Positions 1 to 40,371 of a DNA stretch of 40,371 nucleotides are shown here, in pieces. The stretch comes from an uncultured Methanosarcinales archaeon (lineage in GTDB: Archaea; Nanobdellota; Nanobdellia; Woesearchaeales; JAGVZT01), in contig CAYQPU010000013.1 of the NCBI GenBank assembly GCA_964419615.1, forward strand, positions 1-40,371. Direction: 5' to 3'. The stretch's first letter is position 1, and the number at the start of each line of letters is the position of its first letter. The notes under the pieces were generated by a model. The model was not told where the DNA came from and searched no databases. It worked only from the letters and a program-made list of their open reading frames with translations. Made by a program: the position numbers and the translations under genes.

Positions 1-38
1 TTATCGTCTATAAATCAAAATCAGTGTGGATTTTTGTA

Positions 39-131
39 CTATTCTGGACAGGGCCCTAAAATGATTTTGTCAAGAATGTTTACAAATGAAAACAAGAATA
101 CACCTATAAGCATTAATATTATCCAGCTCAT
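39..131 (-). pseudogene. Possible 30-codon remnant resembling the N-terminal helix of an EamA/DMT-type membrane protein
   Basis: Hand translation MSWIILMLIGVFLFSFVNILDKIILGPCPE*. The ATG overlaps the upstream stop (ATGA). The hydrophobic helix followed by NILDK recalls EamA N-termini; family call is from memory only. Confidence 0.3.
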
Positions 132-289
132 TTTGGCATGTACCTTTCAAAGTCACATTTAGTGCAATGTATTTTGGTTTGCTTGGGATCAAATTTTAAG
201 CTTAGTTTGCCACATTTTGGGCATTTTTTCACTGGACTGATTAGTTCAAGATTGTCAAATAGTTCTTTGTATGGATCAGGTGTTTGCAT
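128..289 (-). CDS. Small zinc-ribbon protein, 53 aa (not in ORF track)
   Basis: MQTPDPYKELFDNLELISPVKKCPKCGKLSLKFDPKQTKIHCTKCDFERYMPK; CPKC...CTKC pairs; TATA-like TTTATATA about 25 nt upstream. Confidence 0.7.
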   Translation of the reverse strand: MQTPDPYKELFDNLELISPVKKCPKCGKLSLKFDPKQTKIHCTKCDFERYMPK

Positions 290-378
290 TCATTAATTTA
301 GTGATAGATTGATATATAAACCTTGTGATGAGGTTTTTTAGGTAAGACTTATATACAATAAAACACTTTTTTCACTGT

Positions 379-2799
379 ATGGTTAAGATTAAGTTTTACC
401 CAACAAGTGTATCATATAAAATAGTAAATGATGCTGCTGTTGTCCAAGTTTATGGAAAGACTTTGGATGGAGATCGCATTTGTGTTCAAGATGCTAGTTT
501 TGAACCTTATTTACTTGTATTAGTTAAAGATACAGATGCTGCAAAGCAGGATATTGAAGATACAAGAATTATGGATGATGATAGAAGAATTCCTATTACC
601 CATATTGAAGCTGTTGAAAGAAAGTATCTTAATCAAAATCTTAAGATGCTTAAACTGAGTACAAAGAATCCAAAGGATGTTCCCAAGATCAAATCAGAAC
701 TTAAAGAAAAATATGGAATTTTTGAACATGATCTTAAGTTTGTTAGAAGATATTTGATTGACAAAAATATAATCCCTTTGGTTTTAACTGAGGCTGAAGG
801 CGAGTTTATTAATCAAAAGTCAAGGGTTTCTGTTATGAATGCAATATCTGTTGTGCAAAGTTCAACAGAAATTATGGAAAACCTTAGAGTTTTGGCTGTT
901 GATATTGAGACTTATAATCCCAGAGGAAAACATGTTGATCCTGAAAAAGACCCGATTATTATGATTGCTTTGTATGGTCAAGATTATGAAAAAGTGATTG
1001 TTACAAAGAAATTTGAAACAGATTTGGATTATATTGAATTTGTAGAAGATGAGGCAGAACTGTTAATTAGGTTTAAGGAAGCTGTTTTAGAGTATAAACC
1101 AGATTGTATAACTGGTTATTATTCTGATGCTTTTGACTTACCTTATATTGAAAAAAGAGCAGTTAAAAATAATGTGAGATTAAGTATTGGACTTGATCAC
1201 AGCCAGATTAAGGTTAGAAGAGGTAGGAGAACAACAGCAAGGATTCATGGGATCATTCATTTTGATGTGTTCCAGTTTATTAGAAAAGCATTTAGTACAA
1301 CTCTTGATTCACCAAGATATAGCCTTGGTGAGGTTGCTCATGAGTTAATTGGAGCAACAAAAGATGATGTTGATCTAAATAAGCTAGCAAAAGTGTATGA
1401 TGAGAAACCAGAAGAGTTGGAGATTTACTGCAAATATAATTTGAGAGATTCTGAACTTACTTTCAAGCTTGCAGAGACATTAATGCCCAACTTAATTGAG
1501 CTTATTAAAGCTGTTGGTTTACCTTTGTATGATGTGTCAAGAATGGGTTTTTCTCAGCTTGTTGAGTGGTATCTTATCAGAAGAGCAAAGGATTTTAATG
1601 AGCTGGTTCCAAATAGACCCTCTAGTACTGAACTAAAGTCAAGAAAGGATAGAACGTATAAAGGTGCTTTTGTTTATAAACCTAGTCCTGGTTTGTATGA
1701 AAATATTGTGATTTCTGATTTTCGAAGCCTGTATCCAACAATTATTACAACTCACAACATAAGTCCAGATACATTAAACTGCAAGTGTTGTGAAGGTAAA
1801 AACCAGGTTCCTGGTGAAGATTACTGGTTTTGTGAAAATAAAAAAGGTTTTATCTCAACTGTTATTTCTGAGCTTATTACAAGAAGGCAGAGGATTAATG
1901 AGATTATTAAGGATAAACAGTCTAAGATATTGTTTGCCAGACAATATGCAATTAAAACAATTGCAAACGCTATGTATGGGTATCTTGGTTTTTATATTAG
2001 CAGGTGGTATTGTATTGAGTGTGCAGAGTCAATTACTTCTTATGGTAGGTATTACATTCAATTGCTGATAGATCAAGCAAAAGAGCAGAATTTTAAAATT
2101 CTTTATGGAGATACAGATTCTATTTTCCTTGCTCTGGAAGATAAGACAAGAAAAGATGCTGAAAAGTTTATAGAATCAATTAACCATAAATTACCTGAAC
2201 TTATGGAGCTTGAATTTGAGGGTTTTTATCCAAGAGGTATTTTTGTTTCAGCTAAGATGGCTCAATATGGAGCAAAGAAAAAATATGCACTTTTGTCAGA
2301 ACAAGGGGATATAAAGATCACAGGTTTTGAGACTGTAAGAAGAAATATTTCACCAATTGCTAAGAAAACCCAGGAGAAGGTGCTAAGTTTTGTGCTTAAG
2401 GATAATGATACAAAGAAAGCTTTAGATTATGTTAAAGGTGTTGTAGATAAACTTCGAAAAAACCAGGTACAAATGAAGGAGCTGATTATTCACACTCAGA
2501 TGCAAAAGGAAATCTCAGAGTATCAATCAATTGGACCACACGTTGCAGTTGCCAAGATTCTCAAACAAAAAGGATTTGATATTGGTCCAGGAACTATTAT
2601 AAGATATATTATTTCAGATGAAGGAGACAAAATAAGAGATCGGGCCAGATTGCCTGAAGATTGCAAGAATTATGATGAAAATTATTATGTTAATAACCAA
2701 GTTGTGCCTTCTGTGGAGAAGATATTTGAGGTTTTAGGGTATTCTAAAGAGGATTTGCTAGCAAGTTTAGATCAAAAAAAGCTGGATAAGTTTTTCTAA
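379..2799 (+). CDS. polB: Family B DNA polymerase
   Basis: Exonuclease DIETY, polymerase motifs DFRSLYP, KTIANAMYG and YGDTDS, C-terminal PIP-like QKKLDKFF; no intein-sized insertion. Confidence 0.97.
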   Translation: MVKIKFYPTSVSYKIVNDAAVVQVYGKTLDGDRICVQDASFEPYLLVLVKDTDAAKQDIEDTRIMDDDRRIPITHIEAVERKYLNQNLKMLKLSTKNPKDVPKIKSELKEKYGIFEHDLKFVRRYLIDKNIIPLVLTEAEGEFINQKSRVSVMNAISVVQSSTEIMENLRVLAVDIETYNPRGKHVDPEKDPIIMIALYGQDYEKVIVTKKFETDLDYIEFVEDEAELLIRFKEAVLEYKPDCITGYYSDAFDLPYIEKRAVKNNVRLSIGLDHSQIKVRRGRRTTARIHGIIHFDVFQFIRKAFSTTLDSPRYSLGEVAHELIGATKDDVDLNKLAKVYDEKPEELEIYCKYNLRDSELTFKLAETLMPNLIELIKAVGLPLYDVSRMGFSQLVEWYLIRRAKDFNELVPNRPSSTELKSRKDRTYKGAFVYKPSPGLYENIVISDFRSLYPTIITTHNISPDTLNCKCCEGKNQVPGEDYWFCENKKGFISTVISELITRRQRINEIIKDKQSKILFARQYAIKTIANAMYGYLGFYISRWYCIECAESITSYGRYYIQLLIDQAKEQNFKILYGDTDSIFLALEDKTRKDAEKFIESINHKLPELMELEFEGFYPRGIFVSAKMAQYGAKKKYALLSEQGDIKITGFETVRRNISPIAKKTQEKVLSFVLKDNDTKKALDYVKGVVDKLRKNQVQMKELIIHTQMQKEISEYQSIGPHVAVAKILKQKGFDIGPGTIIRYIISDEGDKIRDRARLPEDCKNYDENYYVNNQVVPSVEKIFEVLGYSKEDLLASLDQKKLDKFF

Positions 2800-2947
2800 G
2801 TTGATTAGTAAGATATATATATACTATATTACATAGTAAATCAAATACAGATGTGTCACTGTCTAGTTATCAGTAAATAATATATACCGAGAATTTCTGG
2901 TGGTTTAATAATGTAATTAGAAGTAGAGTTGGCTAGAGGTATAAAGA

Positions 2948-4138
2948 GTGAAAATATTCATGCTGGGCTGGGAATTTCCGCCCCACCATTCAGGAGGTTT
3001 AGGTACTGCCTGTTATGGACTAACAAAAGGACTGTCAAAAGAGGGGGTAGAAGTGACTTTTGTGTTACCTAGCTTAAAAGAGAATATTGAAGCAGAATTT
3101 GTCAAACTAATGGGAGCTAATGTTCAGATGAAAAGAGTTAATTCACTTTTAAAAGGATATATGACTTCAGGTTCATACTCAACCTATAAATTAGGTCTAA
3201 AGGAAAACAGCGCTAATCAATATGGAAAGAACCTAATTGATGAAGTACACAGATATGCAGCAAAAATTACTATGGTTGCAGGTTTGGAGGAATTTGACTT
3301 AATTCATGCTCATGATTGGCTGACTTTTCCAGCAGCAATTGAAGTTAAAAAATCAAGCGGAAAACCATTAGTTGTTCATGTACATGCAACTGAGTTTGAC
3401 AGGTGCGCTGGTGAGAATATCAATCAAGTTGTTTATGATATTGAAAGAAAAGGTATGCATCTTGCTGATACAATTATTACTGTTAGTAATTTTACCAAAT
3501 CTCAGATTACAAAATACTATGGAATTGATCCTGACAAGGTTACTGTTGTTCACAATGGCGTGGATATGAAATACAAACCTGTCCAAGATGGAATTGCTTT
3601 ATCTGAGACAGATCAGATTGTTTTGTTTTTAGGAAGAATTACTGTGCAAAAAGGTCCTGAATATTTCCTTAGAGCTGCAAAACAAGTTCTTGAATTCTTG
3701 CCTGATGTGAAGTTTGTGATTGCTGGTTCAGGTGATATGGAAGATTATGTAATGCAAAGAGCAGCAGAGATGGGACTTGGTAAGAATGTTATGTTTACTG
3801 GATTTTTGAGAGGAAGAGATATTGATAGAGCTTATCAAATGGCTGATGTTTATATTATGCCTTCTGTTTCAGAGCCATTTGGTATTACCCCATTAGAGGC
3901 TATGATGAATAATACACCAACTATCATTTCAAAACAGTCTGGTGTTTCAGAGGTTGTGAATCATGCATTAAAAGTTGATTTTTGGGATGTTAATGAACTG
4001 ACTAACCAAATTATTGGAATTCTCCACCATAAACCTCTTTCTAAAACCTTGATTAACAACGGATTTGACGAAATTTTCAGAATTAACTGGGTTGAGTCTG
4101 CTAAGAAATGCATTAATGTATATGAGAGGTTTGCATAA
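2948..4138 (+). CDS. GT4-family (GT-B) glycosyltransferase, glycogen-synthase-like
   Basis: N-terminal LGWEFPP...GGLG, HAHDW and PSVSEPFGITPLEAM; GTG start. Confidence 0.9.
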   Translation: MKIFMLGWEFPPHHSGGLGTACYGLTKGLSKEGVEVTFVLPSLKENIEAEFVKLMGANVQMKRVNSLLKGYMTSGSYSTYKLGLKENSANQYGKNLIDEVHRYAAKITMVAGLEEFDLIHAHDWLTFPAAIEVKKSSGKPLVVHVHATEFDRCAGENINQVVYDIERKGMHLADTIITVSNFTKSQITKYYGIDPDKVTVVHNGVDMKYKPVQDGIALSETDQIVLFLGRITVQKGPEYFLRAAKQVLEFLPDVKFVIAGSGDMEDYVMQRAAEMGLGKNVMFTGFLRGRDIDRAYQMADVYIMPSVSEPFGITPLEAMMNNTPTIISKQSGVSEVVNHALKVDFWDVNELTNQIIGILHHKPLSKTLINNGFDEIFRINWVESAKKCINVYERFA

Positions 4139-5364
4139 TGGTTGATATTTGTTTTTATTTCCAGGTTCACCAACCATATAGATTAAACAAGTTTAGTGTT
4201 TTTGATATTGGCAAGGGAAAAGAGTATTTTAATACTGACAAGAATAGAGAGATTTTAAAGAAAGTTGCTAAGAAATGTTATCTTCCTATGAATAATGTTC
4301 TAATGAGTTTGATTCACAGACATGATGTTAAGTTTAGTTTTTCTTTTTCAGGAGTTGTGCTTGATCAGTTTGAAGAGTTTGCTCCACAGGTGCTTGAATC
4401 TTTCCAAGAATTAGTTAAGACTGGAAATGTTGAGGTTTTAGATGAGACTTATTACCATTCACTTGCGTTTTTGTATTCAAAAGATGAGTTTAAAGGCCAG
4501 GTTTTAGCTCATAAAAAGAAAATGAAAAAGCTTTTTGGAAAAGTTCCGAAAGTTTTCAGAAACACTGAATTAATTTACAATAATGAGCTGGCAAAGTTTG
4601 TTGAAGATATGGGTTATACAGGGATTCTGGCTGAGGGTGCGGATCATATTCTTGGTTGGAGATCACCAAATTTCTTGTACAAACCCAAAGGGTGTAGCAA
4701 ACTTAAGTTGCTGTTAAAGAATTATAAACTCAGTGATGATATTGCTTTCAGATTTTCTGAGAGATCATGGAATGAATGGCCTTTGACTGCTCCAAAGTTT
4801 GCTAAATGGGTTAACGCTACTAATGGAAATGGGAATACCATAAATCTTTTTATGGATTATGAAACTTTTGGAGAGCATCAATGGAGCACTACAGGAATTT
4901 TTAAGTTTATGAACCATTTACCAGATGAATTGTTAAAGCATCCAGATAACAAGTTTGTGACACCATCTGAACTAATAAAAAATTATGATCCTGTTGCAGA
5001 ACTTGATATTCATCATCCTGTTTCCTGGGCAGATGTTGAGAGAGATCTTAGTGCCTGGGTAGGTAATCCAATTCAGAATTCTGCAATAAAGGAAATTTAT
5101 AAAATCGGAGAGCTTATCAAAGGATCTAAGAAAAAAGTATTATTAGAAACTTGGAAGAAATTACAAACTAGTGATCATTTTTATTATATGTGCACCAAAT
5201 GGTTTAATGATGGGGATGTCCACAAGTATTTTAACCCTTATGATAATCCATATGATGCTTTTATTTCATTTATGAATATTATGAATGATATGGTTTTAAG
5301 GATCAAAGAAGTAGAAGATCCAAAACCAAATGAGATTTTTGCTCAGGCAAAAGCTCTAATTTAA
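4138..5364 (+). CDS. Glycoside hydrolase family 57 (alpha-amylase-like)
   Basis: FQVHQP, ETYYHS, FRNTELIY, MDYETFGEH and SWAD motifs; TAATG overlap with the GT4 stop. Confidence 0.92.
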   Translation: MVDICFYFQVHQPYRLNKFSVFDIGKGKEYFNTDKNREILKKVAKKCYLPMNNVLMSLIHRHDVKFSFSFSGVVLDQFEEFAPQVLESFQELVKTGNVEVLDETYYHSLAFLYSKDEFKGQVLAHKKKMKKLFGKVPKVFRNTELIYNNELAKFVEDMGYTGILAEGADHILGWRSPNFLYKPKGCSKLKLLLKNYKLSDDIAFRFSERSWNEWPLTAPKFAKWVNATNGNGNTINLFMDYETFGEHQWSTTGIFKFMNHLPDELLKHPDNKFVTPSELIKNYDPVAELDIHHPVSWADVERDLSAWVGNPIQNSAIKEIYKIGELIKGSKKKVLLETWKKLQTSDHFYYMCTKWFNDGDVHKYFNPYDNPYDAFISFMNIMNDMVLRIKEVEDPKPNEIFAQAKALI

Positions 5365-5365
5365 A

Positions 5366-5644
5366 ATGGCAAAAAAAAGAGGGAAGGCTAGCATAAAGCC
5401 AGACCTATATTTTGTTCTGGCTGATGGTAAACCTATTAAGAATCTTTTAGAATTAGTGGATGCACTTGATGATATTAGTGATGATACTTTCATGAGTCAT
5501 GTAAATGAATGTAAAAATGATTTCTCAGCTTGGATTAGCAATGTATTTGGGGAACATGAACTAGCTAAGTTAGTTGGAAAATTAAAAACTAGACAAACCA
5601 TTCAAATTTGTGTCTTGAGGCATTTAGTACTAAAGAGGATATAA
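5366..5644 (+). CDS. DUF5752-like small protein, paralog 1 (soluble)
   Basis: HVxxxKNDFxxW motif shared with the next two ORFs; DUF5752 assignment recalled, not searched. Confidence 0.7.
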   Translation: MAKKRGKASIKPDLYFVLADGKPIKNLLELVDALDDISDDTFMSHVNECKNDFSAWISNVFGEHELAKLVGKLKTRQTIQICVLRHLVLKRI

Positions 5645-6348
5645 TGGCAAAAAAATTAAATCTTGCCAGAGCACGTGGAATATTAAGGGTAGTTGGAAAT
5701 AGAGAGTGTTTTTGGCTTTGCACAAATCAAAATTTAAGAAGCTTAAATACCATGGCTGATGCTCTTGATAAAGCAAGTGATGATGTTTTTAGATATCATG
5801 TTAATAAATATAAGAATGATTTTAGTGATTGGGTTAAGGAGATTATTGGGGATAATGATTTTGCTAGAGAGATCTCAAGAATTAAAACTAAAGATACTTT
5901 GGTTAGAAAGATTCAGGAAAAAGTTGCTGAATCAAAAACAATAGTGAAAAAATATAAAGTTGCAAGTGATAAAAGAAAGAAAACAAGTAAGAAAATTACT
6001 AGAAAGAAAGCAAAGAAAAAACCAAAGTTACGAAAGATAACTAAAAAGAGAAAAAAGAAAACTACTAAGAAGAAGATTAAAAGAGTTGTTAAAAAGAAAC
6101 CTAAGAAGAAAGTTGTTAAAAGGAAAAAACCTAAAAAGAAGGCTGCCGTAAAAAAGAGAAAAAAGAAAACTGTAAAGAAAAAGGTGAAAAGAGCTGTAAA
6201 AAGGAAGCCTAAGAAAAAAGCTGCTAAAGTAAAAAAGAGACCTAAACCAAAAAGAAAAAAATTGTTAAAAAAGAAAAAAGTTAAAAAACCAGCAAAGAAA
6301 CCAATAAAAAAGAAAACAAAGAAAAGAAAAAAATCAAAAAAGAGGTGA
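5644..6348 (+). CDS. DUF5752-like domain fused to a 125-aa Lys/Arg-rich, histone-H1-like tail (paralog 2)
   Basis: Start reset to ATG 5644 (TAATG overlap). HVNKYKNDFSDW motif. The last 125 residues have 71 K and 13 R by hand count, and no D or E. Confidence 0.75.
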   Translation: MAKKLNLARARGILRVVGNRECFWLCTNQNLRSLNTMADALDKASDDVFRYHVNKYKNDFSDWVKEIIGDNDFAREISRIKTKDTLVRKIQEKVAESKTIVKKYKVASDKRKKTSKKITRKKAKKKPKLRKITKKRKKKTTKKKIKRVVKKKPKKKVVKRKKPKKKAAVKKRKKKTVKKKVKRAVKRKPKKKAAKVKKRPKPKRKKLLKKKKVKKPAKKPIKKKTKKRKKSKKR

Positions 6349-6352
6349 AATT

Positions 6353-6718
6353 TTGTCAAGTTTTAAGTTGCATAGGACCACAATTGAATTGCATACACTT
6401 GCTGAATTAGCTGAAGCTTTTGAGATAATGAGCGATGTGAGTTATGATCATCATGTAACTAAGGAAAAGAATGATTTTGCTGTTTGGGTTAAAGAGACTT
6501 TAGACAATAAAGAGCTTGCATCAAAGCTTTCATCTGCTAAAGAGAGGAAAAAAGCTCTTCAAATTGTTAAGAAACAATTGGGTAAACAAGAATCAAGTAA
6601 GGCTCCTGAGATTGCCAGCAAATTATTTTATATTGGTCTTGCTCTTGGAATTGCCTTGGGTGTAATTCTCACAATTTTTTATATTAGAATAATTGCAGCA
6701 TATTTGTATTATATTTAA
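6353..6718 (+). CDS. DUF5752-like domain with C-terminal transmembrane helix (paralog 3)
   Basis: HVTKEKNDFAVW motif; hydrophobic LFYIGLALGIALGVILTIFYI; GAGGTGA ribosome-binding site before the TTG start. Confidence 0.65.
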   Translation: MSSFKLHRTTIELHTLAELAEAFEIMSDVSYDHHVTKEKNDFAVWVKETLDNKELASKLSSAKERKKALQIVKKQLGKQESSKAPEIASKLFYIGLALGIALGVILTIFYIRIIAAYLYYI

Positions 6719-6735
6719 TTATTTATAAAAAATTA

Positions 6736-7518
6736 TTATTCAATTAGATGAGTTTCCCTGATTAGGCTATTTCTCATTAGTATAGCTTCATTTTGAGGTA
6801 AACCACTTCTAACTGCACTGATATAATCCTGCATTTGTTGAATGTTAATGGGATCAAATTCTTGGACTTCCTCTGGCTCCTCGATTTCTTCAAATAACCT
6901 ACTCATTATATAATTTTGTATGTACCCTGCATTTAATATGATATTTAGTGGACCATATTCCACATTTTCATTAGAGTATATGTGTGATGCTCCAAAACCG
7001 TGCCCTGCTTCATGAGAAATCAGATTTGCTAGCTGAATTACACTTAGTTTTCCAAAGATACCATCATGACAAATAAAACCTAAACTTCTTTCAGATGTTT
7101 GAGGATCATAAGGGGATTTGGTAATCTCTCTAAGAATGGTGTATAACTGAGAGTTCAGGAAATAATCTCCAAGGAAATTGTACGGAAATTCTGCGGATAA
7201 AAATTTTTCATGTTCATCTGGTAATAATGCAATATTCAACTCAATAATATTTTCAACTTGTTCTTGGGTAAAACAATCTCTAATAACAAATTTTCCATCA
7301 AATCCTTTTGTAAAGGGATCCTCATTATTGAAGACAAATAATAGAACATCCAAATCTCCAAGATCAGGAAACTCATTTTGATTAAGAACTCTTAAGGAAC
7401 TGAAACCAAAACCTGCTAAGCTATATTGGTCTCTAACTATGCCAAGTGTATCTTCTAATTTGCTTTTTTCAACCTGAGGTGTATGTGGGTACAGGTAAAG
7501 ATTCCCTAGAGCTGTCAT
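6736..7518 (-). CDS. Putative metzincin-type zinc metalloprotease
   Basis: HEAGHGFGASH fits HExxHxxGxxH; a downstream Met (YIMS) could be the Met-turn. Confidence 0.6.
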   Translation of the reverse strand: MTALGNLYLYPHTPQVEKSKLEDTLGIVRDQYSLAGFGFSSLRVLNQNEFPDLGDLDVLLFVFNNEDPFTKGFDGKFVIRDCFTQEQVENIIELNIALLPDEHEKFLSAEFPYNFLGDYFLNSQLYTILREITKSPYDPQTSERSLGFICHDGIFGKLSVIQLANLISHEAGHGFGASHIYSNENVEYGPLNIILNAGYIQNYIMSRLFEEIEEPEEVQEFDPINIQQMQDYISAVRSGLPQNEAILMRNSLIRETHLIE

Positions 7519-7647
7519 TGATTTACTAAATAGTGTATTGTTTATAAAACTTATTGTTTTGTAATTACTATCGAGTTACACTGAACCAACCAAGATGTAA
7601 TTCTAATTAATTGATTATTTGATATAATAATTAATTAAAGAAATTAT

Positions 7648-8247
7648 TTAACGACTTGCATCTGCTTGTCTTTCTATGTCTCTTTTCTTTGCAATTGCAT
7701 TTGAATTTGCACTGAATTCAACAGCTTCCAAGATCTCTTCTGCTAGTGATGAAGATGCTGATTTCTTTTTTGCAAAACATCTTGTATATGTTCCTTGTAC
7801 AATATGTTTTAGAGCTAAATCAATTCTTCTTTGTGGAGAACATTCAGTTGCCTTTGGATATCTTGCACCACCATATTCAATTGTGACTATTTCATCTCTT
7901 GGTGCTGCATTTTCCACAGCTTGCACAACAACTTTTATTGGGTTCTGCTTTGTTTTTTCCTCAATAATTGTTAGTGCTTCATAAACTATTTTGTACGCTT
8001 GGTTAGCTTTTCCAGTATTGTGGCCAGAAGATCTAGCATGTTTTTTTCCTTTATGGCCTGCAACCATTAATCTGTTGATTAATCTTTCAATTATGAATGT
8101 TTTTGATTTATGGAACCTTGATTTGGCATATCTTGCTCCAGTCTTTGGAATTATTTTGGCATCCAAATTGATGTAGCCTACTAGGCCAGGATCATTAATT
8201 GTTATACCATTTGTATCCCATTTATTAAATGCCTTAACTTCGCTCAT
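7648..8247 (-). CDS. rps7: 30S ribosomal protein uS7
   Basis: MSEVKAFNKW...VENAAPRDE...SPQRRIDLAL...; start reset to ATG 8247, 199 aa. Confidence 0.97.
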   Translation of the reverse strand: MSEVKAFNKWDTNGITINDPGLVGYINLDAKIIPKTGARYAKSRFHKSKTFIIERLINRLMVAGHKGKKHARSSGHNTGKANQAYKIVYEALTIIEEKTKQNPIKVVVQAVENAAPRDEIVTIEYGGARYPKATECSPQRRIDLALKHIVQGTYTRCFAKKKSASSSLAEEILEAVEFSANSNAIAKKRDIERQADASR

Positions 8248-8269
8248 GGTAGAAGTGAATATATACTGG

Positions 8270-8284
8270 TTTTTAAAGCTTTTT
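8270..8284 (-). promoter_or_regulatory. BRE-TATA promoter of rps7 (probably near-leaderless)
   Basis: AAAAAGC-TTTAAAAA ending 23 nt before the ATG. Confidence 0.55.
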
Positions 8285-8303
8285 GTTTTTGTGAAATGCA
8301 AAT

Positions 8304-8876
8304 TTAGCTTAATTGACCACCAAGAAAGGTCTGTAAAACCATTATAAGACCAGATACTATTACCATTCCAATATAAACCACTTTGTTCCAAGCAAGTATT
8401 TTTTGACCATCGAAGCTTGGGAAAGGTAATAAATTGAATACTGCTAACCAACTGTTAATTATCATGCCAAGAAAAGCTATTTGAGGAAAGACTCCAAGTG
8501 TGACAAATACTAAGAATAAAAGTGCAAGTATTATGTTTGTTGCAGGGCCAGCTGCAGATATTTTTCCACTCTGTTGCAAACTTACTCTTCCTAGTATGAA
8601 CACTGCACCTGGTGCTAAAAATAATAATGAGAAGAATGATAATACAACTCCAAATAATAACATTGAATCATTACTTCTAAATTCTGCTGCACAGCCATAT
8701 TTTTGGGCAACAAATTTATGAGCTAGCTCATGTAGAATAAAACCTAGTCCTATTGTTATTGTTGAAAAAATCAGAGTTGAAAATTCGAGTTTTAGACCTT
8801 GAAATATTGTAAAAGCTAATGAAACAAAAATCCATGATTTGACAAGGTCAATAATTTCTTTTTTAGAAAATTTCAC
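8304..8876 (-). CDS. Peptidase M50 (site-2 protease-like) membrane metalloprotease
   Basis: HELAH, AGP and [11 protein letters not shown] motifs; several TM helices; GTG start overlaps the rps12 stop (GTGA). Confidence 0.87.
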
Positions 8877-9310
8877 TTTCTTGCTTTTTCAAGTTTACCT
8901 GCTAGCAAAGCTTCTAGACTCTGGTCATTGACTTTGATAACATGCCATCTAACTCCAGGAATGTCGCCTTTAGCCCGACCTTTGTTTCCACCAATGCATT
9001 CAATCATAACTTCGTCATGTTCATCAATTAATTTTGTTGCTCCATCTCCTGGAGTAAAGGCAGTGACTTGCTTGCCTGTTTTAACCAATTGGACTCTAAC
9101 ACATTTTCTCATACCAGAATGAGGCTGCTTTGCTTCAAGCTGTGTTTTTTCCAGGACAATACCTTTAGCTTGGGATGTTCCTCCAAGTGGATCAGATTTT
9201 GCTTTTAGTCTTAATACTCTTCTTTTGTACCATGGGTTTTTCCATACGTACTTACTTCTTCTTTTTTTAAGTTTTCTTGCAGAGTTTAAGCCTCTTGATT
9301 TCTTTCCCAT
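8873..9310 (-). CDS. rps12: 30S ribosomal protein uS12
   Basis: [25 protein letters not shown]. Confidence 0.97.
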
Positions 9311-9311
9311 T

Positions 9312-9731
9312 TCATATAACCTTGATTTCCTTTATGTCAAAGTACCTTTTTACAATACTTGTATTATTTTGAAGATTTTGACCGTTTTTTCCAATCAAAA
9401 TTCCTCTTGTTTGAGTGTTCTCACCTTTTATGGTAATTACACCGTCTTTTTCCTGTATATCCTTTATTTGCAAAGGATAAGTCAAATTTTTAATAAATTG
9501 TGATAGATTGGGGGTGAAACCCACTATTTTAATCTTTCTGTTTAATAGTTTTTCAATTTTTTTAACATACACAGCATTCTTTCCAACTGCTTTTCGAAGC
9601 AAGTGTTGTTCGACCACAAAAAGCAGTTTCCCTGAGTCATCCTCAAAACAGTCCTTTAATGGAGTGTGAGTGATCTGCTCAAATAGTGACATGATCTTCA
9701 TTAAATTTGCATCGTATTTTATTGATTTCAT
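9312..9731 (-). CDS. nusA: Archaeal NusA (two KH domains)
   Basis: KAVGKNA and IGKNGQN KH loops; conserved position between eL30 and uS12. Confidence 0.9.
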
Positions 9732-9733
9732 GT

Positions 9734-9991
9734 TTATTTAATCAAACATAGAACTGAGATTGAAAACTGTTTTTTGCATGTGACTCCTAATTCAGTGTTT
9801 GGAACATCCAATTTTTCAATTGGAATTTTATTAAAACTACAGTAGTGTTCCAAGTCATTACAATCTTCTGCTTTACAGTTTGAAGCCAAAAAGATTTTGA
9901 CAACTTCCCCAGATTGAATTTTTTTTATTGTTTGGTTCTTGCCAAAAACAAGTTTTTCAGTTTTTAGGTTTTTCTTTATTTCGTCTATCAT
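9734..9991 (-). CDS. rpl30e: 50S ribosomal protein eL30 (short, 85 aa)
   Basis: L7Ae/L30e fold pattern (FGKNQTIK...IFLASNC...ELGVTCKK) and synteny. Confidence 0.85.
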
Positions 9992-11123
9992 TTTGTTTCA
10001 TCTTTGTTATTAGTCCAGGTAAACCAGTTCCAACTGGTACTGGTTGGTTTAACATTACATTCTCAACTACAGAAGTTAGAGTGTCTACTTCTCCAACAAG
10101 AGCAGCTCCAATCACATGTCTAATTGGTGTTTCAAATGATGCTCTTGCAAGGACACTTCCTTTTTCTCTAACAATACCATATCTAGTGATTCCTTTAACA
10201 TCTGGTCCAAAGCACATTGTGTCTGCAACCAGCATGATGTGTCTTACATCCACATTCAAACCTTGATTTCTTATGACTTTAAAAACTTCATTCATTATTA
10301 TTTGTCTTGCTGCTTCAATACCAAGGACTGCTGCAACTTCATAAATATCATTTGAGAAAGTTTTAGTTGTGTCAACTTCTTCTAGCTTCATAACTTTTTT
10401 AAGATTTGTTCCAGCAGTTATTATTACAAATTGACCTTCTTCATTAATGACAGGTAGAACCTGAGTGATACCTTTGATGCCTCTTACTTGCATAGCTTTT
10501 AATTTTTGCTTGACTTTGTAAGTTGATCTAACATCATCACTTTTAGTTTTTAATTTCACAGTTATTGAACCATCTTTTGATTTGACAGTTCCGGTTTTAA
10601 TAGATTTTTTAACAACCTTTACAATATCTGCTTCTTTCATTGATGTTTCTTTTAGCTGAACAGGATCCAATTTTACTTCTACGGTTCCTTGAGTGATATC
10701 AACAACAAATTCACTTGCCAGTTCCCCCAGTTTTATTTCTTTAATTTGAAAAGCAATTTTTTTAATATCTTTACCTTTGTTGTAAGGAGGTTTTAAGTGA
10801 ACTTCCATCATAGGTGTTTTGATTGTTTTTCTACCGTCTAAGATTTCAATTATTCTTGGAAGTCCAACAGTAACGTTCATTTCAGACACACCTGCGAAGT
10901 GAAACGTATCCAAAGTCATTTGAGTTCCTGGTTCACCAATCGATTCTGCTGCAACCAAACCAACACATTCTCCTGGTTCAACTTTCATTTTATTATATTC
11001 ATTAACTGCTTTGTCCATGAATTTTTTTACACTCGCATCTGTTGCTTTTGCAGGAAGCACTTCTTTGGCATTATTAACTAGCTTTGGAGGAATTTGTTTA
11101 TTGTATTTTGTTGGTATTTTCAT
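9957..11123 (-). CDS. rpoA2: RNA polymerase subunit A'' (Rpo1C)
   Basis: [36 protein letters not shown]; start reset to ATG 11123 behind a GGTGA site. Confidence 0.97.
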
Positions 11124-11128
11124 AAATC

Positions 11129-13684
11129 TCACCTAATATTCTTCAAATTTAAAGTTCCACCTTCTGATTTGGAAACATCAATACTATCATCACCATATTT
11201 GAATTGTATAATTCTTTGTGAAGAGTCTCTGACTGTGTAATCATATTCAACTTTAAGATCTTGCATTGCATTTGCAAGTCTTCTGTAAAGGTAACCGGAT
11301 TTTGGAGTTCTAAGAGCAGTATCCATTAATGAGTCTCTACCTGTCATTGCACCAAAGAAAAATTCATGTGGTTTTAATCCTTGTTTGTATCCACTCCTAA
11401 TAAATCCTCTAGCATCTGGCATGAGATTATTCTTATCAAAAGCAGATAGAGTTCTTTCTTTGTAGCCTCTGTCTATTCTTTTTCCTCTCATTGCCTGTTG
11501 ACCAACACAAGATGCAACTTGAGCAAGGTTTAAGGGATTACCTCTTGCTCCAGATTCGGTCATGATCAAGAAGTGATTCCCTTCTCTTGCATATTTGGCA
11601 ACCACTTTTCCAGCTTGGTCTCTTGTTTTGTTTAATAGCTCCAGAATCTTTGCTTCTAATGTTTCTTTTTTTGTTCTACCTGGCAATGGTTCGAGTTTGC
11701 CTTCTTTAAATTGTTTAACTAATTCTGCAACTTCATTTTCTGATTTATTAATAATGTTCTGGATATCATCTACTGCATTTTTTGGAAGATCACTATCTGA
11801 GATCATTGTAGTAAAACCTCTTCTCAGCAGGACTTTAACACCTAACCTGAATATACTTCCAACCAAATCCAATGTGGCCTTTTCACCATATTGTTTATGG
11901 AATTGTCTTAAAAGCAATCCTGCACCATGACCAAGCAAAGCTTTGTCCATGTGGCCTTCAACAAGTTTTCCTTTTTTGATCTTAACTGATTTTCGATCTT
12001 TAGATTCACCATCAAAGTTAAAGTCACTTGGTAACAATACACTGAATACTTCTTTCCCAGAAACAGTTGTTTTTCCATCTAGTTCTGAAAAATCTTGCAC
12101 ACCAATAGTTGATAATAATGATATTGCATCTTCTCTTTTAAAACTCATTTCCTTTGTAAGCAAATAGTTACCTGCAATAGCGTCCTGCAGACAACCGACC
12201 ACACTTAGTCCATACCTTGGGCTAATAATTTGTGTTTGAACATCCATTAGAATCTCTGCTTCTGCTCTTGACTCTTCAGTTTGAGGCACATGTAGGTTCA
12301 TTTCGTCTCCATCAAAGTCTGCATTATATGGATGACAGACTGCTGGATTTAATCTTAGTGTTTTGTATGGGAGAACTTTAACACGATGGCACATCATAGA
12401 CATTCTGTGAAGACTTGGTTGTCTGTTAAATATAACAACATCTCCATCCAATAAGTGTCTTTCAACAAGATATCCTGGTTGAAGTTCTTCAAGCAATGCT
12501 TCTCGTGTCTCATCAGTAATTTTCTTTTTTTTGCCATCTGGCCTTATAACATAATTAGCTCCAGGGTATTCTTCTGGACCTTTGTCAATAAATTCTCTAA
12601 GATATTTCATGTTCCATTCTGTTACTCTTTCCGGAACTGTAAGTTTCATTGACATGATTTTTGGAACACCAACTTCATTTAGTTTAAGCATGGAATCTGG
12701 GCTGATAACAGTTCTTGCTGAGAAATTAGTTCTCTTACCTGCAAGGTTGTGTCTGATTCTTCCCTGTTTACTTTTAATTCTATTTGTGATTGTTTTTAAT
12801 GGCTGACCAGATCTATGTCTTGCAGGTGGAAGTTGTGCAACAGCATTATCAAAAAAGGTTGTTATATGGTATTGAAGAAGGTCCCAAAGATCTTCAATAA
12901 TAATCTCTGGTGCTCCAGCATTAATGTTTTCAAATAGTCTTTGATTTATTCTGACAATATCACCTAGTTTATGAGTAAGGTCATCTTCACTTCTCTCGCC
13001 ACTTTCAAGAGTGATTGAAGGTCTCATTGTGACTGGTGGAATTGGAAAGACAGTTAAGATCATCCATTCTGGTCGAGCATATCTTGGGTTTAAGCCAAAC
13101 AATTCACAGTCTGCATCAGAAACTTTTTCAAGTCTACTCCTTATTTCAATAGGAGTAATTCTTTTTTCATTCTCCAAGTAAGTTGTTGGTTTTTCAATTT
13201 TGATTTTATGCTGTTTTGCCTTACAGTGAGGACATTTAGTAGTATTTTTTAGCTTTGCAACAACTTTTCTAACAAGTTTTCTTTTTGCTTCTAGTCCACT
13301 TGATTTTTCAACATTTGTTAGCTCTTTAATTATCTTTTTTGCATCTGCATCTGTTAATAAGACTCTACAACATTCCCTACATGTTCCTCTAAGGATGTTA
13401 AGTACGATTTTTATAAATTTAATGTGAATGACAGGACGAGCAACAGCAATGTAACCAAAGTGACCAACACATTCTTTTAACTTACCACCACAGGTTTTAC
13501 ATCTTAATCCTGGATCAATAACACCCAGTCTTATATCCATTAGGCCACCATCAACAGGATAACCTTCCTTATCATAAAGCTCAGGTGTCACCACTTTAGC
13601 TGATGCCATCTTCTTTATCATTTTCGGGCTCATCAGTCCAAATATGATCTTGTCAATTTTTTTGTGAATGTGTGTTTGTTTCAT
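11129..13684 (-). CDS. rpoA1: RNA polymerase subunit A' (Rpo1N)
   Basis: Catalytic [20 protein letters not shown]-terminal zinc sites. Confidence 0.98.
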
Positions 13685-13685
13685 T

Positions 13686-16600
13686 TTAGTATTTGTCTAT
13701 TAGTTTTAATTGTGGATTTACGCAAAGACTTTTGAATTCATCCATTAGAAGTTTAAATGCAAAACTTATTTCTACATAATTAACTTTTGTTGTGTCACCA
13801 CATAAAGGACAATATGATTTGTTCTTGTATTCATCATAAACAGCAATCATACCACAAGCCTCACATACCGGAACCACTGTTCTATCAGAATCAAATCTTT
13901 CTTTTAATAACAATGATGCCCCATGTGCAACAAATGTATCCTTTTCCATTTCTCCTAGTCTTAATCCTCCTTCTTTGGCTCTACCTTCAGTAGGTTGTCT
14001 GGTTAACAATTGGATTGGACCACGAGCTCTTGCATGGATTTTGTTGCTTACCATATGTTTTAGTTTTAAGTAATACAGATTACCCACAAAAATTTGAACT
14101 TGATATTGTTTTCCTGTGACCCCATTGTACATTGTTTCTGTACCATTTTCTTTGAATCCGAGTTTGTGCAATTCAGCTCTTAAGTCTGCTTCTGTTTCGC
14201 TATCAAATATTGTTCCATCAATATGTCTTCCAGATAATGCCCCAACTTTGCCACCAATTAATTCTATTAAATGGCTAACTGTCATTCTTGATGGAATACC
14301 ATGTGGTGAGAATATAATATCTGGTACCACTCCAGATGCTGTGTATGGCATGTCGGCTTCTGGAACAATCAGACCCACAACTCCTTTTTGACCATGCCTA
14401 CTTGTAAATTTATCGCCAATTTCCGGAATCCTTTGGTCTCTTATTTTTATTTGAACTAGTTTGTTTCCTTCATCATTTTCAGTTAATAAAACAAAATCAA
14501 CTACTCCTTTTTCACCATGACTTATTGATATTGAGCTTTCTCTTCGGTTTTCAGTTGATAGTGAGTATTGGTCAACACTAGATAAGAATCTTGGTGGTGA
14601 TGTTTTTCCAATAACAACATCTCCTTCATCCACTTTGGCTTCTGGGAAGATAACACCATCATCTTCAAGATATTTATAGTCTTCTTCTGATTTGTATCCT
14701 TTAATATCCTTGTCAGGTATTCCTATTTCATCAACAAGACCTCCAGAATATCTGAGTTCTTCTGCAACAGAAGGTCTATAGTAAGTGCTTCTACCAAAAC
14801 CTCTTTGGATAGATGCTTGGTTTAGAATAATGGCGTCTTCCATGTTGTATCCTTCGTAACTCATAACTGCTACTACAACATTTTGTCCTGCAGGATGTTT
14901 GTCGTATTCTGCAAATTCATTCATGATTGTGTGAACAATAGGTTTTTGAGGTGTGTGCAAGACATTGACATCCATGTCCATTCTTATTGGGTAGTTTGCT
15001 GTGTAAAATCCAAGTCCTTGCTTTTGGTTCTTTGCACCCATATTAACTCTTGCAGGTGGACTAAAGTTTCCAAAAGGAACAATTGATGCAGCAATTCCAA
15101 ACATTGCCAATGGCATGATTTCTAAGTGAGTATGATACTCGGTTAGATCTTCATTTGAAAATGCAACGAGACAATTCTCTTCTTCCCCTGCATCGATGTA
15201 TTCAATTATACCTTGTTTAACTAGATCTGACCAGCTTATTTCATTTTTGTCAAGTTGTTTTACATGTTGATCAGAGAGTAAAGGTTTTCCATCTTTAACA
15301 ATTATTAATGGCCTAACTAATCTTCCTGATGCACTTTCAACATATATTTCATCTTTAGGAGAATGATACACGTTAAGCATTTTTGGGAGATTTCCTTTTC
15401 TACGCTCGTTTATAATTTGTTCCACAAATTCCTTTGAATTATCAACTGATCCCACAAACACGCTGTTAAGATATACTTCTTTTACTCCTTCACTCAAGGA
15501 TTTCATTCCAAGGTTAGTTAGAGCTTTTTTGATTTCAATACTATCTTCATTTTGTGAGACTATTGAGAGCATAGCTAAGTTTTTCTTTAGTCCAATGTTT
15601 GTTCCTTCTGGAGTTTCAATAGGACACAATCTTCCCAAATGAGTTGGATGAAGTTCTCTTGCTGCAAAATTTTCTTGTGTTGCTGATAAAGGACTTACCA
15701 CTCTTTGTAAGTGTGACATGGTTTCAAGGAAGTTTAATCTTTGGATCCTTTGTGAGACTCCTTTTCTACCTCCTACCCATGATCCAGTTGCCATTGATGA
15801 GAACATTCGCGAGGTGAATAGTTTTTCCCTGATGATTACTTTTATGCTTGGGAATTTACCTCTCTTTACAATCCTTTGGAAGTTGTACAATAAATCTCCA
15901 ATTAGAACTTTCAAGTTTACTCTAAAAAGATCTGCCAATAGATCTCCACTCATTTTGAGTCTCTTGTTCATGTAATGGTCTTTATCATCCACTCCAAGTT
16001 CACGATTAACAACCATTAGATATTTTTTTAGCATTTTACAAAGGTTATATGCCTTTGCGACTCTATCTTCTTCTTCTATACCTAAATTTGGAAGTAAATA
16101 TTTATCTAAAATTGATTTGATTCTTTCAATTCGGATATCTTTTGATTGTGTGATTCCTGCTTTTTTGGCAATATAATCTAGAGCCTCCTCTTGTGCTTTT
16201 ATGTCAGAGAATTCAACAAGATTGATGTAGATGTCATCAAAAACACGTTCAGAAGAAACAGCTTTCATAATCTCCTCATCTTTGAGTAGACCGAGAGCTT
16301 TGATTATAACCACTGTTGGAACTCTTTTTACCCTTGTAAACGACATGTATAAAACTCCATCTTTTCTCATTTCTAATGTGTGAGGTATTTTGTATGAACC
16401 TCTTTCAGAAAAGACTTTTCCAACAAATTCACTAACTCCGGTTGACGCTTTATTAACTAAAAGTTTGTTTGCTGCAAGGTCTTCAATCTTAACAAGTACT
16501 TTTTCAGTTCCATTAATAATAAAATAGCCTCCTGGTTCACCTGGGTCTTCCCCGCATTCAATTAGTTCTTCTCGGGATAGTCCATGTAAATGACAGTATT

Positions 16601-16976
16601 TAGATTTAAGCATGATTGGCATTTTCCCAATTTGAGTTGTGAATGACTCTCTTTTTGTTCCATTGATATGTGCACTAACCACAACAAATATTGGTGCAGC
16701 ATATGCTATTTTTCTTAGTCTTGCTTCAATAGGAAAAATATTTCTTTTGCTTCCATCTGCTTCAGTAATTTGGGGTTTTTGAATCCAAATTTTGTCTAAT
16801 TTAATTTTGAATTCATCAATATTATGAGGTATAATTGTAGGTTCAATATCTTGATTCTCCTCTATAATTTCTTGGAGTGTGTTATCAATAAAACTGTTGA
16901 AGCTTTCAATGTCAGATCCAATTAACGAATGTTCTTGAAAGAATTTTTTTAATAGTTTTTTCCCTGAATTATTCAT
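13686..16976 (-). CDS. rpoB: RNA polymerase subunit B (Rpo2, unsplit)
   Basis: GRLCPIETPEG, GDKFTSRHGQKG, GLRLGEMEKD; single 1096-aa ORF. Confidence 0.98.
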   Translation of the reverse strand: MNNSGKKLLKKFFQEHSLIGSDIESFNSFIDNTLQEIIEENQDIEPTIIPHNIDEFKIKLDKIWIQKPQITEADGSKRNIFPIEARLRKIAYAAPIFVVVSAHINGTKRESFTTQIGKMPIMLKSKYCHLHGLSREELIECGEDPGEPGGYFIINGTEKVLVKIEDLAANKLLVNKASTGVSEFVGKVFSERGSYKIPHTLEMRKDGVLYMSFTRVKRVPTVVIIKALGLLKDEEIMKAVSSERVFDDIYINLVEFSDIKAQEEALDYIAKKAGITQSKDIRIERIKSILDKYLLPNLGIEEEDRVAKAYNLCKMLKKYLMVVNRELGVDDKDHYMNKRLKMSGDLLADLFRVNLKVLIGDLLYNFQRIVKRGKFPSIKVIIREKLFTSRMFSSMATGSWVGGRKGVSQRIQRLNFLETMSHLQRVVSPLSATQENFAARELHPTHLGRLCPIETPEGTNIGLKKNLAMLSIVSQNEDSIEIKKALTNLGMKSLSEGVKEVYLNSVFVGSVDNSKEFVEQIINERRKGNLPKMLNVYHSPKDEIYVESASGRLVRPLIIVKDGKPLLSDQHVKQLDKNEISWSDLVKQGIIEYIDAGEEENCLVAFSNEDLTEYHTHLEIMPLAMFGIAASIVPFGNFSPPARVNMGAKNQKQGLGFYTANYPIRMDMDVNVLHTPQKPIVHTIMNEFAEYDKHPAGQNVVVAVMSYEGYNMEDAIILNQASIQRGFGRSTYYRPSVAEELRYSGGLVDEIGIPDKDIKGYKSEEDYKYLEDDGVIFPEAKVDEGDVVIGKTSPPRFLSSVDQYSLSTENRRESSISISHGEKGVVDFVLLTENDEGNKLVQIKIRDQRIPEIGDKFTSRHGQKGVVGLIVPEADMPYTASGVVPDIIFSPHGIPSRMTVSHLIELIGGKVGALSGRHIDGTIFDSETEADLRAELHKLGFKENGTETMYNGVTGKQYQVQIFVGNLYYLKLKHMVSNKIHARARGPIQLLTRQPTEGRAKEGGLRLGEMEKDTFVAHGASLLLKERFDSDRTVVPVCEACGMIAVYDEYKNKSYCPLCGDTTKVNYVEISFAFKLLMDEFKSLCVNPQLKLIDKY

Positions 16977-17229
16977 CCGCTACCACCCTATAAAATGTTG
17001 ATTTGCCTGCTGTAGGACTTTGTCTAGTAATCTTAATAACTTCTCCAGATTTTGCACTAAAATGTGCTATTGCTGGATCTCCTTTTGATATTTTTGGAAG
17101 TTGAAGAAGTGTTATGTTATACTTTTCAAGAAGTTTTTCAAGGTCCTTTTTTGAGAGTAACTCATGCTTTGGAACAAGAACGTGATCCAGTGGTTTTGGT
17201 TTGGTTGCTTTTGTCGATTTTTTTGCCAT
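16969..17229 (-). CDS. rpoH: RNA polymerase subunit H (Rpo5)
   Basis: HVLVPKHE...LPKI...DPAI...YRVV. Confidence 0.96.
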   Translation of the reverse strand: MAKKSTKATKPKPLDHVLVPKHELLSKKDLEKLLEKYNITLLQLPKISKGDPAIAHFSAKSGEVIKITRQSPTAGKSTFYRVVADE

Positions 17230-17266
17230 TTTTGGTTTGTGGTGGTTTATTGGGCGAGATTTTAAG

Positions 17267-17455
17267 TGGGCCGGACGGGACTTTCATAACCCTTTCGATT
17301 TCCAAAGCGGATTCGACATAGTCGAAGACGCCACTTTTTGGTCGAGCTTTTGCGCTCTGCGGAAAAGGTCGTTTTGAACCCGCGACCACCTGATTAAAAG
17401 TGTCACCCCTGCCTTCAGGCAAGACAGGTGCTCTGCCTAACTAAGCTACCGGCCC
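17267..17455 (-). tRNA. tRNA-Lys(UUU) with two introns: 30/31 (17402-17424, 23 nt) and 59/60 (17281-17372, 92 nt)
   Basis: Spliced GGGCCGGTAGCTTAGTTAGGCAGAGCACCTGACTTTTAATCAGGTGGTCGCGGGTTCAAATCCCGTCCGGCCCA. BHB central helices CACC/GGTG and TTCA/TGAA. No encoded CCA. Confidence 0.92.
17307..17371 (-). repeat. Shared palindromic intron module, copy in the tRNA-Lys T-loop intron
   Basis: CGACCTTTT-N11-AAAAGCTCGACCAAAAAGTGGCGTCTTCGACTATGTCGAATCCGC; 50 of 65 nt lie in blocks identical to 23376-23440. Confidence 0.85.
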
Positions 17456-17518
17456 TTAAGCCAAAATCCCTTGCAACAGGAATTTATAGCAATATTTTAC
17501 ACCAATCAGATTGGTGAA

Positions 17519-17680
17519 CGCCCTGGCCGGGACTTTCAAACAACCTCACCATTAAAATAGTGAGAGTCATACGTTTTTGAACCCGGGTCGAAGCCTTTCA
17601 ACGGCCTTAAAAGACCAGGAAATCTGGTTTTCCGGTGCCACGACAGGGCTTCATGATAAGCCAGGCTACACCACCAGGGC
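17519..17680 (-). tRNA. tRNA-Asp(GUC) with two introns: 37/38 (17597-17640, 44 nt) and 59/60 (17533-17575, 43 nt)
   Basis: Acceptor GCCCTGG/CCAGGGC, G73; anticodon arm AAGCC-CTGTCGA-GGCTT after splicing. The 37/38 BHB is relaxed. Confidence 0.9.
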
Positions 17681-17843
17681 ATTGCTGAATTGCTGGCCTA
17701 TTTAACCTTCTTCTAGCAAACAGAGTGCTTATTATTCTCTAAACACTAAAAGAAGGATTTCACGACCATGAGCTAGTGGATGTACTTGAATTTATAAATA
17801 TTTCTATTATTAAAATATATAGAAACAGCTAAGATTATAAAAA

Positions 17844-18022
17844 TGCCCCGTCCGGGACTTTCGAACAGCAACCTTTGTTGCAAATCTTCGAACCCAGGTC
17901 CCTGCCTGTCTTCCTTAGAATATGCAAGGAACCACTTGCATTTCCCTTGTCGAAAGGGCAGAATGATTGGTTGCCCAATCTTTTAACATTTGTAAAAGAT
18001 TACCGGACTACACCAACGGGGC
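17844..18022 (-). tRNA. tRNA-Glu(UUC) with three introns: 19/20 (17971-18002, 32 nt), 37/38 (17908-17950, 43 nt), 59/60 (17858-17886, 29 nt)
   Basis: Spliced GCCCCGTTGGTGTAGTCCGGCCAATCATTCTGCCCTTTCGAGGCAGGGACCTGGGTTCGAATCCCGGACGGGGCA. BHB helices GTCC/GGGC, CTTT/GAAG, TTCG/CGAA. Confidence 0.9.
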
Positions 18023-18096
18023 GTAATAATTGTGATTTTGAATTTGTTTTTAAACTTTGTGAATTTATACATATGATTCAGATATAAAAATAAAAA

Positions 18097-18263
18097 TGGG
18101 CCCACGGGGACTTTCCTTCAAACACAAATAGTATCTGCCCTTTGAACCCCGGACCACCGGCTCTCTTAGATTGTACCAATGGTTGTCATATAAGACCGGC
18201 ACTCTAGTTGCCTAGCAATGCCTTAGCATCTGGCAGATTGCTACCAGACTAAGCTATGGGCCC
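18097..18263 (-). tRNA. tRNA-Ile(UAU) with three introns: 19/20 (18208-18243, 36 nt), 37/38 (18163-18188, 26 nt), 59/60 (18111-18140, 30 nt)
   Basis: Spliced GGGCCCATAGCTTAGTCTGGCTAGAGTGCCGGTCTTATAAGCCGGTGGTCCGGGGTTCAAATCCCCGTGGGCCCA. BHB helix C32-T33-T34-A35 pairs with intron TAAG, fixing the anticodon as TAT. Body closely resembles tRNA-Ile(GAU) at 23347-23527. Confidence 0.85.
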
Positions 18264-18417
18264 ATAAAGAATTGAAACAAAAGATTAGTATTTAAAATTT
18301 GTTGTATATTGTATGATCAAATAAAGTCCAAAGAATAGTTTATCTAAAGTTAACAAAAGATTTGTCCTTTGATTAAAAAAAGAAATTTTAAAGTGTGTAT
18401 ACAAGTTAAAGAAAGGA

Positions 18418-18520
18418 TGCGACGGCCGGGGCTTTCGAAGCCAAAGGTTTTGACCTTTTGCTATTCGAACCCGGGCCCCCACCGTGGCAGGGTGGGATCC
18501 TACCACTAGACTACCGTCGC
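18418..18520 (-). tRNA. tRNA-Gly(GCC) with one 59/60 intron (18432-18463, 32 nt)
   Basis: Acceptor GCGACGG/CCGTCGC, A73; anticodon arm CCACC-CTGCCAC-GGTGG; BHB TTCG/CGAA. Confidence 0.93.
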
Positions 18521-18706
18521 TTAATTATTATGAGTTAATTAATCCTATATAAAATTAATGGTATTAAATAGGGACTCATTTTTAAAAAAAGTGATTAGTG
18601 AGTTAATAGATTTTATTATTAATAATTTGGTTAACATTTAATAATTTCACCACTTTTAGATAGTAAAAAACCGAAAGACTTAAATAATTAAAAACACATA
18701 AATTCA

Positions 18707-18955
18707 ATGAATATGTCAAATAGTTCAGGCGTTCCAAGCGTATTTGTTGATTTTATTGACTCTTTACCAGATCTAAATGCAGACATAATTATTAGAGAAA
18801 GTGAATTTCAGTATAGAATTAAAGATAATGGTATTACTCTTGATTGGAAATATACAGGGGGCCTATTAATAGAAACTAATGAGGATACAATTCCACCATG
18901 CCTGAAAGAAGTAACTGGTTCAGATTATAATCGTGTAAAGTTAGTTAGTGAATGA
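18707..18955 (+). CDS. Hypothetical protein, 82 aa, between tRNA-Gly and tRNA-Val
   Basis: ORF with an upstream GAAAGAC-TTAAATA promoter-like motif; no family recognised. Confidence 0.45.
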   Translation: MNMSNSSGVPSVFVDFIDSLPDLNADIIIRESEFQYRIKDNGITLDWKYTGGLLIETNEDTIPPCLKEVTGSDYNRVKLVSE

Positions 18956-19049
18956 CCAAATGTATTTATGTATTTGGATGATAGATTCTTTGGAGTGGAA
19001 CAGCTGAATGAATAATTATACTTATTCTAAATTCAACCAATTAAAAAAA

Positions 19050-19246
19050 TGGGCCCGGCCAGACTTTCTCACTAATGCTCGAAGCATTAATGCCCAAGCA
19101 TTAATATTTGAACTGGCGATCCTCGCCGGTTTTAGCGCAGATAAAATCCAGCAAAAAACTGGTTTTTTGCGCGTGTAAAGGCGATGTCATATGTGGCAAA
19201 AGTCACGTGCGAAACGCAGTTTCTGCAGCCACTAGACCACGGGCCC
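19050..19246 (-). tRNA. tRNA-Val(UAC) with three introns: 20a/21 (19191-19226, 36 nt), 37/38 (19129-19173, 45 nt), 59/60 (19064-19106, 43 nt)
   Basis: Anticodon arm TCGCC-TTTACAC-GGCGA after splicing; BHB helices GTGG/CCAC and TTTA/TAAA; T-loop intron ends GAAAG. Confidence 0.9.
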
Positions 19247-19281
19247 AAGTTTGAATAAAACAAAGAGAGAAAAAAGACTAT

Positions 19282-20256
19282 TTAAAGCTTTTTCTTTAGA
19301 TCCTCAACCATCTTAACTGGAGTTGGATCCACACCATATTTTAAGGCTAAAAAGTATGCTGTCCAAAAACCCATTAAAATTCCTGTAAATATTGTTGTTA
19401 GTTCACTTTCTCCTTTAATAACAACTTCTGTTGTACTTGCATTCTTGGATATTAGATCTCTCGTAATCTTGAATCTTTTGATAATCTTCCTATGACAATC
19501 TTCCTCTCTAATGAAGATTACATGAAATTCCCCTCTAGGATTTGTAAATCCAAGCATCTCATTGTGGTTTAACTCTGGAAAATAATTATAAAACGCAGTA
19601 GTTTTACAGTTCTCATTAAGTGCGGCTTTCCATACCTCAGCAACAGGGCTGAAGAGGTGAGAACCATATACAACAGGGATCTTATCCACCAGATTAGTTG
19701 CAAGTTCTTCTCCCTTTTTTTTGAATGCAGGATTATTCAACTTTTTTGTTAGTTCTTCAACTTCTTTGTCAACTTTCTTAATTATCCCTGAATTTTGGAG
19801 TATTCTTAGTATTGCAAAAAATTGATAGCCTACTGCTTGTCTAGGTTGGATTCCTTTTGGAATTTTTACTAAAGGTTTACTATCTGATTCTGCTTTTTCA
19901 AGTAATTTTCCACCAGAAGCAATTGCTATTGTTGCACAACTTTTTCCTCTTGCAACCTTGTATGCAGAAATAGTTTCCTCAGTATTTCCCGAGTATGAGA
20001 CAGTAAATACTATTGAATCCTTGTCCACAAACTTTGGAAGATCATAGCTCTTATGAACAAATACAGGAATATCACTTTTATCTGATAAGTATGATTGGAG
20101 AATATCTCCGGGTAATGCTGATCCACCCATTCCAGCTACAATTATTTTATTGTACTCACCTTTAATCTTAATGTCCTTTGCTAATTTAAAAAAAGCATTA
20201 TCTATATGATCTGGAAAGTGCTCAAGTACAGAAAGCATATTAGATTTGTCTATCAT
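19282..20256 (-). CDS. Bifunctional phosphoglucose/phosphomannose isomerase (two SIS domains)
   Basis: GMGGSA, SYSGNTEET, ENCK and PELNHNE motifs; start reset to ATG 20256 behind GGTGA. Confidence 0.92.
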   Translation of the reverse strand: MIDKSNMLSVLEHFPDHIDNAFFKLAKDIKIKGEYNKIIVAGMGGSALPGDILQSYLSDKSDIPVFVHKSYDLPKFVDKDSIVFTVSYSGNTEETISAYKVARGKSCATIAIASGGKLLEKAESDSKPLVKIPKGIQPRQAVGYQFFAILRILQNSGIIKKVDKEVEELTKKLNNPAFKKKGEELATNLVDKIPVVYGSHLFSPVAEVWKAALNENCKTTAFYNYFPELNHNEMLGFTNPRGEFHVIFIREEDCHRKIIKRFKITRDLISKNASTTEVVIKGESELTTIFTGILMGFWTAYFLALKYGVDPTPVKMVEDLKKKL

Positions 20257-20376
20257 TAGGTCACCTCTTATCAAAAACAATTATTGGCTAATATAAATAA
20301 TTTATGGCTTTTTAATTTATAATATATTTTAGAGATTATCATAATATTTAAAAACAAGACCTTATTACTTTAATAA

Positions 20377-20443
20377 CAGGTATTAGATGTGGGGAGTTGC
20401 TTCCCTGAATAATACAAAAAAACAAATAATGGAGGCTAATAAT
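20377..20443 (+). promoter_or_regulatory. Candidate structured 5' leader of rpl15e
   Basis: TTTAAAAA at 20348-20355; GC-rich hairpin GGGGAG-TTG-CTTCCC (20391-20405); CAGG/CCTG pairing; GGAGG ribosome-binding site. Confidence 0.35.
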
Positions 20444-21016
20444 ATGGGAATGTATAAATATATTAGAGAGGCTTGGAAAAAGCCAAAAGAAAGTGAGTTC
20501 TGGAAAAAAAGATTAATTGAGTGGCGTAGAGAGCCAGTTACAATCAGAATTAAAAAGCCTACTAGACTAGATAGAGCTAGATCTTTAGGTTACAAAGCAA
20601 AGCAAGGTATTATTGTTGTACGGCACAGGATTAACAGAGGTGGTAAGATGCGGCCAAAGTTTAAGTCTGGTAGAAGATCAAAGAACATGAGACGAAGACT
20701 TGTGCTAGGTAAGAATTATCAACAGATTGCTGAGGAGAGAGCAAACAAGAAATTTAAAAATTGTGAAGTTCTAAATTCATACTGGGTTGCTCAGGATGGA
20801 AGACATTATTGGTTTGAGATTATCTTAGTTGATAGAGCTCATGCTAGTATCAAATCCGATAAAACAATTCAGTGGATAACAAGTAATAAGCACAAAAGAA
20901 GGGCTTATAGAGGTTTGACTTCAGCTGCTAGAAAATCAAGAGGCCTTAGAAATAAGGGTAAAGGAGCAGAAAAGGTTAGACCAAGCTTAAGAGCTAATAG
21001 GCGAAGTGCAAAGTGA
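20444..21016 (+). CDS. rpl15e: 50S ribosomal protein eL15
   Basis: [14 protein letters not shown]...[17 protein letters not shown]...LNSYWV; start reset to ATG 20444. Confidence 0.97.
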
Positions 21017-21747
21017 AAGTAGAATTCAAAGACAGTCAGGGTAGAAAACTAATTGGGATTTTGTCAAACCCAGCTAATAGTGATAAGGTTGTTGTACTCT
21101 GCCATGGTTTTGGCTCAAGCAAGAACAGTAAAACTTATCTTCAAATTGAAGGTCTGCTAAATTCTCAAGGTATAGCTGTTTTTAGGTTTGATTTTTTTGG
21201 ACATGGAGACAGTGATGGTGATTTTGCAGATATTACTTTGACTAAAGCAGTTGATGGTGCATTGTCAGCCCTGGATTATGTTAAATCTCAAGGGTTTAAG
21301 ACTGTTGGTTTGTTTGGTTCTAGTTTTGGAGGAATAACCAGTTTGATTGTTGCTTCAAAAAATCCAGGAATTAGATGTCTGTGTCTAAAATCACCTGTGT
21401 CTGATTATCTTGGTGTTATAATTCTAAACATTGGTGAGCACAAACTTGATGATTGGAAAATAAATGGATCTATTGAATATAGAGATGGTCTGATGCTAAA
21501 TTATTCATTTTATCAGGATGCCCAAAAGTATGATAGTGATGAGTTTGCACCAAAGATAAACGTGCCGACATTGTTTGTTCATGGGAATGTTGATGATATT
21601 GTTCCTTTAGAGCAGAGTATAAGTACTTCAAAAAAGGTAAAGGATGCTAAGTTAGAGATTGTTAAGGGAGCTGACCACCTTTATCATGAAGGTTTTGATG
21701 AAATGTTAAAACTTGTTACTGATTTTCTAGTTAAACAAATTGGCTGA
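21013..21747 (+). CDS. Alpha/beta-fold hydrolase (esterase/peptidase-like)
   Basis: HGF oxyanion motif, GSSFG nucleophile elbow, HGNVDDIVP acid, GADH histidine. Confidence 0.88.
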
Positions 21748-23260
21748 TGTCTGCTGTTTTTTCTTGTTTTTGTCCAACTTGTTTTTTGATATCTATTGCT
21801 GTTTTTTTGCCAATAATTTTTTGAAGTGTTATTAGTTCTACTTTCTTAACTTCACCAATGTCCTTGATGTTGTTTCTGAATAGTTTTCTTGCCCTAACTC
21901 TTCCAATGTTTTTTAGTTGGAGTAAGGCAAGGAGTTCTTCCTTTGCACCATACTTAAGTCTTAGTCTGAGTTTACCCAATTCACTTATCAAAGGCATTAT
22001 TTTTAGGATCCGAGATATTTCTTGAGATGAATATAATAGCCAATCAGCAATTTCATTTTTTATTCGTAGCTCTCCAGGTCTGATGGAATATTTATCTAAT
22101 AGTAGATCTTCACTCATCTCATCCACCCATGAAGAGAACATTTGAGCAGTTTTTATTGATTTCATAAATGTATCATATTCTGGATCATATGGTTCAGGAG
22201 TAAAAGTAAGAATCTTTTCTTGGTTTGTTAAAAAGAAATCATGAACATCATCCCATTCACTTTTTCTTACTGTTAGTAATGGCCTAAGCTCAAGTGTTTG
22301 GGAGATTAATTGAAAAAATGAAAAAGTAGTTGAGTGTTTTGAAGCTTTTTTTAGAGCTTTTACCAAGTCATGCGCAGTTAATGGATCAAGATAAAGCTGG
22401 GCAACTCTTTTTCCAAGGAGTGTTGCATTTATCATGGAGTTTTGAAGTTGATCTGCAGCAACAAAACTTTGACCCTGCCCTGATTCTCCCATTGTTATAA
22501 ATTCCCATTGTTCAAGCTGAGCAAGTGTCCTTCTTATAACACTTCCAAGTTTTTCCATGTCATGGAATTGATGTGCCCAGAATGTTCTTGAAAAGAACTT
22601 TAAGATCGCTTCTTCTGAATTCACAAAGTCAGTTGCTATTAATGCTAACAAGTATGTTCGAAGTACTGGTTCAACTGCAAGCTTTGAAAAGATTTGTTCG
22701 GGTTCACCCATCACATAGTTGTTGTATATTGCTTCTTTTTGGTTGAAGTTTTTTGCAACTGAGATTGCCTCACCATACTTATCATAACTTGGTCGTCCTG
22801 CTCTTCCTGCTTGTTGTTGGTATTCTAAAACAGGGATCCAGATTAAACCTCGATAGCTGAATCTTTTTAGATCTCGGATTATTGTTCGAAATGCTGGAAG
22901 GTCTACACCTGCTGCCAAGGTGGGTGTGCTGCAAATGATTTTTATATTACCATTTCTAAATTCATCTTCAATTAGGTTTCTTTGTTTTTGAACTAAGCCT
23001 GCGTGATGAAATGCAATTCCTTTTTGAGCTATAGCTGAGAGTCTTTTGCATTGCTTTGTTGGACTGGAAAGAGTGTTAAGTAATTGTTCTGAGATTTCTA
23101 AATGCTTGGAGTTTTCTGTTTTTATTTGTTTTGATATATCTTCGGCTGATTTTTCTGCGCCTCTTTTTGTATTTACAAATACTAATGCTTGCTTGCCTTG
23201 TTTAATTGTATCTAATGCTAAGTCTACTACAGCTTCCTTTGTTAACTGTTTGATTTGCAT
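21731..23260 (-). CDS. hel308: Hel308/Ski2-like helicase lacking the N-terminal RecA1 domain (split gene or truncation)
   Basis: Starts at RecA2 (ALVFVNTKR). Has GIAFHHAGL, STPTLAAGVDLPA, QQAGRAGRP, winged-helix/ratchet and HhH (IGRVRARKL) regions. No Q motif, Walker A or DExH box. Confidence 0.85.
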   Translation of the reverse strand: MQIKQLTKEAVVDLALDTIKQGKQALVFVNTKRGAEKSAEDISKQIKTENSKHLEISEQLLNTLSSPTKQCKRLSAIAQKGIAFHHAGLVQKQRNLIEDEFRNGNIKIICSTPTLAAGVDLPAFRTIIRDLKRFSYRGLIWIPVLEYQQQAGRAGRPSYDKYGEAISVAKNFNQKEAIYNNYVMGEPEQIFSKLAVEPVLRTYLLALIATDFVNSEEAILKFFSRTFWAHQFHDMEKLGSVIRRTLAQLEQWEFITMGESGQGQSFVAADQLQNSMINATLLGKRVAQLYLDPLTAHDLVKALKKASKHSTTFSFFQLISQTLELRPLLTVRKSEWDDVHDFFLTNQEKILTFTPEPYDPEYDTFMKSIKTAQMFSSWVDEMSEDLLLDKYSIRPGELRIKNEIADWLLYSSQEISRILKIMPLISELGKLRLRLKYGAKEELLALLQLKNIGRVRARKLFRNNIKDIGEVKKVELITLQKIIGKKTAIDIKKQVGQKQEKTADISQFV

Positions 23261-23282
23261 TAGTGTTTAGAAGATGTTTGAG

Positions 23283-23296
23283 ATTATAAAGGTTTC
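23283..23296 (-). promoter_or_regulatory. BRE-TATA promoter directly upstream of the truncated hel308 ATG
   Basis: GAAACC-TTTATAAT ending 23 nt before ATG 23260; same spacing as the rps7 promoter. Confidence 0.6.
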
Positions 23297-23346
23297 ATAA
23301 TGAGAATTTAATTAGGTCAGAATATGAAAACAATGTATGAAGAGAA

Positions 23347-23527
23347 TGGGCCCGCGGAGACTTTCAACGTCAAATGCGGATTCGACGAAGTCGAAGACGC
23401 CATTTTTGGTCGAACTTTTAAGCGAAGCGCTAAAAGGTCGTTTTTGAACTCCGGACCACCCGATTTCTATCAATGACAAAACGTCATCTTATCAGTCGGG
23501 CACTCCACCAGACTAAGCTACGGGCCC
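23347..23527 (-). tRNA. tRNA-Ile(GAU) with two introns: 37/38 (23465-23489, 25 nt) and 59/60 (23361-23442, 82 nt)
   Basis: Spliced GGGCCCGTAGCTTAGTCTGGTGGAGTGCCCGACTGATAATCGGGTGGTCCGGAGTTCAAATCTCCGCGGGCCCA. Confidence 0.92.
23376..23440 (-). repeat. Shared palindromic intron module, copy in the tRNA-Ile(GAU) T-loop intron
   Basis: CGACCTTTT-N12-AAAAGTTCGACCAAAAATGGCGTCTTCGACTTCGTCGAATCCGC. Confidence 0.85.
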
Positions 23528-23598
23528 ATAACTTTGTGGTTTGAAATTATGTATAAAAAAGTTTCGCTATATTTGCTTAGCAACTTAAGAAATATGAA

Positions 23599-23684
23599 CG
23601 CCCCGAGTCAGACTTGAACTGACGACCTTGCGGTTTCAGTAAGACTTTAACAGCCGCACGCTCTACCGACTAAGCTATCGAGGC
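23599..23684 (-). tRNA. tRNA-Asn(GUU) with a 13-nt 37/38 intron (23635-23647)
   Basis: Acceptor GCCTCGA/TCGGGGC, G73; anticodon arm TGCGG-CTGTTAA-CCGCA; uninterrupted T-loop TTCAAGT. Confidence 0.92.
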
Positions 23685-23744
23685 ATAATAACAAAGAATT
23701 AAAACTTGGTTTAAATACTTTTCGACCAGGTATTAGAAACTAAT

Positions 23745-23891
23745 TTATCCTTTCCCTAGTATTCTTGATACATTTGTTCCGCATTTTGGGCAGACTCCAG
23801 CTGCTCTTTTCAAGTTGTTTTTGGTCATAACTTCCTTCATGTCCTTAATTTCAACTTGTTCACGGCAACTCATGCATCTGGCTTGTACCAT
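23745..23891 (-). CDS. 48-aa zinc-ribbon protein, DUF5679/Cren7-like (not in ORF track)
   Basis: MVQARCMSCREQVEIKDMKEVMTKNNLKRAAGVCPKCGTNVSRILGKG; CxxC...CPxCG; GGTGAGA ribosome-binding site. Family recalled, not searched. Confidence 0.75.
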   Translation of the reverse strand: MVQARCMSCREQVEIKDMKEVMTKNNLKRAAGVCPKCGTNVSRILGKG

Positions 23892-24025
23892 AATCTCACC
23901 TTGTGTATTTGTAATTTATATATAGCTAATATGAATGTTAATATATAAATTTATGTATTTTTTGTATGAAAAACTATAAAAATCACCTGTTTTGTTATAT
24001 ATTAGTATTAATCGAGGAAATTAGC

Positions 24026-24358
24026 ATGCGGAGAGGAAGACCTGTTTTTAGCCAAATTCGACAAAATCTTGTAGAAATACTGTTCGTCATGGGGAAAGGT
24101 TATGGATACAATATTTACAAGACTTATATTGCCATATTTCCCAAAACAAGTCAGAGGAATGTTTATTACCAATTAAAAAGAGGGGTTGATTTGGATATAT
24201 TTGCGGTTGACAAAATTGAGACTGAAAAGGGTGAGTTCTCCTGGGGAAACCAAGCAACAAAAACCTATTACAAACTAGGGCCATCAGCAAAACCAGCTGG
24301 TATGGGTCGAGTTAGGGAATATTTTGAATCACTCAAGCTTTCTGAAGAATCCAAGTAA
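24026..24358 (+). CDS. Conserved hypothetical protein, probable PadR-like winged helix
   Basis: Start reset to MRRGRP at 24026; GYGYNIYK...RNVYYQL...TYYKLG pattern. Confidence 0.6.
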   Translation: MRRGRPVFSQIRQNLVEILFVMGKGYGYNIYKTYIAIFPKTSQRNVYYQLKRGVDLDIFAVDKIETEKGEFSWGNQATKTYYKLGPSAKPAGMGRVREYFESLKLSEESK

Positions 24359-25009
24359 AGCAAAAGCTTCTCTTTTTGTAAGCATTGCTTTTCCAATAAC
24401 TCTTTGCCAGACTTTTTTTTGAATTTCTCTTTTTTCCTCAGTTGTAAAGTACATTTTATCTGTTATTTTGTTGATTTTTTCAAACAGTACTTTTTTTTCC
24501 TTGTTTGTGATTGAAGGCCATTTTTTTTCCTCTAAATCAGAAGATTGAAATGATTCATAGAGTAGGATTGCAAGGGCATGACTTATGTTTAATGTTGAAT
24601 ATTCTTTTGAAGAAGGAATTTTAACAACAAAATCACATAGAGATATTTCTTCATTTGTCAATCCAATATCTTCCCTGCCGATTAGAAGAGCGATATTTGA
24701 ATCAGAACTTTTGGCTTTTTTGGCGAATTCTTTTGGAGTTATTGGAACTCGGGGGATGTTATAATCAGAACCTGTTTTGGCTGTTGTTCCAACAACTGTA
24801 TCAAATGTGTCTAGACAACTAATATCCTCAATTTTCGCAGAAGATAAGACATCCTTTGCGTGCATTGCTCTTGCTAGTGCCTCATTGTCATCCTTATCAC
24901 ATTTAGGATTAATTAATATCAAATCTTTAAAACCAAAGTTTTTCATAACTCTTGCTATGGCTCCCAAATTACCAGGAGTTTGAATTTCAAACAAAACAAC
25001 TGTTAGCAT
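24329..25009 (-). CDS. trmJ: SPOUT-family RNA methyltransferase, TrmJ-like
   Basis: PGNLGAIARVMKNFG, IGREDIGL and IPSSKEYSTLNISHA motifs. Confidence 0.85.
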   Translation of the reverse strand: MLTVVLFEIQTPGNLGAIARVMKNFGFKDLILINPKCDKDDNEALARAMHAKDVLSSAKIEDISCLDTFDTVVGTTAKTGSDYNIPRVPITPKEFAKKAKSSDSNIALLIGREDIGLTNEEISLCDFVVKIPSSKEYSTLNISHALAILLYESFQSSDLEEKKWPSITNKEKKVLFEKINKITDKMYFTTEEKREIQKKVWQRVIGKAMLTKREAFALLGFFRKLE

Positions 25010-25046
25010 AAATTAAAGGTGAATGTGAGAAATATAAAAAGATTTG

Positions 25047-26210
25047 TTAAATATAGGCAAGTACTAATCCTAAAACTAGATTTACTAAAAGTATTGTCAA
25101 GCATCCAATGCTAATATGCTTCCACAATCTACTACCTTTTTTCTTACCGTATTTTGTTGAAAATGCAGCATGAATCATTCTTCCTCCATCTACTGGACCC
25201 AGAGGTAAAAGGTTAGCTAATCCTATTCCAAGACTGAGGATAATTACAAGTGTAAATAATTCTGAAAGCCAATTGATTATCTGAATTGGGTAAAGTGATG
25301 ATAAATATGAGTATTTTGGTTTTAGAACATGGTTTGGTTTAATCCCAGAGATTCCAATATACCCCTTTGATTCATCTTGAGCATGAGCTGCAGTTGTAAC
25401 TTCATAATCATATTCTGCTGTTGATAGAACAATTTTTTGATTTGGCTTGTTTAAGTCAAAGTCCTCAAGCATCTTGTTCCAATCATTAATAGGTTGTTGA
25501 TTGTATTTGGTAAATATCATTGCAGGTTCAAGATCAGCGTATTCAGCAGGTGATCCTGGTTCAACTCTGTCAATTGAAAAACCTTCTAGTTGAGTTAATG
25601 AAGTAAACATTGGATTTAGTGCTATTATTACAATTAGTGCTGTTATGCCAGCAAGAACCATATTTGAAAATGGTCCTGCAGCAAACACTGAATATTTTAC
25701 AACATCACTAGCTTTTGATAGTTTTTCTTCATCAGGTTCTACAAAAGCACCCATTAACGGACCAAAAAATAAGATTCCTGATGATTTGATTTTTATTTTG
25801 TGTGCTATTGCAACAATCCCATGAGAAAATTCATGAACAACAATTACAATGAATAATGCAATCCATCCGGAAATTAGTGGTATAAAGACTGGTGAGCCAG
25901 GGATTTGTACTCCTGGTAGAACAGGAGTTACTGCAGATTGGGCTCCAGGGATTGTGACAAGTTTGAACAGATTTTCAAGTAAAGTATAAGATATAAATAG
26001 CATCCCCACAAAACCAAAACCAATCCCAGAATATCCAAATATTTTTACAAAGTTGGGATGTTTTTTGACAAAACTTCTCATTAATTTTGTGCCGAATTTT
26101 GTTTTGTATAATGCAATGATTTTTCCTTGGATATCAAATTTTTTTCTGTTAAAGTAAACAAAGAGCATAACACCTAAGTAAAATAGAATAACTAACCAGT
26201 TACTTCCCAT
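25047..26210 (-). CDS. Site-2 protease (M50) with PDZ-like insert
   Basis: HEFSHG, GAFVEPDE, AAGP, PGSPA (PDZ) and NLLPLGPVDGG motifs. Confidence 0.92.
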   Translation of the reverse strand: MGSNWLVILFYLGVMLFVYFNRKKFDIQGKIIALYKTKFGTKLMRSFVKKHPNFVKIFGYSGIGFGFVGMLFISYTLLENLFKLVTIPGAQSAVTPVLPGVQIPGSPVFIPLISGWIALFIVIVVHEFSHGIVAIAHKIKIKSSGILFFGPLMGAFVEPDEEKLSKASDVVKYSVFAAGPFSNMVLAGITALIVIIALNPMFTSLTQLEGFSIDRVEPGSPAEYADLEPAMIFTKYNQQPINDWNKMLEDFDLNKPNQKIVLSTAEYDYEVTTAAHAQDESKGYIGISGIKPNHVLKPKYSYLSSLYPIQIINWLSELFTLVIILSLGIGLANLLPLGPVDGGRMIHAAFSTKYGKKKGSRLWKHISIGCLTILLVNLVLGLVLAYI

Positions 26211-26233
26211 GGTTTACCTCTTTTTTTTATTAA

Positions 26234-26395
26234 CTATTTCTTCCTTTTTACACGAAGATATTTACTATTGCACTTTCTACATTTTATTAGTCCCGCCAGT
26301 ACTTTCATGACAGGAGCTCTTCTTACACTTTTACATTTCTTACATACATACTTATTTTGGAAAAGCCTAGCATTGGCTTCTTTAAATTGAACCAT
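26234..26395 (-). CDS. rpl40e: 50S ribosomal protein eL40, 53 aa (not in ORF track)
   Basis: MVQFKEANARLFQNKYVCKKCKSVRRAPVMKVLAGLIKCRKCNSKYLRVKRKK; zinc-binding C4 pattern. Confidence 0.88.
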   Translation of the reverse strand: MVQFKEANARLFQNKYVCKKCKSVRRAPVMKVLAGLIKCRKCNSKYLRVKRKK

Positions 26396-26396
26396 A

Positions 26397-26792
26397 TTAA
26401 TTTCCTCTAACTTGTTTCATTATTTTATCATCCATGATTAACCAATAAACAATTGTTGATCCTGCAATTACGTCTGCCTTTAGCTCAGCAGGAATTTCAA
26501 GATCAAATGTTTGGTAGTCTTCTGAATCCATCACATTTGCTGTATTGTCTTGAACAGTGAGTACTTGAGCTGCTCTTTTATCAATAATTGGAACATCAAT
26601 TTTATCATGACCTGGCATTACGATTACTCTTTTTTTCTCATCAATTAATCCTACTGCAGATAACCTGACTTTTGCATGACCATGCTTTCCTGGCCTAGAG
26701 ATTTGAATATCCACAACTCTGCTTGCAACCCCATCAACCAACACATAATTGCCCTTTTTTAATGATCCTACACTTGTGAATTTTGTCGCCAT
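26397..26792 (-). CDS. eif5a: Translation factor aIF5A
   Basis: Hypusine loop SRPGKHGHAK; start reset to ATG 26792. Confidence 0.96.
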   Translation of the reverse strand: MATKFTSVGSLKKGNYVLVDGVASRVVDIQISRPGKHGHAKVRLSAVGLIDEKKRVIVMPGHDKIDVPIIDKRAAQVLTVQDNTANVMDSEDYQTFDLEIPAELKADVIAGSTIVYWLIMDDKIMKQVRGN

Positions 26793-26869
26793 ATTAATCT
26801 CCTTATAAAGAAAAGTGATTATGCAGATATATTTAAAAGTTTGTATTAGTCTAAAAAATAAAAAAAATC

Positions 26870-26938
26870 TCCATTGCACCTAGGCGCAATGAAGACCAGG
26901 GCCTTCATTTGGTTGTTGGGGGTGGTTAAAATGAAGGC
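26870..26938 (-). terminator. Two tandem GC-rich hairpins downstream of ftsZ, the second followed by a T-run
   Basis: Minus strand GCCTTCATTT...AAATGAAGGC, then CATTGCGC-CTAG-GTGCAATG followed by ATTTTTTTTATTTTTT. Confidence 0.45.
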
Positions 26939-26956
26939 AAAGAAAATCTATCAGCT

Positions 26957-28009
26957 TTACCTCACGATTTCAATCCCGAGTTCATCGCTAATTTCTTGAA
27001 CTTGTGGACTTACCACTCGTTCATCTACTCTTCCAATTATCCAAGGAGATTTGACTCCAGTAATGATTGTCATTACTGTTAATTTTCCTTTCATGTCTTC
27101 CTGGATTCTTGCTCCCCAGATGACATTTGCATCATCATCTAAGGATTCAGTTACTAGCTCTCCAACTCTGTTGATTTCATCAAGAGTCATGTCTGGTCCA
27201 CCAATCACATGGATTAATGCACCTGTTGCACCTTTATAGCTAATGTCTAGTAGTGGATTGCTTAATGCACCGTTTACAGCTTCTTCTACTTTGTTGTTTG
27301 TATCAGATGCTCCTACTCCAATGGCTGCAACTCCTCCATTTGTCATAATTGCTTTAACATCTGCATAGTCCAAGTTAACTAAACTTGGGACTGCGATTGT
27401 CTCAACAATTCCTTTGATCATTGTACTTACAAGTTCATTTGCAACTGCAAATGCTTGTTGTACTGGTAGGTTGCCAGCAATGCTTACTAATCTATTATTA
27501 TCTATTACAATTACTGTGTCTGATACTTGTCTTAGTTGTTGTAATCCAAATTCTGCTTTGTCAACTCTTGCTCTTTCAATTTTGAAAGGCATAGTGACTG
27601 TTCCAAGAACAATTGCACCGCTCTCACGTGCAGCTTTTGCAATAACTGGTGCTGCACCTGTACCTGTGCCACCTCCCATTCCCGCGCAGATTAAGACAAG
27701 ATCAGATCCTTTAAGAGTATCTTTAATATCATTAATTGCTTCCTTTGCTGCTTCAGCTCCTTTTTCAGGAAACCCTCCACATCCAAGTCCTTTTGTTAAA
27801 TCTCTTCCAAGCACAAATTTTCTGTCAGATTCAGAAATGTTTAGATGTTGAATATCAGTGTTACATGCAATTATTTCTGCACCTTTTATTCCTTTTTTAT
27901 ATAGCCAAGAAACCATATTGTTTCCTGCTCCACCTACACCTACTACCTTTATGTTTGCTTGTCCTACTTCTATGTTCGAATAATTGTCTTCGTTATTCAT
28001 TGCTTGCAT
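26957..28009 (-). CDS. ftsZ: Cell division GTPase FtsZ
   Basis: VGVGGAG, GMGGGTGTG signature, NLDYAD T7 loop. Confidence 0.97.
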   Translation of the reverse strand: MQAMNNEDNYSNIEVGQANIKVVGVGGAGNNMVSWLYKKGIKGAEIIACNTDIQHLNISESDRKFVLGRDLTKGLGCGGFPEKGAEAAKEAINDIKDTLKGSDLVLICAGMGGGTGTGAAPVIAKAARESGAIVLGTVTMPFKIERARVDKAEFGLQQLRQVSDTVIVIDNNRLVSIAGNLPVQQAFAVANELVSTMIKGIVETIAVPSLVNLDYADVKAIMTNGGVAAIGVGASDTNNKVEEAVNGALSNPLLDISYKGATGALIHVIGGPDMTLDEINRVGELVTESLDDDANVIWGARIQEDMKGKLTVMTIITGVKSPWIIGRVDERVVSPQVQEISDELGIEIVR

Positions 28010-28533
28010 ATATCCTACCCCCTTTTTTTGGTTTTTTTAATCTATAGTTTGTGATAGTTATTTCAAATCACAACAACATTTATATTATAGATGATTCTAT
28101 AATCTTCCCAGAACTCGTTGTGTACTTGCGCCAACAAGTACGCATCAAAAAGGGTTTACAAAGTAATAGTTTGCCAAAACTAATATTACAAATCGCCAAA
28201 AACAATGGTTTTTCGCCAAAAAAACCAACGTTTATATTTCTTTTAATTTCATTCCATGTATATAAAGATTTCTGCATTTTAATATATACTTTGAAATGGC
28301 TATATTAGTATACTTTTTGCTAGAATATTGTATTGAAGTGAAAAAATTTGGGAGTATTAGGGGGTTTTATAGAGGAGAGATTGATTTTGTTATCATATAT
28401 GGATCTGTATCAGATTTTATCAGTGCAACTTAAAAGTAACAAAAAAATAGTATATTAATAATTTTGTTTTATTCTTATCCTATTTGGGTCTGATCAATAA
28501 ACTTTATATCTAATAACAGATTCTATATTATAT

Positions 28534-29307
28534 ATGGCACTTTATTTTGTTGGTCTCGGACTTAATAATGAGAATGATATTTCTATAAAAGGACTTGAAG
28601 CAATAAAAAAATGTGATTATGTTTTTTTAGAAGGTTATACTAGTAAGCTTGGCTGCAAAGTTGAAGATTTGAGTAAGTTGTATGGAAAAGAGGTTAAGGT
28701 TCTTTATCGAAAGGATATTGAAGAAAATCCAGAGACTATTATATTAGATAAGGCAAAGGATAATGATGTTGCTTTCTTAGTTATTGGTGATATTTTTTCA
28801 GCAACAACTCATCTTGATTTATGGGTTAGAGCAAAAAAGTTAGGCATAAAAACACATCTTACACACAATGCCTCAATCTTGACTGCGATTTCTGTTACTG
28901 GTTTACAAATTTATAATTTTGGAAAGACAACGAGTGTTCCGTTTCCACAAAAGAATTGGGAGCCTGATACACCATATAATGTACTTGAAATGAATTTGAA
29001 AAATGGATTACACACATTATTGCTGCTTGATCTTGATCCACAAACCAAAAAGTTTATGTTTATTAAGGAAGCTATTGATTTCTTATTTAAGATTGAAAAA
29101 GATAGGAAAAAAAGTGTTTTTACAGAGGACACAATGTGTTTGGGTTGTGCAAGGATCGGCTCTGATGATCCAACTATTTTTTATGGCAAAGCAAAGGATG
29201 TTATGAATCAAGATTTTGGAAAAGCTCCTTATTGTCTTGTTGTTCCTGGCAAATTACATTTCTTTGAAGAGGAAGTGTTACATTTTTGGGAACTAGTTGA
29301 GAAATAA
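28534..29307 (+). CDS. dph5: Diphthine synthase
   Basis: LYFVGLGL...EGYTS, GDIFSATTH, NASI, YNFGKTTS, HTLLLLD. Confidence 0.94.
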   Translation: MALYFVGLGLNNENDISIKGLEAIKKCDYVFLEGYTSKLGCKVEDLSKLYGKEVKVLYRKDIEENPETIILDKAKDNDVAFLVIGDIFSATTHLDLWVRAKKLGIKTHLTHNASILTAISVTGLQIYNFGKTTSVPFPQKNWEPDTPYNVLEMNLKNGLHTLLLLDLDPQTKKFMFIKEAIDFLFKIEKDRKKSVFTEDTMCLGCARIGSDDPTIFYGKAKDVMNQDFGKAPYCLVVPGKLHFFEEEVLHFWELVEK

Positions 29308-29409
29308 ATATTGTAGTTGATAATACATCTTAGAATATATATTTTACAAAATAATAATGCTTATATAATATTATCCTATATCTATAATCTATTACATGGG
29401 GGTTATTGG

Positions 29410-29685
29410 ATGGATAAGAAAAGTTTAGAGGTTTTTAATATTTTCTTTAGAGAAAAACCTGCAATGATGCTGGTTAATTTAAAAAATGCTAAAGATGAAG
29501 TTTATGCTAGCGCACTTGCAAAAAAAATTGATTGTACCTATTCTCATGTTGTAAAAATCCTGCAGCAGATGGAGAAAGCTGGGTTGGTTGAGTTCAAAAA
29601 ACAAGGAAGACTAAAGTTGTTGAAGTTAACTAAGAAAGGTAATTCCATGGCTGAGCATATTGACAGTGTAAGACAACTTCTTTAA
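29410..29685 (+). CDS. MarR-like winged-helix DNA-binding protein
   Basis: YASALAKKIDCTYSHVVKILQQMEKAGLV...GR...LTKKG; start reset to ATG 29410. Confidence 0.8.
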   Translation: MDKKSLEVFNIFFREKPAMMLVNLKNAKDEVYASALAKKIDCTYSHVVKILQQMEKAGLVEFKKQGRLKLLKLTKKGNSMAEHIDSVRQLL

Positions 29686-29781
29686 TTTTATACTTTCTTA
29701 ATATTTAATAAACAGAACATTTATAAAAAACATTCTTTAAGGGCATTATAAAAAGGTTTATAATAGGTAAAAAGAGGAAAA

Positions 29782-30702
29782 ATGTTTATTGTAGATAAGA
29801 AGAAAACAGGAGTTTTTTCATTGCCAACAAAAGAGATTAATCCTTCTGATGCACATATGTTTAAGTCTGAACTTGCACTCAAAATTTTAAAGCTTCTTGT
29901 TAAGGAGCCTATGTATCCTGTGGAGATTGCCAAAAAGCTTGGAGTGCATGAACAAAAGGTGTATTATCATATCAGGAATTTTGAGCAAAGTGGTTTTATT
30001 AAGGTTGTTAGAAGAGAGACTAAACAGGGAGCTATTGCTAAGTATTATCAAGTTACCCACCCCAGCTTTGTTGTTATGCTTAAGGAGCTTGAGCCTACTC
30101 AAAAGATTACTAAGCTTAAAAGTGATTCTAAGTTTTTGAAGCCTTTTATTAAAGATGGGCAACTTAATGCTAGAGTGATTGTTGGAAGTCCGGATCCACA
30201 TGGTCCTGATAAGGCAAGGTCAAGGGATGGTTATTATGGGATTGATCTAGGTTTGTTCTTAGGGACTTTTTTAAATTATGTTCCAGATTTTAATGTTATG
30301 CTTGATACAGAAGTTAGAGAGAAAGATCTGAAGGGAAATCTTATTCTTATTGGTGGTCCAATTGTTAATAAAGTAACTGAAAGGGTTAATATGAAACTAC
30401 CTGTAAGGTTTTCTAAAGAGAATAATTGGGCAATTGAGTCAAAAGTTTCAGGTAAACTATATCCTTCTGATGAGATTGGTTTGATTGTTTCTGCTAAGAA
30501 TCCATTAAGTGAGGAACACAATGTTCTTTTGGTTGCAGGCAAGAGATTTTCTGGGACAAGAGCTGCAATTATTGCATTTTTAAAATATTTTAAAGAAGTT
30601 ACTGAAGGTAATTTACATAACAAAAAGATTAAAGGTAAGATTGTTGAAGGCGTAGATTTGGATTCGGATGGGATTATTGATGATATTGAATTTTTAGAAT
30701 AA
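29782..30702 (+). CDS. ArsR-like HTH protein with an uncharacterised C-terminal domain
   Basis: KILKLL...MYPVEIAKKLGVHEQKVYYHI HTH; C-terminal NLILIGGPIVN segment. Confidence 0.7.
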   Translation: MFIVDKKKTGVFSLPTKEINPSDAHMFKSELALKILKLLVKEPMYPVEIAKKLGVHEQKVYYHIRNFEQSGFIKVVRRETKQGAIAKYYQVTHPSFVVMLKELEPTQKITKLKSDSKFLKPFIKDGQLNARVIVGSPDPHGPDKARSRDGYYGIDLGLFLGTFLNYVPDFNVMLDTEVREKDLKGNLILIGGPIVNKVTERVNMKLPVRFSKENNWAIESKVSGKLYPSDEIGLIVSAKNPLSEEHNVLLVAGKRFSGTRAAIIAFLKYFKEVTEGNLHNKKIKGKIVEGVDLDSDGIIDDIEFLE

Positions 30703-32118
30703 CTATACTTTCTCTTCAATTGTAAGTTTGGATAAAGCTTTTTTTGATATTTCAATGAATTCATCTTCCTTGTCTGAAGGGATTACTGCTCCAGCTGCCA
30801 TTTTATGTCCTCCTGCTATTCCCACACCTAAGGTTTCAATCATTTGAGAAACAATGTTGTTTAAACTTACGTCTGGACTCCCGCTGATTCTTATGCTGAC
30901 CTTTGTTTTTTTCTGTTCATTTTGAGCCATGGATAAGATAAATGTTCCAGGTTCTAGTTCATTTGAATAGGATATTATTGAGGCCATTGTACCAATAATT
31001 GATGGTCTAACATTATCTTCTGCATTTATTATGATAAATCCTTCTTTTACTGTTACACTTGAACTTTTTTTGTTTTTTTCATACCATTTCAATGCACCAA
31101 CAATTTCTTTTCTGTATTCCAAGAGTGTGTTGAGTGCCAATTTTTTTATTTTTTCATCTCCAAGACAAGTTCCAATTCCAAGTGATGCTCTTCCCATTCT
31201 TCCGCATGCGTTTAGCAATGTTGAGAATTCTTTTGCATCTCTTAGTGAAGATTCTTTTTCTTCATTTTTTAAGATGTATACATCACCAATGATGTCTTCA
31301 GGATTAGTTTGATCCATTCTTCTAATTAGAATTGCTTCTGCTAATTTTTGGATTTCTTCTTTGCTAAGATGGACTAGTTTTCTCCATGCATTACCTTGTT
31401 TTGGCTCTATTCCAGTTTCTTTTAAAAATTGGATAGCACCAGATTCACTTCCAGAAACACCAGGAATGACTGGGTCTGTACAATATTCCAGTACTTTATG
31501 CAAAGATCTGGTTTGTACTCCAAATAATTTCAAACCTTTTATTTTTTTTATTTTATTTTTTTGAATAGCTGTGTCTATTATTGCCTGGTTTAAAATTGAG
31601 AAACCTTCTCGATCCTGGATGTCACCAATAGCTCCAATCAACGCTATGTGTGCCATGTTTTCTAGCTTTGGATTTAATCTGCTTGCAAAAAAATATACAA
31701 CACCTGCTCCACTTATGTCTTGCGAGCCGTCCATATTTGAAAAATGTGGGTTGATATGAGTTCCTGTGAAGTCAGCTTCTGCAGGTTTATGGTGGTCAAG
31801 AATAAACACATTTCTGTCACTAAGATGTTTAGCAATTAGATCTAGCTGCCCAGATCCAATGTCTGTAAAGATGAAGTGTTTATAATCTTCAGAAGAAATT
31901 GATTTTATTTCTTGTTCATCTAGCTGTTGGACTATTGAAACAGAATATTTCCTGTTTTCTAGGTTAAGAGCCTTTAGAATGATTGCAGAAGCACAGATAC
32001 CATCAGTATCAAGATGGCTTACTATCTTGATGGTTTCTGATGGTTCTATCTCCCGAAATTTTTCAACCCCTTTTTTTATTTGTTGATTGAATCCTTCTAT
32101 ATCCATCTCACTCAACAT
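30703..32118 (-). CDS. RecJ-like DHH phosphoesterase (DHH plus DHHA1)
   Basis: SHLDTDG, TDIGS, LDHH and GGHKMAAG motifs; follows rps15, as is common in archaea. Confidence 0.92.
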   Translation of the reverse strand: MLSEMDIEGFNQQIKKGVEKFREIEPSETIKIVSHLDTDGICASAIILKALNLENRKYSVSIVQQLDEQEIKSISSEDYKHFIFTDIGSGQLDLIAKHLSDRNVFILDHHKPAEADFTGTHINPHFSNMDGSQDISGAGVVYFFASRLNPKLENMAHIALIGAIGDIQDREGFSILNQAIIDTAIQKNKIKKIKGLKLFGVQTRSLHKVLEYCTDPVIPGVSGSESGAIQFLKETGIEPKQGNAWRKLVHLSKEEIQKLAEAILIRRMDQTNPEDIIGDVYILKNEEKESSLRDAKEFSTLLNACGRMGRASLGIGTCLGDEKIKKLALNTLLEYRKEIVGALKWYEKNKKSSSVTVKEGFIIINAEDNVRPSIIGTMASIISYSNELEPGTFILSMAQNEQKKTKVSIRISGSPDVSLNNIVSQMIETLGVGIAGGHKMAAGAVIPSDKEDEFIEISKKALSKLTIEEKV

Positions 32119-32563
32119 AGAACCTCATTTTCTTTGAATCATACTTCCAGTCAGCTGCCAATTTTCCAGAACTTTTATAGTATTTGACCAGTCTTTGGAT
32201 CTTTGAGTTTGTTAGTTCTAATCCTCTTTTTGCGGTTTGATCTTTTCTGTTTTCACCCATGTGCTTTTCAATGTCAATGTACTTTCTCATCAATGCAAGC
32301 AAATCTTCTGGTAGTTCACTTTTAATGTTTTTTTCTTCGAGTATTTGCGTTACTCTTTTTCCTGTGACTGCTTTAACATCTGGAACACCATAAGTATCTC
32401 TTAGTAAGAGTCCAATTTTTGATGATGTGTGTCCTTCCTTACCTAGTTTTGTGATCAATAATTCTACTTCCTTTTTTTTGTATCTGATCCAGGTTAGTTT
32501 TTTATCTTTTAATGGTTTTGATGAACCAGATTTACCTTTTTTTCTTGAATAAAATCTTGCCAT
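32108..32563 (-). CDS. rps15: 30S ribosomal protein uS15
   Basis: MARFYSRKKGKSGS...IGLLLRDTYGVP...LPEDL...KIQRLVKYYK. Confidence 0.97.
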   Translation of the reverse strand: MARFYSRKKGKSGSSKPLKDKKLTWIRYKKKEVELLITKLGKEGHTSSKIGLLLRDTYGVPDVKAVTGKRVTQILEEKNIKSELPEDLLALMRKYIDIEKHMGENRKDQTAKRGLELTNSKIQRLVKYYKSSGKLAADWKYDSKKMRFYVE

Positions 32564-32655
32564 ATTAATCCTCCTAAGTCAGAAAATTTTAGCATAAGTA
32601 AGCATTTACCGACTTATCTAACATATGGGTAAGAAAGATGTGTTTATAAAGGTTT
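32564..32655 (-). promoter_or_regulatory. rps15 promoter (BRE-TATA 32643-32655) and candidate structured leader
   Basis: AAACC-TTTATAAA; an 8-bp helix TAAGTCGG/CTGACTTA (32609-32616 with 32575-32582) abuts the GGAGG site. Confidence 0.5.
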
Positions 32656-32678
32656 GGGTGTACAAATAAAAGAATAGC

Positions 32679-33032
32679 TCAATTTAATTGTTCAAATAAC
32701 CCTAAAGATTGTGTTGGTCGATAATTCTGAAACATATATTCACTCATGTACATGTACCTATAGATCTCTTCATTATAAAACACTTCTGCTATGTCGTCCA
32801 CTAGAAGCATTATTGTATAAGCATCACCCATTGTTTCACTAGAAAAATCTATTTCCCATAATTCATAAGCACTTTCTATTTTTTCTGTAATTCTATTTCG
32901 AAGTGCTTGCATGAAATCATGAGGAAGAATATTGTCCTCAAGCATATCTCTAACAATACAGTGTAAGGTGATTTCTGTTTTTGATTTAGTGTTCATATGA
33001 AGGGAATTGACTACAGTGTGATTCTTCTCCAA
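32679..33032 (-). CDS. Hypothetical protein
   Basis: 117-aa ORF overlapping the 3' end of the upstream ORF; no family recognised. Confidence 0.45.
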   Translation of the reverse strand: MEKNHTVVNSLHMNTKSKTEITLHCIVRDMLEDNILPHDFMQALRNRITEKIESAYELWEIDFSSETMGDAYTIMLLVDDIAEVFYNEEIYRYMYMSEYMFQNYRPTQSLGLFEQLN

Positions 33033-33678
33033 CTATTACTGTAAATGTGTTTGATTCCATAAAAACAGGGATCTGTGTTTCATCACCTGTTGCCTGAATT
33101 AAGTAACCATAACCACCAAATGCTGTTGCCAGTCTTCTGATAAGTCCAAGGTCTCCTAGATCCATGTCAATTGCATCCCTTATGTTTGTGACTATATGGT
33201 CAACTTGTTCGAAAATGTGCTGCGGTTCCTCAATAAACTCAAGTTCATTTATTTGATCTGATATTTTATCAACAAGAGTAGTGGCTTCTTTTGAAAGTAA
33301 AGGATATTCTGTGAGTAATTCCTTTCCTCCACTTGCAAGATAAGTTGCAAACTCTATGTAAGTTTGTCCTGTTTTCATAATTTCTTCAACAACATCATTA
33401 ATGTCATCAATTCCAAAAGGCATAATGTCTTTGTCCGCGGTAATTATATTATTACCAATATATTCTTGTAATCCTTTTTCCAATTGTTTTTGTTCATCTA
33501 CTTGACTAGAACCATTCACCATATGACCAGCATATTGACCTGCAAGGTTACCTGCACATGGTGCTTTTTCTTCAATACATCCAGGTGCAAGAGAACATCT
33601 ACTAATTGCAACATCTTCTGTTAAATTTACTCTGCACGGATTTGTGTATAATAAAGATAATTTTATTGAATCATTCAT
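32986..33678 (-). CDS. Hypothetical acidic protein
   Basis: 230-aa ORF; upstream AACC-TTTATATA promoter-like motif. Confidence 0.6.
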   Translation of the reverse strand: MNDSIKLSLLYTNPCRVNLTEDVAISRCSLAPGCIEEKAPCAGNLAGQYAGHMVNGSSQVDEQKQLEKGLQEYIGNNIITADKDIMPFGIDDINDVVEEIMKTGQTYIEFATYLASGGKELLTEYPLLSKEATTLVDKISDQINELEFIEEPQHIFEQVDHIVTNIRDAIDMDLGDLGLIRRLATAFGGYGYLIQATGDETQIPVFMESNTFTVIVGEESHCSQFPSYEH

Positions 33679-33816
33679 TTCAACTCTCCCTCAAGAAAAC
33701 TTGAGATGCTAACACCTCTTTATTAATGGGTAAAGATTTAGATATATAAAGGTTATGCACAGCAAGAATCTTTTAGTCTCAATTGATAACTATTATAAGC
33801 TTATAGTAGTTCTCTT

Positions 33817-34239
33817 ATGGGCATGGATTCAGGGACATATGATTCAGTAAAATGTTTTGTTGAGATTAATGGAAAAGAAGCTTTTATTAGACAAGCATTG
33901 CTTGGATTTTATGAGCAAGGTAATGATCTTGATCAATTAGTGACTGATGATTTTTCTGCTCAATTAAAAGAAGTACATCTGATGCCAAAGACAACTGTTC
34001 TTTATATGCATCCAATATTAGGTGTATTCAGTATATCAACTGAAAAATCTGTAGAATTTATTAATGATCATGGAGGATTTGCAGTTGGATTTGAATATCC
34101 AATAAAACCAAGTCATCCAGATTCAATTCAGTTGTCCTTTTTTTATACAGATGAAATACCCATTCCTACTCAGGACGGCATTTTATTTGATGATAAGTGT
34201 TATTCCATTTCATTTGAACACATTGATATTGAACAGTGA
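33817..34239 (+). CDS. Hypothetical protein
   Basis: 140-aa ORF; no family recognised. Confidence 0.55.
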   Translation: MGMDSGTYDSVKCFVEINGKEAFIRQALLGFYEQGNDLDQLVTDDFSAQLKEVHLMPKTTVLYMHPILGVFSISTEKSVEFINDHGGFAVGFEYPIKPSHPDSIQLSFFYTDEIPIPTQDGILFDDKCYSISFEHIDIEQ

Positions 34240-34392
34240 CAGTGCTCGTAATACCATTACTGCAGAATAAAGGAACATTTTTACACATCATCCATATTTG
34301 TGGCAAAAACTAAGAAAAAACTTCTTATTCACGGCATTTTTTAATGACAAAGCCTAAATCTGTGAACATCTCATATAATTGTAGTGAGAAAA

Positions 34393-34956
34393 ATGAGTAG
34401 ATATAACCCAACTTGGATGGAGAAGTTTATGGATGGATCATTAGATCTTTTAGAGGATGGATTTAATCCTGGAATGAAATTTTGGTTAGATATGTTTGAT
34501 GGTAAAGAACCTAGATTTGAGGATGCACTTATGGGTGATTCGGGTGTCTGGGGAGATTTTACAGACGTTATTGGATATGTTAAAAGAAAAGAAGAGAATG
34601 GAATAGGTTTGTATATGCCAATTACAGAGGAAGTTTTAGATATTCAAGCTGCAGAGGAGGATTTTAAAAAAATAGCTCCCAATCTAGTTAAGCTCACTAG
34701 AATATTCTTTGACAAACTTGAATATCAAGCTAAGAGTAATGAGTGGATTAATAGTCTTGGAGATGAGACTAGAAATTTACTTGGTAAAGTTGCAAAAATT
34801 TATCTTGAATTAAGAGATGCTGATCGAGTATCTTACCCCAAGATAATTACACCTATAGCTTTTGATGAGCTGTATAAAGAAGGAGTAGCTGTAACTACCC
34901 ATAATGTGATTGACGGGAAAATTACATACAAGGCAGGAGAACCTTACCAAGTCTAG
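34393..34956 (+). CDS. Hypothetical protein
   Basis: ATG 34393 preferred over GTG 34384; no family recognised. Confidence 0.55.
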   Translation: MSRYNPTWMEKFMDGSLDLLEDGFNPGMKFWLDMFDGKEPRFEDALMGDSGVWGDFTDVIGYVKRKEENGIGLYMPITEEVLDIQAAEEDFKKIAPNLVKLTRIFFDKLEYQAKSNEWINSLGDETRNLLGKVAKIYLELRDADRVSYPKIITPIAFDELYKEGVAVTTHNVIDGKITYKAGEPYQV

Positions 34957-35103
34957 TCAGCTTATTGATATTTTTTCTTTTTTGTTTTATTTAAATAAAT
35001 ATTAAATATTTAAATATTTAATGATATTTATATAATATAATCAAAATATTTAAGTTTTTGCTTCTCTACCTATTATTTAATAAATGATAAAAGGTGGTTA
35101 ATA

Positions 35104-35499
35104 ATGAGTTTAAAAATTAATAAAACAGAAGAACTAGGGGTTGGAGAGATTAGAGCAGAGGGTTCGTATCTTTCAATAGATTATGTATGTAATGGTATGC
35201 CAGAAGGTAATGTTAGAGTTCCTGCTACTGAAACAGTTTTGGTTAATAAAGATCCATTTGCTATTGGACATTTGGTTTATTTGCTAAGTGATGCATATAC
35301 TTCATTTGAATATTTCACATCATTTGAAGGTCAGCGAGATTTGGAGCTTGAAGGAGGAGGGCAATTTGGAACATTATTTGGTGGACTGAATAAAAGAAAA
35401 TTGACATCATTTGTTATGGATCTTCAATCACAGATGGCTGATTATAATGAAGCAATAGCAGGTGTGGTTATGAAATATCACAATATGACACAAAAATAA
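35104..35499 (+). CDS. Hypothetical protein
   Basis: 131-aa ORF with an AGGTGG ribosome-binding site. Confidence 0.6.
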   Translation: MSLKINKTEELGVGEIRAEGSYLSIDYVCNGMPEGNVRVPATETVLVNKDPFAIGHLVYLLSDAYTSFEYFTSFEGQRDLELEGGGQFGTLFGGLNKRKLTSFVMDLQSQMADYNEAIAGVVMKYHNMTQK

Positions 35500-35545
35500 A
35501 ATAAAGTTTGTCAAACATAAGAAGTGAATTTTGAAATAAGTGGTT

Positions 35546-36418
35546 TTATTTATTGTTTACCACAAAAAAATTAGCAACTGGTTCTAGTTCATTTCCACCG
35601 TAAGCTGACATGTACTGAATTCCATCCCCATTATGAAATGCAAATTCAGAGGACCACCCACTGTCAGCAGCCATTGCTTCATGGCAGCCAAGAGATGCCA
35701 TAAACTCCCCAGCTGTTTTAAATGTCATTGTTTTTGTTATTACAAGATATAATGTGTTATCATTTATACCAACAAGTGTTCTTGATCCTGGATCCCATCT
35801 TGGATTTCCCTGACTATGGTCATTGATTACATCTTGGGGTATGATTCTTTGTCCACTTTCACTAGTTAATATGGTTTTTATTCCAGATACTGCATATGCA
35901 ATGTTTGAAGGATATGGTTGTTCAATATGAGTAATGTCTAAAGTTCCATTATTGTACACAATTAGAGATGGAGAGGGAGTATCTTCACCTGTGCACACTC
36001 TTTCCCCCTGATCATATGTATAACACCAAGGACTAACTGAATCTGCACCTCTATGCATGTCACCATTTACAGCTAATAATCCAGGATAGTTTTCCAGGTA
36101 TTGTTTTGCTGTTATTTTTCTACCGATTGGCATGCTTGATTCAATACTGAATTTATTTATATCAACTGAGAATACATGATTACCTTGAATAATTTGATAA
36201 TCAATTCCATCCATTTCTTGAATGTTTGCACCATAATATGAGGTTTCGGGATCAGAATCAATAACTGTTTGTTCAATTGCTTCTAAAGGTGGTGCAATCT
36301 CTACTTCTGCAACTGGTGTTTGAGTGCCTCCTTGCTCTACGTGCTGATAAAAAAAGTACAATGGAACCCAACATGTTAAAGTTAAAGCCACAATTGCCAA
36401 TCCTCTTGAACAGCCCAT
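35546..36418 (-). CDS. Secreted or membrane-anchored phosphodiester glycosidase (NAGPA-like) domain protein
   Basis: N-terminal hydrophobic helix; AVNGD, PGSRTLVGI and AMAADSGWSS resemble the family motifs NG, PRTAIGI and ALNLDGGGSS. Confidence 0.7.
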   Translation of the reverse strand: MGCSRGLAIVALTLTCWVPLYFFYQHVEQGGTQTPVAEVEIAPPLEAIEQTVIDSDPETSYYGANIQEMDGIDYQIIQGNHVFSVDINKFSIESSMPIGRKITAKQYLENYPGLLAVNGDMHRGADSVSPWCYTYDQGERVCTGEDTPSPSLIVYNNGTLDITHIEQPYPSNIAYAVSGIKTILTSESGQRIIPQDVINDHSQGNPRWDPGSRTLVGINDNTLYLVITKTMTFKTAGEFMASLGCHEAMAADSGWSSEFAFHNGDGIQYMSAYGGNELEPVANFFVVNNK

Positions 36419-36517
36419 GTTGTTATTTAAGAGTGGTTAACAGATATATAAATTTTTACCCAAAATTGGTTAAAACATAAGCTTAAGCATATAAATCTCA
36501 ATTCCAATTATCTTAAT

Positions 36518-36811
36518 ATGCCTTTTAAAAGAAATGATAAAAGAACACTTGGAAAACTAGTTAGAGATGTTGGATTTGGAGCTTTACAATTAACTGTGGG
36601 AATTGCAGCATTTTATTGTGTTGCTGAATACGGATCTGATTTTTATCATAATATGACAGATTCAGGTATACATGGTTCTACTGGATATTTACTATTGTGG
36701 GGAGTTGGGGTTGGACTTCCTGCTCTTGAGTTTTTCCTAGGGGGTGTTAATTCATACAGAGGTATTTGCAATCTAGCAAATATTGAATATGAGAAAAATA
36801 TTAAAAAATAG
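36518..36811 (+). CDS. Small membrane protein (two hydrophobic segments)
   Basis: 97-aa ORF whose TAG stop lies inside the duplicated tRNA-Gln 3' end. Confidence 0.55.
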   Translation: MPFKRNDKRTLGKLVRDVGFGALQLTVGIAAFYCVAEYGSDFYHNMTDSGIHGSTGYLLLWGVGVGLPALEFFLGGVNSYRGICNLANIEYEKNIKK

Positions 36812-36886
36812 CCCTGCCAGGTAAAGGAAAACTTTGGATTTTCCAGACCTGTCAGTGCAATTCAAAAAAAGAATAGCCCTGCCAGG
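36807..36886. repeat. 15-bp direct repeat of the tRNA-Gln 3' end (36807-36821 and 36872-36886)
   Basis: aatagccctgccagg occurs twice, 50 nt apart; it covers tRNA positions 61-73. Confidence 0.8.
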
Positions 36887-37193
36887 ACTTTCACAGACCT
36901 TTTACAAAGCACAGTCAAAGCATTGACTGGTTTGTCTTGTGTCGTGGCCATCTTGTTTTCTAATTGGCCACGTTAATGGGCTTTGAACCCATTCTGTTTT
37001 GATCAAACTTTTCTTAAAAGTTTGTTTTGGTCGAACTTTTAAGCGCAGCGGCAAAAGGTCGTTTCGAACCTGGGTCACTACCTTTCTATGAAACAGAAAT
37101 CCTCAGATGAACTTTTCTTTTTCTGCTATCTCCAAAGGGTAGTATGATTGGTCTCAAACTTTTTAGTTTGTTTGACCACTACACCACAGGGCT
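36874..37193 (-). tRNA. tRNA-Gln(UUG) with three introns: 21/22 (37148-37171, 24 nt), 37/38 (37084-37131, 48 nt), 59/60 (36888-37062, 175 nt)
   Basis: Spliced AGCCCTGTGGTGTAGTGGTCAATCATACTACCCTTTGGAGGTAGTGACCCAGGTTCGAATCCTGGCAGGGCTA; A1-U72 pair typical of archaeal tRNA-Gln. The D-loop boundary may be off by 1-2 nt. Confidence 0.88.
37025..37061 (-). repeat. Shared palindromic intron module, partial copy in the tRNA-Gln T-loop intron
   Basis: CGACCTTTTGCCGCTGCGCTTAAAAGTTCGACCAAAA; 34 of 37 nt identical to the tRNA-Ile(GAU) copy. Confidence 0.85.
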
Positions 37194-37293
37194 ATATACC
37201 TTTGGGACTATTAACAATTTATAAAAGTTGCTCTTTTTTCACACTGGACATACGCACATATAATTTATATAACTAAAACAAGCTTTAATTTGT

Positions 37294-38508
37294 ATGAACC
37301 AGTGCATCAAATGTAAGGGTAGAACTCCTCAGATATGCGGTAGAACATTTTGTCCTATTGTTGCAAAGAGTCAGGCTGTTTTGAAAATTAAGGATAATTA
37401 CCTTAAAGAAAATTACTCAGGTAGTGCACCTACTCCTTTTGTTGGTAGGTTTGGTTATCCTCATGTTAATGTTGGAATTTTGTCTGTTGAGAAGAATGAT
37501 TCATGGAGGTATGATGCTCCAAGGCATTGGTCAAAATCGGATTATGGTATTCAACAAGTTATTGATTTACGATCTGCCTTGGTTAATTCAAGGTTTAAGA
37601 TTAATGTAAAAAAGCAGAGTAAGTTTTTAGAGATTAGTCAGGAGGTTGGGATGGCTTCTAAACCAGTTGAGTTAGAGATTAATCTTAATAAAAAACCAAG
37701 TTTTAGATTAATTACTGATGCTCATCTTGCTCCAACTGGTCCAAATGCTAAGCTTGAGAATGCAACCATTACTTCAAATCCAAAAGTTCATACTAAAGTT
37801 GATAAGGTTGTGAGTGATACTGATTTTAAGGCTACTGGTGCAATAAAATACCTTTATAATAATAAATTTGATGAGAATATGCTCACAAAGTTGCTTAGTA
37901 TTGGTAATCTTGGTGTTAAAAAAAATCGAAGACTTGTTCCAACAAGATGGTCAATTACTGCTGTTGATGATACTTTAGGAAAAGAATTGATTTCACAGGT
38001 TAAGGATTATCAAAGACATGACTTTGCTGCCTATTTTGGAGGGTATTTAGGGAATTATTATTTGATTTTGTTTTTTCCAGAAGTGTGGAGTTATGAATTG
38101 TTTGAAACTTACTTACCTAAAGTTAGTTGGAATGTTTCAGATAAGATCAACTATTCTACTGATTATGAGACTTATTCTGGTAGAAAAGAGTATGCTCAGG
38201 ATACTGCAGGTGGCTACTATGCTGCTCGGCTTGGAATTTTGGAAAAGTTAGTTAGATTAAAAAGACAGGCAAGTGTGCTTGTATTAAGGTTTATTACAGG
38301 TGAATATTATCTTCCACTTGGGGTTTGGGTTGTTAGGCAAGCTGTAAGAAAAGCTTTGGAAGCTAGACCTTATTATTTTGATAGTAAAGAGTTGATGCTA
38401 ACTTATGCCGAGGCTGTGATGAAAAAGAAGTTTGGAGTTATGGATTTTTTAAGAAATAGTAAAATGTTAAAAGAAATGAAAACCCAGATGAAGTTAACTA
38501 ATTACTAA
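37294..38508 (+). CDS. nreA: Nre-family PCNA-interacting DNA repair protein
   Basis: N-terminal CIKCKG...CGRTFCP, FVGRFGYP, LVPTRWSITAVDD, GGYYAARL and C-terminal PIP-like QMKLTNY. Confidence 0.92.
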   Translation: MNQCIKCKGRTPQICGRTFCPIVAKSQAVLKIKDNYLKENYSGSAPTPFVGRFGYPHVNVGILSVEKNDSWRYDAPRHWSKSDYGIQQVIDLRSALVNSRFKINVKKQSKFLEISQEVGMASKPVELEINLNKKPSFRLITDAHLAPTGPNAKLENATITSNPKVHTKVDKVVSDTDFKATGAIKYLYNNKFDENMLTKLLSIGNLGVKKNRRLVPTRWSITAVDDTLGKELISQVKDYQRHDFAAYFGGYLGNYYLILFFPEVWSYELFETYLPKVSWNVSDKINYSTDYETYSGRKEYAQDTAGGYYAARLGILEKLVRLKRQASVLVLRFITGEYYLPLGVWVVRQAVRKALEARPYYFDSKELMLTYAEAVMKKKFGVMDFLRNSKMLKEMKTQMKLTNY

Positions 38509-38509
38509 T

Positions 38510-38980
38510 TTATTCTTCTGATTTAACAACGTATTCACTTAGATTCTCACTAACTACATCAACAATTTCTTGAGTTAATGTTGGTGCATACACAAGAATA
38601 TCTGAACCATATTCATCAAAAACCTTTGCTCTTTTTTGTGATGTGCCCCATACAAAACCAGAAACATGAAAATCTAAGGAGAATAATACTGGTTCTTTTA
38701 CTCCCATTTCTTCAGCAGTTATGTTTCTTTTTTCATATGCTTTTTGAGTTCTTCTTAATGTTTCAACTGAAGATGTTGAGCCAAAAGTCTCATTACTTGG
38801 ATGAATATGAATAGTTACATCTCTTCTTTCATCTAAAGGTAAGTAGAAATCACCTGTTATTGAGTAAGATGGTTGTGCTTCATCCATCAATAGAGTTTCA
38901 AGTTCAAGTAGTACTCTCGTCATCCAAACTGGTCCGTCCAAATCCAAAGAATATTTTTGAAGTTGTTCATCCATGCCCAA
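38510..38980 (-). CDS. Hypothetical acidic protein
   Basis: 156-aa ORF; no family recognised. Confidence 0.5.
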   Translation of the reverse strand: MGMDEQLQKYSLDLDGPVWMTRVLLELETLLMDEAQPSYSITGDFYLPLDERRDVTIHIHPSNETFGSTSSVETLRRTQKAYEKRNITAEEMGVKEPVLFSLDFHVSGFVWGTSQKRAKVFDEYGSDILVYAPTLTQEIVDVVSENLSEYVVKSEE

Positions 38981-39108
38981 AGAGAATTAAGTCAAGAATA
39001 AAAGTATTGTGGTTCCTAAGTAAAATGAGGGCATCAGACACTGAATCAAAAGTCAAGCAGGATTCATATTTAGAAATTTTTGTTTTAAAAGTTAATGTAA
39101 AAAAATAA

Positions 39109-39447
39109 TTAGTATCTTACATTAGAATACATATCTGATTCTATTCTTATCATTGGTTTGTCACAGTCTAATTTATCAGTAATGCTTTCCCTATGAAAAG
39201 TCGGATCAGGATGAACATTTGAAGGCATTGGATGATAGGCCTGTACATCTAAAGTGGTTTGATCTGACCCACCTGAAGGGTCATTTCCTCTTTGTATTCT
39301 ACATAATCTATTATACCAAGCATCTATTCGTTGTTGCTCAGAACCAATATAATCATTAAAAGCACCACCCACAAACCCCCCACTTAAGACAGCTAGTGAA
39401 CTACTTCTTCTTAAATAAGGAAGTTTTGATTTTGGTTTTAATACCAT
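39109..39447 (-). CDS. Hypothetical protein
   Basis: 112-aa ORF with a TTTATATT promoter-like motif upstream. Confidence 0.45.
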   Translation of the reverse strand: MVLKPKSKLPYLRRSSSLAVLSGGFVGGAFNDYIGSEQQRIDAWYNRLCRIQRGNDPSGGSDQTTLDVQAYHPMPSNVHPDPTFHRESITDKLDCDKPMIRIESDMYSNVRY

Positions 39448-39564
39448 AAAAAGCAGAAAACTGTAAACAAATATAAATCTTACTATAATAAAACAAGAGT
39501 TTGTTCAAAGGAAATAATTCAACAATGATCTAACTGATTCCACGTATATTGAAAAAAATAGAAT

Positions 39565-39948
39565 TTATCTTCCAAGCTCTTTTTTCCACATCAAACCAAT
39601 TTTCAATAGATCATTGTTGAGTTTGTCACTTAGTTTGTAGGTTTTCTTGTATAGATCATAGTAGATCATGCCCATTGTTTTCATTGGAGTTAGAATCCGA
39701 TCGTAGAATTGACGTTTATTATAACTTAATTTTACTTCTTTTCCCTTAAATCCGGGCTCGTCAAGGTAGGTTACTAATTCACCATCATGAAGCGTGGAAG
39801 CAAACATGCTCATTTCTGTTTTTGTTACTTCTTGTTTTTCTCTCATGAATCTAATAAAGACTTTTGCTACTATTTGCTGCTGCCTTGTTGCAAAAATTAC
39901 TTCATAGATATTCTTTGGTAAATTAAACCTATCAAACAGTATTACCAT
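39565..39948 (-). CDS. Conserved-looking hypothetical protein, possible winged helix
   Basis: ATG 39948 behind GGGGGT; C-terminal FYDRILTPMKTMGMIYYDLYKKTYKLS. Confidence 0.65.
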   Translation of the reverse strand: MVILFDRFNLPKNIYEVIFATRQQQIVAKVFIRFMREKQEVTKTEMSMFASTLHDGELVTYLDEPGFKGKEVKLSYNKRQFYDRILTPMKTMGMIYYDLYKKTYKLSDKLNNDLLKIGLMWKKELGR

Positions 39949-40115
39949 AACTACCCCCAAAAAGAAATGGGATCACTCATGTATATAAATATTCCTATCT
40001 GTATATTAATATCTAAGAATTAAGGAAATAGACACTGCCCTAAATTGCTTAAAAAATCAGATTTTGTACATATTTTTTGGAAAATATTAAATAAAAGTAG
40101 CCATTTCTAGTTTTT

Positions 40116-40371
40116 ATGAGCGCAAAAGTATACGAAGAATCAAATTTGGATAACATTAGGCTATTACAATATGGTGAAGCAGAGGAGTTGGACAAAACTG
40201 ATAAGAAAATTCTAAATCAACTAAACATGAATTGCCGACAAAGTGTTGCAGATCTAAGCAGAAAGACTGGCATTTCTAGAGATGTGGTTGCTTACAGAAT
40301 AAAAAAACTTGTGGAAAAAAAGGTTATTTTAGGTTTTAAGCCAGTGTTTAATCCGCCTAAATTAGGATTTC
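40116..40371 (+). CDS. Lrp/AsnC-family transcriptional regulator (cut by the window end; not in ORF track)
   Basis: Hand translation ...LDKTDKKILNQLNMNCRQSVADLSRKTGISRDVVAYRIKKLVEKKVILGFKPVFNPPKLGF. Confidence 0.88.
   Translation, partial: MSAKVYEESNLDNIRLLQYGEAEELDKTDKKILNQLNMNCRQSVADLSRKTGISRDVVAYRIKKLVEKKVILGFKPVFNPPKLGF

Follow-up and report, generated by a model that had tools for sequence, protein, structure and literature searches.

In eukaryotes, transposon-like introner elements create spliceosomal introns, and in the Thermoproteales the introns of tRNA genes are mostly under 30 nt long. Transposition of introns between tRNA genes of Thermoproteales was treated in 2010 (Mol Biol Evol 27:2233; summarised in PMC4033280), and in a different system an archaeal endonuclease has been shown experimentally to perform BHB-dependent RNA recombination in trans (PMC8707768). 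The module family described here has passed between tRNA, rRNA and RNase P genes and offers a rare view of the spread of archaeal tRNA introns. Its host is a small marine low-GC DPANN archaeon with a Woesearchaeota-type genome of 1.48 Mb (here G000), which fits the DPANN label given in a preliminary description of this DNA; a genome of the same genus, G001, is treated as its sister species.

The window, that is the whole stretch of 40,371 nucleotides that was analyzed, contains three tRNA genes of interest, all on the minus strand, which were modelled from the reverse complement and complemented by a whole-genome scan for 59/60 introns:

17267..17455, minus strand: tRNA-Lys(UUU) gene with 7/7 acceptor pairing, a 5-bp T stem and an anticodon-loop intron of ~23 nt (loop CUUUUAA once this small intron is removed); syntenic orthologues are present in five relatives
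17281..17372, minus strand: 59/60 intron of tRNA-Lys, 92 nt, short variant
23347..23527, minus strand: tRNA-Ile(GAU) gene, with an additional anticodon-loop intron of ~24 nt; orthologues were found
23361..23442, minus strand: 59/60 intron of tRNA-Ile, 82 nt, short variant
36874..37193, minus strand: tRNA-Gln(UUG) gene with three introns (D-loop, anticodon loop and 59/60); orthologues were found
36888..37062, minus strand: 59/60 intron of tRNA-Gln, 175 nt, composite

In each gene the insertion point lies between T-loop positions 59 and 60 (..GGTTCRAA / intron ..TGAAAG / TCC..), and removal of the introns yields a canonical tRNA with 7/7 acceptor pairs, a 5-bp T stem and a T loop of the form UUCRAN+U, as it does for 30 genes genome-wide. 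ARAGORN and Rfam missed all three genes of the window, which is to be expected because these tRNAs carry two or three introns. Searches of the window and of 14 intron-bearing loci with the Rfam 15 covariance models matched tRNA alone, even when E-values of up to 1 were admitted.

Anatomy, splicing signal and genomic sites of the module

The 59/60 introns of the Lys, Ile and Gln genes start in the same way, with a 9-bp hairpin followed by the tail GAYCAAAA, and the module sets in 0-2 nt past the 5' splice site. The opening (A)ACGACCTTTT-loop-AAAAGYTCGACCAAAA reported earlier for all three introns, and the additional GGCGTCTTCGACTnnGTCGAATCCGC reported for Lys and Ile, were both recovered. The structural elements, with scores from the covariance model R1 where these apply, are as follows:

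17335..17373, minus strand: 5' module of the Lys intron, 9-bp hairpin CGACCUUUU/AAAAGCUCG followed by the tail ACCAAAA (50.2 bits, E 2.6e-9; also part of the module alignment)
17306..17333, minus strand: second hairpin of the short variant (Lys), GGCG-UC-UUCGAC-loop-GUCGAA-UC-CGC
23403..23442, minus strand: 5' module of the Ile intron (47.4 bits, E 1.4e-8)
37024..37063, minus strand: first 5' module of the Gln intron (50.2 bits), 92% identical to the Ile module (blastn)
36996..37026, minus strand: second, tandem 5' module of the Gln intron, AAACUUUU-AAG-AAAAGUUUGAUCAAAAC
36943..36992, minus strand: long-variant hairpins H2 (AUGGGUUCAAAGCCCAU) and H3 (CGUGGCC..ACAAGAU..GGCCACG) of the Gln intron
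36888..36903, minus strand: 3' closing strand of the Gln intron, AAAAGGUC, then UG, then UGAAAG
17976..18002, minus strand: D-loop mini-intron of a further tRNA (18022..17844), UAAUCUUUU-loop-AAAAGAUUG

The second hairpin of the short variant is common to the Lys, Ile, Gln(CUG), Cys and Gly(UCC) introns and is preserved in the orthologous Cys intron of the sister species via a C-G to U-A change. In the long variant the module is followed by two or three more hairpins and then by a 3' strand (..UUUGGUCAA..AAAAGGUY) that folds back and pairs with the module; the Gln intron consists of a short-variant 5' module followed by one complete long-variant intron, and the string that forms its second module recurs in the D-loop intron of Gly(UCC) and in the RNase P element. 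The family introns, 82-191 nt in length, are modular and structured, and their hairpins covary: compensatory changes occur at 10/14 pairs of H2 and H3 in the aligned paralogues, pair 4-34 of the module hairpin is realized as GC (16), AU (12) or CG (2) with zero mispairs, and RNAalifold applied to 12 long introns recovered the T stem, the UUCA/UGAA helix, bulges and hairpins, with compensatory changes in 12/29 pairs. The alignments establish homology of the family copies, whose stems have evidently been maintained by compensatory changes. The mini-intron at 17976..18002 resembles what would remain of a family member after loss of its interior, namely the closing helix; the sister-species orthologue of its host tRNA carries a tandem-module intron of ~170 nt with the same closing helix at the same site.

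The minimum free energy fold of the Lys intron has a long-range closing helix adjoining the T stem. In that of the Gln intron (-64.1 kcal/mol, z -6.2), the closing helix is GACCUUUU/AAAAGGUC, likewise adjoining the T stem, and UGAA pairs with the T-loop UUCG, giving the central BHB helix. The RNAalifold consensus of the 12 paralogues has the geometry of a BHB (T stem, UUCA/UGAA helix and 3-nt bulges on both strands); the inner closing helix is seen in the single-sequence folds of Lys and Gln, and that of Ile is, by inspection, weak (~5 bp with one mismatch). As modelled, a canonical 3-4-3 BHB is made up of three parts, the pairing of the module with the 3' strand, the intron-borne UGAA with its complement UUCA in the T loop, and the T stem, so that the element would supply most of its own predicted splicing signal and would be harmless inside a stable-RNA gene. 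The splicing endonuclease is encoded as one 219-aa protein with the domains tRNA_int_endo_N and tRNA_int_endo, and tblastn of the genome revealed no second subunit. We infer from sequence that the family introns are spliced, excised and circularized.

Model R1 detects ~32 copies (about 30) in the genome, compared to which the three of the preliminary description are a large underestimate; E-values per genome lie between 1e-8 and 1e-10. All but three of the copies reside in RNA genes, namely in introns of ~24 tRNA genes (at 59/60, D-loop and anticodon-loop sites), in the 16S rRNA gene and in the RNase P RNA gene. Introns at 59/60 interrupt 30 tRNA genes, and 19 of these introns begin with the module. 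The module pattern occurs 22 times in the genome and 0 times when reversed; a chance origin of the similarity is excluded. In copies inside RNA genes, the first module always reads in sense and abuts the 5' splice site, and duplications were not seen there. Modules of 29 nt stand in inverted orientation at the two ends of the RNase P copy (24/29 identical by visual count), the inverted 3' end of the long tRNA introns is degenerate, and the short variants carry no terminal inverted repeat.

Similarity between tRNA genes and turnover among relatives

The introns of different tRNAs resemble each other closely. Lys and Ile align at 91% over 45 nt and Gln and Ile at 92.3% over 39 nt in blastn, the latter close to the 34/37 given earlier, and the Lys intron is 78-83% identical over its full length to those of Gln(CUG), Cys and Gly(UCC). 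These three, Lys and Ile are linked at identities of at least 80% (maximum 92%), although some pairs are lower (Lys-Ile, 73% globally over full length), and at a threshold of at least 60%, which shuffled introns never reached, linkage extends to 19/30 of the 59/60 introns. Acceptor stems and anticodon arms of the genes differ, and whole-gene duplication is therefore excluded, as had been argued before. The introns of Cys, Gly and Gln(CUG) have mutual identities of 0.89-0.92 versus 0.80 to the orthologous Cys intron of the sister species. Sequence comparison shows copying of the family between different tRNA genes and different intron positions in this lineage, in part since its divergence from the sister species.

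Relatives often retain an intron at 59/60, but with different content. The Lys, Ile and Gln orthologues of five relatives contain unrelated intron sequence or a minimal hairpin, or have no 59/60 intron. The orthologous Lys introns of six genomes measure 92, 83, 22, 141, 20 and 47 nt and are unrelated in content; the Ile and Gln 59/60 introns are missing in G004 and G007, and that of Gln also in G003. The Lys, Ile and Gln tRNAs of the sister species possess a separate 83-nt hairpin family, 90-91% identical among its members, with zero matches in G000. The module of tRNA-Ser(CGA) belongs to the anticodon-loop intron in G000 and to the 59/60 intron in G001. Copies in the 16S intron, Cys, Arg and the D-loop tandem are kept at orthologous sites in both genomes. 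Spread across the order is patchy, with 1-29 copies in each of 54/151 genomes and 97/151 without a match; the core module is found in many DPANN lineages, also outside RNA genes. Since content differs in relatives and the distribution across the order is patchy, the family is mobile and not static. The preliminary description had named confinement to its three sites and the same orthologous sites as the sign of a static family; ~32 copies, unrelated orthologous introns and a patchy distribution were found instead, and its proposal of a mobile intron family is supported by copy number, sites, content turnover and patchiness.

Possible routes of spread

The best explanation, which in our judgement has a slightly better than even chance of being correct, is insertion of the element at the DNA level followed by ectopic gene conversion of introns among 59/60 sites. 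In a first step, the module or the element would behave as a small, non-autonomous mobile element and insert at new sites, and survivors would accumulate where EndA can excise it. This step is suggested because copies outside RNA genes are flanked by target duplications of variable length (12-45 nt). The 42 nt upstream of a copy are repeated downstream in 29/124 cases versus 2/124 in an offset control, most of the duplication-flanked cases stemming from other archaeal genomes and not from G000; at G000:C40 the upstream repeat is present downstream, and the orthologous locus in G001 is single-unit. In a second step, ectopic gene conversion using the flanks common to all 59/60 genes (GGTTCRAA .. 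GAAAGTCC) would copy or exchange whole introns from one 59/60 site to another. Such conversion would likewise account for the spread of an unrelated 83-nt hairpin family across these sites in the sister species. Against this explanation it must be held that the analysis turned up no enzyme for the first step, that these flanks are short (8-9 nt), that variable duplications of 12-45 nt do not fit an ordinary transposase, and that sense, splice-flush and duplication-free copies fit an RNA-delimited unit at least as well as a DNA insertion.

Two known classes of DNA element are not supported as a source. The Y1/RAYT transposase previously suggested as a lead did not hold up: the end hairpins of the sole transposase detected (IS200-like, G000:C57) are different ones, and its element yields no R1 match. 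Y1 and the module occur independently among 151 genomes (both in 22 versus 20.4 expected), and G001 (13 copies), G058 (18) and G094 (9) contain the module without a Y1 match. A palindrome derived from REP/RAYT or IS200/IS605 is not supported, no hairpin-sharing Y1 (HUH) and no co-occurrence beyond chance across the 151 genomes having been found. Nor is a MITE: target duplications are absent from the intron copies and measure 12-45 nt elsewhere instead of having a fixed length, and the only transposase, with its other hairpins, is no parent IS with the same ends.

Transposition at the RNA level, also termed reverse splicing or intron swapping, is a tentative alternative that we regard as unlikely but as deserving serious consideration. 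Here, the excised linear or circular intron would be ligated by a putative RtcB into an EndA-cleaved pre-RNA at an existing BHB and the chimera copied to DNA. Such a process would account for similarity that starts 0-2 nt from the 5' splice site and stops at the 3' splice site, with every intron copy in sense, for the swapping of content at conserved positions including anticodon-loop and D-loop sites devoid of flank homology, and for hosts that are exactly the EndA-processed RNAs (tRNA, 16S and possibly RNase P); the experimental recombination in trans cited above (PMC8707768) lends it further plausibility. However, a search for an RVT_1 reverse transcriptase, which would also have to back the reverse-spliced circle proposed earlier, found none in G000 (99% complete) and none in G001, yet lineage-specific spread has taken place in both, and reverse transcriptase does not track the module across 151 genomes (both in 12 versus 11.8 expected). 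On its own, this process leaves duplication-flanked copies outside RNA genes and antisense copies beside tRNA genes unexplained.

It is improbable, in our view, that the module chiefly represents a functional RNA or protein-binding motif, such as a splicing or processing handle, recurring by selection and not by selfish spread. Hairpin and tail show conservation with compensatory changes, the BHB does not depend on the local hairpin, which competes with the closing helix, so that something beyond splice-site geometry would keep this hairpin, and the 16S, Cys, Arg and D-loop tandem copies are retained in both sister species. On the other hand, the 97/151 genomes without a match, orthologous tRNAs that manage with module-free introns of 16-30 nt, the unrelated hairpin family at the same sites in the sister species and the absence of an Rfam family match argue against such a role, and function and mobility are mutually compatible. 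We attach very little weight to an origin from att borders of integrative elements, with introns gained when an intron-bearing attP recombines with a tRNA gene as in the published Caldiarchaeum model (PMC3293823): other DPANN genomes do have the module between a truncated tRNA fragment and an intact tRNA gene, an arrangement like that of integration borders, but the inserts between the repeats are just 55-170 nt long and lack an integrase, none of the three integrase genes of G000 adjoins a module copy, and this model would leave unexplained the copies in D-loops, anticodon loops, 16S and RNase P that abut splice sites. Assembly artefact or chance low-complexity similarity can practically be dismissed, despite the A/T-rich, palindromic nature of the module and matches of the bare pattern in Clostridia and giant-virus bins, because the copies are diverged, embedded in unique, complete tRNA genes on many contigs and in several cases conserved at orthologous sites of an independently assembled genome, the reversed pattern has 0 matches in 41 genomes, and shuffled introns always stay below 60% identity.

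Comparison with described systems

REP/BIME sequences with RAYT and IS200/IS605 palindromes are likewise short, multi-copy, patchy and sometimes tandem hairpin units; unlike these, the copies described here lie inside RNA genes and not between genes, the Y1 element has other hairpins and no model match, and Y1 and module are independent in 151 genomes. Introner elements share with the family a non-autonomous, multi-copy nature, splicing signals of their own by which an insertion becomes a removable intron, and a lineage-specific, burst-like distribution. Here, however, a protein endonuclease and the BHB would replace the spliceosome, the hosts are stable RNAs and not mRNAs, the intron copies are free of fixed target duplications, and no source transposase was identified. 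In Caldiarchaeum subterraneum, as here, tRNA fragments are duplicated beside an intact gene, and a mobile-element origin was proposed for a tRNA intron (PMC3293823), but that insert spans 1.8 kb and bears a recombinase, in contrast to geneless inserts of 55-170 nt at many sites. Another tRNA-intron study also found most tRNA genes interrupted, many of them missed by standard annotators, with introns at BHB sites; it recorded almost no copying between tRNAs (1.5% at 80% identity) and did not find the route of arrival, whereas copying is obvious here.

The closest parallel is provided by the Thermoproteales. According to the summary in PMC4033280, they too combine similar introns across isotypes and non-canonical positions of one genome with many tRNAs containing two or three introns and BHB splicing; the figure to be set beside that account is 7/30 59/60 introns. 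Three traits of the Thermoproteales type recur here: similarity across isotypes, varied positions in the tRNA and lack of inheritance together with the host gene. The present family differs in its low-GC DPANN host, in its modular, structured introns of 82-191 nt, in the presence of the same element in 16S rRNA and RNase P RNA, in the occurrence of the core module outside RNA genes, with target duplications, and in many DPANN lineages, and in its replacement by a second, unrelated family in the sister species.

Interrupted RNA genes and the shared module

We read the reverse complement and scanned the whole genome for a 5-bp T stem followed in turn by TTCRAN, an insert, N, the matching T-stem strand and 7 nt of acceptor strand that pair fully with an upstream partner. 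This yielded models for three tRNA genes of the window, each with an intron at T-loop position 59/60:

17455..17267, minus strand, tRNA-Lys(UUU), 59/60 intron of 92 nt
23527..23347, minus strand, tRNA-Ile(GAU), 59/60 intron of 82 nt
37193..36874, minus strand, tRNA-Gln(UUG), 59/60 intron of 175 nt

ARAGORN and the Rfam tRNA model match none of the three, so that the gene models rest on our own scan. The sole tRNA called by these tools in the whole window is tRNA-Asn(GUU) (23685..23598), which contains a single intron of 13 nt in the anticodon loop. Gene models and preliminary description agree exactly on the intron coordinates, and the likeness reported there for the three introns is borne out by a common 5' start, (A)ACGACCTTTT-loop-AAAAGYTCGACCAAAA, and by blastn identities of 92.3% over 39 nt (Ile and Gln) and 91% over 45 nt (Lys and Ile). 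The Lys and Ile introns also have a second hairpin in common, GGCGTCTTCGAC-nnn-GTCGAATCCGC. All tRNA genes of the window are interrupted, including five with 59/60 introns of 29-43 nt that are free of the module, i.e. the 9-bp hairpin and tail GAYCAAAA found at the 5' end of the family introns:

17680..17519, minus strand, tRNA gene, module-free 59/60 intron
18022..17844, minus strand, tRNA gene, module-free 59/60 intron
18263..18097, minus strand, tRNA gene, module-free 59/60 intron
18520..18418, minus strand, tRNA gene, module-free 59/60 intron
19246..19050, minus strand, tRNA gene, module-free 59/60 intron

Several of these five also contain D-loop and anticodon-loop introns. Eight public runs, all of DNA, from two marine or seawater metagenome studies contain the stretch.

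In the complete assembly (G000; 1.48 Mb, 33% GC, estimated 99% complete) the Rfam tRNA model finds only ten tRNAs above cut-off, which means that tRNA annotation in DPANN archaea is badly incomplete unless such introns are modelled. The scan described above revealed 30 tRNA genes with 59/60 introns that end in RAAAR before YCC, eight of them in the window; anticodons were set for part of the 30, and one class II tRNA on contig C3 is ambiguous. The module heads 19 of these 30 introns and is split by a nested insert of ~48 nt in two more. It furthermore heads D-loop introns of four tRNAs, one of them likewise split, and the anticodon-loop introns of tRNA-His and tRNA-Ser(CGA). A covariance model (R1), put forward as a check in the preliminary description, was built from 30 module copies (alignment A1) and detects ~32 copies in G000, all but three residing in stable-RNA genes.

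The three exceptions are C48:4841, between the uL23 and uL2 genes, and C40:9271 and C40:9389, which stand in tandem at the 3' end of a membrane-protein gene (G000:C40:9240-9510; L134:940-1210 in the fetched locus), each unit being preceded by a copy of the same ~45-nt gene end. The sister species G001 possesses one unit at this locus (C50:7150-7900; L213) as opposed to two in G000, and the locus is therefore older than the species split. A diversity-generating retroelement was considered for the C40 gene-end repeats and rejected, because the repeats do not differ specifically at adenines, the orientation is wrong for such an element and a reverse transcriptase is lacking.

The nested unit of ~48 nt consists of two hairpins, CACAGGAAGA..UCUUCCGUG followed by CCCGAAAAC..GUUUUCGRGG, and its insertion point inside the module, between AAAA and GYUYGA, is fixed. 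This unit, perhaps an intron and perhaps an element nested in the family, occurs at the following sites:

G000, C10:1691-1776, nested-unit copy
G000, C20, nested-unit copy in a D-loop intron
G000, C26:21896-21683, nested-unit copy
G003, L158, nested-unit copy in tRNA-Lys

Two further copies of the module reside in other stable-RNA genes:

G000:C1:7680-7838 (L136:2181-2340), 16S rRNA intron
G000:C3:47770-47906, minus strand, RNase P RNA insert of 137 nt

The 16S rRNA intron (~158 nt) has the module at its head and interrupts a universally conserved loop between GGATTAGAT and ACCC. G001 has an intron at this site too, where the hairpin changes are compensatory (CGACC/GCTCG to CCACC/GCTGG). The RNase P RNA insert is bounded by a pair of inverted modules. 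Upstream of it lie the true P1 and P2 5' strands, GAGTGG and CTCAAC, whose 3' complements are CCACTC and GTTGAG, and CR-I (GAGGAAAGTCC) follows directly 3' of the insert; the element thus occupies the position of P3, while Rfam wrongly places P1-P3 onto the insert itself. It could be an intron or a P3 expansion. The 23S rRNA gene (G000:C1, L136:3504-7171) is ~680 nt longer than the Rfam model; within it, a group I intron model matches weakly at L136:5892-6105 (33.5 bits against a gathering score of 50; E 2e-5).

A structured intron with its own predicted splice signal

Judged from sequence comparison, members of the family are structured RNAs and bring a predicted splice signal with them. In the module hairpin, columns 4-34 read GC (16), AU (12) or CG (2), and pairing is unbroken in every copy. 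When twelve long 59/60 introns together with 9 nt of either flanking exon (alignment A2) were folded with RNAalifold, the consensus comprised the T stem, a 4-bp helix between T-loop UUCA and intron UGAA, 3-nt bulges on both strands, the module hairpin and two additional hairpins, H2 (GGGAC..GUCCC) and H3 (CGUGGCC..GGCCACG), with two-sided, pair-keeping changes at 12 of 29 pairs. The splice sites follow the second nucleotide of each bulge, just as in the canonical helix-bulge-helix-bulge-helix motif (BHB). The inner helix, formed by the module 5' arm and a strand AAAAGGUY near the intron 3' end, is also predicted by single-sequence folds of the Lys and Gln introns. Since this helix uses the module 5' arm, the motif does not require the local hairpin, a competitor of the closing helix; that the hairpin is kept nevertheless implies that something else maintains it. 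No part of the introns matches an Rfam family. A reading of the hairpins as C/D-box, H/ACA or K-turn elements was discarded, as box motifs were not seen by eye and Rfam gave no match.

The only detectable splicing endonuclease of G000 is a single alpha-type subunit of 219 aa (G000:C3:32058-32714) with both EndA domains and a lysine-rich N-terminal extension of ~45 residues; tblastn found no beta subunit in this genome. Kaneta et al. (2018, PMC5829648) reported that in DPANN archaea heavy tRNA disruption goes together with alpha4-type enzymes bearing an extra loop, and that prediction of complete tRNA sets failed for such genomes.

Spread between genes and possible routes

Global pairwise comparison of the 30 59/60 introns of G000 links 19 of them at ≥60% identity, a value that shuffled controls never reach. 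The long introns fall into three sub-families at ≥70%, and seven of the 30 belong to families at ≥80%; one such cluster unites Lys, Ile, Gln(CUG), Cys and Gly(UCC), three of which are ≥90% identical. The orthologous sites in relatives, among them G001 from the same genus, are occupied as follows.

59/60 introns of three tRNA genes in six genomes
tRNA-Lys: G000 92 nt, module; G001 83 nt, other family; G002 22 nt; G003 141 nt, split module; G004 20 nt; G007 47 nt
tRNA-Ile: G000 82 nt, module; G001 83 nt, other family; G002 18 nt; G003 16 nt; G004 none; G007 none
tRNA-Gln: G000 175 nt, module; G001 83 nt, other family; G002 31 nt; G003, G004 and G007 none

The tRNA-Lys gene is syntenic and carries a 59/60 intron in all six genomes, with unrelated intron contents. 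The introns of Lys, Ile and Gln in G001 (loci L157, L167, L180 and L215 of this genome were examined) constitute a second family, an 83-nt long hairpin (TTTATTGGCTG..AGCCAATAAA) whose members are 90-91% identical to one another; a shorter form resides in one more tRNA, and G000 contains no match to this family. A G001 variant of the module with a GAGGAGUUUCGGC..GCCGAAGCCUC hairpin was seen in at least three tRNAs, and two others contain looser versions of it.

G000 and G001 share as orthologues the 16S intron, the Cys and Arg 59/60 introns, a tandem-module D-loop intron and the C40 locus, and the family therefore predates their split. Copying or homogenisation must have continued afterwards, because in G000 the copies of Cys, Gly and Gln(CUG) share a mutual identity of 0.89-0.92 and only 0.80 with the Cys intron orthologue of G001. 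The module of tRNA-Ser(CGA) occupies different introns in the two species, the anticodon-loop one in G000 and the 59/60 one in G001. Of the ~170-nt tandem-module intron seen in its G001 orthologue, the window tRNA 18022..17844 retains only the closing helix, as a D-loop intron of 27 nt. Within the order, 54 of 151 genomes match the model, with 1-29 copies each, scattered over families; G006 and G127 enter the tallies with one match each, on which no argument rests. Instead of copies static at orthologous sites, named in the preliminary description as the outcome speaking against its proposal of a mobile intron family, relatives thus exhibit differing contents and a patchy distribution. Its observation is confirmed and its interpretation supported.

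Elsewhere in DPANN the module is also found directly abutting the 5' or 3' end of a tRNA, in some cases antisense, or between a truncated and an intact copy of a tRNA or protein-gene end. For 124 copies (fetched archaeal loci and G000) the upstream 42 nt were sought within 300 nt downstream (local score ≥15) and were repeated in 29, part of them members of tandem arrays, versus two in the offset control. The duplications are 12-45 nt long, and insertion junctions are sharp at the module 5' arm and variable at the far end. Antisense T-loop insertions (L192, L089) survive only with a duplication that rebuilds the gene; sense insertions are introns.

Tandem arrays of intron-like units, each starting with the module, were seen in G058 (L183, L185), G064 (L188-L190) and Methanosarcina sp. 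MSH10X1 (L081), with periods of ~138, 150 and 83 nt, respectively. Six G064 copies with identical model scores mostly lie near contig ends, which suggests that the repeat breaks the assembly. In G004 and G007 (L182, L179) the tRNA-Gln 3' end (..CCTGGCRGGGCTA) is repeated two or three times downstream, as at the borders of integrated elements. Bare-pattern scans of all species genomes and viral contigs returned many tRNA-associated copies in DPANN archaea, and also Methanosarcina (83-nt period) and ANME intergenic arrays, Clostridia, giant-virus bins and plain coding sequence; this pattern is of low complexity, and homology is claimed only where tRNA context supports it, in no case outside DPANN.

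On balance, we lean towards two DNA-level steps as the most economical account of the spread: a small element would insert at new sites, and whole introns would then be copied among 59/60 sites by ectopic conversion via the shared GGTTCRAA and GAAAGTCC flanks. This account is suggested by recent spread in G000 and G001 without a reverse transcriptase and from the unrelated family at the same 59/60 sites of G001. The main rival, an RNA-level swap at sites of EndA and RtcB, would explain why the unit appears RNA-delimited: the first module of every RNA-gene copy is in sense orientation 0-2 nt from the 5' splice site, family similarity stops at the 3' splice site, and content has been exchanged at sites without flank homology. 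We nevertheless regard it as less likely, since neither G000 nor G001 has an RVT_1 match despite recent spread, and module copies between duplicated gene ends or antisense at tRNA ends in other DPANN genomes are signs of DNA-level events.

Reverse transcriptase and module co-occur in 12 genomes of the order (11.8 expected), and the enzyme is present in four of the ten genomes with the most copies. In three of these four, G058, G064 and G022, sampled loci were inspected closely and show tandem arrays or duplication-flanked copies; we take the enzyme's presence in some high-copy genomes with arrays as a lead only. None of the three tyrosine recombinases (integrases) of G000 adjoins a copy. G000 does contain a Y1 IS200-type element (C57:900-1570; 145-aa transposase, flanking hairpins each adjoining AGCGATAG) and a second partial copy at the end of contig C2. 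The Y1/RAYT link raised in the preliminary description was abandoned, as the end hairpins of the C57 element differ from the module and give no model match, Y1 and module coincide in 22 of 151 genomes versus 20.4 expected, and the high-copy genomes G001, G058 and G094 are without a Y1 match.

It is possible, if tentative, that the module forms the heart of a widespread, non-autonomous mobile element of archaea with stable-RNA genes as its targets and a BHB of its own, an archaeal 'introner'. If so, it would generally supply tRNA and rRNA genes with non-canonical introns in DPANN and perhaps other archaea, and the duplication-flanked copies beside tRNAs would be failures, insertions that cannot be spliced and that show the chemistry of insertion.

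Comparison with known intron families

G000 and its relatives offer snapshots bearing on intron gain at non-canonical positions of archaeal tRNA genes: a structured element of ~30 copies, differing families at the same sites in sister species, orthologous sites that are filled, minimal or empty, closing-helix relics, and target-duplicated copies in other lineages. Such snapshots render the mechanism of intron arrival testable and provide unusually clear material for working it out. Our literature search retrieved no paper describing the present family, and exact module strings gave nothing relevant. The closest known case is the intron transposition proposed for Thermoproteales (Fujishima et al., 2010, cited from the summary in PMC4033280); that proposal was made from sequence similarity alone. 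A 2026 preprint on Asgard archaea, in which Thermoproteales served as positive control, assigns 28% of the introns of the latter to cross-isotype families at 80% identity, compared with 1.5% in Asgard archaea, and found no route of arrival. In G000 the corresponding share is seven of the 30 59/60 introns, or 19 of 30 at 60%. In contrast to the Thermoproteales case, the family described here resides in a DPANN host, its introns are long, modular and covarying, it extends to rRNA and RNase P RNA genes, its core module also occurs outside RNA genes with target duplications, and a second family replaces it in the sister species.

Follow-up and report, generated by a model that had tools for sequence, protein, structure and literature searches.

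The window, the whole 40,371-nucleotide stretch of DNA analyzed here, contains nine tRNA genes. All of them lie on its minus strand, and ARAGORN and Rfam detect only one, tRNA-Asn. What interrupts the other genes, and how did the interruptions come to lie at the same place? According to our custom scan, which searches for an acceptor stem and a T-arm and is followed by in silico splicing, 8/9 genes carry a T-loop intron that separates nucleotides 59 and 60. Genes of this kind are missed by standard finders because the 59/60 introns hide them. An earlier note on this DNA had described introns that follow TTCRAA and end in NGAA-AG before nucleotide 60, and this holds for all eight; the limits that it gave, 17281 and 37062, coincide exactly with the outermost bases of the first and the last of these introns.

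T-loop introns in the window and in the genome

The tRNA-Lys(TTT) gene (17268..17455) has a 92-nt 59/60 intron (17281-17372, tail TGAA-AG), which belongs to the short subfamily of a structured intron family, and a second intron at 30/31. In tRNA-Asp(GTC) (17520..17680), the 59/60 intron is 43 nt long (17533-17575, TGAA-AG) and is accompanied by a 44-nt intron at 37/38. Further introns in both the D-loop and 37/38 are found in tRNA-Glu(TTC) (17845..18022), tRNA-Ile(TAT) (18098..18263) and tRNA-Val(TAC) (19051..19246), whose 59/60 introns measure 29 nt (17858-17886, CGAA-AG), 30 nt (18111-18140, GGAA-AG) and 43 nt (19064-19106, AGAA-AG), respectively. The sole intron of tRNA-Gly(GCC) (18419..18520) is the 32-nt one at 59/60 (18432-18463, CGAA-AG), with C as nucleotide 60. 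The tRNA-Ile(GAT) gene (23348..23527) combines an 82-nt 59/60 intron of the short subfamily (23361-23442, TGAA-AG) with a 25-nt intron at 37/38, and tRNA-Gln(TTG) (36875..37193) combines a 175-nt member of the long structured family (36888-37062, TGAA-AG) with further introns in the D-loop (about 23 nt) and at 37/38 (48 nt). Finally, tRNA-Asn(GTT) (23600..23684) has only a 13-nt intron at 37/38, and its T-loop, TTCAAGT, is uninterrupted.

In the whole genome (1.48 Mb, 99% complete), the custom scan found 42 tRNA genes, 31 of which (74%) have an intron at 59/60, 14-191 nt long, although these counts may be biased by the TTCRA-like T-loop and perfect T-stem that the scan needs. Eleven tRNAs lack the intron, among them the sole Asn and Met copies detected. 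The scan recovered no initiator tRNA from the genome, and the inventory is incomplete. ARAGORN detects only about 10 of the 42 genes in the raw genome; on in silico spliced sequences it accepted 34/39 with the expected anticodons. Gln-TTG was also accepted with its expected anticodon once spliced by hand, and the four other failures were due to other introns left unresolved, not to the T-loop intron. After splicing in silico, the joined exons give the usual cloverleaf, with all 7 nt of the T-loop in place, and for most anticodons the intron-bearing loci are the sole copies in the genome.

Altogether, the 42 genes hold around 84 introns, about two per gene. An excess of 59/60 over other positions, as the earlier note anticipated, is only partly seen: with 31 introns each, 59/60 ties with the canonical site 37/38 and does not exceed it. 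The density of 59/60 introns in this Woesearchaeales genome (Woesearchaeota, DPANN) is unusual, while the intron type and the 59/60 insertion site are themselves previously known from ARMAN-2 and Thermoproteales.

Splice junction, intron tail and splicing enzymes

We consider, with a probability of roughly 0.8, that the inserts belong to the protein-spliced tRNA introns of archaea, with a bulge-helix-bulge (BHB) junction, and that they occupy a non-canonical site, 59/60, which is used as heavily as 37/38. By sequence, the junction has two 3-nt bulges on opposite strands with a 4-bp helix between them, and in each bulge the predicted splice site follows the second base. The outer helix would be the T-stem (49-53 with 61-65), and the central helix would pair T54-T55-C56-R57 with the penultimate YGAA of the intron. 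A58-A59 and the first intron base (i1) would form the 5' bulge, and A-G with N60 the 3' bulge. EndA would then cut after A59 and after the last intron base, and RtcB would ligate the exons, with T-loop folding and modification only afterwards. Because T54-R57 is sequestered in the precursor, splicing must come before T-loop folding. The same pairing with YGAA and the same AG bulge had been read from the window by the earlier note, and this structural reading is correct.

Tails of the 31 introns end in YGAA-AG (28), -AA (2) or -TT (1), and the second tRNA-Tyr, on contig C11, has a tail quite unlike the others. In 27/31 introns, nucleotides 54-57 pair at all four positions with the tetranucleotide that precedes the final two bases; the remaining four form 3 of 4 pairs, with the mismatch at the 57 pair. 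In the window, position 57 forms Watson-Crick A-T pairs in Lys, Asp and Ile-GAT and G-C pairs in Glu and Gly, as previously noted, together with a G-U wobble in Gln-TTG and a mismatched A57 in Val-TAC and Ile-TAT. This covariation extends to the genome, where a C facing position 57 is confined to G57 tRNAs (5/8 vs 0/23, p = 3e-4), and among relatives it accompanies G57 in 16/29 cases vs 2/57 otherwise. All 25 genome matches to the strict pattern (GGTTCRAA, gap, GAAAGTCC) lie inside tRNA genes. The junction pattern is not due to chance. In a thermodynamic model, the minimum-free-energy fold of the whole Gly-GCC precursor contains the bulge, the 4-bp helix and the second bulge. The T-stem reaches a pairing probability >0.5 in 30/31 precursors and the AU-rich central helix in only 16/31, so that ensemble support is moderate.

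Contrary to the earlier view, the AG bulge is not invariant: A is general, and G, present in the majority of 59/60 introns, is a preference. The A is also found in 32/39 introns at other sites of the genome, and the 59/60 introns of relatives (n = 98) end in AG in 54 cases (55%), in AA in 21 and in TG in 10. YGAA would thus be fixed by pairing, while the penultimate A may be common to every BHB 3' bulge of the genome and the terminal G a site-specific preference, through either shared descent and homogenization or a mild preference of the enzyme. The lone tRNA of the window that lacks the T-loop intron, Asn, indeed has G59, and the suspected link between the intron and A59 is found in the genome (30/35 A59 tRNAs with the intron vs 1/7 non-A59 tRNAs, p = 5e-4). 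Across relatives, however, it is weak (odds ratio 1.8, p = 0.2), and introns also occur with G59 and C59. A59 is neither sufficient nor necessary for a 59/60 intron.

The genome encodes one EndA of alpha type (contig C3, 32058-32714), a single 219-aa unit that hits PF02778 and PF01974 (N- and C-terminal domains), and one intact RtcB (contig C1, 45127-46422). No EndA paralog was found in the genome by Pfam search or tblastn. Among solved structures, this EndA is closest to the alpha subunit of N. equitans and to the alpha4 enzyme of M. jannaschii, and no insert was seen in its catalytic domain relative to the latter. EndA is presumably a homotetramer (alpha4), or possibly has a very divergent beta subunit as partner. 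The alpha4-type EndA is classically described as requiring strict motifs, and several introns at other sites of the genome look relaxed in motif, in tension with an enzyme of this type. A lone alpha-type EndA apparently handles all the introns, which bears on the features that give broad specificity.

A self-splicing group I or II intron was rejected, as Rfam finds no ribozyme core in the window and the inserts are 14-191 nt long with a BHB junction. Group I and II introns in tRNA genes are recognizable by covariance models and typically exceed 200 nt; across the window, Rfam gave no intron family at any E value from 10 downwards.

Spread of the introns and competing explanations

Twenty of the 31 59/60 introns align as one long structured family. 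Each of them lies in a different tRNA gene, and three hairpins of the family show compensatory changes. Copies are 83-92% identical vs 57-66% for their host tRNAs; in pairs of unrelated tRNAs such as Cys/Gly and Gln/Ile, the introns are 84-92% identical. As the introns are far more alike than their hosts, they have moved between tRNA genes. The earlier note had proposed a position-specific invasion. Movement into 59/60 is supported by the family in 20 tRNA genes, but the position specificity is not strict, since the same family is present in D-loop and 37/38 introns (detected with nhmmer) and in the RNase P RNA gene. Of the eight tRNAs with G57, three have an intron with the TGAA tail that is otherwise usual where nucleotide 57 is A; position 57 lies two bases from the junction and was therefore not co-transferred. 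The T-arm, which is universally conserved, supplies the exon half of the motif. One tail thus suits nearly any tRNA, which makes 59/60 a universal landing pad. We propose that the site has long been occupied in this order, with intron bodies that turn over and spread precisely at the splice junction, and that the long structured family would be a genus-level expansion. How the introns spread we can only infer. To our knowledge, no mechanism is known for precise intron transfer, and no reverse transcriptase is encoded in the genome.

A stronger version of this scenario would make the 59/60 introns self-propagating RNA elements, with the T-arm as their landing pad, that move between tRNA genes exactly at the splice junction, by reversal of the EndA/RtcB reaction or by conversion through short shared flanks. 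Three quarters of the tRNAs would then depend on splicing for T-loop folding and modification, and the long members may function after excision. We hold this version to be unlikely.

The occupancy of the site in relatives bears on two explanations by selection. Near rpoB, 98/199 detectable tRNAs from 80 Woesearchaeota loci carry a 59/60 intron, and the strict pattern is present in 29/41 relatives and 89/151 genomes of the phylum, with reversed-pattern controls in relatives near zero. Occupancy varies widely among relatives, and some lineages of the order have few or no pattern matches. Introns could be selected because breaking the T-arm and the 3' half of the gene removes the attachment sites of viruses and plasmids, an idea of Randau and Soll for split tRNA genes that has been published for disrupted tRNA genes (summarized in PMC4033280). 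The interruption of the most conserved tRNA segment in 74% of the genes is in its favor, but the lineages of the same order with few or no pattern matches argue against it and we find it quite improbable. Alternatively, as the earlier note suggested, sequestration of U54-R57 could serve as a maturation checkpoint that forces splicing before T-loop modification and controls the global tRNA supply. The pairing necessarily blocks T-loop formation in the precursor, and in a red alga Pus4, the pseudouridine-55 synthase, left precursors with a T-arm intron unmodified (PMC9602550). However, any T-loop intron would enforce this order as a by-product, with no need for selection, the eleven tRNAs without the intron would escape such control, and occupancy differs widely from one relative to another. 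A selected checkpoint function for T-loop introns is speculation, and we regard it as distinctly improbable.

Purely vertical inheritance, with one ancient 59/60 intron per tRNA that diverges slowly under structural constraint and never moves between genes, is very improbable. It would agree with the Asp and Lys orthologues, which carry a 59/60 intron in 5/5 relatives examined, and with tails that are conserved while bodies differ. Nevertheless, the bodies in these orthologues of close relatives are unrelated, and each relative has its own genome-specific body repeated at 59/60 in several tRNA genes. The high identity of introns in unrelated tRNAs is equally at odds with it, and the intron groups found here, which unite tRNAs of different identity in a single genome, refute it. 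As all Asp and Lys orthologues have the intron, occupancy is old and the intron body turns over. The idea that the loci are no intron-bearing genes at all, but pseudogenes, assembly artefacts or tRNAs in which large T-loop insertions persist, explains their rejection by standard finders and is otherwise hardly credible, given that they are the only copies for most anticodons in a genome 99% complete, that their exons give clean cloverleaves in silico, that their junctions covary and that the same architecture recurs in >100 independent assemblies.

Significance and comparison with known systems

DPANN tRNA sets have been reported as incomplete and expected to hide disrupted genes (PMC5829648). 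For the apparent tRNA gaps seen here, the cause is concrete and fixable: 59/60 introns with a YGAA-AR tail can be stripped and the sequence scanned again. Together with a non-canonical site as common as 37/38, the genome offers intron families of its own with transfer boundaries at most two bases from the junction, unusually clean material for studying the gain of protein-spliced introns.

Introns inside the T-arm are shared with nuclear tRNA genes of Cyanidioschyzon merolae (PMC3728597, PMC9602550), where experiments show that Pus4 is inactive on the tRNA until the T-arm intron is gone (PMC9602550). This alga is nevertheless a eukaryote with another endonuclease, few affected genes and also permuted junctions, and no common tail or intron family has been reported for it, unlike here. 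The insertion point is shared with ARMAN-2 (Candidatus Micrarchaeum acidiphilum), also a DPANN host, which has protein-spliced introns of BHB type at 59/60 in its precursors of tRNA-Cys(GCA) and tRNA-Pro(GGG) (Fujishima et al., 2011, PMC3239211). The Cys precursor was cleaved in vitro by the cognate EndA (PMC3239211). Few ARMAN-2 tRNAs use this site, compared to 31/42 genes here, and its 13-nt Cys intron has a relaxed hBH motif, whereas our introns reach 191 nt and most junctions are full 3-4-3 structures with a near-constant YGAA-AG tail. The ARMAN-2 EndA is of the three-unit epsilon2 type, in contrast to the single alpha-type gene of this genome.

Thermoproteales have tRNA genes with multiple introns and large-scale intron transposition (Sugahara, 2008; Fujishima, 2010; summarized in PMC4090602 and PMC4033280). 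Many non-canonical BHB introns and tRNA genes that escape standard finders are common to both, and so are similar introns in unrelated tRNA genes, which imply transfer; closely similar introns in tRNA genes of differing identity within one genome, as described there, are what we found. With an average of around two introns in each tRNA gene, the density surpasses the published maximum of 71 introns in 46 genes in Pyrobaculum calidifontis (PMC8450103). Thermoproteales belong to TACK, and their EndA is an (alpha-beta)2 heterotetramer that carries a specific loop, whereas this DPANN genome has a single alpha gene. Their introns are scattered over many positions, while here one non-canonical site holds 31 of about 84.

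tRNA genes of the window and anatomy of the 59/60 junction

The window spans all of contig C13 in a genome of 1.48 Mb in 64 contigs (99.4% complete, 2.3% contamination; GC content around 33%). Adjoining the tRNA cluster is RpoB, which shares 87% identity with its counterpart in a Red Sea brine Woesearchaeota MAG; of the 80 loci ranked next, almost all are labelled Woesearchaeota or Nanoarchaeota. ARAGORN and Rfam searches of the window, at permissive thresholds too, returned a single tRNA, tRNA-Asn; such standard searches overlook almost every tRNA gene here. The genes emerged from GC-rich islands, from reading the minus strand, and from scanning for a 7-bp acceptor stem with a T-arm that can be interrupted after TTCRA. 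Candidate introns followed a bulge-helix-bulge (BHB) rule, which sets aside the final two bases of both exon and intron and requires the preceding four of each to pair with one another; the combination of candidates yielding the best cloverleaf was chosen. Five genes with at least three introns were only partly solved automatically and were completed by manual reading.

The window holds nine tRNA genes (Lys-TTT, Asp-GTC, Glu-TTC, Ile-TAT, Gly-GCC, Val-TAC, Ile-GAT, Asn-GTT, and Gln-TTG) with 20 introns in total, and ARAGORN accepts the in silico spliced tRNAs with the expected anticodons. Both the scan and the in silico splicing confirmed the claim of the earlier note, made from the sequence alone, that eight of the nine carry an intron between nucleotides 59 and 60; its positions 17281 and 37062 coincide with the outer boundaries of the first and last T-loop introns of the window. 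The idea that a truncated-looking helicase ORF beside the tRNAs is split by them was rejected, since the ORF upstream encodes a SpoU methylase. The Ile-TAT gene (18098–18263, minus strand) has a TAT anticodon, and just one tRNA with a CAT anticodon was found in the genome; AUA may be read by the UAU anticodon instead of a modified CAU tRNA.

In every 59/60 case of the window, the T-stem is unbroken on both sides of the insert. The YGAA ahead of the last two intron bases can pair with T54-T55-C56-R57, which leaves one 3-nt bulge per strand, made of A58-A59 and the first intron base on one side and of A-G and N60 on the other. By this geometry, the junction is a standard 3-4-3 BHB, with predicted cuts behind the second base of each bulge. 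Applied to the anticodon-loop introns of the genome, this rule yields the canonical 37/38 site; this fixes the register, so that A59 is kept and the terminal G removed, and rules out a splice one base upstream that would give a mature G59.

RNAfold analysis of the whole Gly-GCC precursor showed a bulge, a 4-bp helix, and a bulge in the minimum free energy structure (z = −4.0), and the T-arms of Asp and Val fold similarly. Among the 31 genomic 59/60 cases, pairing probability exceeded 0.5 for the T-stem in 30 but for the AU-rich central helix in only 16, so that thermodynamic support for the predicted junction is moderate. The covariation described earlier was borne out: the pair at position 57 is the only variable one, and in this genome C stands opposite it in 5/8 cases with G57 and 0/23 otherwise (p = 3e-4). 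The same comparison over 86 introns of relatives gives 16/29 versus 2/57, counts from non-independent genomes for which a p-value is overstated. No self-splicing intron was matched by Rfam in the window.

Intron sites, nucleotide 59 and the intron tail

Our genome-wide tabulation covers 42 tRNA genes, comprising those from the scans, two seen by Infernal only and one from a relaxed pass. This inventory is incomplete: the scans did not find the initiator tRNA, which is presumably hidden by further introns. A 59/60 intron of 14–191 nt is present in 31 genes and absent from 11. By our count, the 37/38 and 59/60 sites hold 31 introns each, the D-arm or D-loop about 19, and other positions 3; the counts of non-T-loop introns come partly from manual reading. 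The 59/60 position, which the earlier note expected to be more frequent than other sites, is thus above the D-arm/D-loop and only level with the canonical site. The load of around 84 introns in 42 genes, or two per gene, compares with a published maximum of 71 introns in 46 genes, where archaea average 0.21 per gene (PMC8450103).

A second non-canonical site recurs directly after the D-loop GG (about 19/20 to 20/21) in around 19 genes genome-wide, including the window genes Val-TAC (19051–19246), Ile-TAT (18098–18263), Glu-TTC (17845–18022), and Gln-TTG (36875–37193). These introns often end in AA before C, and the site is sometimes filled by a member of the long intron family described below (169 nt in Arg-CCT, 173 nt in Glu-CTC). 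Introns in tRNA-Trp of other archaea are known to encode C/D box guide RNAs. Here, box C-like (UGAUGA) and box D-like (CUGA) motifs occur in the 37/38 introns of tRNA-Arg-CCT (contig C20, 19472–19918) and of a tRNA-Trp (C16, 16748–17027), which by analogy may encode such guides.

Nucleotide 59 is A in 30/31 intron-bearing genes versus 5/11 intron-lacking genes; counted the other way, a 59/60 intron is found in 30/35 genes with A59 versus 1/7 without (p = 5e-4). The proposed link to A59 therefore holds in this genome as a preference. It is neither sufficient, as Ser-GCT, Leu-TAG, Arg-TCG, Thr-CGT, and Met have A59 and no 59/60 intron, nor necessary, as Val-GAC has the intron despite T59. We also drew an unbiased sample of 98 T-loop introns from DNA flanking rpoB in 80 Woesearchaeota, asking of the tail only that at least three central-helix pairs form. 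In this sample, A59 is found in 88/98 intron-bearing versus 84/101 intron-free T-loops (odds ratio 1.8, p = 0.2). Because introns also occur there beside G59 (6) and C59 (4), the link does not generalise.

Several tRNAs are present in multiple copies, with three tRNA-Trp(CCA), two of them adjacent, two Tyr, and two His (C5 56835–57092; C16 16748–17027; C19 28139–28208; C11 4875–5022; C26 14351–14504 and 21684–21896). Within each set, one copy combines absence of the 59/60 intron with a base other than A at position 59; for Trp and Tyr, this copy is entirely intron-free.

The tail is YGAA-AG or a near variant in 28/31 genomic cases; Val-GAC and one His gene end in -AA and the second Tyr gene in GGGA-TT. 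Pairing fixes the YGAA. Away from 59/60, the genome has 39 well-resolved introns, whose penultimate base is A in 32 and whose last base is G in only 3–5, showing that the A is generic to BHB 3′ bulges here while the G is particular to 59/60. The AG bulge, taken to be invariant in the earlier note, is only a strong local majority: the 3′ bulge of the 98 introns from relatives is AG in 54, AA in 21, TG in 10, and another sequence in 13, and AG and AA alternate between orthologous Asp and Lys genes. N60 is T in 95/98 of them.

A structured intron family

Of the 31 T-loop introns, 20 (82–191 nt) can be aligned as a single family. Its members have a 5′ hairpin on CUUUU/AAAAG runs, a conserved ACCAAAA linker, two more hairpins, a closing A-rich segment, and the tail. 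Compensatory changes among copies are seen in all three hairpins, ACCAAAA and ACAAGAU are conserved as single-stranded segments, and Rfam gave no match to the family. Copies lie in the window at 36888–37062, 17281–17372, and 23361–23442 (minus strand) and on contigs C3, C5, C7, C8, C10, C16, C20, C21, C26, C32, C35, and C43. An nhmmer profile also detected the family in D-loop or 37/38 introns of Glu-CTC, Ser-CGA, Arg-TCT, Arg-CCT, Thr-CGT, and Gly-TCC, and in one copy outside tRNA genes.

A short subfamily in Gln-CTG, Ile-GAT, Lys-TTT, Cys, and Gly-TCC is 83–92% identical between copies, and the mature host tRNAs are 57–66% identical, a contrast that speaks for introns having moved from one tRNA gene to another. 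Because the TGAA tail, typical of A57 hosts, is found in 3/8 G57 hosts, and because the T-stem varies among hosts of near-identical introns, the transferred unit would stop no more than two bases from the splice site and exclude the T-stem. Such precision would fit either a splice-site-defined process or conversion via very short shared flanks followed by selection. Retro-homing is ruled out, as the genome has no reverse transcriptase domain.

A copy of the structured module (C3 around 47764–47910, minus strand) is contained in the archaeal RNase P RNA gene (Rfam RF00373, 101.5 bits), directly 5′ of the conserved GAGGAAAGUCC segment, at the expected helix P3. It is not a BHB intron cut at GGAA-AG, since the conserved and essential GAGGAAAG segment would be lost by such a cut; the copy resembles an expansion that stays in the RNA.

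Relatives, splicing enzymes and known systems

In five relatives (RpoB 76–87% identical), Asp-GTC and Lys-TTT lie upstream of rpoB and both carry a 59/60 intron in all five, with bodies of 20 to 168 nt mostly unrelated to those studied here. A strict pattern (GGTTCRAA, 8–68 nt, GAAAGTCC), whose matches in the studied genome are confined to tRNA genes, occurs in 29/41 nearest relatives (28/40 without the unpublished genome G006) and in 89/151 genomes sampled across the phylum. These include 15/34 genomes from other orders of the class, with lower counts; reversed-pattern controls were near zero. Summed over three length bins, there are at least 23 matches in the studied genome, 20 in a same-genus genome, and 11–14 in three same-family genomes. 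No strict match was found in one family member and several other lineages, and relaxing the tail pattern for lineages of this kind produced no more matches than the reversed control did. This is the case for some well-assembled relatives of the same family or order (G005, G011, G013, and G034). The T-loop intron load therefore varies strongly within the order. Many relatives have their own repeated intron body across several tRNA genes, and the long family has expanded mainly in the genus of the studied genome. The trait therefore spans the clade but varies in extent, and the genome studied here ranks high.

The genome encodes one EndA of 219 aa (contig C3, 32058–32714) with N-terminal and catalytic domains; a Pfam search and tblastn found no second subunit. 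Among proteins of solved structure, the N. equitans alpha subunit and the M. jannaschii homotetramer subunit are nearest to this EndA. Aligned to the M. jannaschii enzyme, it is near-gapless in the catalytic part and has an N-terminal extension of around 45 aa; no clear insert was seen there, and the "L3 loop" of PMC5829648 could not be placed. The RtcB gene is intact. This enzyme set agrees with the account of alpha4-type EndA together with many disrupted tRNA genes in DPANN lineages, including a Woesearchaeota genome, where DPANN tRNA sets could not be completed (PMC5829648).

Since T54-R57 pairs with YGAA, T-loop folding and modification must await splicing; as a precedent, Pus4 does not modify precursors bearing a T-arm intron (PMC9602550). 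The earlier note saw in this a possible maturation checkpoint. The introns may be retained because this order is itself selected, or they may persist for other reasons, for example as a shield against integrating elements or simply by being difficult to lose.

Non-exhaustive full-text literature searches on tRNA introns in Woesearchaeota and DPANN returned only EndA papers and nothing on this pattern. The position itself is an established non-canonical one: ARMAN-2 pre-tRNA-Cys has a 13-nt intron at 59/60 that is cut in vitro by its own EndA, and the site is described there as overlapping major insertion sites of other archaea (PMC3239211). For Thermoproteales, it is established that similar introns have spread between unrelated tRNAs (PMC4090602 and PMC4033280). 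The genome studied here stands out by its unusual intron density, its near-constant tail, and its proliferating structured intron family.

What the first reader, a model, noticed from the sequence alone, without database searches (positions are those of the whole stretch)
18097..18263. tRNA-Ile with a UAU anticodon, alongside a normal tRNA-Ile(GAU)
Seen: after removing three introns the anticodon loop is CT-TAT-AA. The intron's TAAG pairs with C32-T33-T34-A35, so T34 is supported independently by the BHB. The body is a close paralog of tRNA-Ile(GAU). Established: most archaea read AUA with tRNA-Ile2(CAU) carrying agmatidine made by TiaS; UAU-anticodon Ile tRNAs are rare exceptions reported from Nanoarchaeum equitans and Korarchaeum. 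Inference: this organism may decode AUA without TiaS and must avoid misreading AUG through an unknown U34 state or ribosomal adaptation.
Basis: partly seen in the sequence, partly recalled or inferred. Interest (0 to 1): 0.75.

Follow-up and report, generated by a model that had tools for sequence, protein, structure and literature searches.

The report
Three-intron tRNA-Ile(UAU) in a Woesearchaeon
This is a real isoleucine tRNA gene, hidden from standard finders by three introns, that reads the common AUA codon directly with a UAU anticodon in a small DPANN (Woesearchaeota) archaeon lacking the usual enzyme TiaS. The same solution is already published for related tiny archaea, so it is a new example of a known kind.

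Summary
Window 18263..18097 (minus strand) is a 167-nt tRNA gene. Removing three bulge-helix-bulge introns (36 nt in the D-loop, 26 nt at 37/38, 30 nt at 59/60) gives a 75-nt cloverleaf that ARAGORN calls tRNA-Ile(tat), with anticodon loop CUUAUAA.

The body is 84% identical to the tRNA-Ile(GAU) gene at 23527..23347.

The 99%-complete genome is a Woesearchaeota MAG (RpoB 87% to such MAGs). It gave no TiaS or TilS match. I found only two CAU tRNAs, an initiator and one elongator.

AUA makes up 24 per 1000 codons, more than AUG, and behaves as Ile in RpoB alignments.

Thirteen orthologous UAU genes from at least 10 families keep T34, with compensatory stem changes, so a sequencing error is excluded. 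TiaS was not found in 151 high-quality genomes of the phylum.

The kind is known: Nanoarchaeum equitans (same phylum), Korarchaeum and ARMAN-2/-4/-5 (PMC3239211, PMC6000648). This scan has also noted it on other DNA (Asgard cases).

Two modest additions. Wherever found in this order, the UAU gene carries a 37/38 intron. TruA/Pus1 and Cbf5 gave no match, which argues against the eukaryotic pseudouridine route.

How AUG misreading is avoided stays unknown. Interest is low to moderate.

The parts
18097..18263 (-). Whole tRNA-Ile(UAU) gene: 167 nt, four exons and three introns, with no encoded CCA
   Evidence: the precursor folds with z = -6.2 against shuffles
18244..18263 (-). Exon 1: acceptor 5' strand GGGCCCA, U8 A9, D-stem GCUU, D-loop up to G18 G19
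18208..18243 (-). Intron 1, 36 nt, in the D-loop after G19. BHB with a 4-bp central helix, a 3-bp outer helix and a 6-bp inner helix. An alternative register one base away gives 34 nt
   Evidence: Same-family orthologues have an intron at the same place (27-32 nt). This conformer lies 20 kcal/mol above the predicted MFE
18189..18207 (-). Exon 2: end of the D-loop, D-stem GAGU, G26, anticodon stem CCGGU, loop C32-A37
18190..18192 (-). Anticodon U34 A35 U36
   Evidence: conserved in 13 orthologues
18163..18188 (-). Intron 2, 26 nt, at the canonical position 37/38. Its UAAG pairs with C32-A35
   Evidence: H=4, h'=6, h=2; the same architecture appears in 76 of 201 genomes of the order
18141..18162 (-). 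Exon 3: A38, anticodon stem GCCGG, variable loop UGGUC, T-stem CGGGG, T-loop U54-A59
18111..18140 (-). Intron 3, 30 nt, at 59/60 in the T-loop. Relaxed BHB: 3 of 4 pairs in the central helix, with the T-stem as outer helix. It ends in GAAAG like most tRNA genes of this genome
   Evidence: it costs only 1.3 kcal/mol above the MFE
18097..18110 (-). Exon 4: U60, T-stem CCCCG, acceptor 3' strand UGGGCCC, discriminator A73
18289..18296 (-). TATA-like box TTTAAATA, 26-33 nt upstream of G1
   Evidence: read directly from the sequence; function inferred
18084..18096 (-). T-rich run TTTTTATTTTTAT directly after A73, a likely transcription stop
   Evidence: read directly from the sequence; function inferred
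23347..23527 (-). Paralogous tRNA-Ile(GAU) gene with a 37/38 intron (25 nt) and a 59/60 intron (82 nt)

Best explanation
The gene encodes the organism's AUA-reading isoleucine tRNA. Steps marked as inferred were not shown here. The gene is probably transcribed from its own TATA-like promoter (inferred). The three introns are probably cut out at bulge-helix-bulge motifs by the genome's single EndA-type splicing endonuclease and the exons joined by RtcB (inferred; both genes are present). The mature 75-nt tRNA has the anticodon UAU and a body of the tRNA-Ile(GAU) type with A73, so IleRS probably charges it with isoleucine (inferred from similarity). It pairs with AUA by plain U34-A wobble-position pairing. 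This replaces the usual archaeal route, in which tRNA-Ile2(CAU) is modified to agmatidine by TiaS. That route seems to be missing from the whole phylum as sampled. The trait is old: UAU and GAU genes form separate orthologous groups across many families of the order. It is not known how U34 is kept from reading AUG. The two live options are an unmodified U34 with discrimination by ribosome and IleRS, as in Mycoplasma mobile, or a U34 modification such as the Elp3-dependent xm5U type. The eukaryotic pseudouridine route (Pus1) and H/ACA guidance are unlikely, because TruA/Pus1 and Cbf5 gave no match.
For: Gene and splicing: BHB geometry and the best cloverleaf score in the genome; ARAGORN calls the spliced product tRNA-Ile(tat); EndA is present and RtcB is present.
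No alternative decoder: TiaS_FLD and TiaS_TCKD give 0 matches while the controls ring in 4 archaea. TilS gives 0. I found only two CAU tRNAs, the initiator on C5 and the elongator at C12:16611-16748. My inventory of 43 tRNA genes holds no third Ile-like body.
Need: AUA is 24.4 per 1000 codons, 29% of Ile codons and above AUG at 20.1.
Meaning: own AUA columns in RpoB align with I, L and V and with ATT/ATC in relatives, and Met is not among the top five residues.
Conservation: 13 UAU orthologues in 13 genomes all have the loop CUUAUAA. Compensatory pairs occur at 7:66 (A-U, G-C, U-A), 2:71, 3:70, 4:69, 6:67, 28:42, 29:41 and in the T-stem. Mean identity is 86% within the UAU group, 85% within GAU and 77% between them.
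Lineage: RpoB is 87-60% identical to Woesearchaeota/Nanoarchaeota MAGs. TiaS is 0 of 41 in relatives and 0 of 151 in the phylum.
U34 options: an Elp3-like gene is present, TruD is present, TruA/Pus1 is absent and TruB_N/Cbf5 is absent.
Precedents: PMC3239211, PMC6000648, PMC3575796.
Against: Nothing shows expression, splicing, charging or modification; all of this is sequence inference on a MAG.
The predicted minimum-energy fold of the whole precursor does not display the D-loop and anticodon BHBs. Those conformers lie 20.3 and 11.6 kcal/mol above it.
Only one EndA catalytic-domain gene (223-aa frame) was found, although relaxed BHBs normally need a broad-specificity enzyme.
My tRNA inventory is home-made and lacks a tRNA-Pro(GGG), so at least one gene may have been missed. 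A hidden, heavily disrupted or split CAU gene therefore cannot be fully excluded.
Absence of TiaS rests on two Pfam models.
Confidence: 0.88

Rival explanations
1. The locus is a decaying, non-functional copy of tRNA-Ile(GAU) riddled with insertions, and AUA is read some other way.
For: Standard finders do not recognise it. The predicted MFE of the precursor is not the splice-competent fold.
Against: All stems are intact after splicing. Thirteen orthologues across at least 10 families keep the gene, the anticodon and the 37/38 intron, with compensatory changes. No other AUA reader was found, although AUA is the 14th most used codon. Most tRNA genes of this genome are equally disrupted.
Confidence: 0.03
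2. Splicing at another junction yields a different anticodon, for example UAA or UGA if the 5' cut falls after position 35 or 34.
For: By arithmetic alone, other junctions that keep a 7-nt loop would give UAA, UGA or AGA (my reading of the sequence). Many weaker BHB-like candidates exist in the locus.
Against: Only the 37/38 cut has the full geometry of a 4-bp helix flanked by two 3-nt bulges next to the anticodon stem. Orthologous introns of 19-42 nt all restore CUUAUAA. The body is class I and Ile-like, not Leu or Ser. Separate tRNA-Leu(UAA) and tRNA-Ser(UGA) genes exist.
Confidence: 0.03
3. A tRNA-Ile2(CAU) with a divergent or unrecognised C34-modifying enzyme also exists and is the main AUA reader. 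The UAU tRNA would then be auxiliary, as in some bacteria that carry both.
For: My inventory misses at least tRNA-Pro(GGG). The assembly has 64 contigs. Split or permuted tRNA genes would escape my searches.
Against: The genome is 99.4% complete. There is no TiaS or TilS domain match. TiaS is 0 of 151 across the phylum. CAU-arm scans of the whole genome found only the initiator and one elongator. The single elongator must serve internal AUG.
Confidence: 0.05

Closest known systems
tRNA-Ile(UAU) of ARMAN-2, -4 and -5 (Micrarchaeota/Parvarchaeota; Fujishima et al. 2011, PMC3239211)
   Same: These are DPANN archaea with no TiaS and no tRNA-Ile(CAU). The UAU gene carries a ~25-nt intron at 37/38 in a BHB, and other tRNAs carry 59/60 introns with relaxed motifs. 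Splicing of the ARMAN-2 pre-tRNA-Ile(UAU) was shown in vitro.
   Different: This is a different DPANN lineage (Woesearchaeota). The gene here has two further introns (D-loop and 59/60). ARMAN-2 uses a three-unit epsilon2 endonuclease, whereas here I found only one gene with one catalytic domain, of untyped architecture.
tRNA-Ile(UAU) of Nanoarchaeum equitans and Candidatus Korarchaeum cryptofilum (PMC6000648 and the works it cites: Ikeuchi 2010, Mandal 2010)
   Same: These are the only two of 167 archaeal genomes with a UAU gene in that survey. In Korarchaeum the gene is the closest relative of the same genome's tRNA-Ile(GAU) and differs by carrying an intron, exactly as here. N. equitans belongs to the same GTDB phylum as this MAG, if the phylum searched is Nanoarchaeota as the record titles suggest.
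   Different: That paper reads the gene as a species-specific gain. Here it is shared across a whole order, with separate UAU and GAU lineages and phylum-wide lack of TiaS.
Mycoplasma mobile tRNA-Ile2(UAU) (Taniguchi et al. 2013, PMC3575796)
   Same: AUA is read by a UAU anticodon in an organism that lost the C34-modifying enzyme. This offers a tested model: unmodified U34, an adapted IleRS, and a ribosome that rejects AUG.
   Different: It is a bacterium with a bacterial-type IleRS (Arg865 in the Zn-binding domain) and an intron-less gene. Nothing here shows that U34 is unmodified.
Eukaryotic tRNA-Ile(UAU) with the anticodon pseudouridine-A-pseudouridine
   Same: It is a minor Ile tRNA for AUA that always carries an intron next to the anticodon. 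IleRS is of the shared archaeal/eukaryotic type (from PMC3575796 and my general knowledge).
   Different: Its pseudouridines are made by Pus1 (TruA family) in an intron-dependent way. This genome gave no TruA-family and no Cbf5 match.

Membership tests
Archaeal tRNA-Ile(UAU), AUA decoder of TiaS-less archaea | Canonical tRNA cloverleaf with conserved nucleotides after intron removal | tested here: met
   ARAGORN calls tRNA-Ile(tat) over 75 of 75 nt. U8, A14, G18G19, A21, U33, A37, U54U55C56 and A58 are present.
Archaeal tRNA-Ile(UAU), AUA decoder of TiaS-less archaea | Anticodon UAU encoded in the DNA and not a private error | tested here: met
   The anticodon lies at window 18192-18190. It is identical in 13 orthologues from 13 genomes and in 76 of 201 genomes by pattern. 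Raw reads were not available.
Archaeal tRNA-Ile(UAU), AUA decoder of TiaS-less archaea | Isoleucine identity (charged by IleRS) | not testable with these tools
   Indirect only: 84% identity to the same genome's tRNA-Ile(GAU), A73, and the same D-arm and variable loop. AUA columns behave as Ile.
Archaeal tRNA-Ile(UAU), AUA decoder of TiaS-less archaea | No TiaS in the genome | tested here: met
   PF08489 and PF22641 give 0 matches at 99.4% completeness, and the controls ring in 4 archaea. The count is 0 of 41 and 0 of 151 in relatives and phylum. TilS gives 0.
Archaeal tRNA-Ile(UAU), AUA decoder of TiaS-less archaea | No tRNA-Ile2(CAU): only initiator and elongator Met carry CAU | tested here: met
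   Two CAU genes were found. Caveat: the finder is home-made, and the inventory lacks tRNA-Pro(GGG).
Archaeal tRNA-Ile(UAU), AUA decoder of TiaS-less archaea | AUA codons are in use and mean isoleucine | tested here: met
   AUA is 24.4 per 1000 codons. In RpoB, AUA columns align to I, L and V and to ATT/ATC, not Met (one protein, 13 relatives).
Archaeal BHB tRNA introns | Two 3-nt bulges separated by a 4-bp helix, with cuts at symmetric positions in the bulges | tested here: met
Intron 1 has the full motif (4, 3 and 6 bp). Intron 3 is relaxed (H 3/4, outer 5 bp). The nearest-neighbour energy model does not favour the BHB1 and BHB2 conformers.
Archaeal BHB tRNA introns | Splicing endonuclease and RNA ligase encoded | tested here: met
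   EndA catalytic domain, 101 bits, 223-aa frame on C3. RtcB, 538 bits, on C1.
Eukaryote-type pseudouridine-A-pseudouridine tRNA-Ile | Pus1/TruA-family pseudouridine synthase (or H/ACA-Cbf5) available to act on U34/U36 | tested here: not met
   PF01416 gives 0 matches and PF01509 gives 0 matches, with controls ringing in 13 and 14 genomes. Only TruD is present.

The most novel reading that the evidence does not exclude
In this order the tRNA-Ile(UAU) gene is never found without its 37/38 intron: 13 of 13 in an intron-blind sample, and 0 real intron-less arms in 201 genomes. Five of 13 GAU paralogues lack an anticodon intron. The intron's 5' half is sequence-conserved across many families. The intron may therefore be needed for a maturation step that sets the state of U34 or U36 and prevents AUG misreading. 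Such a step would resemble the eukaryotic one in logic, but it would need an enzyme other than Pus1 or H/ACA-Cbf5, since neither gave a match here.
Probability: 0.15. Interest if true: 0.6.

Novelty: new member of a known kind. Interest (0 to 1): 0.3.

Why it matters
It adds Woesearchaeota, one of the largest DPANN groups, to the archaea that read AUA with a UAU anticodon instead of agmatidine. Lack of TiaS also holds across the sampled phylum that contains Nanoarchaeum, so the trait looks ancestral there and not a species-specific gain as proposed in PMC6000648.

In practice, it shows that standard tRNA finders recover only about 10 of at least 43 tRNA genes in such genomes. Annotations of these MAGs will therefore wrongly report missing decoders.

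How U34 avoids AUG in archaea is still an open question. This lineage offers many natural sequence variants for testing it, but no cultured representative that I know of.

Tried and rejected
- ARAGORN with and without intron mode, Rfam gathering and E-value scans, and Infernal on the whole genome all miss the gene and most other tRNAs.
- Brute-force intron removal judged by ARAGORN alone was too permissive and gave many spurious anticodons per locus. I replaced it with an explicit cloverleaf plus BHB score.
Stricter G+C filters were used instead.
- Anticodon-arm scans without context were swamped by chance hits. Masking long ORFs or requiring a T-arm made them usable.
- A search for G+C-rich islands outside ORFs found no further tRNA-like loci. 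It found rRNA, other structured RNAs and a repeated motif.
- Whole-precursor MFE folding does not reproduce the splice-competent structure, so I did not use it to place the junctions.
- An alternative hBH-type intron at 13/14 (29 nt) was rejected. It would remove the conserved AGUCUGG D-loop that all orthologues keep.
- The three intron-less pattern hits in the order are not tRNAs: position 27:43 is mismatched and ARAGORN finds nothing.
- Paper searches found no report on TiaS, agmatidine or tRNA-Ile(UAU) in Woesearchaeota in the held library.

Full report
**What is there.** On the minus strand of window 18263..18097 lies a 167-nt gene. It starts with GGGCCCAUAGCUUAGUCUGG and ends with UCCCCGUGGGCCCA. 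ARAGORN, Rfam at gathering and E-value thresholds, and an Infernal scan of the whole genome do not report it.

ARAGORN finds only 10 tRNA genes in the whole 1.48-Mb genome (33.4% G+C, 99.4% complete). The reason is visible in the sequence. Window 17267-19246 holds six tRNA genes on the minus strand, all broken by introns, and nearly all have an insertion in the T-loop that ends in GAAAG just before nucleotide 60.

**Exon-intron structure.** I wrote a search for bulge-helix-bulge (BHB) motifs: a 4-bp helix flanked by two 3-nt bulges, with the cut after the second bulge base. I combined it with an explicit cloverleaf score. This locus received the highest score of any locus in the genome (42). 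The best solution with another anticodon scored 30.

The three introns are:
- 36 nt in the D-loop after G19 (window 18208-18243);
- 26 nt at the canonical 37/38 position (18163-18188);
- 30 nt at 59/60 (18111-18140).

The 37/38 intron has the textbook geometry. C32-U33-U34-A35 pairs with the intron's UAAG, the bulges are U36-A37|U and A-G|A38, and the anticodon stem CCGGU/GCCGG continues outside.

The spliced 75-mer is called tRNA-Ile(tat) by ARAGORN over its full length, with a 7-bp acceptor stem, loop CUUAUAA, T-loop UUCAAAU and A73. A TTTAAATA box lies 26-33 nt upstream and a T-run follows A73.

**Caveat on folding.** The precursor is strongly structured (MFE -75.2 kcal/mol, z = -6.2), but the minimum-energy fold is not the splice-competent one. 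Forcing the 59/60 BHB costs 1.3 kcal/mol, the 37/38 BHB 11.6 and the D-loop BHB 20.3.

I therefore rest the junctions on comparison, not on energy. Orthologues without a D-loop intron have the same D-arm layout: GCUU, AGYCUGG, two or three bases, GAGY. Same-family orthologues carry a D-loop intron of 27-32 nt at the same place. The D-loop junction may be off by one base. The anticodon does not depend on it.

**Paralog.** The tRNA-Ile(GAU) gene lies at 23527..23347 on the same strand. After splicing the two differ at 12 of 75 positions. The differences are pair 7:66, the D-loop, two anticodon-stem pairs, position 34 and one T-stem pair.

**Is it the AUA reader?**
- TiaS: the ferredoxin-like and kinase domains of TiaS give no match in the genome, while the same searches ring in four control archaea. 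Bacterial TilS gives none.
- tRNA inventory: my list reaches 43 genes covering all 20 amino acids.
- CAU anticodons: two genes carry CAU. One is an initiator on contig C5, with A1-U72 and the GGG/CCC anticodon stem. The other is an elongator at C12:16611-16748. Scans for further CAU anticodon arms, with and without introns, found nothing tRNA-like. No third gene has an Ile-type body.
- Gap in the inventory: it lacks tRNA-Pro(GGG), so it is not perfect.
- Codon use: AUA accounts for 24.4 per 1000 codons and 29% of Ile codons, and is more frequent than AUG.
- Meaning: in RpoB, columns where this genome has AUA hold I, L and V in relatives, with the unambiguous codons ATT and ATC the most common. 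Met is not among the five commonest residues. Columns with ATG hold Met.

**Who is it, and how widespread is the trait?** The RpoB gene next to the tRNA cluster (Pfam) is 87-60% identical to proteins of MAGs titled Candidatus Woesearchaeota or Nanoarchaeota. This agrees with earlier notes of this scan on the same genome.

TiaS was not found in 40 relatives spanning 34 families of the order, nor in 151 genomes of the phylum at 90% or more completeness.

A search with the first 20 nt of the gene is blind to anticodon and introns. Followed by my solver, it gave 13 tRNA-Ile(UAU) and 13 tRNA-Ile(GAU) genes in relatives. All 13 UAU genes have the loop CUUAUAA. The stems show compensatory changes, for example 7:66 as A-U, G-C or U-A, and 28:42 and 29:41 as C-G/U-A and G-C/U-A.

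UAU genes share U31 with A39 or G39, while GAU genes share A31-U39. Mean identity is 86% within UAU, 85% within GAU and 77% between them. The duplication is therefore older than the order's radiation, and T34 cannot be a sequencing error.

A pattern for the anticodon arm with its intron matched 76 of 201 genomes of the order. About 65 of these hits look genuine by their conserved intron start, roughly UG(G/A)CCACGUUYUAAACA. The reversed control pattern also gave a few dozen hits.

**The intron.** All 13 UAU genes of the intron-blind sample have a 37/38 intron (19-42 nt), whereas 5 of 13 GAU genes have no anticodon intron. A pattern for an intron-less UAU arm matched 3 of 201 genomes. All three have a mismatched 27:43 pair and no tRNA by ARAGORN, so they are chance hits. 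Relatives are not independent, so I treat this as an observation and not as a test.

**How U34 might avoid AUG.** This is not shown. The genome encodes an Elp3-like protein and TruD. It gave no match to the TruA/Pus1 family or to Cbf5/TruB.

What remains is an unmodified U34 with an adapted ribosome and IleRS, as shown for Mycoplasma mobile (PMC3575796), or an xm5U-type or unknown modification.

**Comparison with what is known.** ARMAN-2, -4 and -5 possess tRNA-Ile(UAU) and lack tRNA-Ile(CAU) and TiaS. The ARMAN-2 gene has a 25-nt 37/38 intron that was spliced in vitro (PMC3239211). Among 167 archaeal genomes, only N. equitans and K. cryptofilum had the gene, and in Korarchaeum it is the intron-bearing twin of tRNA-Ile(GAU) (PMC6000648).

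I found no paper in the held library that reports this for Woesearchaeota. This scan has noted the same thing many times on other DNA, mostly in Asgard archaea. The finding is thus a new member of a known kind.

**Unpublished genomes.** G006 is among the 41 genomes. G118 and G138 are among the 201 genomes, and both are among its 76 matches. No sequence from them is used in the alignment.

Noticed in passing
window 17267-19246 (minus strand): A cluster of six intron-laden tRNA genes: Val(UAC) 19050-19246, Gly(GCC) 18418-18520, Ile(UAU), Glu(UUC) 17844-18022, Asp(GUC) 17519-17680 and Lys(UUU) 17267-17455. Further genes in the window are Asn(GUU) 23599-23684, Ile(GAU) 23347-23527 and Gln(UUG) 36874-37193. 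Standard finders see only Asn.
   Followed up: partly
genome-wide, e.g. window 17267-17455; G000:C43, C21, C35, C10, C3: About 35 of 43 tRNA genes have a 59/60 T-loop intron ending in GAAAG. The long ones (80-147 nt) share a conserved sequence: CCAAAAGUAAUGGGACUU..AGUCCCAU..GGUGAUG..AUCACCAC..UUGAAAG. They therefore look like one repeated, structured intron family.
   Followed up: no
G000:C5:56835-57093 (+), C16, C19, C11, C26: There are three tRNA-Trp(CCA) genes, two of them adjacent on C5, plus two tRNA-Tyr(GUA) and two tRNA-His(GUG) genes. One copy of each pair, together with Asn, Thr(GGU) and Arg(UCG), lacks the T-loop intron, and most of these have a different T-loop (UUCAAGU, UUCGAGG or UUCGAUU). 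This looks like a second, differently built set of tRNA genes.
   Followed up: no
about 20 intergenic sites, e.g. G000:C12:21028, C12:36678, C4:28374, C7:35321, C23:990: A G+C-rich motif of the form GCUCCACCUGGCCAGUUCG..GCCAGUUUG recurs. It may be the shared tail of the leader mini-genes that earlier notes of this scan describe for this genome.
   Followed up: no
G000:C3:32082-32342 (-): Only one splicing-endonuclease catalytic domain was found, in a 223-aa frame. Yet the genome is full of non-canonical and relaxed BHB introns, which normally need a heteromeric or three-unit enzyme. The architecture is untyped.
   Followed up: partly
whole genome G000: There is no match to TruB_N/Cbf5 or to TruA-family pseudouridine synthases in a 99%-complete archaeal genome. 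TruD and an Elp3-like gene are present.
   Followed up: partly
reverse-complement positions 29965-30199 of contig G000:C3 (minus-strand gene): The tRNA-Leu(GAG) gene appears to have C instead of U at position 33 (loop UCGAGGG). I parsed it by hand only.
   Followed up: no
window 18707-18955 (+): An 82-aa ORF between the tRNA genes has no Pfam match. It may be spurious.
   Followed up: partly
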